A stretch of DNA of 64,000 nucleotides from Octopus bimaculoides (lineage: Eukaryota): positions 6,016,727-6,080,726 of the forward strand of contig NC_069001.1 in the NCBI RefSeq assembly GCF_001194135.2. The letters run 5' to 3'. The notes under the pieces are model-generated. The model was not told where the DNA came from, ran no database searches, and was given only the letters and a program-made list of their open reading frames with translations. Shown here piece after piece: positions 1 to 64,000 of the stretch. Position numbers and translations under genes: made by a program. The first letter of the stretch is position 1, and each line of letters begins with the position of its first letter.

Positions 1-10086: not shown

Positions 10087-13000
10087 CACGGAATGAAAAG
10101 AACCGAAAGAAATATAGCACACGGTATTTTCTCCGATGCTCTAACGATTCGACTAGTGCATGGCCCTTAACAATTTTAAAAATATATAAAAATAGATGAC
10201 GCTGTGTGTGTGTGTAAAAGCAAACAAATAAATAACAAATGATTAGTGAATGTCTGTTATTGTTATTTATTTTTTGCTTACAATACACCAAAAGAGATTT
10301 CGGACCCATAGGACATCCTGGAGTAAACCAAACATCATGTGACTAATACAACGTGCGCTTTGGACGCATCTCTGTGTACATTACCTGAATATTTCATTGG
10401 ATGTGCATCAGGACCCAGTATATTCATTCGATTAAAGGTGGTGTTTACAAGTTAATTCGACCCAGCCTAATGCCTATCATTTAAGCACCTGATTATACAC
10501 ACACACACATAGAATAAGACAGAAGACAAAGAGAGACATGTGAGTGTATATGTGCCTGTGTGTATATGTCTGCGCGTGTCTGTGCATACACTAACGCGCA
10601 TACACACGTATGTCATAGTGCATATGGCTGTGAATGGTTGTGTTTGCATGTGACTGTATACGTATGGTTGATTCCTTGAATGGAATGAGTTTTGCTCTGT
10701 GTATAACTGCGTCCGGTTGTGTGTGAGAGAGGCCATATGTGTGTAGTTTTAATGATGTTACTTAGCTTTTTGTAATATCAGCAACACTAGAAGTGAATCT
10801 GTCTTCCCCTGGGAAGGACGTTCGTCAGTCCTCTACATCAAGATAAAGTGAGTTGTGTATATCTTAAGCTCATATTACCATTGACATATTATTATTAACA
10901 TACTTCTCATATACTCTATAGCGATATATACGAAAATTTATTCTTCTCAGCAATATCTATACAACATCGTTAACCTATACCCCGAAACAGTGTGGCACAT
11001 ACTAAGCGGCTGTATGTATTGTAAATTACTGCACACATTCAAAACAGTGTTTCACACGTGAAAATACTATTACATACACTGAACAAATTAACAGTCAGTA
11101 AACCACTTAGGGGCAATTAAATAGACTTCACACTGTATTCTATTTTTAAATGCCACTTAATTCAGTTATCTCCCTTCATCTTCACTATGCAACGTTTGAA
11201 CTCTCCCATTTTAGATTAGTTTGTTATTTTTGCAGGCCTGTTTCGTTACAGTTTTTTTTCCTTCTTGTAGATTTATTGTTATTATTAGTGTACGCTTTCA
11301 CTGCACTAACTTACCAGCTCATTGCAATTCCTCTATTGTACTGAAATTGAAATTAATCTACGCAATATGTGTGCAGAGCTTATATTATCTATTTTAACAA
11401 TATAGCTGAGTGAAAGTAGCTCAAGAGAGAGTTCTACGTATATAAAACACACATGTGGTAGAGTCTCAACGGAAACCTGATAAAGAGTGCGCTGGGAATC
11501 ATATTTCTTTTACTCCAAATTGAATTACGCCGCTTGTGACCGAAAATATAACTTTAAGACACTAACTGTTCCTCTGAATTAATTATCAAAGGATTCTGGG
11601 AACGAGATGTTTAAGATGAAAATATAAAATTTTGTTTCTTCTGAACACCTTTAAAATGTCAGAAAGACATCGAAAACTCGCGTAAAATACTTGTTCACTG
11701 TGATAAGACAAAAAATATTCTCTATGGAAGCTACATACCTACTCATTCTAGATTTCTTTCAAACAACATTACAAATAGACACATAATAAAACAAACTGTT
11801 ACACGTATCGTAAAATTTATAAAGCAGAAACATTAGCCATGAAATTGAAAATAGGAGAAATTTAATGTTTAGCATCACATAAACTATAAACTGCATTTAA
11901 AAACCGCCAAAATTAACTTTCTGACTGACCCGAATGTGAATTTATTATCCTAGCAAAGAGCAAACGAGACGTGTTTGTTAAACATAATTCGATACAAACA
12001 TGGTTTAAAATTAGTCAAACCACGAATTAAACTTATAGAAAAATAACAGCAGTATAATCAGTTTGTGAAACTAAATAGACAGCATAATACACGATACAAT
12101 ACAAGCGTTTGCCCTTTGACAAAGTAGACTTTTTTCCATTCACTTTTAGCCCCTTCTTGTCAATGTTCTGAAGTTTAGCAAGATCTTTAACTTATTATAG
12201 TCATTTCGTAATTAGCATTATTGTGCAGACCAGCAGATATTAACTACTGTTTGAAGACAGTATTTGAGTCACACGTAATGGGAACGAACTTTTTGATATG
12301 GCTCTGGACTTGTCTATAATAGTATTGAGGCTTGTAGGTTTATGGAATTATGTATCTTAGACTCACATCATCTTAGGCTCTTCACACCTCAAAGATATAG
12401 ACTTTTATAGAGATGTTGCTTGTTAATTTCCTACCATATGAATAGCCATAATCTTTTTTTTTCAAACCATATTTTGAAGAATCTAGGATATTGCTGTTAT
12501 TGTATTTGTTAAATATCACTGGACTTAACGTTTCCTCACAACTTACACAATTGTATAACTGAACTAATTTTGAAATATCATCAACAAAGCAAGTTTATTC
12601 TATACGAAATATTTTTCTAACTATAGGCTGAATATTTTGCAATTTTGTTGGAATTTCTCTGGAATTTCTCTGGAATTTCTCTGGAATTCCTCGATTAAAA
12701 CTGGTTTTTTTTTTTTATTTATAAATATCCGATGAGCATTAAACATTTTTTCATCTCTAGCCTGCAAAATGCGTCAAAGGCTATACAGTAACAAAGTTTT
12801 ATGGTAAAATATTTCGCAGGAGAACGTAAACGTGATATGATAGGAAAAGTGATATGATAGGAAAAAATTAGTCTGACTGTTGACCCTTGTACACGCTTGG
12901 GTTTCTTTTATTTATTTATTTATTTATTTAAACGCTGACCATCTGTTTTTCTTATACAGTCAATATATATCTTCCAATCTCACATTTTCCTTTCTTTTTC

Positions 13001-13662
13001 CTCTTTCTTCCGCATTTTTATATTACCATAACTTTCGTTATTTCCTTTCGCCGCTTATTCTTTTACATACAACAAACTCTTTCTTGTTCCCTCCTTTCAG
13101 TCACTTAATCACAAACCTCAGACTTTGTTATTCACTTACACAATTCTCTCTAATAAATACGCCTTTTGTCCATAACAATTCAATCCTGATTCTTTCTCCA
13201 TCCATTCAGTCATTTATTTACATAACCACAGGCTTTGCACTTTCTTATTTGCTTTCACACCGTTCCCTCAATAGATCCAATGACACTACTACAGCTAATT
13301 GTATCGACTTATGTCATAGTTCAGCGAACAAACTTCTTTCTTCTTCCATTCATTATTTATCTCTTTTCTTTCTATTGCTTTACTCATTTACTCTTCATGT
13401 TTATCTGTCTACTTCTTCCTTCTCTTTAACTTTTTCCATTTATTGCCTTGCTGTCTGATAGATTTTTGACTCTGTCATTTATGTATATTCCGTAGTAGCC
13501 TTATAGCTAATTATTCTGTTAGCAGTTAAATANNNNNNNNNNNNNNNNNNNNNNNNNNNNNNNNNNNNNNNNNNNNNNNNNNNNNNNNNNNNNNNNNNNN
13601 NNNNNNNNNNNNNNNNNNNNNNNNNNNNNNNNNNNNNNNNNNNNNNNNNNNNNNNNNNNNNN

Positions 13663-13695
<33 letters not shown>

Positions 13696-13748
13696 CAAAT
13701 ACAAACAAACATATGCATATATACATAATACCTTTTCTCTCTTTTCAG

Positions 13749-13949
13749 GTGACGGGATTGGTCATTTCTAAAGCACTGCTCAAAGAAAAAGGTGGAAGTC
13801 AAATTTAAAAGTTCAAATCAAACAGATATAAGCAAAAAAGAAAGTTAAACCAGAAAAGAAAAAGTGAATCTCATCAAACAGATCAAGTGGGATGTATTTA
13901 ACTCTTTGATGCTTGATGCCCGTAACTTGACTCATTGGTTCAAAGGAAG
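13749..13949 (+). other. Probable 5'UTR part of the first coding exon, with upstream acceptor
   Basis: Strong pyrimidine tract CCTTTTCTCTCTTTTCAG ending at 13748. The coding frame is closed between it and the ATG, implying a further non-coding exon upstream. Confidence 0.55.
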
Positions 13950-14148
13950 ATGTCATTTGCAACCATAACTTTGCTATTTTCTTTACTTGTATGTACCATT
14001 CAGTTGAGTAATACTGCAGAAGAGAAACCCTCTTATTGGTACCCACATGACTATCCAAACCCTCGAAAAGAACAGGCAAGATGTGGACGAGAACTGACGA
14101 AACCGTCTTGGCTTTGTGATCCTGATAAGCTTTTAACGGAAAAAGAAG
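13950..14148 (+). CDS. molo-1: MOLO-1-like TPM-domain protein, first coding exon (signal peptide + start of TPM domain)
   Basis: ATG at 13950 with an in-frame TAA upstream at 13923. Translates MSFATITLLFSLLVCTIQLSNTA-EEKPSYWYPHDYPNPRKEQARCGRELTKPSWLCDPDKLLTEKE: hydrophobic signal peptide, then the YPNP...C...SWLCDPD.LL motif I recognise from the MOLO-1 family. Phase-1 donor AAG|GTAAGC at 14149. Symbol denotes family membership, not proven orthology. Confidence 0.88.
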
Positions 14149-15208
14149 GTAAGCATCAGAGATTTTTGTTTGTGATTTTCCCAAGGAAAGAGAGGAAGGA
14201 GTTCTCATGACCTTTGCAAGGCATCCTAGAGATTAGTGACATTAATTCAGCAGGGACCCAACTTGAAATTCTGAGGGTGACGTGTGCAAGAATAATTGTG
14301 CGGTGAGGTAACAGGGTTCCGGAGCGAATGCTCACAATGGAGTGAGCTCCATTGAAGACACTCAAAGCTCAGGTGATGTTATGCAAAGTCATGTGCAGTG
14401 TTTGCAAATTTTAACTGAAAGAGCAGCCCAGTTGACTAATCATGTATTCCTTATAAAGTAGGATAAATATTGACATTGTAGAATACCCATGCAATCAGCG
14501 TTTGAAAGCTTATATTCTGTCCTCTGAAATGATTCTAATTATAGCTCTGGAAATGTCTCCCATATATTAATAACATGGAAATTTTCCAAAGGATTCATTC
14601 CCCGTTCAGAACATATAGTTAAACGAAAGAACAGTGTCTAAATCCGCTTAGCTGAAAACCCATTTAAAAACTGATTATTCCGGTATATAACCCCTTTCAA
14701 ACACTGTCACACAAAAACACCACATCACTCTCGAAGTACATTTGTCTAAAGAAAACCAGAGGTAAGTCTTATGGCATTGTATCGTTTAAAGCGGTCAAAT
14801 AATATTTCAGAGAAATACCAAATCATAACTTACACGACCTACAATGCACAGTAAAACAAACCTAATGTGGACTTCCAGACGCATCATGAAATATTTACTA
14901 TCTCTTTTCGGTGGAAGCAAATACAACACGAGTAATACCCCACGTCACGTGATACACCATCATCTTGTCTTTTGTCCCGACAGCTACAACAAACATCCGC
15001 TAAAGATCTCTAGCTTCAAATTCATGGATGCTAAAGCAAAACCATGACATGAAAGTAGCTACAATCACTAACCTATATATACACACATATTAATTGCTGG
15101 TGTGGAACTGATATTTCGTTATTCAACTGTAACGTACAACCAAACATACTGCTAACACAGGTAGCTCATAGTATTGGCTTATAAAGCTTTTAATATACAT
15201 GGGAATAT

Positions 15209-15390
15209 AAGGCGGCGAGCTGGCCGAGTGAAATGCTTAGCGGTATTTCGTCAAATTCCACCGAGGTCGACTTTGCCTTTCATCCTTTCAGGGTCGATAA
15301 ATTAAGTACCAGTTGCGTACTGGAGTCGATCTAATCACTGCCCACCCCCACCCCAAATGTTTCGAGCCTTGTGCCTGGAGTAGAAAAGAA
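15209..15390 (+). mobile_element. SINE family A (internally deleted)
   Basis: Head, core and tail match the other copies. Confidence 0.85.
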
Positions 15391-15847
15391 TACACTTGGT
15401 AATGTTATATTTCGTTCTTCCTGGATCGAATTTCTCATTACTCTTGACATTTCTACTGTGGTTGTTGTTGTTGTTATAGCTGTTGTTACTCTTCCTGCTA
15501 CTACCGCTATCATTTACATCTAGAGTGAGTGGGGACGTGTGACGGCGAAAGACAATTTCGCGTTCTACATCTCCTCCCACTTCCCTCTCTTGACAAAGAC
15601 GACGCGCCATATTAAATTTTGCAAATTTTGAAAGGAAAATTAATTTTCTTTTCGAGTGATTTTTGCCTCGCAGGGCAAAAAGAAAAAATTAGCACTGTTA
15701 ATCAGACCAATATGATCTAGATTAACTTAGTCACAAATTATAACAATAAAATGTAACAATAACAATCTTTTTAGAGGTAAACAGGGCACACACTTACGGA
15801 GCTCTGAAATACACGTCCATCTCTGGCAACAATAATGATAATAATAA

Positions 15848-15978
15848 TCCTTTCTACTATAGGCACAAGGCCTGAAATTTGGGGGAAGAGGACAGTCGAT
15901 TATATCGACCCCAGTGCGCAACTGGTACTTAATTTATCGACCCCGAAAAGATGAAAGGCAAATTTGAACTCAGAACGT
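15848..15978 (-). mobile_element. SINE family A (core + tail)
   Basis: Reverse complement, closely matching 15209-15390. Confidence 0.85.
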
Positions 15979-16199
15979 TAATAATAATAAATCAGAGCAC
16001 ATACTGCAAAATAGTTTTCTCAGTATTTTAACTATTCTGTCAATTCACCTGATTTTAGACAATCGATAAAATAGTGGATTGTACGAAACCTTGGTCCGGG
16101 CTCGGCAATTCTGATTACTTCTTATATGACAAACGCTTATCTGATTCTACACACCGCAAGTTTTACGAGTGAGTGTAACTAGTCGTTCTAAATCATATA

Positions 16200-16314
16200 C
16201 GTGTGTATGTACGAATGTGTGTATGTAATTGTGTATATGTGTGCGTGCACGTGATGTGGTGCGTATGTATATATTTGTGTGTATGCATCTATGCATATAT
16301 GTTTAATGTATATA

Positions 16315-16362
<48 letters not shown>

Positions 16363-16493
16363 GTATACTCGTAAATACATACACATACATGACTATATTG
16401 TTATACAAATACATATATNNNNNNNNNNNNNNNNNNNNNNNNNNNNNNNNNNNNNNNNNNNNNNNNNNNNNNNNNNNNNNNNNNNNNNNNNNN

Positions 16494-16529
<36 letters not shown>

Positions 16530-17830
16530 ACACATACATACCTGCATACATACATATATGTCTGTGTATATATATATACATGGGCATACACACAGATACA
16601 CACACACGTACGTACACACACACACACACAGATACACACACACACATATAAGCTTTTATGGATATTATATTAGGAAGGATTGCTTTATAGTTGGTGCTAC
16701 TTCATCTGCTGGCTAATATAATTAACAATGCAATGTAGTGGAAGCTATACTCTTGTATAATTTGACCCTGCAGGGATCATTTATCACACATACACTTACG
16801 CATACACAAATTTAAGCAAATACGTACACACACTTACACACACACACACACATACATACATACACACACACTTACACACACTTACACTCACGTATACACA
16901 CATCACATCTGCACGGCTCATTCGTAATCCTGCCGCGTGATTGGCTATAAATAAGATAGTGAATCATTATATCAGGATCCAGAAAGATTGTCTAAGAAAT
17001 CGCCTGCTGCTTACAATGACAATTTCATTTCATTCTTCCAACTTCTTGGTATCAATTTAATTAATTTATCGCGCAAATTCATTACGTGCGTACGTACGTA
17101 CGTACGTACGAAGGGGCCTATGTACATTCATACACGTATACGTATATATACACATACTTACGTACACAAACGTGCATACGTAACATGTGCACATGCTTAC
17201 GTACATACGTGCACACACGTGCATACATATACACATAGATACGTACATATGTTCACATACGTGCATACATACGTTTATATATCTATACATGCATACATAG
17301 ATACATATATACAAAGGTACATGAACATGCACACATACATACATGCATACATACATAAGTACATCCATAGATGTATTTATATATACATGTATGTGTGTGT
17401 GTAAGTGTGCGCGTGTGTATCTGTGTATGAATGTCTGCCTATATACATATAGATGTATATATACGTGTGAGTGTATGTACATATATATACACACACACAC
17501 ATACACACACACACACACATATATGCATGTGTGTAGAGGTATATGCATGCAGCCATACATCCCTACATCACATAGCTGTATATACACACAATCATATATG
17601 ATATATATGTAATATATATATATATGCACATACCCAAACATACATACATACATATACATATATATATATATATATATNNNNNNNNNNATATATATGTATA
17701 TATGTATATGTGTGTGTGTGTGTGTGTGTGTATGCATAGGTGCTCGCATATCGATACACACATACACAAGGACACACAAACACAGATACACACAAACACA
17801 CACACACATATACATGTACGCTAGATACAC
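16200..17830. repeat. Long compound/degenerate (CA)/(TG)/(TA) microsatellite zone, including (GTAC)n at ~17087-17110
   Basis: Direct inspection; interrupted by N gaps and a short unique segment. Confidence 0.9.
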
Positions 17831-18309
17831 GTGTTTGTATACACACATATATCGATGTAATTTGTGGATTCTCCTCCAATCACAGCAATGAGCATTCAGT
17901 TGTTTAATTAATTGAGTTTCGATTCCTGAAACTGACGTATAAGTGGCTGAGTATTTCACAGCAGACACATGTGATTTTAACACAGTTGTGAGGCTGACAG
18001 GGTATGACATGATGTGACACAATGTTGAATCTTTGAATTGCAGGTGCAGAGAGAGTGGGGGAGCAGAAAGAAAGGAAGGAATGAAGGAAGGAAGGAAGAA
18101 TGAAAAAACAAGAAGCAAACAAACAAAAAATCATAGCACTGTTAGTTTATCAAAGCTTACCTCGGCTGAGTTTGAACCCATGGCACATACAGCACACAGT
18201 TGCAGAAGGGATACGCCATGGCATTCGATCTTACGCTCTGACGATTCGGTCCCGTTGGACACAGTTCACATTTATCACACACATAGACACGAGCACACAT
18301 GCAAGCAAA

Positions 18310-18407
<98 letters not shown>

Positions 18408-18497
18408 CACGATGAAAGCAAAACATGTAGCATCTGGTTAGTCACAGAGTGAAGGATATACGAAATCGCATGGAATGATTTTCCTAAAACATCACTA

Positions 18498-18739
18498 CAG
18501 TAATCCCTCACCATATCGCGGATCACCTATCGCGGATCACCTATCGCGGTTTATTATTTAAGCTTACGTCGATTCCTCCGTGATGTTGTTTTGCATTTAT
18601 GATAAAATAAATATATACAAATTCTAAAAATAATTAAAAATATATATATACAGTACAGTACTGTTTCTACTTCGCGGATTTTCACTTATCGCGGGGAACG
18701 TTTTGGAACGTAACACCTGCGATAGTCGAGAGATTACGG
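18498..18739. mobile_element. pogo/Tigger-like MITE (242 bp)
   Basis: Imperfect TIRs CAGTAATCCCTCACCATATCGCG and (reverse complement) CCGTAATCTCTCGACTATCGCAG. TA dinucleotides on both sides (18496-97, 18740-41). Internal CTATCGCGGATCAC repeats. No coding capacity. Confidence 0.75.
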
Positions 18740-18749
18740 TATTATCACT

Positions 18750-18966
18750 AAGGCGAACGTGCTGGCTGAACCGTTAGCACGTTGGACAAAATGCTTAGCG
18801 GTATTTCTACCGACTCATTACGCTCTGAGTTCAAATACTGCCGAGGTCGGTTTTGCCTTTCATCCTTTCAGGGTCGATGAAATAAGTACCAGTTGAAAAC
18901 TGGGATCGATGTAATCAACTTACCCCCTCCTCGAAATTCGCCGTCGTCTGCCAAAATTTAAAACCA
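18750..18966 (+). mobile_element. SINE family A
   Basis: Head, core and tail; starts ~10 bp after the MITE. Confidence 0.8.
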
Positions 18967-19396
18967 ATATTAGGAAGGAATAAATGTCTAGAAAGCAGGA
19001 ACGCTTTATCGTTCGTGAATAAGTCAATGTTGGTCACTATTTCTTGTTAATATCACTTAGACTCACTATGGAGAGTCTGCGTGTGGACGAGAGTGCACTA
19101 AATGCTATCTTCAAGAAGACGCTTTGTTATACTTTTCTTATAAAAATTTTATCAAGTGAACAAAAGCGACAAAGTTTAGGAGGATTGGTTTCAAAGCATC
19201 GTATGGAATTAGAAAATACAAGGAGTGGTCATCAACATATAAATAAGTTGAACAGCAGTAAGACTTTTTTCAATGTTCTCAGAATATAATTATAACAGAG
19301 CTGAGTGCTTTGAAGAAGTCGGATCTCAGAATTGTGAAGAAATGCAGATTAGATAAAAACATTTAAATGCAGCTAAAAAAAAAAAGATAAAGTATA

Positions 19397-19510
19397 GGTG
19401 TGTTGTGTAGCTAAGACTTTAGGATCATGATAATAAGATCGTGGTCTCGATTCTTGACCGAGCGGTGCGTCTTGTCCCTCAGAGGAAGGCACCTCATTTC
19501 TCGCTGCTTC
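19397..19510 (+). mobile_element. Degenerate SINE head (family C-like)
   Basis: GGTGTGTTGTGTAGCTAAG...TCTCGATTCTTGACCGAGCGGTGCGTCTTGTCC. Confidence 0.5.
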
Positions 19511-20589
19511 AGAAATACTCAGTTGAAAATGAATACCATTTTAAATTTGAGAGGGATGGGCGTCCTTTCCAGGAGGTGTTGGGAAAAGTAGGATACTCCG
19601 AGTTTCCCCGATAGCTTCGACTTGATAATACAAAAGCCACAAAAGAAGCTATTCCGAAAAAAGAAAAAAAGAAACAGTCTGTCTTGATTGAAACGCCAGG
19701 GTCATTCGAAGACATTAGCGGGCCACAGTGAGTGAAAGATCCTTTCAACTATCAAAGCATCAATACGTTAGTTAGCAATATATATATTAATGAAAAGTAA
19801 ATGTAAATAATTTAATAATGTATATGTTATCCCTTGAAGAAAATTGTCCAGGTCTCTAATTTGTTTTGGGATAATGCTAAATAGAGCAGGGCCTGTTGAA
19901 GAATAGAAAATTCTGTTGCAGTGAATTAATGTGTTTTCGGTTTGAATTATATAGGAGGTGTATGGCACGAGGTCCTAGCCTTCGATAAATACATATGCAG
20001 TGACAACCTAAAATTTACGTTGTCTGGCGTGGCTATATAGAATTGGGATATAAGATTCAAATTACTTCTCACGATTGTTGTCTTCGTGATTAATTAAAAT
20101 CTGTTGCAAAAACTAACTGTATTCTGTATCTTAATGACGACACGATCGATGATATTAGTATAGTAGCATACGCAATCTGTAGATTGGTTGCAAATTGAAG
20201 GTGAGATAAAGATAGCAGTAAAGTAAAGTGAGTCTTTGTTGTTCATTTGAGTCTGGGAATACAGCCAGGAAATTTAGGGAAGAAGTTTTCCACTAAGTCC
20301 CTTATGTGCCTGTACCTGAAGTGCCGTCAAAACAGTGTGATTCAAGTAATTGTTCCATTGTTATTGCTGTATTTCCAAATAAATTGCCATAACGAGAAAC
20401 AGTAACCGAAAATAAATCGTTTTATTCAGCAAAAACGCTCGACTTCAGTATACGAAGGACAAAGAGTAAACGTCCGTATTAACTGCAAATGGCTGGCAGC
20501 CAGTTTTTAATTAAGATATACCATAATGCATCTGCAATAGAAAAAGCAATTCGTATTGCACGCAAATGCATACACACACACACATAGAC

Positions 20590-20702
20590 ACCGATAGAAT
20601 AACTACTAGGCTTACAAAGAATAAATCCTGCGGTCGATTTGCTCGACTAAAGGTGGTGCTCCAACATGGCCACAGTCAAATGACTGAAACAAGTAAAAGA
20701 GC
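20590..20702 (+). mobile_element. SINE family B tail
   Basis: ACCGATAGAATAA...CGACTAAAGG.GGTGCTCCA.CATGGCC.CAGTCAAATGACTGAAACAAGTAAAAGAG. Confidence 0.8.
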
Positions 20703-21282
20703 AATACACACATCCATACAGACATACAAACAAATATGCATACATACATACATACATACATACATGATTTATTTCTTTGTTTCCTGGTAGAAGATGCAAA
20801 AGTGCACTCCGTACATACTGGATGCTCTACAATGCTTGATGTATGCATGTGGGTATCGAATAATATTTTAAGGCAATGCTTAAAGAATTAAAGCGAACGT
20901 GAGCTTAAGAACAACGAGATCGTGGGTGGGGGTGTGGCTACAAAGAGAATCCTTTGTACGCATTCGAAGACATTCTTGAAGATGTGTTCGTGTATGCGAG
21001 TGCGTGTCAGTGCGTGTGAGGAATATACGATGAGGAGAAAGACTTTAAGACTGCCGATTTAGTCTGAATGACGTCCAATACTTTTGATTAGAGGAAATGG
21101 AATGAAAACTGTGCTGTTCCTTGTGCTACATTTGAGTGTAATATGGTAATAGTGTGTACTTGCGATTCCATGCAGTTTTTTTTTGTTTCTTTCTATTTAT
21201 ATGTATGATACATACATACATACACAGACACACATATACACACACAAACATTTAAATGTATGCAAGTATATACATACATACA

Positions 21283-21318
<36 letters not shown>

Positions 21319-21378
21319 TGTCTATCTATATACATACACACCCACGCATACATATATATAAATGTTTAGATAGATAGG

Positions 21379-21437
<59 letters not shown>

Positions 21438-21814
21438 GGATATATGAGACGTATATGTGTATTGGGTGTAATCATACAAGATGTGCACATCTAGTCAGAC
21501 ACGCGCACAAAAGCAACCACACAGATACATACACTCACACACACCACACACACACACACGCACAAACACAAACGCAAACACACACGCATAAACACACATA
21601 CACAGACATACACTCACACACATGTGTATGTACGTGTACATGTGCGGGCGGGCGTGTGTTGTAAGTTAAAGTAATGGAAAAGAATGTATATATAATTTAT
21701 TAATTAGGTACAAATCCTTAGGCAAGTAGATTTAAGTGCCTTGCCCTGGAACATAAGCCAAATACACTCAACTCTCCTTATGTACTGACGCCTCATGATC
21801 ATGGCGAATTATAC

Positions 21815-21897
<83 letters not shown>

Positions 21898-24588
21898 NNN
21901 NNNNNNNNNNNNNNNNNNNNNNNNNNNNNNNNNNNNNNNNNNNNNNNNNNNNNNNNNNNNNNNNNNNNNNNNNNNNNNNNNNNNNNNNNNNNNNNNNNNN
22001 NNNNNNNNNNNNNNNNNNNNNNNNNNNNNNNNNNNNNNNNNNNNNNNNNNNNNNNNNNNNNNNNNNNNNNNNNNNNNNNNNNNNNNNNNNNNNNNNNNNN
22101 NNNNNNNNNNNNNNNNNNNNNNNNNNNNNNNNNNNNNNNNNNNNNNNNNNNNNNNNNNNNNNNNNNNNNNNNNNNNNNNNNNNNNNNNNNNNNNNNNNNN
22201 NNNNNNNNNNNNNNNNNNNNNNNNNNNNNNNNNNNNNNNNNNNNNNNNNNNNNNNNNNNNNNNNNNNNNNNNNNNNNNNNNNNNNNNNNNNNNNNNNNNN
22301 NNNNNNNNNNNNNNNNNNNNNNNNNNNNNNNNNNNNNNNNNNNNNNNNNNNNNNNNNNNNNNNNNNNNNNNNNNNNNNNNNNNNNNNNNNNNNNNNNNNN
22401 NNNNNNNNNNNNNNNNNNNNNNNNNNNNNNNNNTATATATATATATATATATATATATATGCGTGTGTATGAGTCTGTGTTTGTATTGCCTGTAGTTGTC
22501 TATATATCTATATATACGTGTGCGCGTGTTTGTGTATGCATGCATGTACTTATGCATGTGCTTGTAAGCATGTGTATAAAATTACAATGACCGAGTGTTT
22601 ACGATGTTGTTGTAGCTTCCTGAATTTAGATTACATATTCTAGTCAGAATATTGCAATACCCTTCAACAAGACACTTAACTTTATCTCCATGTTGATACT
22701 TAGATGAAGTTTTGATCCTAAAAATAACCAGCTGAGTTGAAGGCTCCCAAAATGTATTGTTTCTTCAATGGATTACCCTGTGTGCTATTTACTTAATCAC
22801 TTACTTCCATCATTGGGTGAACAACTATTTTTGTTCATGATCACAAATTCTAAGCAGTGACAGAGAGGAAAATAAACCTGATGCCAGTTAAAATAACTTC
22901 GAGTAATATTTGATCCCGTAAAGGTTTTTCACTGTTGTTTGTCATGGAGACGTAATCACATTGAAGACAAAAAGGTGCAAAACCATTGTGATCAATTCAG
23001 TGCGTCTTCTATTGAACTGGTGTATGCATACATTTCGAAGTAGTTACCTTCTCGTCGAATATGTAGCTTGTGTGTTTATTTGACAAAAAAATGATGATCC
23101 CGAAATACTACAATATTTCTTTCAACACACGGTTTCACATCATGAATCTTGCAACACAAGTTCATAACCGGTTTTTTTTATATACATTTCCTAAAATATT
23201 TAATTATAAAAGTATAATAGGATTTTTTAAGCATCAAGTGGCTGTGAGAAAAAGAGAAATCAAAGGAATCTATCTATTGGTAAGGAAACCTGAATAGCAG
23301 CGTCTCCGTGGGGACATTATTAGTTCGCAAGGGGTGGCATATTGTAAGGTGGCAGTATACAGAAATTTGGATGTTTTGAGAGGTTGTACTTTTTCTTACA
23401 GAGAAAATATCATGTACAATAATTATATTTTAAACACGCGTTCAAAAAAAGAAATCTTTTCCGGGATAAAACTACGAAAAGTGCAGTATCATCAACGAGA
23501 AGAAACATGACTGACGATGGATTAAGGCCTAACGTAATTTTGTTATATAAATTCTCACCAGTTTCTTCAATAATTTCTGTGCGGATTTAACATAGGGACG
23601 ATAATTCATGCAAACATGTAAAAACGTGGCACATGTTGGATGTGCTAATATCAGAAAATATCGATAATAAAATCACCGCTCAAAATTAGCTTCCGTTTGG
23701 TTAAAATAATGTCTTTTTATTTTTTATGTTTTTCTTGCAAAACATTCAGTACAAGGGGACATTGATTTAAAAAAAGGGGGGGGGGGGCAAGAACCACTGT
23801 TCTTCACTTGGAACAATCGAATACAATTCCATTATATCCCTAATGATCATGATATGAAAGCAACATGTGTTTCTCACTGCTCCCCCAACAGAATGTTAGC
23901 CATTTCAGTCTCGTCTCTTGGTATCAAACCAATAACTATAACAATGACAGAAAAAAAAAAAGAAAAAAACTCGAAGTCAACTCCTAACTCCAGAATACAA
24001 ACTCTGTGTTTGTGTTGATTCTCTTTTATACATTGCTTGTGTAATTATAGTTCATGATGCCTGACTCTCTCTTGTGTCTCATTTTGATCTGTTATTACAG
24101 GAGTTGACAGGAAATGCTGCTAATCTCTCACAGCTAACACATTTCCTAACAATCATTGAAATCTAATCCTTTGATTACGATTATTTTTTTCTCTCAATAA
24201 TCAAGAACATGATAACAATTAAAAAAATGTTTTACAAACGAAGCTCTTGGAATAAATTTAACCTTGACTAATAAATGTGCATTCGCAACTAATTATCTGA
24301 TACTTCTTGGTCACGCATTTTGTAATGGAGAAATTTGTGATATCTAATATCATTTATTTTATATTATATTGCAAATGGTGAGAACTGGCGTTGTTGGTTA
24401 CATTTTTCCAACGGTAAAGACCAGTCATTGCTTGACTGCAGTTTTGACAGCACGAATGACGAGGGAGAATTTCTTACTCGATTCAGAACAAATATCACAA
24501 GGGGCTTTGTTCCCAAAGAACCGCCTTCCCGGGTTCATTTGCTGATGTGCATTGTTGGAAGATGCGCGCGCGCACGCAAGCACACACG

Positions 24589-24881
24589 TACGGGCTTCTT
24601 TCAGTTTCCGTCTACCAATTCCACTCACAAGGCTTTGTTCAGCCCGAGGTTATAATAGAAAACACTCGCCAAGGATACCGCGCAGTGGTACTGAACCCGG
24701 AACTATGTAGTTGGGAACACGGCGGATTTCTTTCAGTTTCCATTGATCAAATTCACTTACAGGGGACTTTGGTCGGGCCGTGGCTATAGTTGAAGACACT
24801 TGCCCAAAGTGCCACGCAATGGAACTGAACCTAGGAACAAATAGTTGGGAAGCAAGCTTCTTAATCACACAGCCACGCCTA
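24589..24881 (-). mobile_element. Two tandem SINE family B heads
   Basis: Two reverse-complement head copies (~24589-24715 and ~24725-24881). Confidence 0.78.
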
Positions 24882-25233
24882 CGGAGAAAAGAAAATGGCA
24901 GATAGATGGTATATAACATTATCTAAATGTTTTTGTGATATAATTTGCAGACACATATCATTAAATGGGACTGACGGTTTAAGTTATATATTAAGGGTTT
25001 CGTAATAAGAAATAATACTTAAAAATGAATAATTAGCATAATAATATAGCAATAAAACTACGCTATCCAAATAATCCAGATTGTCATCTTGGAAGAAAAA
25101 TAATTCAACGTATCGAATGTAAATAGCATTGAAAGAATGTTATCAGTAAATGTGACATTTGTGTAAATTGGAAAGCATTTTTTTTTAAATACGCAGACGA
25201 TTAAATTCATTCATTAACTGCAGCTTTTACCCA

Positions 25234-25278
<45 letters not shown>

Positions 25279-26687
25279 CTCACTGTCTATCTATCTATCT
25301 ATCTCTTTCCATTTAAATGTCTATATATGTGGAAGCAAAGAAAGAGCGAGATGGCTAGATAGATAGATAAACTGGTAGATAAGTAAGGTAGGTAGGTAGG
25401 TAGGTAGGTAGGTAGGTAGGTAGGTAGGTAGGTAGGTAGGTAGGTGGATGGATGGGTAGATAGGTAGGTAAGTAGGCTCATATATATATATACACACGAA
25501 TCCACCTTTATATACGCAGATTATGTATAACAGCAGCTTTGTCTCAGATGCAGGACATGTACACCGTGTGTGTCTTAACTGAGCTTTGTACAACATCAGT
25601 AGTTGTCGGAAGCTGAATTATTTTCTTGTTTTGTGATGCAGTCTTTACTATGTTTGTCATGTGTGATTTTTAACAGAGATCCCCAGTGAGACTTAGCATT
25701 TATAGTAACCTTAAGGAGTCTGTGTGTTCATCCTTTGGGTTGTTTAAATTGATAAGTCTCTATTTTTTTTCAATTTCTATATAGAGCGTTAAAGGCCTAT
25801 TTTGTTCCTCTTTTCTTGCATTCAGAAAAATGAAAAGTATTTGTAGTAGGGGCTGTTAGAAGTTCCCTAAGTCATTCCTATGTTGTATTTTCAATGATGA
25901 CTATTTCTATTATAAATTGAGTTTACTTGATAATTACTATCTCACAATTAATATCTGATTAAGGAGATATAAAACTCTTTATTTTTTTTAAGTACAAGCA
26001 TTAGCAACGATAGCTGACCTTTATTGTGTTCCGATTGAATAATTTATTATATATATATTTTTTTTACGTGGAAGTGTGTCAGTGTAGTTAAAATGTTGCT
26101 GAATGGTTTTTGAAAACTAGAAAGAAAGATGGGTTAAAGTATACGTGCCTTTGAAACTAATCACTTGAACCTCGACTGTTTACAGAAGTTTCTATTTTAC
26201 ATAAAAATCAAAGTCAAGCAATAGTAATGATGTTCATCCATTGTATTATAATAAATATACTCACTCTATTTGAATGTATAGAGTACTACCATTTTTATTT
26301 TCTAAAAGCACAAATTGTTATAATGTTTATGGAGAACAGATTTTCTGACAAATATATTGTATTGGGAACGACACATCAATCAACAAAAGCTATTGAAGCG
26401 TTGACTGACAGGGAAACATTAATGGACATAGGAACATGACTGTTACAAATATTAAGAATTAACGAGGGAATATAAAAAAAAACCTTAGTACAAAAGAGAA
26501 TCTTGAACACAGTCGTGTCTTTAGTAGGTGTGTATGCATATATATATATACACACACACACAGTCATATATATTTATAGAGAGAGAGGGGGAGGGAGAGA
26601 TAGATAGATAGATAGATAGATACATACATACATACATACATATATGCATATATGTATACGAATATACGTACATATACACGGCATATA

Positions 26688-26729
<42 letters not shown>

Positions 26730-27672
26730 NNNNNNNNNNNNNNNNNNNNNNNNNNNNNNNNNNNNNNNNNNNNNNNNNNNNNNNNNNNNNNNNNNNNNNN
26801 NNNNNNNNNNNNNNNNNNNNNNNNNNNNNNNNNNNNNNNNNNNNNNNNNNNNNNNNNNNNNNNNNNNNNNNNNNNNNNNNNNNNNNNNNNNNNNNNNNNN
26901 NNNNNNNNNNNNNNNNNNNNNNNNNNNNNNNNNNNNNNNNNNNNNNNNNNNNNNNNNNNNNNNNNNNNNNNNNNNNNNNNNNNNNNNNNNNNNNNNNNNN
27001 NNNNNNNNNNNNNNNNNNNNNNNNNNNNNNNNNNNNNNNNNNNNNNNNNNNNNNNNNNNNNNNNNNNNNNNNNNNNNNNNNNNNNNNNNNNNNNNNNNNN
27101 NNNNNNNNNNNNNNNNNNNNNNNNNNNNNNNNNNNNNNNNNNNNNNNNNNNNNNNNNNNNNNNNNNNNNNNNNNNNNNNNNNNNNNNNNNNNNNNNNNNN
27201 NNNNNNNNNNNNNNNNNNNNNNNNNNNNNNNNNNNNNNNNNNNNNNNNNNNNNNNNNNNNNNNNNNNNNNNNNNNNNNNNNNNNNNNNNNNNNNNNNNNN
27301 NNNNNNNNNNNNNNNNNNNNNNNNNNNNNNNNNNNNNNNNNNNNNNNNNNNNNNNNNNNNNNNNNNNNNNNNNNNNNNNNNNNNNNNNNNNNNNNNNNNN
27401 NNNNNNNNNNNNNNNNNNNNNNNNNNNNNNNNNNNNNNNNNNNNNNNNNNNNNNNNNNNNNNNNNNNNNNNNNNNNNNNNNNNNNNNNNNNNNNNNNNNN
27501 NNNNNNNNNNNNNNNNNNNNNNGATGATGATGATGATGATGAAGATGATGATGATGATGATGGTGGTGATGGTGGTGGTGGTGGTGGTGGTGGTGATGGT
27601 GGTGGTGGTGCTGCTGCTGCTTCTGATGATGGTGTGATGGTGTTGGTAGTGGTGATGGTGGTGAAAGTGGTG

Positions 27673-27708
<36 letters not shown>

Positions 27709-27710
27709 GC

Positions 27711-27749
<39 letters not shown>

Positions 27750-27984
27750 AACGTGAATGTTGCAGTGGTTCATTTTCCAAGATCAATCTTCTTTACAAGA
27801 GTAGAACTTAAAAGCTAAATTTGACACACGCATATATTTTGTTTTCTATTACATAATCCTGCTAAAGTATTCACAACAACACTGGAGGGCCCTGAATACA
27901 AGGTTATGTAGATAAACAGTTCATGACAAGAGACCGTCTGAATTTCCTGGTTGGGTAAAAAGAAAATGAGTTCAAAGCAAATGA

Positions 27985-28430
27985 GCGATCTGAATTGAAG
28001 GCTCTGTAGCTAATGCGTTCACAATAATTGAGGTTCTGGTAGAGAGAATTATGTTGTTAAGGTATTCGTAGCAACAGACTGTCTAAAATAGAAGGTTGTG
28101 TACATTAAAAGTTCACCGAAATAGAGGGACCTGCATGGCGGGATCTGAATTGAGAGCTATGTAGATGATGTGTTTTTCAATAACTGAGGTTCTGGAATAG
28201 AGAATTATGTCGCTAAAGTCCTCACAGCAACAGAATGTCTAAAATAGATTACGTATATTAAAATTTCACAGGAATAGAGGGATTTGAATTGGGGTTAACG
28301 TAGTTAATGTATTCATAATCATTGAGGATCATGAATAGAGTGTTATGTAGCTAAGATGTTCACAGAAGCAGAAGAACCTGAATTAAAAGTTATGTACATA
28401 AAGTGTTCACAGCACGAGAGGATATGGAAT
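27985..28430. repeat. Diverged tandem repeat, ~3 units of 140-156 bp
   Basis: TGAATT...TAG.TAATG...ATAA.TGAGGTTCTGG.ATAGAGAATTATG recurs near 28024, 28180 and 28319. Confidence 0.65.
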
Positions 28431-28808
28431 AGAGCAGAGATTATCAGATTATCAACCAGTTTTTTCCTATGGACTCCTTTGCTCCGTATATATACATATG
28501 TATATATATATATATNNNNNNNNNNNNNNNNNNNNNNNNNNNNNNNNNNNNNNNNNNNNNNNNNNNNNNNNNNNNNNNNNNNNNNNNNNNNNNNNNNNNN
28601 NNNNNNNNNNNNNNNNNNNNNNNNNNNNNNNNNNNNNNNNNNNNNNNNNNNNNNNNNNNNNNNNNNNNNNNNNNNNNNNNNNNNNNNNNNNNNNNNNNNN
28701 NNNNNNNNNNNNNNNNNNNNNNNNNNNNNNNNNNNNNNNNNNNNNNNNNNNNNNNNNNNNNNNNNNNNNNNNNNNNNNNNNNNNNNNNNNNNNNNNNNNN
28801 NNNNNNNN

Positions 28809-28915
28809 NGCTTCTTTCAGTTTCCAACTACGAAATCCCGAGGCTATAGTAAAAGACACTTGCCCAAGGTGCCGCACAGTGGTGCTGAACCCGGAACAAT
28901 GTGATTGGGAATGCA
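28809..28915 (-). mobile_element. SINE family B head fragment
   Basis: CTTCTTTCAGTTTCC...GAGGCTATAGT...GACACTTGCCCAAGGTGCC...GAACCCGGAAC. Confidence 0.75.
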
Positions 28916-29135
28916 AACCAAGCTGTGTGGTAACAGTTGCCAAATTTCCTTTAAATTACAACCCACTGTCTTAAAATCGAGAAGGCGTTTTGGATAACGC
29001 AGTGCCAAATATTAATTACACCTAAAAAAAAAGATGTGGGGAAAACCGGGGATCGTTGTGATTGGAATGCCTTTGATCCATTGTTAACTGGATGAGAACT
29101 GACCTGGGGTTAAACAACAACAACAACAACAATAA
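28916..29135 (+). mobile_element. Further interspersed repeat (family E), tail ending in (AAC)n
   Basis: CAAATTTCC...ACTGTCTTAAAA...GGAATGCCTTTGA...GACCTGGGG.TAAACAAC. Related diverged pieces at ~32380-32635 (-), ~46030-46260 (-) and ~61860-61960 (+). Confidence 0.5.
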
Positions 29136-30463
29136 CAACAATAACAACAACAACAAACAATATTCCCACGATCAAAAATAAAATGGATGTATAATTTTAC
29201 CCTACATGTATTAATTAAAGATTACAAATTGTAACAAACATTATTTTAAAATACAAAAGTATTATTAAAGAGATTTCAAATACTAACAAACAACTGGACA
29301 GAAAAATCCTTTTATAATATATTCATTAAGTTTTGCTGGTGATTTTTAATTACATTGCGCTGTTAATTCATTTAATTCTCTATTAAGAAAGTCATTATTT
29401 TTACTTGCATCCTTTAACATCGATCGACTCACTACAAAAGAGCTTCTGGAATGCTGTGACACGTGACTTCAATACATTCTAAAGGACGGTGGACAGGCAG
29501 AATCAGCGAATAAAACGGTGGTGGTGGCAGCAGCGATGGGCTGAGGAATTGGTAGAGCGGTGAATAAAATGACGGTGGTAATGTTGGTGATGGGCTATAG
29601 AATCGGTAGAGCGGCGAATGAAATAGTGGTGGTTGTGCTGGTTATGGTAGTTGTGTTGTTGTTGGTGGTGGTGGTCATGTTGGTTGTAGTGGTGGTGTTG
29701 ATTGTGGTGGCTTTGTTGGTTGTGGTTGTTGTGATGGTTGTGGTGGTGGTTGTGTTGGTGGTGATGATTATGTTGTTGTTGTTGCTGGTGGTGGTGGTGG
29801 TGTTGGTGGTTTGTTTTTGAAAGTAGTGATTTTCTGATTGAAGCCCTCCCGTGAAATCCGGCTTTGTGCAGCTCCCGGAGAACAGTTTTGTGGAAACTGG
29901 GTTCTCGAGGTGGTCATTAAGCTCTGCAGTAATTTCGGGAGCTGTACTTTTGTGATCCTTTCTAACAATTCGCGTAAGAATCCGACAGTCCCTATCTGTA
30001 AGTTTTAGTTTTCTTCAAGAGTTTTGTTTCGACGTGGAGGTTTTTCCCTCCAATGTCATTACTGTCATTCGAGACAGTACTACTTGATACACCAAACATT
30101 TCGGCTGTTTTCGTTACGTAAACGCCTGTCATACGAGCACCAACAATTTAACCTCTTTAAAAGTCCGATAGATCTGTCACTTTAATGAATTTTAATTACC
30201 TTTTTCTGATGATATTTGAAAAGAAACAGCAATTTCAGTAAAGAAAATTAAGCAACACTAATAATAAATTAAAAAACATCAAAAATAAACAAGCTTTTGA
30301 CGGTTTTATAGATATTTCAAAATTACGATGCTATGATGCTAGGTGTTTTCATTATTTTGTCCAACCCCTGTATGTATGTATATATATATATATATATATA
30401 TNNNNNNNNNNNNNNNNNNNNNNNNNNNNNNNNNNNNNNNNNNNNNNNNNNNNNNNNNNNNNN

Positions 30464-30505
<42 letters not shown>

Positions 30506-30654
30506 AGGGATGACCACTAAGTGGACATCCATTATGCTAAAAGAAGACCCCATATGGTCTGACCACTAAGAAAAGATTGTTCTCAAGAAAATTCAGCAAA
30601 CGCGTGGTCATCCCACTTATATGTATGTAATATAATATTTCTGTGTTTGTGTCC

Positions 30655-30865
30655 TACAGCTGCTTGACCATTGGTGCTGGTGTGTTTAAGTCGACATAAG
30701 GTACCATAGGCGGTTCGGCAAAAGAGACCGATAGATTAAGTATCAGGCTTTTAAAAAAATGTTATTATGTACTGGGGTCGATTCATTCTCTCAAATATTT
30801 TTCAAGGCGGTTCCCCAGCATGGCCGCGATCTAATAACTGAGACAAGTAAAAACTAAATATAAAA
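30655..30865 (+). mobile_element. SINE family B tail (diverged)
   Basis: GCTTGACC..TGGTGCTGGTGTGTTT...GGTTCGGCAAAAGAGACCGATAG...CAGCATGGCCGC. Confidence 0.72.
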
Positions 30866-31116
30866 AGATTATTAAAAAAAAAGGAGATTTCTATAAAATG
30901 TCGATCGACCAGGCTGAGATTGCCTTCTCGTTTAAACTTAGTTTCTGTTGTTTACAACGCGTTTATGGTTCTTTTTGGTCGATTGCTGATCACGTGAAGA
31001 GAAGATGGTGTTATTAGTGTCTCCGAAATAGGCGTAGTTCTAAGAATATTGGAAGGAAATAGTTTAGTCCGAAAAATCAATATTCTGACGACACGAAACA
31101 TGATCATAAAAATCTA

Positions 31117-31505
31117 GGCTGTATGGTAAGAAGTTTGCTTCCCAACCACATGGTTCCCGGGTTCAGTCCCACTGCGTGGTACCTTGGGTAAGTGTCTCCT
31201 GCTATAGCCTCGGGCCGACAAAAGCCTTGTGAGTGGATTTGGTAGAAGGAAACTGAAAGAAGCCTGTCGTATGTGTTTGTGTATGCGTGTGTGTGTGTGT
31301 CTGTCTGTCTTTATGTATGTGTTTGTACTCCCACTACACACTGCTTGACGACTGGTGTTGGTTTATTTACGTCCCCGTAACTTAACCGTTCGGCAAAAGA
31401 TACCGATAGAATGAGTAACAGGCTTTTAAAACAAAAGTCCTGGGATCGATTCATTCGACTAAAACCCTTCTTTAAGGCGTTGCTCCAGCATGGCCGCAGT
31501 CAAAN
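31117..31505 (+). mobile_element. SINE family B, near full length (head - TG microsatellite - tail)
   Basis: Head 31117-31270, internal (TG)-rich tract, tail to 31505. Confidence 0.85.
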
Positions 31506-32142
31506 NNNNNNNNNNNNNNNNNNNNNNNNNNNNNNNNNNNNNNNNNNNNNNNNNNNNNNNNNNNNNNNNNNNNNNNNNNNNNNNNNNNNNNNNNNNNNNN
31601 NNNNNNNNNNNNNNNNNNNNNNNNNNNNNNNNNNNNNNNNNNNNNNNNNNNNNNNNNNNNNNNNNNNNNNNNNNNNNNNNNNNNNNNNNNNNNNNNNNNN
31701 NNNNNNNNNNNNNNNNNNNNNNNNNNNNNNNNNNNNNNNNNNNNNNNNNNNNNNNNNNNNNNNNNNNNNNNNNNNNNNNNNNNNNNNNNNNNNNNNNNNN
31801 NNNNNNNNNNNNNNNNNNNNNNNNNNNNNNNNNNNNNNNNNNNNNNNNNNNNNNNNNNNNNNNNNNNNNNNNNNNNNNNNNNNNNNNNNNNNNNNNNNNN
31901 NNNNNNNNNNNNNNNNNNNNNNNNNNNNNNNNNNNNNNNNNNNNNNNNNNNNNNNNNNNNNNNNNNNNNNNNNNNNNNNNNNNNNNNNNNNNNNNNNNNN
32001 NNNNNNNNNNNNNNNNNNNNNNNNNNNNNNNNNNNNNNNNNNNNNNNNNNNNNNNNNNNNNNNNNNNNNNNNNNNNNNNNNNNNNNNNNNNNNNNNNNNN
32101 NNNNNNNNNNNNNNNNNNNNNNNNNNNNNNNNNNNNNNNNNN

Positions 32143-32347
32143 AAGCCCGTCGTATATATGTATATATATGTATGTATGTGTGTATGTGCTTGTGCGTCTG
32201 TGTTTGTCCCCCCCCCCCAACATCGCTTGACAATCGATGCTGGTGTGTTTACGTCCCTGTAACTTAGCGGTTCGGCAAAAGAGACCGATAGAATAAGTAC
32301 TAGGCTTCTAAAGAATAAGTCCTGGGGTCGAATTAAAAGAGTAAAAG
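32143..32347 (+). mobile_element. SINE family B (end of head, microsatellite, tail)
   Basis: AAGCCCGTCGTATAT...CGCTTGACAATCGATGCTGGTGTGTTTACGTCCC... Confidence 0.8.
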
Positions 32348-32730
32348 AGTATATCTCCTTCAGCTTTGCCTTCTTACAATTCAGATTCCTTTCTGCTAAG
32401 AACAAAAACCAATTCTTATAACAGCGAAGTTGATATGGCTGCTACAAGAGATTAACTTCAGTTCTATCCTGAGCGAGTAGACATGTAACCAAAGATTCTC
32501 CGACCGTGACCATCCAACATGCAGGGAACTCAATCAAATTATCCGATATGTTATTTTCTGACATTCTGAGACAATGCAATGTGAATTGAGGAAGATTTTG
32601 CTTCTATTTTTAACAGACCGAGAAACCACATTGAGGTGGGGATATATAGATGACTATATAAACCCACGACCAACACCACAGCCACCGCCAACACAATACA
32701 AGGATAAATACACAAATATGTGTGCATGTT

Positions 32731-32761
<31 letters not shown>

Positions 32762-33299
32762 GTGTGTGTGTGCATTACATTAAGATTATATGTACATGCG
32801 TATATATTCAATTCCAAACAGAAGTAGGCATACACATGCATGGGTGTGTGTGAGTGTGTACATACATATATGTAGAGTACATGTACATGCGTATATACTC
32901 AATTCCAAACAGAGGTAGGCGTACACACGCATATGTGTGTGCATGTGTGTGTATGTGTATGTATGTATGTATGTATGTATGTATGTATGTATGTATATGC
33001 AGGTATTCAGTGCAGTTATATACTGTTAAAGAAACAACAGCAGAAGAAAACGAAAACAAATTATTTTGGGAATTTAAAAGGAAAGAAAGAAAGCATGAAA
33101 GGAGAGAAAGGAAGAAAGAAAGAAAGAAAAAAGAGAGAAAGAAAGGAAGAGAGAAAGGAAAAGAGAAAGGAAGAGAGAAAAAAGAAAAAGAGAAAGAAAA
33201 GAAGACTTGACAACATACAATGGAATATAGTTTTCTCTCTCAAATACTGTGAGACAACGCTTTGACATTTTCCGACATGCAATCCAGTCAGCTGCTAAA

Positions 33300-33532
33300 A
33301 GGGAATTACACACACACACACACGCGCGCGCACATGTTCATATAAATGCGTGCGCGCGCACAGGAACACGCACGCACATATAAGCAAACATGTACACACC
33401 AACAAAAATACGCGCGCGCGCGAACACACACTCATACACACACACATACACACACATCGGGAGAACGAGAGAGGAGAGAGGAAAAAAAGATATAGTTAAA
33501 CATTATGTATATACATATACATATATATATAT

Positions 33533-33577
<45 letters not shown>

Positions 33578-34652
33578 TATACATATATATATGTATATAC
33601 ATATATGNNNNNNNNNNNNNNNNNNNNNNNNNNNNNNNNNNNNNNNNNNNNNNNNNNNNNNNNNNNNNNNNNNNNNNNNNNNNNNNNNNNNNNNNNNNNN
33701 NNNNNNNNNNNNNNNNNNNNNNNNNNNNNNNNNNNNNNNNNNNNNNNNNNNNNNNNNNNNNNNNNNNNNNNNNNNNNNNNNNNNNNNNNNNNNNNNNNNN
33801 NNNNNNNNNNNNNNNNNNNNNNNNNNNNNNNNNNNNNNNNNNNNNNNNNNNNNNNNNNNNNNNNNNNNNNNNNNNNNNNNNNNNNNNNNNNNNNNNNNNN
33901 NNNNNNNNNNNNNNNNNNNNNNNNNNNNNNNNNNNNNNNNNNNNNNNNNNNNNNNNNNNNNNNNNNNNNNNNNNNNNNNNNNNNNNNNNNNNNNNNNNNN
34001 NNNNNNNNNNNNNNNNNNNNNNNNNNNNNNNNNNNNNNNNNNNNNNNNNNNNNNNNNNNNNNNNNNNNNNNNNNNNNNNNNNNNNNNNNNNNNNNNNNNN
34101 NNNNNNNNNNNNNNNNNNNNNNNNNNNNNNNNNNNNNNNNNNNNNNNNNNNNNNNNNNNNNNNNNNNNNNNNNNNNNNNNNNNNNNNNNNNNNNNNNNNN
34201 NNNNNNNNNNNNNNNNNNNNNNNNNNNNNNNNNNNNNNNNNNNNNNNNNNNNNNNNNNNNNNNNNNNNNNNNNNNNNNNNNNNNNNNNNNNNNNNNNNNN
34301 NNNNNNNNNNNNNNNNNNNNNNNNNNNNNNNNNNNNNNNNNNNNNNNNNNNNNNNNNNNNNNNNNNNNNNNNNNNNNNTATATATATATATATATATATA
34401 TATACATGTGTGTGTGAGCGCATGTGTGCGTGTGCGCGCGCGTGTGTCTGTGTATGTGTGTGTCTGTGTATGTGTGTGTCTGTGTATGTGTGTGTCTGTG
34501 TGTGCATGTGGTGAAAAGAGCTTGGATACACACATCGATAGATAGGTAGACAGACAGATAGACAGACAGACACAGACAAAGACAGACAAACAGACCGACA
34601 GACACACACACACACACACACACACACAGACGGACAGACAGACAGACAGACT

Positions 34653-34691
<39 letters not shown>

Positions 34692-34692
34692 T

Positions 34693-34737
<45 letters not shown>

Positions 34738-35126
34738 CCCTGCATATGTGCATCACAACAAGTATGTGCAGGTGCACATAAATACAGATGCGAATCATAA
34801 AAACTGCATGTCATTATAACTGTGTGCATGTATTCTTAGATGCGTGTGTGCTGGTATGCGTGAATTTGAATGTGTGTGTGTGTGTGTGTGTGTGCGTGTG
34901 TGTGTGGTGAAGGTTTATAGCTGTTATGTTGTCTGTGATTTATATGTTTTTAAAAATTAGTTTCACGTAAAAAACTTTATGTTCACATTTTTCTACCCGT
35001 TCCTATTTTCAAGTGCTTCTGTTAACTGATGACTATACACACCTAAGCACACATGTGAATATAATGTATGTATGTATGTATGTATAGGTGTGTATGTATG
35101 TGTGTATGTATGTATGTGTGTCTATG

Positions 35127-35167
<41 letters not shown>

Positions 35168-35237
35168 GTGTGTGTGTCTACATGCTTATGTGTGTTTCTG
35201 TGCATACATATATTTAAATACACCTACACTCATATCG

Positions 35238-35282
<45 letters not shown>

Positions 35283-35560
35283 TATGTATATATATATGTA
35301 GGTGTGTGTGTGTGTGTGTATGTGTGTGTTACATACGTGTCTGTGTTTATAAGTGTATTTTAATATGTGTGGCTTTGTTTGTCTATGCATGTGTCTATGA
35401 ATTTAAATGTATGTAAATCTACAAGGTGAGTGTGTGTGTGTGTGCGTGCGTGTCTGTGTGTGTGTGTGTGTGTAAACGTTTTATATACATGTATACATCT
35501 CACACACAGATATGTGCGTGTATATATAGTAATACATTGACGTGATTGGTAAAATACACT
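33300..35560. repeat. Compound microsatellite zone (CA, TA, GACA, GATA, TG) around a large gap
   Basis: Direct inspection. Confidence 0.92.
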
Positions 35561-35687
35561 TGACATGTAGACACGCGCCCGCCATTGTTGGTTTCGACAG
35601 ATCTTCTGTACAGTGACATCAACCTATAATAATGAACGCTGAAGAAAAGATTATTCAACAGAATTATTCCCTCACTCACTCACTCAC

Positions 35688-35764
<77 letters not shown>

Positions 35765-35877
35765 GTTTGTCTCTTTCTCTCTCTCTCACACCTTCACCCT
35801 CTTCTGTCACTATCTTTATATCTAGTTATAAGTATGGATGTCTCTATAGCTATCTATTTCTATTTATTTATTCTGTT

Positions 35878-36298
35878 ATTCTTTTGTTTCAGTCATGCTG
35901 GAGCACCGCCTTTAGTTGAACAAATCGAAATCAGGACTAATTCTTTGTAAACCTAGTGCTTATCCTATCGGCTTCTTTTATCGAACCACAATGTTACCAG
36001 GACGTAGACATACCAACATCGGTTGTCACCTGATGGTGGTCGGCAAAAACTCAGACACACAAATATGTATATACTGTCTACCAAGTCCACTCACAGGGCT
36101 TTTGTTGTCCCGAGGCTATAGTAGAAGACACTTGGCCAAAGTGCCGCGTATTTGAACTGAACCAGGAACCATGTGGTTGGGAAGCAAGCTTCTTATCGCA
36201 CAGCTGATCAATCTATTTACCTATCTCTCTTGAAAGAGATGATGACAGCTTCATACATATATACATGCATACATACACACACACACATACACACATAT

Positions 36299-36349
<51 letters not shown>

Positions 36350-36410
36350 TACGGACGGACGTCTTTCACTCACAAAGCTTTGGTAGGCCTGAGGTTATAG
36401 TAGAAACTGG
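35878..36410 (-). mobile_element. SINE family B pieces (tail, head, second head fragment)
   Basis: Reverse-complement matches at 35878-36205 and ~36355-36410. Confidence 0.7.
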
Positions 36411-36794
36411 AACCACACTATTTAAAGGAACAGAAAGTAACAACAAGGGTATGCTTGCTTCCATAGTATATGATATTAAACATCAAAATGGAGCAGATTC
36501 ATGACGTAAAAACAATATATATATATATATATACACACTGAAGGTATAGCAATGCCATAGAAATTTAGGCTAAATATTTCATAATGTGAAGTGTCAAGGA
36601 ACCAGTGAACCATGTACCTATAATAACTTAAAATAGAAGGAAAAGAATAGCTTCCGGCATAGTGTGGAATATACCATAAATGTCTGGTTATGTGCATATA
36701 TATATATATTTATGATATATACATTATATTCACATCTGCATCTATATATATATATGTATGTATGTATGCATGTAGTATGTGATGTGTGTATGTC

Positions 36795-36846
<52 letters not shown>

Positions 36847-37667
36847 NNNNNNNNNNTACAGATGCAGGTGTGTCCATGATGTGTTTTATATATATATATA
36901 TGTGTGTGTATGTATATATATATATATATATATATATACAAACTTATATATACGTACTATAGTTGTATATGTGTGTGTGTGCGTGTGTGTGTGTGTGTAT
37001 ATATCTCTGTGTGTGCGCGCGTGTGTGTATGTACTTACAAACACACAAACAAATTTACAATACACACATACATATATCTCTATGAAACCTAATAAATCCA
37101 ATTAAATTTTCAGCCGAACATCAAAGGACAATTCTAACGAAATCTCAAAGGATGGAATCCCCACACACCTATACACACACACACACACACACGGACAAAC
37201 ACACACACACACACACACATACACACAAGCACACAGTGACACAGAATCACATACCGCATATTCACAAATACATGCATCTATTCACTAATACTTAGAAGCA
37301 GACACACACAAATAAGCATGTTCCGACATAAACATAGTTATACGTACATACACATAGTTATACGTACATATATATATATATATATATATGGAGAGAGAGA
37401 GAGAGATAGAGTGAGTGAGTGAGAGAGATGCACACACGTCGAGTCCATTACATCAACATTCACCGGCATGCCTTGCTCGTTGTATTTCCGTTCCGTAAAT
37501 ACATGTAATCACATACTCAGACACGCATATGCTTACAGATCACAGTCACCTAAAGTTCTTGTTTGCACAGATACCTTGTGCCTCATGCGTAAACATACAT
37601 ACGCAAATGCCTCCACCGACAGCAAAAATTCATATCTCGCAGCCTCGTTCTCAGAAGCATATATGAT

Positions 37668-37741
<74 letters not shown>

Positions 37742-37751
37742 CACATGGATG

Positions 37752-37820
<69 letters not shown>

Positions 37821-39077
37821 GTTTCTTTATTAGCCACAAAGGGCTCAACACAGAGTGGACAAAATACAAATGTANNNNNNNNNNNNNNNNNNNNNNNNNN
37901 NNNNNNNNNNNNNNNNNNNNNNNNNNNNNNNNNNNNNNNNNNNNNNNNNNNNNNNNNNNNNNNNNNNNNNNNNNNNNNNNNNNNNNNNNNNNNNNNNNNN
38001 NNNNNNNNNNNNNNNNNNNNNNNNNNNNNNNNNNNNNNNNNNNNNNNNNNNNNNNNNNNNNNNNNNNNNNNNNNNNNNNNNNNNNNNNNNNNNNNNNNNN
38101 NNNNNNNNNNNNNNNNNNNNNNNNNNNNNNNNNNNNNNNNNNNNNNNNNNNNNNNNNNNNNNNNNNNNNNNNNNNNNNNNNNNNNNNNNNNNNNNNNNNN
38201 NNNNNNNNNNNNNNNNNNNNNNNNNNNNNNNNNNNNNNNNNNNNNNNNNNNNNNNNNNNNNNNNNNNNNNNNNNNNNNNNNNNNNNNNNNNNNNNNNNNN
38301 NNNNNNNNNNNNNNNNNNNNNNNNNNNNNNNNNNNNNNNNNNNNNNNNNNNNNNNNNNNNNNNNNNNNNNNNNNNNNNNNNNNNNNNNNNNNNNNNNNNN
38401 NNNNNNNNNNNNNNNNNNNNNNNNNNNNNNNNNNNNNNNNNNNNNNNNATATAATACAAAGAATATATATACATGTATACACACATATATGTACATACTT
38501 ACATCTACATGTGTATATACATGCATATCAGGGTACAGGACGTTAGAACAATAAACTACAGACAACGGAACGAACATATAGGAAAACGGAAAGCCACTTG
38601 GAATATCCCTTCATCAGCTGTCTCTATTCTATCTAGACGTTTCGAAGATATATATATATATATGCACCGATGTATGCTTCTGTATTCACTTCTCACGCAT
38701 ACAGACACCAACGGACATGTTTAATACATACACGCTGACATAAGCATATAATTATCTTTAGATAAATCCAAGTCATACATATATATATATGCACACATAC
38801 GGACATATTCGCATGCATGCATGCATACATACACATAAACACGCACATACATGTGCAAGCTTTACACAAACATAAATACATGTGCATAGTATTGGGGTGG
38901 AATGGCGGAATGGCGGAGACATATGTCCAAGCGAAACAGTCTGTGTAGTGAAAAATCCTACTCTGGAATTCTTGGACCATTTCTGAGTGAAATGACAGGT
39001 TTACCGTTTGAAAGTGTCTTCTAATGAATATGTTGTGTTGTCCAAAGTCAACTTGATTAATGAGAGGAATCGATAAT

Positions 39078-39080
39078 GGC

Positions 39081-39145
<65 letters not shown>

Positions 39146-39238
39146 TAATTTGAAGAAGAAGAAGAAGAAGAAGAAGAAGAAGAAGAAGAAGAAGAAGAAG
39201 AAGAAGAAGAAGAAGAAGAAGAAGAAGAAGAAGAAGAA
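39078..39238. repeat. (AAT)n followed by (GAA)n
   Basis: Direct inspection. Confidence 0.97.
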
Positions 39239-39514
39239 CGGTAACAGATTGAATGTTACCGTTATTGGTTGAAGCTGATGAACATAAAGAGAGCTGTAAA
39301 GCCATGCGTAGCGACAGCGGCTTTGGAAACGGTTAAGATTACAAGAAGGACAAGAACATACCAAAGCTAAGATTATACATTAGGGGATGTATGTATGTGT
39401 ATGTATGTATATATATATAAACTTACTTGGAAATGGATACGTGGCGGTCAATTAAATAATAATATAAATAATATATATAAACATATATATATATATATAT
39501 ATATATAAGCAATG

Positions 39515-39556
<42 letters not shown>

Positions 39557-40569
39557 NNNNNNNNNNNNNNNNNNNNNNNNNNNNNNNNNNNNNNNNNNNN
39601 NNNNNNNNNNNNNNNNNNNNNNNNNNNNNNNNNNNNNNNNNNNNNNNNNNNNNNNNNNNNNNNNNNNNNNNNNNNNNNNNNNNNNNNNNNNNNNNNNNNN
39701 NNNNNNNNNNNNNNNNNNNNNNNNNNNNNNNNNNNNNNNNNNNNNNNNNNNNNNNNNNNNNNNNNNNNNNNNNNNNNNNNNNNNNNNNNNNNNNNNNNNN
39801 NNNNNNNNNNNNNNNNNNNNNNNNNNNNNNNNNNNNNNNNNNNNNNNNNNNNNNNNNNNNNNNNNNNNNNNNNNNNNNNNNNNNNNNNNNNNNNNNNNNN
39901 NNNNNNNNNNNNNNNNNNNNNNNNNNNNNNNNNNNNNNNNNNNNNNNNNNNNNNNNNNNNNNNNNNNNNNNNNNNNNNNNNNNNNNNNNNNNNNNNNNNN
40001 NNNNNNNNNNNNNNNNNNNNNNNNNNNNNNNNNNNNNNNNNNNNNNNNNNNNNNNNNNNNNNNNNNNNNNNNNNNNNNNNNNNNNNNNNNNNNNNNNNNN
40101 NNNNNNNNNNNNNNNNNNNNNNNNNNNNNNNNNNNNNNNNNNNNNNNNNNNNNNNNNNNNNNNNNNNNNNNNNNNNNNNNNNGATTACGACGACGGCGAC
40201 AACGACGACGATGATGATGATGGGGAGAAGCAGAATATTTGATAGTTTTACAGTGTGTGTTTATGTGTCTGCATATGTGTGACAGTTTATGACTGTATGT
40301 GTGTGTGTGTGTGTGTGTACGTGTCTGTGTACGTGCGTGTGTGTGTGTATGTGTATGTTTCCAATTACAGATGTCCTTGCATGTATTAATCTACGTGTTT
40401 TGAATTTCGTATGATTACATATGTGCGTGTGAGTGTGTGTGCGTGTGTGTGTGTGCGTGCGCGCGTGTGTGTGTGTGCAATGCTACTCGTGTGAATATAC
40501 TCTTCCTACACGTGAGACGTCAGGAATGTTTTACATATCTTCATAGTTTCATTAATGGTTTATAATTAA

Positions 40570-40740
40570 AATTTCGTAATTAGCCGTATCCTTTCTGGTT
40601 TCTTAAGATTTGTGGTGGAGTAGTTAGTTATATATCCAAGTGATCTAATAATTATAGGTATAATTCTTAATCTATAATCCAGGTGTAGTGCTAGCAGGTT
40701 TCTCATTAGCTCAGCAATGATGGTTTCCTCTTCTAACGTT
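40570..40740 (-). mobile_element. Decayed RLE C-terminal fragment, probably the same element as 41430-41890
   Basis: Reads KTLEEETIIAELMRNLLALHLDYRLRIIPIIIRSLGYIT; the IPIIIxSLGxI motif resembles IPIIVGALGII at 43354-43710. Same strand and correct order relative to the RT piece. Confidence 0.5.
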
Positions 40741-41429
40741 TTCTGTCTGTCTGTTTGTCTCTCTGTCTGTATGTATGCATGTATGTATGTATGTATGTAT
40801 GTATTCGTGTATGTGTGTATGCATGTATGAATGTATGTATGTGTGTAGGCATGTATGTGTGTGTGTATGTATGTATGTATGTATGTATACATGTGTATGT
40901 ATGTATGTGTGCATATGTATGTATGCAAGTGTGTATGTATGTGTGTATGCATGTATGTACGTATGTGTGTGTATGCATGTATATATGTATGTATGTGCGT
41001 GTATGTATGTATGTATGTATGTACGCATGTATGTATGCATGTATGTATGTAAGTATGTGTGTGTATGCATGTATGTATGTATATATGTTTGTATTGTTCA
41101 GCAGGTCATTTTTAGTTGTGGTTGTTTGTTTGTTTGTTTGCTTTTTGCAGAGGGTGGAACAAGTTTNNNNNNNNNNNNNNNNNNNNNNNNNNNNNNNNNN
41201 NNNNNNNNNNNNNNNNNNNNNNNNNNNNNNNNNNNNNNNNNNNNNNNNNNNNNNNNNNNNNNNNNNNNNNNNNNNNNNNNNNNNNNNNNNNNNNNNNNNN
41301 NNNNNNNNNNNNNNNNNNNNNNNNNNNNNNNNNNNNNNNNNNNNNNNNNNNNNNNNNNNNNNNNNNNNNNNNNNNNNNNNNNNNNNNNNNNNNNNNNNNN
41401 NNNNNNAGTTGTGGTTGTTTGTTTGTTTG

Positions 41430-41754
41430 TTTGCTTTTTGCAGAGGGTGGAACAAGTTTCCCACTTCTAACCACCAAAAATACAAATTTGAATTCTTCCA
41501 ATTCAATGTAAAATGTTACAAAATAAGTTCCAGTTATTTTTTGATTTGGTTCATTTTCTGGCTCATACAGCACCAGGTTATCCACAATAAGGTAAAAAAA
41601 GAAAACGTTTACTAGGTTCAGGGTATACATTTCTGTACGAACTATATTTTGTGAACGTATATGAAAATTAGCTTAAAGCGAGGTCAAAAAGCAGCAGTGA
41701 CAAGCCAACACCTTGCGGGATGCCTTTTTGATAATACATGGTGTTTGATTTTTT

Positions 41755-41791
<37 letters not shown>

Positions 41792-41890
41792 TTATCATTT
41801 CTGAAAAGTGAAGTCGTGTACCGAGTCTTGGTCGAGTGCTGAATCGTAGCGATCGCAATCAGTGGTCGTGGAACTTTAGCTAATTGCAAT
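41430..41890 (-). mobile_element. Highly decayed reverse-transcriptase fragment (R4/Dong-like non-LTR element)
   Basis: Minus strand: RYTTSLFRNDN-(polyA)-SNTMYYQKGIPQGVGLSLLLFDLALS*, then ~40 codons later (one frameshift) YLIVDNLVLYEPENE, then IELEEFKFVFLVVRSGKLV. These are colinear with the GIxQGDSLSPLLFxLAL, HLLYMDDLKLY and GMEFG..KC..L....GK motifs. Confidence 0.62.
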
Positions 41891-43061
41891 ACTTTGATAA
41901 TCCACCCATGTGGTGTCGTATCAAAGGCTTCCTCAGAGATCAGTCACAGCACAAATAAATCCCTACCGTTTTTATTGTCTTTTTCGTGTATCATATCGTT
42001 GATTAGTGCCCGCTCTGTATAGCCCTAGACATCTTTCTTTCTCCCTCCCCCACCTTGTTCATATGTTATATTTATATATCTGTATGTAAGTATGTATGAT
42101 TGTATATATATGTATGTATATGCACGTATGTATATACATATATGTATGCGAGTGTATATGTGTATCTATGTATATATAGAGAAAGACGAAAACAATCATA
42201 GGTATGTGTGTGTATTTATATATATGTGTGTATGTGTGCATGTGTGTGTGTATAAATGTATGTGTATATATATATATTTATATATTTATGTATATATATA
42301 TATGTGAATATATATATATATGTATATACATGTGTNNNNNNNNNNNNNNNNNNNNNNNNNNNNNNNNNNNNNNNNNNNNNNNNNNNNNNNNNNNNNNNNN
42401 NNNNNNNNNNNNNNNNNNNNNNNNNNNNNNNNNNNNNNNNNNNNNNNNNNNNNNNNNNNNNNNNNNNNNNNNNNNNNNNNNNNNNNNNNNNNNNNNNNNN
42501 NNNNNNNNNNNNNNNNNNNNNNNNNNNNNNNNNNNNNNNNNNNNNNNNNNNNNNNNNNNNNNNNNNNNNNNNNNNNNNNNNNNNNNNNNNNNNNNNNNNN
42601 NNNNNNNNNNNNNNNNNNNNNNNNNNNNNNNNNNNNNNNNNNNNNNNNNNNNNNNNNNNNNNNNNNNNNNNNNNNNNNNNNNNNNNNNNNNNNNNNNNNN
42701 NNNNNNNNNNNNNNNNNNNNNNNNNNNNNNNNNNNNNNNNNNNNNNNNNNNNNNNNNNNNNNNNNNNNNNNNNNNNNNNNNNNNNNNNNNNNNNNNNNNN
42801 NNNNNNNNNNNNNNNNNNNNNNNNNNNNNNNNNNNNNNNNNNNNNNNNNNNNNNNNNNNNNAAATTATTAAGTCCAATAATTTATAAACATCGTATTATT
42901 AAACTGGAAAAATTATCAGAAAAGCCATTTCTATTAATATTTTCGAATATACATATATAATCACACACACACATACACACACATATGTATATATATGTAT
43001 GTATGTATGGATGGATGGATGGATGGATGGATGGATGGATGGATGGATGGATGGATAAATG

Positions 43062-43090
<29 letters not shown>

Positions 43091-43092
<2 letters not shown>

Positions 43093-43287
43093 GGCGGCTA
43101 GCTTGTGGAATCGTTAGAGCCTTAGAAAAAAATGTTTCATTGTATTTGTTCTGAGTTGAAAATCCCACCAAGATCAACTTTGCCTTTCTTCTTTCGGGAT
43201 CAACGCGATTAAGTATTTGTCGATGGCAGCGACTAATCCCAAACACACACTATTAAAATTGCTGGTCTGGTACCTAAATCAGAAGCC
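43091..43287 (+). mobile_element. SINE family A (diverged), tail runs into (ATT)n
   Basis: AAGGCGGCTAGCTTGTGGAATCGTTAG head, ACTTTGCCTTTC core, AAAATTGCTGG...AGAAGCC tail. Confidence 0.7.
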
Positions 43288-43321
43288 ATTATTATTATTA
43301 TAATTACTATCATTATTATTA

Positions 43322-43353
<32 letters not shown>

Positions 43354-43356
<3 letters not shown>

Positions 43357-43709
43357 TAGTTTTATTTTTATAACGTGCTTTCACTTCACTACCGAGCGCA
43401 GCTCTGTGCGCCTTGGGTATGTGCTGTGGTTTGCTGTGGTGCTCTTATGTTTACTGTATTGAAAGTGTTTTGCGTAGAATGTGTGCAGTACCCAGTAGTG
43501 CAATTTTCTGTATGTTATATATATTTGTAAGTCCTGGTGTTTTTGTTATGTATTTGTCTGAATATTTTTTTATTATACCTAAGGCACCTACTATGATAGG
43601 AATTGTTTCTGTTTTTAGATTCCACATTCGAGTTATCTCTATTTCCAGGTCTTTGTATTTTGAAAGTTTTTCCATTTCTTTTAGAGAAACGTTGTCATCT
43701 GCTGGTATT

Positions 43710-43710
<1 letters not shown>
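43354..43710 (-). mobile_element. 5'-truncated RLE-type non-LTR retrotransposon (R4/Dong-like), 3' end
   Basis: Minus strand reads IPADDNVSLKEMEKLSKYKDLEIEITRMWNLKTETIPIIVGALGII...QKIALLGTAHILRKTLSIQ*, the C-terminal restriction-like endonuclease region, then ~95 nt of 3'UTR. Flanked on both sides by (ATT)n; Dong elements are known to target (TAA)n. Confidence 0.85.
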
Positions 43711-43746
<36 letters not shown>

Positions 43747-43767
43747 TATTATTATTTCATCGTTTAG

Positions 43768-43894
43768 CCATGGAGGTGGACAAGTTGATAGCCAGTGTAC
43801 GCACGAAGACCAGATGCCCTTGTTATAAATGTGTCAACAAAAACAAAGGATATTTAATCATGGTTGCCTTGATGGGAAAGATGTACCGAAACGT
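43768..43894 (+). CDS. molo-1: MOLO-1-like protein, second coding exon
   Basis: Acceptor TTTAG|CC matches phase 1 (G+CC = Ala). Encodes AMEVDKLIASVRTKTRCPCYKCVNKNKGYLIMVALMGKMYRNV, with CPC and GY.I.VAL..KM motifs. Consensus donor GT|GTAAGT at 43895 (phase 2). Confidence 0.88.
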
Positions 43895-44084
43895 GTAAGT
43901 AAGGAAATTATTTGATTAAATTTGACAAATGTAAATTGCAGAAAGAGGTGTCGAGTTCTTGGCGATCATTGCTTTGAACAAGTGTAATAATTGCTCAGTA
44001 AATAAATCTTTCTTTGTGGAAAGATTTCCCTTAATAATGAATTCCTTCATTTGCTTATTTGCGCGCGCGCGCGTGTGTTTGTGT

Positions 44085-44292
44085 GTGTTTCTTTCTGTTT
44101 GTCCCCTCACCATCGCTTGACAACTGATGTTAGTGTGTTTATGTCCCCGTAACTTAGTGGTTCAGCAAAAGAAACTGATAGAATAAGTACTAGGCTTACA
44201 AGGAATAAGTCATTGGGTCGATCTGTTCGACTAAAGGCAATGCTCCAGTATGGCCACAGTCAAATGACTGAAACAAGCAAAAGAATAAAAGA
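44085..44292 (+). mobile_element. SINE family B tail
   Basis: Matches the family-B tail; preceded by (GC)n(GT)n. Confidence 0.8.
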
Positions 44293-44297
44293 ATATA

Positions 44298-44428
44298 TCC
44301 CTTTTCTACTCTAGGCACAAGGTCCTAAATTTTGGGGGAGGGGGCCAGTCGATTAGATCAACGCCAGTACACAACTGGTACTTAATTTATCGACCCCGAA
44401 AGGATGAAAAGCAAAGTCCACCTCGGCA
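44298..44428 (-). mobile_element. SINE family A (core + tail, cut by gap)
   Basis: Reverse complement of the family-A core and tail. Confidence 0.8.
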
Positions 44429-44438
44429 NNNNNNNNNN

Positions 44439-44472
<34 letters not shown>

Positions 44473-44474
<2 letters not shown>

Positions 44475-44630
44475 GACTCAGTTTCCATCAATCAAGTCCA
44501 CTCACCAGGCTTTGGTCAGCCCGAGGTTATAGTAGAAGACACTGGCCGAAGGTGCTACGCAGTGAGACTGAACCTGGAGCTATGCTGTTGGGAAATAAAC
44601 GTCTTACCACATAGCCACTCGTACGCCTAT
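44473..44630 (-). mobile_element. SINE family B head
   Basis: Reverse complement of the head. Confidence 0.75.
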
Positions 44631-44983
44631 ACAGAACTTCCTTTTTTTTATTTTGTTGTATAGAGTTCAAATTAAAATATAAATTCGGTAAAGGATCGTG
44701 TATATGACAGTTGAATTATTAAGAACTGATGTTTAAATCAGATATGATGCCAATATTATCGCGATCAATTGTCTATTAAAAATAGCAATATGGCTTCTCT
44801 ACAGGATTTGATGATGACAAGCCAAAAGAATAAAGAAACGGCAAGATGTAATCGTTCAGTTGTAAAGTACACATCCTCTCTTGTTAAATTTAATTACGAA
44901 CTGAACGTTCCTATATCAAAATACTAAATCATAAAGTATGAAATATCAGTTACTACAACTGCCCAACGCATTGTTGTTAACTG

Positions 44984-45200
44984 AAAGGCGGTGAGCTGGC
45001 AGAATCGTTAGCGCGCCGGGCGAAATGCTTGGCGGTATTTCGTCCGTCTTCACATTCTGAGTTCAAATTCCATCGAGGTCGGCCTTGACTTTCATCCTTT
45101 TGGGGTTGACAAATTACGTATTAGTGAAGCACTGGGATCGATGTAATCGACTAGTTCCCTCGCCCAAAATTCCAGGCCTTGTGCCTATAATAGAAAGGAT
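44984..45200 (+). mobile_element. SINE family A (full length)
   Basis: Head, core and tail with ATT tail start. Confidence 0.85.
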
Positions 45201-45234
45201 TATTGCTAACTGCACCGAATCTTAATACAATGTG

Positions 45235-45872
45235 AAGGCGCATGGCTTAGTCGTTAGGGTACTCGGCTCACGGCCGTAAGGTCGTGAGATCGATTCCTTG
45301 TGATGCTTTGTGTCCTTCAGAAAGACGCTTTATTTTACACGGCTGGCAAAAATGAGTTGCATCTGTAATTCAAAGGGCCACCTTTGTCCCATTCTGTGTC
45401 ACGTTGAATCTCACTGAGAACTACGTTAAATGTACTCATGTCTGTGGAGTGCTCAGCCACTTGCACATTAATTTCCCAAGCAGGCTGTTCCGTTGATCGG
45501 TTCAACTGGAACACTCGTCGTCGTAACCGACGGAGTGCCACATAAGTTATATATATATGTATGTATGTATGTACGTATCCATGAGTGGATTAGATCTTAG
45601 GACGTTTGGCTCACGAGTTCGATTCTTAGTTTTGCGTTGTGTCCTTGAGCAAGACACTTTATTTCACGCTGCTCCAGTTCCAATTAGCTGGCAAAAATAA
45701 GTAGTACCTGTATTTCAAAAGGACCAGCCTTTTCATGTTCTGTGTCACGCTGAATCTCCTTGAGAACTACATAAGGTTATACGTTCAGCCACTTGCACGT
45801 TAATATCGCGAGGAGGCTGTTCTGTTGATTGGATCAACTGGAATGGTTATCGTCGTAACCGACGAAGTGCTA
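45235..45872 (+). mobile_element. Two tandem SINE family C copies
   Basis: tRNA-like head GGCGCATGGCTTAG...TCGATTC, TGTGTCCTTGAGCAAGACAC core, tail ending GTAACCGACGGAGTGC. Copies at 45235-45541 and ~45580-45872. Confidence 0.82.
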
Positions 45873-46538
45873 GTAAATACGATAACAGAATTTATGGATT
45901 TCACTTAAGTGTCATTGGTCAACTAGAGCAAAGATGATCAAGGGTTAATAAACAACAAAAGAAGGCAACAGCAACAATAAAAGAAATAAAACAACAAAAC
46001 CAAGAATAATAACAGCGAAGAGGAGTTTTTTTTTCCTGCTGCTTAGTCCTAAGCGAGCTTTTTGATCCAACAGAATTATAACTCAAAGGCATTCAAGCCG
46101 GAACCATCACATTTTTTTTTCTGGCATGATTCCACATTCTTCGAGGTGTCCTTAATTTTTTTTAAGACAGTAAAATGTGATTTCGAGGAAGATTTTGGGT
46201 GTTGTTTATAGCAAATCAAACGACTACGTAAAATATTTCTTATTGGCTTGAGACTCTCAAGGTTATAAAAACTGGAAGTGGTTTAAAGAAGTGTTTACGT
46301 CACGTATGAATAATGGATTCTTTCTATAGAGAGATAAAAACAGATAACTATTCCAGTTGGTGTGAGGATGTAAGAGGGAATGTTACAAAGACTTGAGAAC
46401 AAAGAGCTGTGTTATGAAAACTTGAGCTTCAGGAAGTAACCAGGGAAAGTTTAAAATGTGGTTTTACAGATCTGTCTAAATAAATATTAAGCCTTCAGCA
46501 TTTGGAAAATGCTAACATATACCTAATGGTATAATAAC

Positions 46539-46935
46539 TCTTTCTGATTTTGGCACAAATTCAAAGATTGTGAAAGGAGGAGATAAGTTGTTGTCATCGA
46601 CTCCAGTATTTGACTGGTACTTTGTTGATCGACCCCCGAATAGATGAAGAGCGAAATCGACCTCGATGGCATCCGAAAACAGAACGAAAAGAGCCAGAAG
46701 AAAAACCCCTGCTAAGCATTTTGTCCGACGTGCTAACGATTCTGCCAAGTCGCTGCTTTACCTAAAGGGATAACAATGACATTTATTGTACGGTGTCAGG
46801 CATATTTAGTTATCTTTGATGCATTGAAAATTCTATAATGTAATATTGATTTCAAATTTTAGCACAACACCAGCAATTTCGGAGAAGGGGGAGGAAAATA
46901 GTCGATTACATCGACCTCAGTATTTCGCTGGTACC
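46539..46935 (-). mobile_element. SINE family A: one diverged full copy (46539-46759) and one tail fragment (46845-46935)
   Basis: Reverse-complement matches to head, core and tail. Confidence 0.72.
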
Positions 46936-47532
46936 AATCAAGGCCTTGCGAGTGGATTTGGTAGAGGGAAACTGAAAGAAGCCCGTCGTATACACCTGTC
47001 TGCATGAGTGAATGTGTGTGTGTGTGTGTGTGTGGTGTGGTGTGCGTGTGTGTGTGTGTGTGAGTGTAGGCACAGGCGTGGCTGTGTAGTACGAAGTTAG
47101 CTTCCCAACCACATGGTTCTGGGTTCATTCTCACTGCGTAGCACCTTCAGCAAACGACTTCTACAATAGTCTCGACCCGACCAAAGCCTTGGGAATGGAT
47201 TTGGTTGACGGAAACCGAAAGAAGCCCGTCGTATATATATATATGAGTGTGTGTGTGTGTGTGAGTGTGTGTGTATGTGTGTGTGCATGCATGTGTATGT
47301 GTGCGTGTGTTTGTGTTTGTGTCTGTGTTTGTTCCCCACCACCGCTTAACAGCCGGTGTTGGTGAGTTTACGTCCCCGTAACTTAGCAGCTCGGCGAAAG
47401 AGGATTATAGAATAAGTATCAGGCTTTATATAAATAATAAATACTTGGGATCGATTCGTTCGACTAAAATTCTTCAAGGTGGTGTGCCCCAGCATGGCCG
47501 CAGTTTAATGGCTGAAACAATCAAAAGATAAA
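46936..47532 (+). mobile_element. SINE family B: head fragment (46936-47000) and full-length copy (47068-47532)
   Basis: Head, (TA)/(TG) microsatellite and tail in canonical order. Confidence 0.85.
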
Positions 47533-47934
47533 ACGTAAACGCTATGAAATTCAAAGGTATCCTCTTCTATGATCCTACATTTCTTATGATAACCTCAACA
47601 GTCTATTTAAAGTCGCTACACATAAACAAGCACCGCACCGCAACAGCACCACCATCCCACCTCTGAATAAATCAATAAAACTGCCGCTCAATTTTGACGT
47701 TAGATGAACCAGTTCTCACAATACAAGCTGGCATTCTCTTCGATATTAAGTGGCTTTCTCAGAAATAAAACCTCTTGCACAGATTTATCCAATTCACAAT
47801 GAATAATGTCATCTCTATTGACATGAAACTTTACAGTGTGGTTTTATCCTACTTTTTTTGCATTCGTTGCTCATATACATATAGATATGCATATATACAC
47901 ACACATACACATACATATACATACATACATACAC

Positions 47935-47975
<41 letters not shown>

Positions 47976-48239
47976 TACATATATATACATATATATANNN
48001 NNNNNNNNNNNNNNNNNNNNNNNNNNNNNNNNNNNNNNNNNNNNNNNNNNNNNNNNNNNNNNNNNNNNNNNNNNNNNNNNNNNNNNNNNNNNNNNNNNNN
48101 NNNNNNCAATCGTCGAAGAAAAGCATCACGACTAATTAACTGAATAAATATGTTAAGGTGCTGAACAATCGACCAAAGAAATGCGATATGACATTTTGAA
48201 TTAGTCACATTCTATCAGATTTTCAACGCCTTTCTATCT

Positions 48240-48266
48240 CACACACACACATTCTCTATCTCTCTA

Positions 48267-48305
<39 letters not shown>

Positions 48306-48940
48306 CTTTCTCTATCTCTTTCTCTATCTCTTTCTCTATCTCTCTCTTTCTCACTTTCTCTTTCCCTCTCTCTCTTCCTCTCTCTCCCTCTCTCTCCTTC
48401 TTTCTCTCACTCTCTCTCGCCCTCTCACCCTCACTCTCTCACCCTCACTCTCTCACCCTCACTCTCCCACCCTCACTCTCTCACTCTCACTCTCTCACCC
48501 TCTCTCTCGTCCTTTCCCTCCCTCTTTGTCTCTCTCTTTCTCACTTTCTTTCTCCCTCTCCCTTTTTCTCTATCTCTTTTTCTCTCTATCTCTCCCTCTC
48601 TCTCCCTCTCTCTCATTTTCTCTGTCCCTCCCTCTATCTCACACTCTCCTTCCCTCCCTCCTTCTTCTCCCATCCTCTCTCCCTCTTTCTTCCCCTCTCT
48701 CCCTCTCTCTTCCTTTCCCTCTTTCTCTGTCTCTTTCCCTCACTCTCTCTTTCTCACTTTCTTTCTCTTTCTCAATCTCTTTTTCTCTCTCTATCTCTCT
48801 ATCTCTCTATCTCTTTCCCTCTCCCTCACTCTCTATCTTTATCTCTTTCTTTCTCACCCTCTTTTTCTATCTCTTTTTCGCTCTGTTTCTCCCTCTCTCT
48901 CCCTCTCCCTCTCTCTCTATCTATCTCTTTCTCTCTTCTA
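48240..48940. repeat. ~700-bp degenerate (CT)n polypyrimidine tract
   Basis: Direct inspection. Confidence 0.95.
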
Positions 48941-49959
48941 GAAACGAAGACTTACTAAATAAGAACACAGTCATTGCTCAGTTTTTCTCTGTCAAAATAG
49001 ATATTCTATCTTTTACCTCGTCTCTTACATTTTAAAAGCTACTTCACATATAGAACCATTTTATATCAAATCTCCATCTCTTCAAATATTTGATATTAAT
49101 TGACAGCAACTTTCTCATTGATGGAATTTTCTTCTTGGACGTAGAATCTATCAGTTGATTTATTGATCTTTACTAAGGTGGTCATCTTCAATGATTAGTT
49201 TCAAAGCATTCGCTAATGTAGCATGTTATAACGTATTCAGTTTAATTATCTCCTATTCTTGTATTTCCTATCTTGACGTACGAACATATTACAAAGCACT
49301 TGAGATTCTGATGTACTGTGGAACGAAACCTATTATTTTCAAATGAAATCTTTCATTCAGTGTTTTGTGAAAGAGAAGATACAGATATAACTGTTAGACG
49401 AAGACTTGAGTTCAATATCATATCTATAACATTATAACATTTAATTTACTCACCCCGCATTATACATACATATATTCATACATACAGACAACACACACAC
49501 ACAAGTGCCATGTATATATTTGCATATATAAATGAGTATGAATGTATATATATATATATTTGTGTGTGTGTGTGTGTGTGCGTTGTATGTGTGTGTTGTG
49601 TGTGTGTATGTGTGTGTGTGTTGTGTGTGTGATGGACTCACCGATTTTCACGTATAAAGCGTCCAGTCGTTCCATGAATTGGAATGACCTATTCAGTGAA
49701 TTAACGTGGCTGTGTATTCCACAGGCGCATGAATGCTTAAATTAAATACCAGACAGAAGTTATGTATGTTTGTGTATGTGTGTGTGTCTACACACAAACA
49801 CACACACACACATGAAGGATATTCATTAACTATCCGTAATGCATTTGGAAAAAAAATCATCTTTTAGGGATATTGTGTCACTTTCTTTACCATAACGAAC
49901 CAAAAGTTATCAGATCTCAAAAAAAGGATAAAGCTCTTTTCAAGTCATACAGACTCGTG

Positions 49960-50423
49960 ATACCGGTTTTCTGGTGTTTGTGGCGTATATATTTCCCCTG
50001 GTCTGTCACAATGTTACTCACTTTTGCTAGCTGAGTGGACTGGAGCAACGTGAAATGAAGTATTTTGCTCAAGAACACAACGTAGCGCCCGATCTGAGAA
50101 TCGAAACTACAATCTTAAGATCATGAGTGCAACATCTTGACCAATTAAGCCATGCACCTCCACACAAAAACAAAAAATCAAAGGTCCTTCCCGTGCCTTA
50201 AGTTCATAAGGCCGGTTTCCTGGATTCCGTAGCGTGTATATTCTTCCCTTGAACAGGACGCCAGACCGTCGAAAAATTATTCATTTTAATCAGCTGAGTG
50301 GACTAGAGCAGCGTGAAATGAAGTGTTTTCCTCAATAACACAACGTAGCACCCGATCTGAGAAGCGAAACCACAATCTTACGACCATGAGTTCAACATCT
50401 TAACCACTAAGCCACGCGTCTCC
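49960..50423 (-). mobile_element. Two tandem SINEs with family-C head but a different tail (C')
   Basis: The reverse complement shows the same head and TTTCACGTTGCTCCAGTCCACTCAGCT core as family C. The tail differs (...CCAGGGGAA.TATA.ACGC.AC..A.ACC..GAAACCGG). Confidence 0.75.
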
Positions 50424-51167
50424 ACTCAAAGCAATTCCCTTTGTGTAATATTGTGAGTTGTTTTGGGATGCACCCTTCATGAACTGAATTAAAGCCAAGT
50501 CTTTTGAGGATGATTCCATAGACAGATCTATAACTAATTTGCATATTATTTCCAGTTCATACATATTCATCAGTCTGTTCAAAAGAACCATGTCACAGAC
50601 TTATTCAATGACGTATCAATGACATAGTCGGTCATCCGGCTCTGTTTCATTGCATGATATTTGAGTAACCATTTTTTGTAATTTATTAATCTATTCAATG
50701 AAAGTCCGTAGCGGCAAAATGCTGTTTCCAAAATTGTATTAAATACCTCAGTAAATATATCACTGAAACACTGTTCTTTTTTGTTGCAAACAGAAAGTGG
50801 AGTGGCCATGGTAACAGCCGATCCACTCATCTTTTTTTAAGTAGTGCGGCCCGCTTTTCGATAACAGTTGCCTATTCCTGGTTTAAATGATTGCAACTTA
50901 ATGAAATTCACTAAAACAAGGCCAGGTTGCGGTGTTAAACAAAGGTAAAAATAAAGTCAAGCATTTAATTCTAATACAGCGTATTCGGGCTAAATTCAAC
51001 GATATTTTATGTCTCCTTTTCTCTGGAACAGCTTCATGTATTTGTGGACAGTCAACAGCTTTGGAGAGCATAAAGATTCAAGTTGTAGCTGAGAAAAAGT
51101 TAGCTGACATGGAGGACCAGAAATAATCTAAATGTTGGAAACGAGTTACCTAAAACATGCTCATCAA

Positions 51168-51332
51168 AGGGTCAGCCTTGTCACACAGTGTCACGCTGAA
51201 ACTCCCCGAGAACTACGTTAAGGGTACACGTGTCTGTGGAGTGCTCAGCCACTTGCACGTTAATTTCACGAGCAGACTGTTCCGTTGATTGGATCAACTA
51301 GAACCTTCGACGTCGTAAGCGACGGAGTGCCA
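51168..51332 (+). mobile_element. SINE family C, 3' part
   Basis: AAAGGGTCAGCCTTGTCACAC...CGACGGAGTGCC, as in 45235-45541. Confidence 0.82.
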
Positions 51333-51346
51333 ACAATACAAATAAC

Positions 51347-51825
51347 ATGCTCAATTCAGAGAGCTATGTGAAGCTGCTACTGCAGACTGTGGTCAAATCC
51401 TGGCTGGAGAGAGCTGCTGCCGCTGGAAGGCCCTATGTATGACAACAGGATTTGGTTCCTTACCATACCTCCAGAAACAGTCAGAAGTGGTTGTCGGATA
51501 ATTTCTGCGACATCACCAGCCCATGGATAATCATGTAATCCTATGGATTATTATGTGAGGGACGCGGTTGAGAAAGGCTAATATGGCGGACACGATCAAC
51601 GAGGTATTGGAAGATCTTTCCGGGGACGCAATGAGGAACACAATCAACAGGTTCCGGTGCCATCTTGAGGTTGTGGTAGGAGCTGAAGGCGTCTACTTTG
51701 AGTAAACTGTTAGCATCCCAGCCATAATCAAGTTGATATTTTCGATTATTTTAAATACTTTTATTTTCGGAAGGGATATTGTGTTTTTCACTCCTTTTAT
51801 GCAAACTGTCAAATTTAACCCGAAC
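51347..51825 (+). mobile_element. Tc1/mariner superfamily transposase remnant (maT/DD37D-like), C-terminal part and 3' flank
   Basis: Reads LNSESYVKLLLQTVVKSWLERAAAAGRPYV*QQDLVPYHTSRNSQKWLSDNF...CNPMDYYVRDAVEK...NRFRCHLEVVVGAEGVYFE* (stop at 51703-51705), with a stop, deletions and frameshifts. The right boundary is approximate. Confidence 0.82.
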
Positions 51826-53605
51826 GGATTTGATGCGATTTTGTGAGTTTTTGTTATGAATTCTTCGAGACTGGAGAGAAAAACTTAGTATCAATTTAAG
51901 TTGATGTTAACTTCTAAATACGAGTCAGTGGTATTAATGTCGTATAAATATCAAAACCTGCAAATGGTGTCGGAGTATTTTTAAAATAAATATATTATAT
52001 TTCAGTATTTTCTGTTTGTTTGCTTTTCCCTGTCTATCTTGTAAATAGATAAATAAATAAATAAATAAATAAGTAAATAAATAAATAAGTAAATAAATAA
52101 ATAATCTGTGTCATTGCAGATCATTCTCTCTTCTCCTGTAGCTTTATTACAACACTTTATATGAGTCCATATTTCACTCTCTCACTTTCTCTCTCTGTCC
52201 CTGTTGTGGAATAAGTATGTATATGTCTGTGCGTGAGTATATGAATGATATATACCTATATANNNNNNNNNNNNNNNNNNNNNNNNNNNNNNNNNNNNNN
52301 NNNNNNNNNNNNNNNNNNNNNNNNNNNNNNNNNNNNNNNNNNNNNNNNNNNNNNNNNNNNNNNNNNNNNNNNNNNNNNNNNNNNNNNNNNNNNNNNNNNN
52401 NNNNNNNNNNNNNNNNNNNNNNNNNNNNNNNNNNNNNNNNNNNNNNNNNNNNNNNNNNNNNNNNNNNNNNNNNNNNNNNNNNNNNNNNNNNNNNNNNNNN
52501 NNNNNNNNNNNNNNNNNNNNNNNNNNNNNNNNNNNNNNNNNNNNNNNNNNNNNNNNNNNNNNNNNNNNNNNNNNNNNNNNNNNNNNNNNNNNNNNNNNNN
52601 NNNNNNNNNNNNNNNNNNNNNNNNNNNNNNNNNNNNNNNNNNNNNNNNNNNNNNNNNNNNNNNNNNATATATATATATATAGGCAGACAACCGTAAAGTC
52701 ACAAGACATCTTTGCAAACACACAAACGCATACATAATCACCCAACCCTATATATATATATGTATGTATATGTGTGTGTATAATACATGCAAATATACAT
52801 ACATACATACATACATACATACATACGTACATACACATTGATTACACATATATAAAACACATTATTATACACCGATATAGATATACTGAAAAATAGACAT
52901 GCGCAGACAAGCCTAAAGGATTTGAAATATATATTTTTCTTAAAAAGATGAAACCTAAAAAATACAAACATTATACACATAACTAAAAAGATATGTATAC
53001 ACACAGAGCAATAGGTAAACGTATCGAAACAAATATGTACACACACACTCACACATACACAGAAATACATACATGTTTCAGTAGAAATATTTCGAAGAAA
53101 GTTTAAAGAAAAAAAATGTGATAAATATAATATAATTGAATAAATTCAACCGACAATATGAATGTTCAGACAACAACAACAGCAACATGAAAATAGATAC
53201 ACAAATATCAACAAATTTGAATGAAAGGAAAACAAATCAAAATGAAGAGACAGAAAAATTATGAAAACGGAAACAAGAAATAAATGAAAATATCTATAAT
53301 TTCTGTAAAGCTAAGAGCAGTCTTTGGGAAACAATAAAGTCTTTTGAGATGGAATTATAATTCAATAAGACACCCCCGTCTTCCGAGACGTACATCCATA
53401 CACGCGTACACAAACACACAAGCATGTGTGTCTATGCAAAATACATACACACACACATACATATAAGACACGCAAACACAGACATACACACACATGCACG
53501 TGAGCGCACAGAAACACACACACACACACATACACACACATATATAGCTCTTTGCGTCTCTAGCTTTCCCTGCTTATATTCATACAAAAATACATGCATA
53601 CATAC

Positions 53606-53649
<44 letters not shown>

Positions 53650-53943
53650 ATATATACATACATACATACATGTATACATATATATATAAAAACACACATA
53701 CATATATACTCATATATACTTATATATATATATACATACATACATGCATACATATATATATATACACACATACATATATACACGTATATACTTATATATA
53801 TATATATATATACATACATATATGTGAGTGTATTTGCGTATATGTGTGTGTCTGTGTGTGTGTGTGTGTGTACAAACATATGTGTGGGGGAAGGGGTATG
53901 AAAGGTGTTCGGAGCAGTACCAGTCAAGTTAACTTTGGAAGGT

Positions 53944-53998
<55 letters not shown>

Positions 53999-54597
53999 GA
54001 CGACGACACCGGTGGAGACGGTGTCAGCAGCGACAGCGGCAGCGGTGATGGCGGCGTTGGTGGTGGCGATGGTGGCGATGGTGAAGTTAACGGGGTTCGG
54101 CGGTGGTGGAGGCGGAGATGGTGGTGCCGGTGGTTATGATAGTGATGATGATGATCATAATAATCATGATGTTGACTCTTTCGAGATAAGACCTGATTTA
54201 GCCGACCAGCTGTGAAGGAGCGGCTAATCTAAGAGACGCGACCCTTAACTGTCGATTCACAAGGATGCATATCCTTTCAGAATCAATAAAATAAAGCGGC
54301 AATCCAGGCTGAAGATTTGGTAGAATTGAAAGAACGCCAAAGGAGATCCCTTGCGGAGTTTGTTCCGACCCTTTGAGTTCTAAATTCCGTATAGTAGACT
54401 TATTCCGTGGCCTAGTTTAACACCACCTCCTGGTTTCCGGACGCCATCTGCAGGGTTCATTGTATTGCAAGAACTCTAGCCAAGTCTTTGCTCTCAGGAT
54501 AACCTGTTCCCTTCATTCCAACAGTGACGGAGACCCTGAAAATTATCAAAAAGATCTGACTAGTGCAAAACCTGTCGTTTTAACTTAGAAGAGTAGC

Positions 54598-55035
54598 AAA
54601 GGCAATGAGCTGAGAGAATCGTTAGCACAGCGGACAAAATGCTTAGCGGCATTTCATCCGTCTTCTCATTCTGAGTTCAAATTCCGCCGGGGCCGTCTTT
54701 GCCTTTCATCTATTCAGGGTCGGTAAAATATGTACCAGTCGAATACTGGGGTCAATGTAATCGACTAGTCCCTGCCCCCAAAATTTCAAGCAGAAAGGAT
54801 TATTATTGTTATCATTAAGGCGGCGAGCAGGCAGAATCGTTACCGTGCCGGAAAATATGCATAGCAGCATCTCTTCCGTCTTTACGTTCTAAGTTCAAAA
54901 ACCGCCGGGGTCGACATTGCTATTCATCCTTTCGAGGTCGATGGAATAAGTATCAGTTGAGCACAGTGGTCAATACAAAATCAACTAGCCCCTTCCTCAA
55001 AAACTGCTGGCCTTGTGCCTATAGAAGAAAGGATT
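54598..55035 (+). mobile_element. Two head-to-tail SINE family A copies
   Basis: Copies at 54598-54800 and 54817-55035, separated by a short (ATT)-like tail. Confidence 0.82.
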
Positions 55036-56103
55036 ATAATTTAGAAGAGTAACTGGATGAAGAATAGGAGGAACACCACTTGCGTTGAGTAAAGTTGATG
55101 GGAATTTATCTATTGAGCCACTTCCTGGATATGCATTGGCTCTCATATTCATTGATTTTCTGAGCGCCCAATCGATTACGATAAGCACAGTTCATTCACA
55201 GTAATACGTTCTTACATATTACATACAGCTGTCCTTCTGTTTATGGCCTTTGTATATATATTATATAATGGTTTAAACAGATTATATATCTCCTGCAGAA
55301 TAAAATTTATGACATATATAATTACATTTTTAATTTTAAGAACAAATAATCAAAACTATACCTAGAATTTAGAATGTTTTAAAGCGGGTTCATTATACGT
55401 TAAAAGAACGGATTTAATTTCATATATTTTTGACTTTAGAAGTAAATTGAAATGTTAACAAACATTAGTGTTCGTTTACCTCTTCGCATCATTAAATAAA
55501 ACATATAATTATATCTTACGCTATTAATAAAATATTTAATTATATGCTATTAATCATGTATCGTTTGTCATTGGTTTATAAGTTACGAATAGGCAATTAT
55601 TAAGTTCTGGTTAAAGATAAGAGAACAAAATAAATAGAATACATACGTTAAATTAATGTTGCTGAATGTGTAAGTGTTGAAACGCAACAATTTAACAAAA
55701 CATTCAACTTATAGACGATTCCAGTAATATTATGGTTTTGGTGCGAGGAATACAGAGTGCAAAGTCTGTAATGGGATACGAGAAAGGGTCTAATATTATA
55801 TCGAAACTATACGGAATTGTCTTTCATATTTAAAGAACTGTTCAAAATAATTTTAGCCTTCAAGATAATGCTGTCTTATTAAACTTTTGATGCGTACTCC
55901 ATCAAATATACTGACACATTTTATCAGTAAACTGTCACTTTGACCACATTACCAATTTCAGCTGTTATTAACAGGACATATTGTCTATTTTTAACGACCA
56001 TATATTACAATAACACTGACCTACAACGTACATTAGTTTATTAGCCTATTCGGATTGCATTATGTTATCAATATTATTTTTATTGTTATCATTAGCGGCA
56101 TTA

Positions 56104-56405
56104 CAAGGTGGCGAGCTGGAAAAATCGTTAACGCGTCGGGTTGAAAGCTTAGTGACTGTTATAATCCTTATTATGATGAATTGATATAACGTCCACTTAG
56201 TAAAACCAGTAAAGACAAGACTATCTCTGACCCCCTACTACGTGCTCTGGTACTTCTCGTACTTCTCTTTACTTATAGTGACTAGGTTATTCCATTCGTC
56301 ACGTGGGAGAGGTGTACCATTTTTACTAATTCATTACAACAGTGACATTTCATCCGTCTTCACAATCTGAGCTCAAATTCCGCTGAGGTCGACTTTGCCT
56401 TTCAT
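56104..56405 (+). mobile_element. SINE family A split by the 185-bp insertion
   Basis: Head at 56104-56156 continues seamlessly at 56347 (ATTTCATCCGTCTT...GAGGTCGACTTTGCCTTTCAT). Confidence 0.78.
56157..56341. mobile_element. 185-bp insertion with TG...CA ends and 5-bp TSD (solo LTR or MITE)
   Basis: Interrupts a family-A SINE exactly. GTGAC is duplicated at 56152-56156 and 56342-56346. The termini TGTTATAAT and ATTACAACA are inverted repeats (8/9 match). Confidence 0.68.
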
Positions 56406-57130
56406 ACGGATCATTTCGTATACAGATACGTCTATGTAAACAATGCAATCGGAGATAGTAATATAGGTAATGGGTGTATATGCACATTTCAAGAGTCATT
56501 ACTATTTCATCAGCACCACATCCAAATCATCAACTATCTACGAATGCGTTGCTTAAGCATAAATATGTGTGTGTGTATTACGTATGTGTGTGTGAGTGTC
56601 TGTGTGTATGTATGTATGTATGTATGTATATCAATTTTATTGCAAATTACAGTTTTGTGTTATATGTATAACCGTGTTAGTGAACTATCAGTTCGAATCC
56701 TGGCTGAAATCGTGAATTCTCTTTGAAAAGGTATGCTAGTTACAACTTATAATTTCTGCTACCTCGCATGAAATCCTGTGTTGATGTAAACTTTTAATAG
56801 GAAATTCTTAACTATACAGAAGTATAGAAAGGTTATTTTTCTTTGATGTAAGGTCTGGATTTCTTTAACAATGCGTTTCAATTCCACTGGTCATGCTACC
56901 GTCCATTCCAAACTTTAGGAAAAGGATTTGAAGACAATTGAACTTGATTAACGATTTCCGACTCTCATTATTCTAAACTAACCATGATTGCTGTCTCAGT
57001 TTCAATTTCCTGCTATTAAACACACACACACACGCGTGCATACACGAATATATATATACACACACATAGACACACACATTCGCGGTACTCGTATATACAT
57101 ACATGCTCAATCTCATAGACATGCACACAG

Positions 57131-57169
<39 letters not shown>

Positions 57170-57874
57170 CATACGTTTATATGTGTGTGTGCGTGTGTGT
57201 ACATATATTACACACACATACATGCACACGCATACACATACATGCACACGCATACACATACATACATGCATACATACATACAGACATACATACAGGTACA
57301 TAAATACACACACACCTTTCATTCTATTCTATTACAAAAAGACAAATGCCTCTGCTTCAGTCACACTTTACAATGACACGCGGCCATATTTCGAGTGGCA
57401 ACAGTCAAAGCTATGCGCATGCCTCAATGCACTACATCCGAGTTCTAGTAAATCTCCATATTTTCAACCAAATACTAACCTACCACAAAGAACACGTTTC
57501 ACGCTTTAAATCTCTTCAGAAATAAGCCAAAAGAACTTCTAAGAACTCTACTTTGCATATCTCGAATTTTCCAGCGCTTATTCAAACAATTCAACTACTG
57601 TTCTCTAAATCTGAATATGTTATATATACTCTACCATCTATCTCAGTTATTTTAACAAACGTCAACACAGAATTCAACTCTAGACGAAAATGTATTTGTA
57701 GGCAACTATGGTCTTTCAAATGGTCATTGGTTAATCAAGATATGTTTGATTCGTTTTCTTTTATCTTTCCCCCTCAACATTCTCTGGCTTCAGTTCCACG
57801 ATCAATCTAATCTCAAAACAGTGACCTTTTCTTTTCTTTGTTTTCTTCTCTTTCTTTTCCATTTTCTTTCTTCT

Positions 57875-57912
<38 letters not shown>

Positions 57913-58578
57913 TCAATTCAGTTTTCAAATCCGTCCGTCAAGTGATTTGCTATCAGAAACTATTAAATAACAGATAAGTAAGCAACTACGAACTTCAGTA
58001 AAATAACGCAGCCAGTAAATATATTTCCTATCGTTCGTCTGCTGGTGAATGCCATACACAACTAGGTCGCCATCTCTTTTGCTATATACACTCAGCTCGT
58101 TATGTTATTCTTTGAATTATTGTAACCAAAATTTGATTCCGTATATTTTCATTCACTCTTTTTTCTTTAGCTCTGATTTCTCTTCCTCATATTTCTTCTG
58201 GCATCATTTACGCTTTTATGTTTCCAGGAATATTTTCTTCCATTTTTCTTTAGTATTTTTTCTTCAATTTTTTCTTTTTTTCATATTTAATGTTCTCTTT
58301 TCTTTCTATTTACATTTTTTTTATCTATTTCTTATTCTTCTCATTTCATTCTTTTTTATTATTTCATTATATGAGTTTCTCTTTTTGTTGTAGTTGTTGT
58401 TGTTGAATTTCTTTTCTTTCGTTTTCCTTCTTAAAGTATCGATTTCTGCAGGAACCCCAAACTTTAGAATTAGATTCTGCTTGTATAAATAAATAATTTG
58501 TCAGAACATGGAACTGGCTGCGTAAGAAACCACAGGTTGGTTTCTTACTGAAAATAAATCAATCGCAAAGTACGACGG

Positions 58579-58625
58579 TTGTATTATTGTTGTTGTTGTT
58601 ATTACTATTATTTTTATTGCTATAA

Positions 58626-58712
<87 letters not shown>

Positions 58713-58843
58713 TACTACTACTACTACTACTACTACTTCAACTACAACTACTACGGTTGATGTGTTATTGTTGCTGTTGTTCTTTGTTACCTGCAGCAGC
58801 GGCAGTGACAGCAGCAGCAGCGGTGGTGGTGGTGGTGGTGATG

Positions 58844-58903
<60 letters not shown>

Positions 58904-59185
58904 AGAGATGATGACGATGACGACGACCACGATCACCNNNNNNNNNNNNNNNNNNNNNNNNNNNNNNNNNNNNNNNNNNNNNNNNNNNNNNNNNNNNNNN
59001 NNNNNNNNNNNNNNNNNNNNNNNNNNNNNNNNNNNNNNNNNNNNNNNNNNNNNNNNNNNNNNNNNNNNNNNNNNNNNNNNNNNNNNNNNNNNNNNNNNNN
59101 NNNNNNNNNNNNNNNNNNNNNNNNNNNNNNNNNNNNNNNNNNNNNTTTTACATTCTAAGTTTAATTTAATACTTTGCTTTGGTGT

Positions 59186-59231
<46 letters not shown>

Positions 59232-59550
59232 ATGCGTGTGTGTGTACATGCGTGTGTGTGTGTGTGTGTGTACGCGCGCATTTGAAGAATGTAATCGGAC
59301 GAAAAGAGGCATATAGGTATATCAATTCATACACGTACACACATATCTGCCTCTACGTATATCCTTCTTTATGAGTGTACGTGTGTGTGTTTGTGCATAT
59401 ATATGTGCGTGTGTGTGGGTGTATGTATGTAGATATATATATATGTATGTATATACATATACATATATATATATTATACATATATTATACATATTCACAC
59501 AAAGCGAAATATATGTACGTAAATAGATACATAGATACAGACAGACAGAC

Positions 59551-59619
<69 letters not shown>

Positions 59620-59748
59620 TAAAATTACGATGGTAAATACATGCACACATTTATACACACTTGATATATATATTCATATATTTAAGAATATGTATATGTG
59701 TGTGTGTGTGTGTAAGTATATATAAGCATATCTCTCTAATACATATCG

Positions 59749-59837
<89 letters not shown>

Positions 59838-59900
59838 TGTCTGTATATATTTATCATAGTAATTTCAAATAGATTTGTCAATAGTTTCATGTTTACCATT
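58579..59900. repeat. Compound microsatellite zone (CTA, ATT, GTA, TG, GATA)
   Basis: Direct inspection. Confidence 0.92.
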
Positions 59901-60595
59901 GATTTATCAATACGTTTAGCTTGTTTTTTTCCCCGAGATGCCTCGATAATACATTGCACGCCGCAATTGCTGTTATTCAGTGCTCTGTTATGTGTTTGTA
60001 CCAGCAAACTCTGCTTAAGTCGTAACTCGAAAACCAGCGGAAAAAAACTAGCGTGTATGCGTACATATAACATGATATAATACAATATTATATTCCATAT
60101 TATATATCTATGTGTGTGTGTGTGTATGCATGTGTGTATGTATCTATGACTTCGAATTTACGAAAACTGGGAGGTGGTGAAGTGCTTAATACAGAAGTTT
60201 ATTCGAGTTTTGTACAGTTTATTAATTTGTTGGAAATGAGACTTTTTTTCACCTCGGTTGGTTTGAGTTTTTGTTTGTTTACGTTTATCTCACTGCGACT
60301 GAAATTCAAATCCAAATATCAAGCTTCATCGCATCTCAGAATTTTAGTTCGTTTGCTCTTGGGGTGGGCGGGGTGGGGAAGTGTGATGTAGCGTGATATT
60401 TATAGCATATGTTGCTTGGACAACACGCAGACTTTCTAACCCATGGCAGTANNNNNNNNNNNNNNNNNNNNNNNNNNNNNNNNNNNNNNNNNNNNNNNNN
60501 NNNNNNNNNNNNNNNNNNNNNNNNNNNNNNNNNNNNNNNNNNNNNNNNNNNNNNNNNNNNNNNNNNNNNNNNNNNNNNNNNNNNNNNNNNNNNNN

Positions 60596-60632
<37 letters not shown>

Positions 60633-62261
60633 GCACAAACCCACACACACATATGTATGTTTACAGATATACATACACATATTAACGTATGTTAATATAT
60701 ATGTTAATATGATGATTCTCTGATTGTGTGTTTGTATGTGTGTATGTGTGTGTGTGAGTGTGTGCGTGCGTGCGTGCGAGCGTGTGTGTGTTTGAGTGTG
60801 CTACTATTATGATGCGGCTTGATGAAAGAATGAAATTCATAGTTAATCGGTTCGATAGCTAAATAGAAAAATTATTACATAGTTGTTACCGCTATTATGT
60901 TGCTTGATTTTCCAGCTCGTCAGATGTTTTATCAATACTCAATGAAAGTGCCATAAAACATGTTTGTTTTCGTGTCCCCAGTATCTCGATATTGGTATAA
61001 GTATGTGGTATTTTTCAGCCAATCTTAAAAGACAACATATTCCATAATTCACCATAATATATTTATGTTAACTTCTTTCCTCTCCAATATTGGAACCAGA
61101 ATATTAAGTTTTGTTTATCTCTACAAGTGGGAGGACAAAATGTGGGTTGATGCATTGCACTAAGGTTGAAGACTTTGTTTAAATTTATGTGTGTGGTTAT
61201 AGCTATTAATTATTGTTATGACGGAGGCGATATTTTCGCTGCAGGTGTATCTAACTTTGACGTTATTTTGTTGAAGAATGTACGATATTTTGCAGTTATT
61301 ATCGAAATATTTCCCCAATCACAAATGCTATAAACTCTCAGTAGCTATTTCTACATAGCTGCCAAACCAATTAGCTAGAACTCCCTACTCCCACACGTTA
61401 GAATTATTATCGTTTCCACGGCAATATGTGTTATAAAAGCCACCGAAGTCACTCTGACGTAACTGACCAATATCAATCAAAACAGAATATTAAGAGGCTT
61501 AGAAGCCTGATATTAGGATATGAATCTCACTCGCAGTGAAAAAACTGAGTGCCGACAAAGAGGAGCAGATTGGGGGAAAATTGGCGTTTTATATTTTGTC
61601 ACAATTATTTATAATGCCTCTTTGGTCCAGATATTTAACTAATATAAGGCTCACTCCACCAAACTGTAAAAAGGCACCATAGGATAGTATATCTTATGGA
61701 TGTGAACAACAGGAGCACGTCATTAATTCTAGCTTATTCCGCCCAGCTGTAAGTATGTATCATGAGATAGTTACTCTAGCAGCTTCGTGATACGGTAGAA
61801 TAGTATATCTCACTGCTGTGTGCAACAACATCACAACAGACATAATGAGACAATGAAGTAGCCGTTCTGTCTGGAAATATCAGTCAAAATTTCCCACAAA
61901 TCTCACTTTACTGTCTTAAAAAAAGAAGAACACATAGGACAATGTTGTCCAAAATGCACCGTCGTAATAATAAGACAGGAGGCTCAGGACAGTACACGAA
62001 CCTATGTTTGTGCTCTTATAATGTAAACAATACCGAGATAGTTTTTTTCTTTTCCCCTTGAAATCCTAACATTCATTCCTGGAGATGTTTTATCTGAGTA
62101 GAATAAAATACCAAAAATGGACAAAAATCGGATTCATGAAACGAATGAATACGTAACTAAGGATGACCTTATTTAGACAATGATGGTGACGACTATGTCA
62201 ATTAAGATAATGATGATGAAGATGTCTACTACATTAATCTGTTTCTCTTTTGGTATTTCAG

Positions 62262-62397
62262 CCGCAACAAGAATGATAGCGAAGAACGTTTATTTCAAGA
62301 CAGCAAAAAGTTCGCTACAAAACTGATGCGGCGCTGGGGAGGACGAAGCATGTGTGAGGAATTCGTTATTATTCTATATTCCAAAGCTGATAATGTC
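62262..62397 (+). CDS. molo-1: MOLO-1-like protein, third coding exon (gene continues beyond window)
   Basis: Acceptor TTTCAG|C completes the phase-2 Val codon. Encodes RNKNDSEERLFQDSKKFATKLMRRWGGRSMCEEFVIILYSKADNV, the TPM-type FA..L...W.....C...V.IL.S..D pattern. Donor GTC|GTAAGT at 62398 (phase 0). Absent from the ORF track. Confidence 0.87.
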
Positions 62398-62767
62398 GTA
62401 AGTATACAGTCTGATAACAAATGTTGATAAAGTAATATTAGTGAAGAGCCTGCATAGGTCTACCCTGGGTATACTTTTCTGCGTGGGTAGAAGAAAACGT
62501 GGAGATAGCATTTTTGTTGTTTTGGACGTGGCAGAGTAATCCGGGTCTTTGTACGGGTTTCCATCCAAACTACAACCCCAGATGGTTTTCTTCTTACCCC
62601 TATTAGAACCTTTCTTATCAATAATGCCATTTTATTGTATCTTTTGTTTTTGTTAGCTTCTTACCCTAGACCGTAGATCCCACTTTGCGTGGTTGCATTT
62701 CGTCCCTGTATTCTCGTCAATGACTTCGGGCCATTAAAAAATATTATCATCATCATCATCATCATCA

Positions 62768-62848
<81 letters not shown>

Positions 62849-63960
62849 NNNNNNNNNNNNNNNNNNNNNNNNNNNNNNNNNNNNNNNNNNNNNNNNNNNN
62901 NNNNNNNNNNNNNNNNNNNNNNNNNNNNNNNNNNNNNNNNNNNNNNNNNNNNNNNNNNNNNNNNNNNNNNNNNNNNNNNNNNNNNNNNNNNNNNNNNNNN
63001 NNNNNNNNNNNNNNNNNNNNNNNNNNNNNNNNNNNNNNNNNNNNNNNNNNNNNNNNNNNNNNNNNNNNNNNNNNNNNNNNNNNNNNNNNNNNNNNNNNNN
63101 NNNNNNNNNNNNNNNNNNNNNNNNNNNNNNNNNNNNNNNNNNNNNNNNNNNNNNNNNNNNNNNNNNNNNNNNNNNNNNNNNNNNNNNNNNNNNNNNNNNN
63201 NNNNNNNNNNNNNNNNNNNNNNNNNNNNNNNNNNNGGGGGGGGGGGGTTAAGATAGTGATGATGATGATGATGATGATGATGATTATGATGGTGGTAGTG
63301 GTGGTGATGACGATGAGAAGGTCGACGACGACGACAATTATCACGATGGTGATATGTTATCATCATCATTGTCATCATCATCATGACGATGACGATGAGG
63401 AGGACGGTTATGGCGGTTGAGGTGTTCTCGGTCCTGGTGATACTATGACGGTGGTGGTGGCGATGTTAAAGTTCATGGAGGTGACGGCGATGATGATACT
63501 TACTGGAGTGGTTAGGAAGGGGGGGGAGGATTGTGAACAGGCGTAACAAGAGAAGGTGGCGAAGCAGGAGGGCTTAGATGATGCGGATGATATCAATAGC
63601 GTTAAATCGAATTCTCTGATGTAATTTTTGAAAATCGTACATACACACATACATACAAATATATACGTGTGTGTGTGTGTGTATACACACGCAAATACAT
63701 ACATACATACATACATACATACATACTTGTAATTTTGTGTGTACAATTATTGGAAACCTTTATATAAATTTATCTACATAGTGAATCAAGCATAAATGTG
63801 TGTGTATGTGTGTGTGTGTGTATGTGTGTGTGTCTGTGTCTGTGTGTGCGTGTGTATGTGTATGAATGTGTGTCTCTAGGTATATGGGTGAGTGAAAGAG
63901 GTTAGGATAAAATGTGTGCGCGTGCATACACACGCATACATACACATGCATACACACACG

Positions 63961-64000
<40 letters not shown>

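What the first reader, a model, noticed from the sequence alone, without database searches (positions are those of the whole stretch)
13950..62397. Hidden MOLO-1-like TPM-domain gene: candidate auxiliary subunit for cephalopod nicotinic-type receptors
Seen: three small exons with canonical splice sites and matching phases (1, 2, 0) splice into a stop-free 154-aa peptide: MSFATITLLFSLLVCTIQLSNTAEEKPSYWYPHDYPNPRKEQARCGRELTKPSWLCDPDKLLTEKEAMEVDKLIASVRTKTRCPCYKCVNKNKGYLIMVALMGKMYRNVRNKNDSEERLFQDSKKFATKLMRRWGGRSMCEEFVIILYSKADNV. It has a signal peptide, six Cys in the mature part and an NDS sequon. The ORF track shows it only as fragments. Established: C. elegans MOLO-1 is a single-pass protein with an extracellular TPM domain that acts as an auxiliary subunit of the levamisole-sensitive AChR. 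Octopuses have expanded atypical nAChR-like genes, including the sucker chemotactile receptors. Inference: this gene may modulate cephalopod AChRs or chemotactile receptors. I know of no functional description of such a subunit in cephalopods.
Basis: partly seen in the sequence, partly recalled or inferred. Interest (0 to 1): 0.8.

Follow-up and report, generated by a model that had tools for sequence, protein, structure and literature searches.

The report
Octopus MOLO1/TPM-domain gene, already annotated
The three exons are real and encode the first 154 residues of a 259-residue octopus cell-surface protein of the MOLO1/TPM family, but public databases already list the gene, and its proposed role in tuning acetylcholine-type receptors is an untested guess.

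Summary
Exons 13950-14148, 43768-43894 and 62262-62397 (+) have GT/AG borders and phases 1, 2, 0. They splice into exactly the quoted 154 aa, which hits Pfam MOLO1 (PF17175) at E=7e-24.

All 18 assembly gaps in the span lie in introns and several abut microsatellites. A gap-free Argonauta hians locus has the same exons, order and phases. Sepia esculenta RNA-seq contigs carry the orthologous reading frame uninterrupted.

The gene is not hidden. It is NCBI LOC106871943 of Octopus bimaculoides (259 aa; UniRef "TPM domain-containing protein"). Coding exons 4 and 5 lie about 15 and 17 kb beyond the window.

The AlphaFold model (pLDDT 87) matches only TPM-domain structures. Six family-conserved cysteines and conserved N-glycosylation sequons fit an extracellular protein.

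The protein ends in a 13-14-residue hydrophobic stretch with no cytoplasmic tail. That looks like a GPI-anchor signal, not the transmembrane helix plus tail of nematode MOLO-1-type proteins.

Relatives are widespread in molluscs, annelids, nematodes and non-vertebrate deuterostomes, and every named one that was looked up is uncharacterised.

A role as a receptor modulator is plausible only by homology to one worm protein. A specific link to chemotactile receptors has no support. This is an ordinary, already catalogued gene carrying a reasonable hypothesis.

The parts
13950..14148 (+). Coding exon 1 (199 nt, aa 1-66 plus the first base of codon 67). It holds the start codon, the signal-like hydrophobic segment (aa 3-19) and the start of the MOLO1/TPM domain with C45 and C56.
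   Evidence: The donor is AAG|gtaagc. It is 100% identical to P0001. Pfam MOLO1 starts at aa 30.
14149..43767 (+). Intron 1 (about 29.6 kb as assembled). It contains 13 assembly gaps (about 5.2 kb of N), microsatellites and SINE-like interspersed repeats. No coding domain was detected.
   Evidence: The Argonauta orthologous intron is 17.7 kb and gap-free.
43768..43894 (+). Coding exon 2 (127 nt, the rest of codon 67 to the first two bases of codon 109). It holds helix 64-80, the conserved C83-x-C85-xx-C88 motif and beta-strand 96-102.
   Evidence: The acceptor tttag|CC is preceded by an (ATT)n tract. The exon length is the same (127 nt) in Argonauta.
43895..62261 (+). Intron 2 (about 18.4 kb as assembled), with 5 assembly gaps (about 0.9 kb of N) and repeats.
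62262..62397 (+). Coding exon 3 (136 nt, the last base of codon 109 to aa 154). It holds the N113-D-S sequon, helix 116-135, C140 and beta-strand 143-149. It ends in phase 0 at the donor GTC|gtaagt.
   Evidence: The exon length is the same (136 nt) in Argonauta.
62398..64000 (+). Start of intron 3. Coding exons 4 and 5 (aa 155-259) lie beyond the window, at window-equivalent 77696-77832 and 79193-79373. They encode the rest of the TPM domain, the stalk and the C-terminal hydrophobic tail.
   Evidence: L001 equals the window shifted by 3949 with 0 mismatches. Exon 4 is at L001 73747-73883 and exon 5 at 75244-75424.

Best explanation
Shown:
- The window holds the first three of five coding exons of Octopus bimaculoides gene LOC106871943, which spans about 65 kb.
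- Its 259-aa product has an N-terminal signal-like hydrophobic segment (aa 3-19).
- It has a MOLO1-type TPM domain (about aa 27-208) with an alpha/beta fold and six family-conserved cysteines.
- It has two N-glycosylation sequons that are kept, in varying sequence, in Argonauta and Sepia.
- A low-confidence linker (about aa 210-242) is followed by a 13-14-residue hydrophobic C-terminus with no tail.

Inferred, moderately likely (about 0.6): the protein enters the secretory pathway and forms three disulfides. It is then displayed on the outer face of the plasma membrane, most likely through a GPI anchor attached near S232-N-A, rather than as a membrane-spanning protein.

Inferred, weaker (about 0.3): like C. 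elegans MOLO-1, the only studied animal member of the family, its TPM domain binds the extracellular part of a pentameric ligand-gated channel and raises its open probability. For a lipid-anchored protein this would work through extracellular contacts only. Ordinary nicotinic receptors are more likely partners than chemotactile receptors.
For: Gene and splicing:
- Exact splice and translation.
- 100% identity to the public 259-aa model. Exons 4 and 5 were found downstream in the same assembly.
- The gap-free Argonauta locus has identical phases and identical exon 2 and 3 lengths.
- The Sepia esculenta larval RNA-seq reading frame is uninterrupted.

Domain:
- Pfam MOLO1 at 83-85 bits against a cut-off of 27.
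- 427 relatives at E<=1e-3, with homology spanning aa ~27-208.
- AlphaFold2 model with pLDDT 87.1 and pTM 0.75.
- The 14 best PDB matches are all TPM-domain proteins: PG_0361, BA41/BA42, TLP18.3, Psb32, LMTP1, cg2496 and the mycobacterial supercomplex TPM-domain subunit (AscF/CtaI).
- A family profile also reaches BA41 and other TPM chains by sequence.

Extracellular location:
- C45, C56 and C140 are invariant, and C83, C85 and C88 are conserved in at least 90% of 50 members. All six align with a Caenorhabditis member.
- The sequon positions are kept across cephalopods.

Anchor:
- The last hydrophobic segment runs to the final residue in octopus, Argonauta, Sepia, Haliotis, Patella and others.
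- Of the 40 closest relatives, 23 are of this type, 12 have no anchor and 5 have a transmembrane helix plus tail.
- The linker has low pLDDT.

Function by homology: MOLO-1 is described as a surface protein that associates with the levamisole-sensitive AChR and raises its open probability (PMC9714921; PMC10486475).
Against: - No GPI or signal-peptide predictor was available. The anchor call rests on hydropathy and simple rules only.
- The O. vulgaris model (P0162) lacks the hydrophobic tail. That model spans 115 kb and probably has a wrong last exon.
- I saw no octopus RNA-seq junction reads and no tissue expression data.
- Orthology to C. elegans MOLO-1 itself could not be tested, because its sequence could not be retrieved. 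The only tree is neighbour-joining without bootstrap.
- Identity to a Caenorhabditis member is 26%.
- The family has several paralogues per species with three different C-terminal layouts. Function need not be conserved.
- TPM domains elsewhere do unrelated jobs, such as photosystem II repair, a respiratory supercomplex subunit and acid phosphatase.
Confidence: 0.5

Rival explanations
1. It is an extracellular (GPI-anchored or shed) TPM-domain protein whose job has nothing to do with ligand-gated channels. It might act as a chaperone or assembly factor for another membrane complex, as a matrix or adhesion component, or as a weak ecto-phosphatase or metal- or nucleotide-binding protein like some other TPM proteins.
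For: - TPM domains are functionally diverse, covering TLP18.3/Psb32 in photosystem II repair, Rv2345 as an acid phosphatase and AscF in a respiratory supercomplex. The model matches these structures.
- Pfam TPM_phosphatase gives a sub-threshold hit in octopus (18.3 bits) and an above-threshold hit in the Argonauta orthologue (25.6 bits).
- The animal family has many paralogues with secreted, GPI-like and transmembrane forms. Only one member has ever been studied.
Against: - The only functional data for the animal, cysteine-rich MOLO1 subfamily point to receptor modulation.
- Identity to the bacterial and plant TPM proteins is only 8-16%.
- AscF lacks metal and nucleotide binding according to the title of PMC13456599, so enzymatic activity is not a general property of the fold.
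Confidence: 0.3
2. It is a true single-pass transmembrane orthologue of MOLO-1 that serves as an auxiliary subunit of cephalopod nicotinic-type receptors, possibly the sucker chemotactile receptors.
For: - MOLO1 Pfam hit.
- All six cysteines align with a Caenorhabditis family member.
- In the unbootstrapped tree, the nematode transmembrane clade is the sister of the clade holding the cephalopod genes.
- A C-terminal hydrophobic segment exists.
Against: - The hydrophobic segment is only 13-14 residues and ends the protein. Nematode-type members have 20-30 hydrophobic residues plus a 16-34-residue charged tail.
- The family is ancient and widespread, and is not tied to the cephalopod receptor expansion.
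- CRT1 and CR840 function as homomers in heterologous cells without a partner.
- No expression data link the gene to suckers.
Confidence: 0.15
3. It is an annotation or assembly artefact: exons brought together by mis-scaffolding across gaps, or a pseudogene.
For: There are 18 gaps between the exons, and the window and L001 come from the same assembly.
Against: - Exon order, phases and lengths are identical in a gap-free Argonauta assembly.
- An orthologous intact mRNA exists in Sepia.
- The reading frame is intact, and the cysteines and fold are conserved.
- Several gaps sit directly next to microsatellites.
Confidence: 0.02

Closest known systems
C. elegans MOLO-1 (Boulin et al. 2012, Nat Neurosci 15:1374, PMID 22922783; not held in the library, described via PMC9714921 and PMC10486475)
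   Same: - It belongs to the same Pfam family, PF17175, which is named after MOLO-1.
- It has an N-terminal signal-like segment followed by one extracellular cysteine-rich TPM domain.
- The six cysteines align with a Caenorhabditis family member, at 26% identity and E=8e-21.
   Different: - MOLO-1 is described as a single-pass transmembrane protein. Nematode members seen here have a long helix plus a charged tail.
- The octopus protein ends in a short hydrophobic stretch with no tail, which is GPI-signal-like.
- Orthology to MOLO-1 itself was not established.
- No functional data exist for the octopus protein.
Public annotation: LOC106871943 [Octopus bimaculoides], with orthologues in O. vulgaris (same LOC name), Argonauta hians (LOC115221659) and Acanthosepion pharaonis
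   Same: It is the same gene. There is 100% identity over the 154 aa, and the window matches GCA_001194135.2 CM046621.1 base for base over the overlap.
   Different: Nothing differs. The database entries carry no functional name beyond "uncharacterized" or "TPM domain-containing protein".
Bacterial, plant and cyanobacterial TPM-domain proteins (PG_0361, BA41/BA42, AtTLP18.3, Psb32, LMTP1, mycobacterial AscF)
   Same: They share the fold. These are the top 14 Foldseek matches, with target-normalised TM-scores of about 0.56-0.78. There are weak profile-to-sequence matches and a sub-threshold Pfam TPM_phosphatase hit over aa 121-199.
   Different: Identity is only 8-16%. They lack the six-cysteine pattern of the animal MOLO1 subfamily. 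Their locations (thylakoid lumen, bacterial envelope or cytoplasm) and functions are unrelated.
Ly6/uPAR-type GPI-anchored modulators of nicotinic receptors, such as Lynx1 (from my own knowledge, not tested here)
   Same: If the GPI reading is right, the protein would work in a similar way, as a small, disulfide-rich, lipid-anchored extracellular protein acting on the receptor ectodomain.
   Different: The fold is entirely different (three-finger versus TPM). There is no homology, so this is an analogy only.

Membership tests
Pfam MOLO1 (PF17175), the animal cysteine-rich TPM-domain family | HMM score above the curated gathering threshold | tested here: met
   84.8 bits for the 154-aa peptide and 83.3 bits for the full protein, against a cut-off of 27. 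The match covers profile positions 1-121 of 122.
Pfam MOLO1 (PF17175), the animal cysteine-rich TPM-domain family | Conserved six-cysteine pattern in the domain | tested here: met
   C45, C56 and C140 are invariant. C83, C85 and C88 are conserved in at least 90% of 50 family members. All six align with a Caenorhabditis member.
TPM-domain superfamily (TLP18.3 / Psb32 / MOLO-1 fold) | TPM alpha/beta fold | tested here: met
   The AlphaFold2 model has pLDDT 87.1. The top 14 Foldseek PDB matches are all TPM-domain structures, with a best E-value of 9.7e-6.
Pfam TPM_phosphatase (PF04536) | HMM score above the gathering threshold | tested here: not met
   The octopus protein scores 18.3 bits against a cut-off of 22.1, over aa 121-199. 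The Argonauta orthologue scores 25.6 bits, which is above the cut-off. The relationship is real but distant.
MOLO-1-type auxiliary subunit of a Cys-loop receptor | Single-pass transmembrane helix with a cytoplasmic tail | tested here: not met
   The C-terminal hydrophobic run LFLGIVLILLFSW is 13-14 residues long and is followed by 0-1 residues. Nematode-type members have a long helix plus a charged tail. This rests on hydropathy only.
MOLO-1-type auxiliary subunit of a Cys-loop receptor | Orthology to C. elegans MOLO-1 | tested here: inconclusive
   The C. elegans sequence could not be retrieved. A neighbour-joining tree without bootstrap puts a nematode transmembrane clade, which includes a Caenorhabditis member, as sister to the GPI-like/secreted clade holding the cephalopod genes. 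The bootstrap run was lost.
MOLO-1-type auxiliary subunit of a Cys-loop receptor | Physical association with the receptor and increased gating | not testable with these tools
   This needs co-expression electrophysiology and co-immunoprecipitation.
MOLO-1-type auxiliary subunit of a Cys-loop receptor | Expression in receptor-bearing cells (muscle, neurons, sucker epithelium) | not testable with these tools
   The only evidence is whole-larva Sepia esculenta RNA-seq contigs. No octopus tissue data were reachable.
GPI-anchored surface proteins | An N-terminal signal peptide, plus a C-terminal hydrophobic tail at the very end, preceded by a polar spacer and a small-residue omega site | tested here: inconclusive
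   The N-terminal hydrophobic segment spans aa 1-20 and the tail spans aa 246-259 with nothing after it. A candidate omega triplet S232-N-A lies 11 residues upstream of the tail, and Argonauta has N-S-A at the same place. No dedicated predictor was available.

The most novel reading that the evidence does not exclude
The cephalopod gene may represent a lipid-anchored (GPI) branch of the MOLO1 family, common in molluscs and annelids. Such proteins would modulate pentameric ligand-gated channels purely through extracellular TPM-domain contacts. That would be a second, membrane-tethered but non-spanning class of Cys-loop receptor auxiliary proteins, possibly also acting on octopus chemotactile receptors.
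Probability: 0.2. Interest if true: 0.6.

Novelty: new member of a known kind. Interest (0 to 1): 0.25.

Why it matters
If the protein does tune octopus nicotinic-type receptors, it would extend the only known TPM-domain receptor auxiliary subunit beyond nematodes. It would also give a handle on receptor diversity in cephalopod neuromuscular and sensory systems.

As things stand, the result mainly shows three things. The first-stage reader can reconstruct a real spliced gene across 48 kb of gap-ridden intron. The gene is already catalogued. Its C-terminal architecture differs from that of the worm protein on which the functional idea rests.

Tried and rejected
- Word-indexed protein searches with the peptide, with a 50-sequence alignment and with a Strongyloides member returned only 2, 6 and 4 hits. 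They never reached C. elegans MOLO-1, so direct comparison with MOLO-1 was not possible.
- Boulin et al. 2012 is not held in the library.
- Direct PDB sequence search with the peptide gave nothing meaningful.
- The O. vulgaris locus could not be fetched because the gene range of 115 kb is too long.
- A bootstrap of the family tree was lost when the script machine died. The tree is therefore unsupported.
- Rfam (gathering threshold) and tRNA scans of the window found nothing.
- Six other complex-looking ORFs in the window, including the antisense ORF over exon 1, gave no Pfam match.
- The weak Methyltransf_22 hit over aa 21-68 (17 bits, below the cut-off) was dismissed as noise.
- Plasmodium MOLO1-domain proteins, looked at as a precedent for GPI anchoring, were judged not to be GPI-anchored by the authors of PMC9876418. 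They give no support either way.
- Searches for LOC106871943, LOC115221659 or MOLO1 in cephalopod literature found nothing.

Full report
**1. The observation**

I read the three claimed exons directly, then spliced and translated them.
- The exons are 13950-14148 (199 nt), 43768-43894 (127 nt) and 62262-62397 (136 nt) on the + strand.
- Every donor is GTAAG. Every acceptor is a pyrimidine-rich tract ending in AG. The cumulative phases are 1, 2, 0.
- The start codon has A at -3 and an in-frame stop eight codons upstream.
- The peptide hits Pfam MOLO1 (PF17175) at 84.8 bits against a cut-off of 27 (E=7.3e-24). The match covers positions 1-121 of the 122-position model.

**2. The gaps**

The scan's program listed six gaps. 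The span actually contains 18 N runs.
- Thirteen lie in intron 1 (about 5.2 of 29.6 kb) and five in intron 2 (about 0.9 of 18.4 kb).
- None touches an exon or a splice site.
- Several gaps directly abut microsatellites. Examples are (AT)n at 26683-26729, 36696-36846 and 39462-39556, and (ATT)n at 62770-62848. This points to unresolved simple repeats rather than mis-joins.

The window cannot prove continuity by itself. The locus I fetched for the public protein (L001, GCA_001194135.2 CM046621.1) is the same assembly, shifted by 3949 bases with zero mismatches. Independent evidence comes from two other species.
- The Argonauta hians orthologue lies in a locus with no N at all. It has the same five coding exons in the same order and orientation, phases 1, 2, 0, 2, 0, and identical lengths for exon 2 (127 nt) and exon 3 (136 nt).
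- The cuttlefish orthologue P0003 is carried as an uninterrupted 822-nt reading frame on twelve contigs, all shorter than 2 kb. The six fetched measure 1.7-1.9 kb. Three of those runs are named in papers on Sepia esculenta larval transcriptomes (PMC10442824 and PMC10571815).

The protein alignment is colinear across all junctions. The one exception is a two-residue indel in the cuttlefish sequences next to the exon 2/3 junction.

**3. The gene is not hidden**

- The peptide is 100% identical to residues 1-154 of P0001, NCBI "uncharacterized protein LOC106871943 [Octopus bimaculoides]". That protein is 259 aa, is named "TPM domain-containing protein" in UniRef, and has PF17175 precomputed.
- Coding exons 4 and 5 lie beyond the window, at window-equivalent 77696-77832 and 79193-79373.
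- Orthologues are annotated in Argonauta hians (70% identity over the 154-aa peptide; 61-63% over the full protein), Octopus vulgaris and Acanthosepion pharaonis.

**4. Anatomy of the protein**

- Residues 3-19 form an N-terminal hydrophobic helix.
- Homology to 427 library representatives (E<=1e-3) spans residues about 27-208.
- An AlphaFold2 model built on 50 relatives has mean pLDDT 87.1 and pTM 0.75.
- Its 14 best PDB matches are all TPM-domain structures: PG_0361, BA41/BA42, TLP18.3, Psb32, LMTP1, cg2496 and the mycobacterial supercomplex TPM-domain subunit (AscF/CtaI).
- A family profile also reaches BA41 and other TPM chains by sequence.
- Pfam TPM_phosphatase is just below threshold in octopus (18.3 bits against 22.1) and above it in Argonauta (25.6 bits).
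- The six mature cysteines are invariant or nearly so across the family. They align with a Caenorhabditis member.
- The sequons at N113 and N168 are present at the same positions, in different sequence, in Argonauta and Sepia.

These features together fit an extracellular, disulfide-bonded, glycosylated domain.

**5. The C-terminus**

- After a low-confidence linker, the protein ends ...KSNAIQNNIRQSMSK-LFLGIVLILLFSWN. That is about 13-14 hydrophobic residues with nothing after them.
- Argonauta, Sepia, Haliotis, Patella, Gigantopelta, Owenia and Solemya relatives end the same way.
- Among the 40 closest representatives, 23 are of this type, 12 have no C-terminal hydrophobic segment and 5 have a helix plus tail. 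Among the more distant hits, 71 of 111 have a helix plus tail.
- Nematode members (Strongyloides, Caenorhabditis angaria and others) have a long helix followed by a charged tail.
- The octopus layout is that of a GPI-attachment signal. A candidate omega site is S232-N-A, with N-S-A at the same place in Argonauta.

This is an inference from hydropathy only, because no predictor was available. The O. vulgaris model lacks the tail, but it spans 115 kb and probably uses a wrong last exon.

**6. The family**

- Named relatives come from gastropods, a chiton, bivalves, an annelid (at least three paralogues), a nemertean, nematodes, a spider, amphioxus and a hemichordate. All of them are labelled uncharacterised, hypothetical or "TPM domain-containing".
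- I built a neighbour-joining tree on 175 domain columns.
  - It puts the cephalopod genes inside a large GPI-like/secreted clade of molluscs and annelids.
  - It places a nematode transmembrane clade as sister to that clade, with other transmembrane clades further out.
  - The bootstrap was lost, so this is only a lead.
- I could not retrieve C. elegans MOLO-1 itself, so orthology is unresolved.
- I could not count paralogues in the octopus genome.

**7. Function**

- MOLO-1 is described as a single-pass surface protein that associates with the levamisole-sensitive AChR and raises its open probability (PMC9714921; PMC10486475; the original paper is not held).
- It is the only studied animal member of the family. 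The receptor-modulator idea for the octopus protein is therefore reasonable but rests on 26% identity and a different membrane attachment.
- If GPI-anchored, the protein could act only through extracellular contacts. From my own knowledge, this is as Ly6-type proteins such as Lynx1 do on nicotinic receptors.
- The chemotactile-receptor link has no support.
  - The family long predates the CR expansion.
  - CRT1 and CR840 are reported to work as homomers in heterologous cells (the 26-member family is noted there, and the origin of CRs from nAChRs in PMC11526382).
- No paper links MOLO1 or TPM proteins to cephalopods or molluscs.
- I put about 0.3 on modulation of some pentameric receptor and about 0.05 on chemotactile receptors specifically.
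- The main rival is an unrelated extracellular role. This fits the functional diversity of TPM domains and the many paralogues.

**8. The rest of the window**

- There is no Rfam family and no tRNA.
- There is no other ORF with a Pfam match.
- The introns are full of microsatellites and SINE-like interspersed repeats of 130-230 nt, present in 4-12 copies.

**9. Verdict**

This is a real gene, correctly reconstructed and correctly assigned to the MOLO1/TPM family. It is already in public annotation, ordinary in kind, and probably lipid-anchored rather than membrane-spanning. Its function is untested. Interest is low to moderate.

Noticed in passing
window 13950-62397 (all N runs are listed): The finding's span holds 18 assembly gaps, not the six the scan's program listed. 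Further ones start at 31505, 33608, 36847, 37875, 39557, 41167, 42336, 44429, 47998, 52263, 58938 and 60452. Another gap (13533-13662) lies 288 nt upstream of the start codon, so the promoter and 5'UTR region is incomplete.
   Followed up: yes
window 26683-26729, 33504-33606, 36696-36846, 39462-39556, 62770-62848 and others: Several gaps directly abut microsatellites, (AT)n, (TATATA)n and (ATT)n. This suggests that the gaps are unresolved simple repeats rather than scaffold mis-joins.
   Followed up: partly
window 4598-4820, 7649-7824, 18750-18938, 44984-45203, 54599-54791; also 24596-24851: SINE-like interspersed repeats of about 130-230 nt occur in 4-12 copies within the window. They include a head-to-tail pair with a 134-nt unit. 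None overlaps an exon. They were not classified.
   Followed up: partly
P0162 (Octopus vulgaris LOC106871943; no DNA fetched): The O. vulgaris orthologue model is 245 aa. It has a different, hydrophilic C-terminus and a gene range of 115 kb. It probably has a mis-modelled last exon, or this could be an alternative isoform without the anchor.
   Followed up: partly
family-wide (P0001-P0151): MOLO1-family proteins fall into three C-terminal layouts: a helix plus cytoplasmic tail (76), a hydrophobic stretch at the very end that looks like a GPI signal (49), and no anchor (26). The layouts largely follow clades in a neighbour-joining tree. I found no description of this split in the literature.
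   Followed up: partly
P0004 (489 aa, MetaClust UPI00078A1C80, species not given): This protein has two nearly identical MOLO1/TPM domains in tandem, separated by a transmembrane helix and a Gly-rich stretch. It is probably a fusion of two tandem paralogues in a gene model.
   Followed up: no
window 13816-14232, minus strand: A 139-codon stop-free frame runs antisense across exon 1. It has no Pfam match and is probably a by-product of the coding strand.
   Followed up: yes
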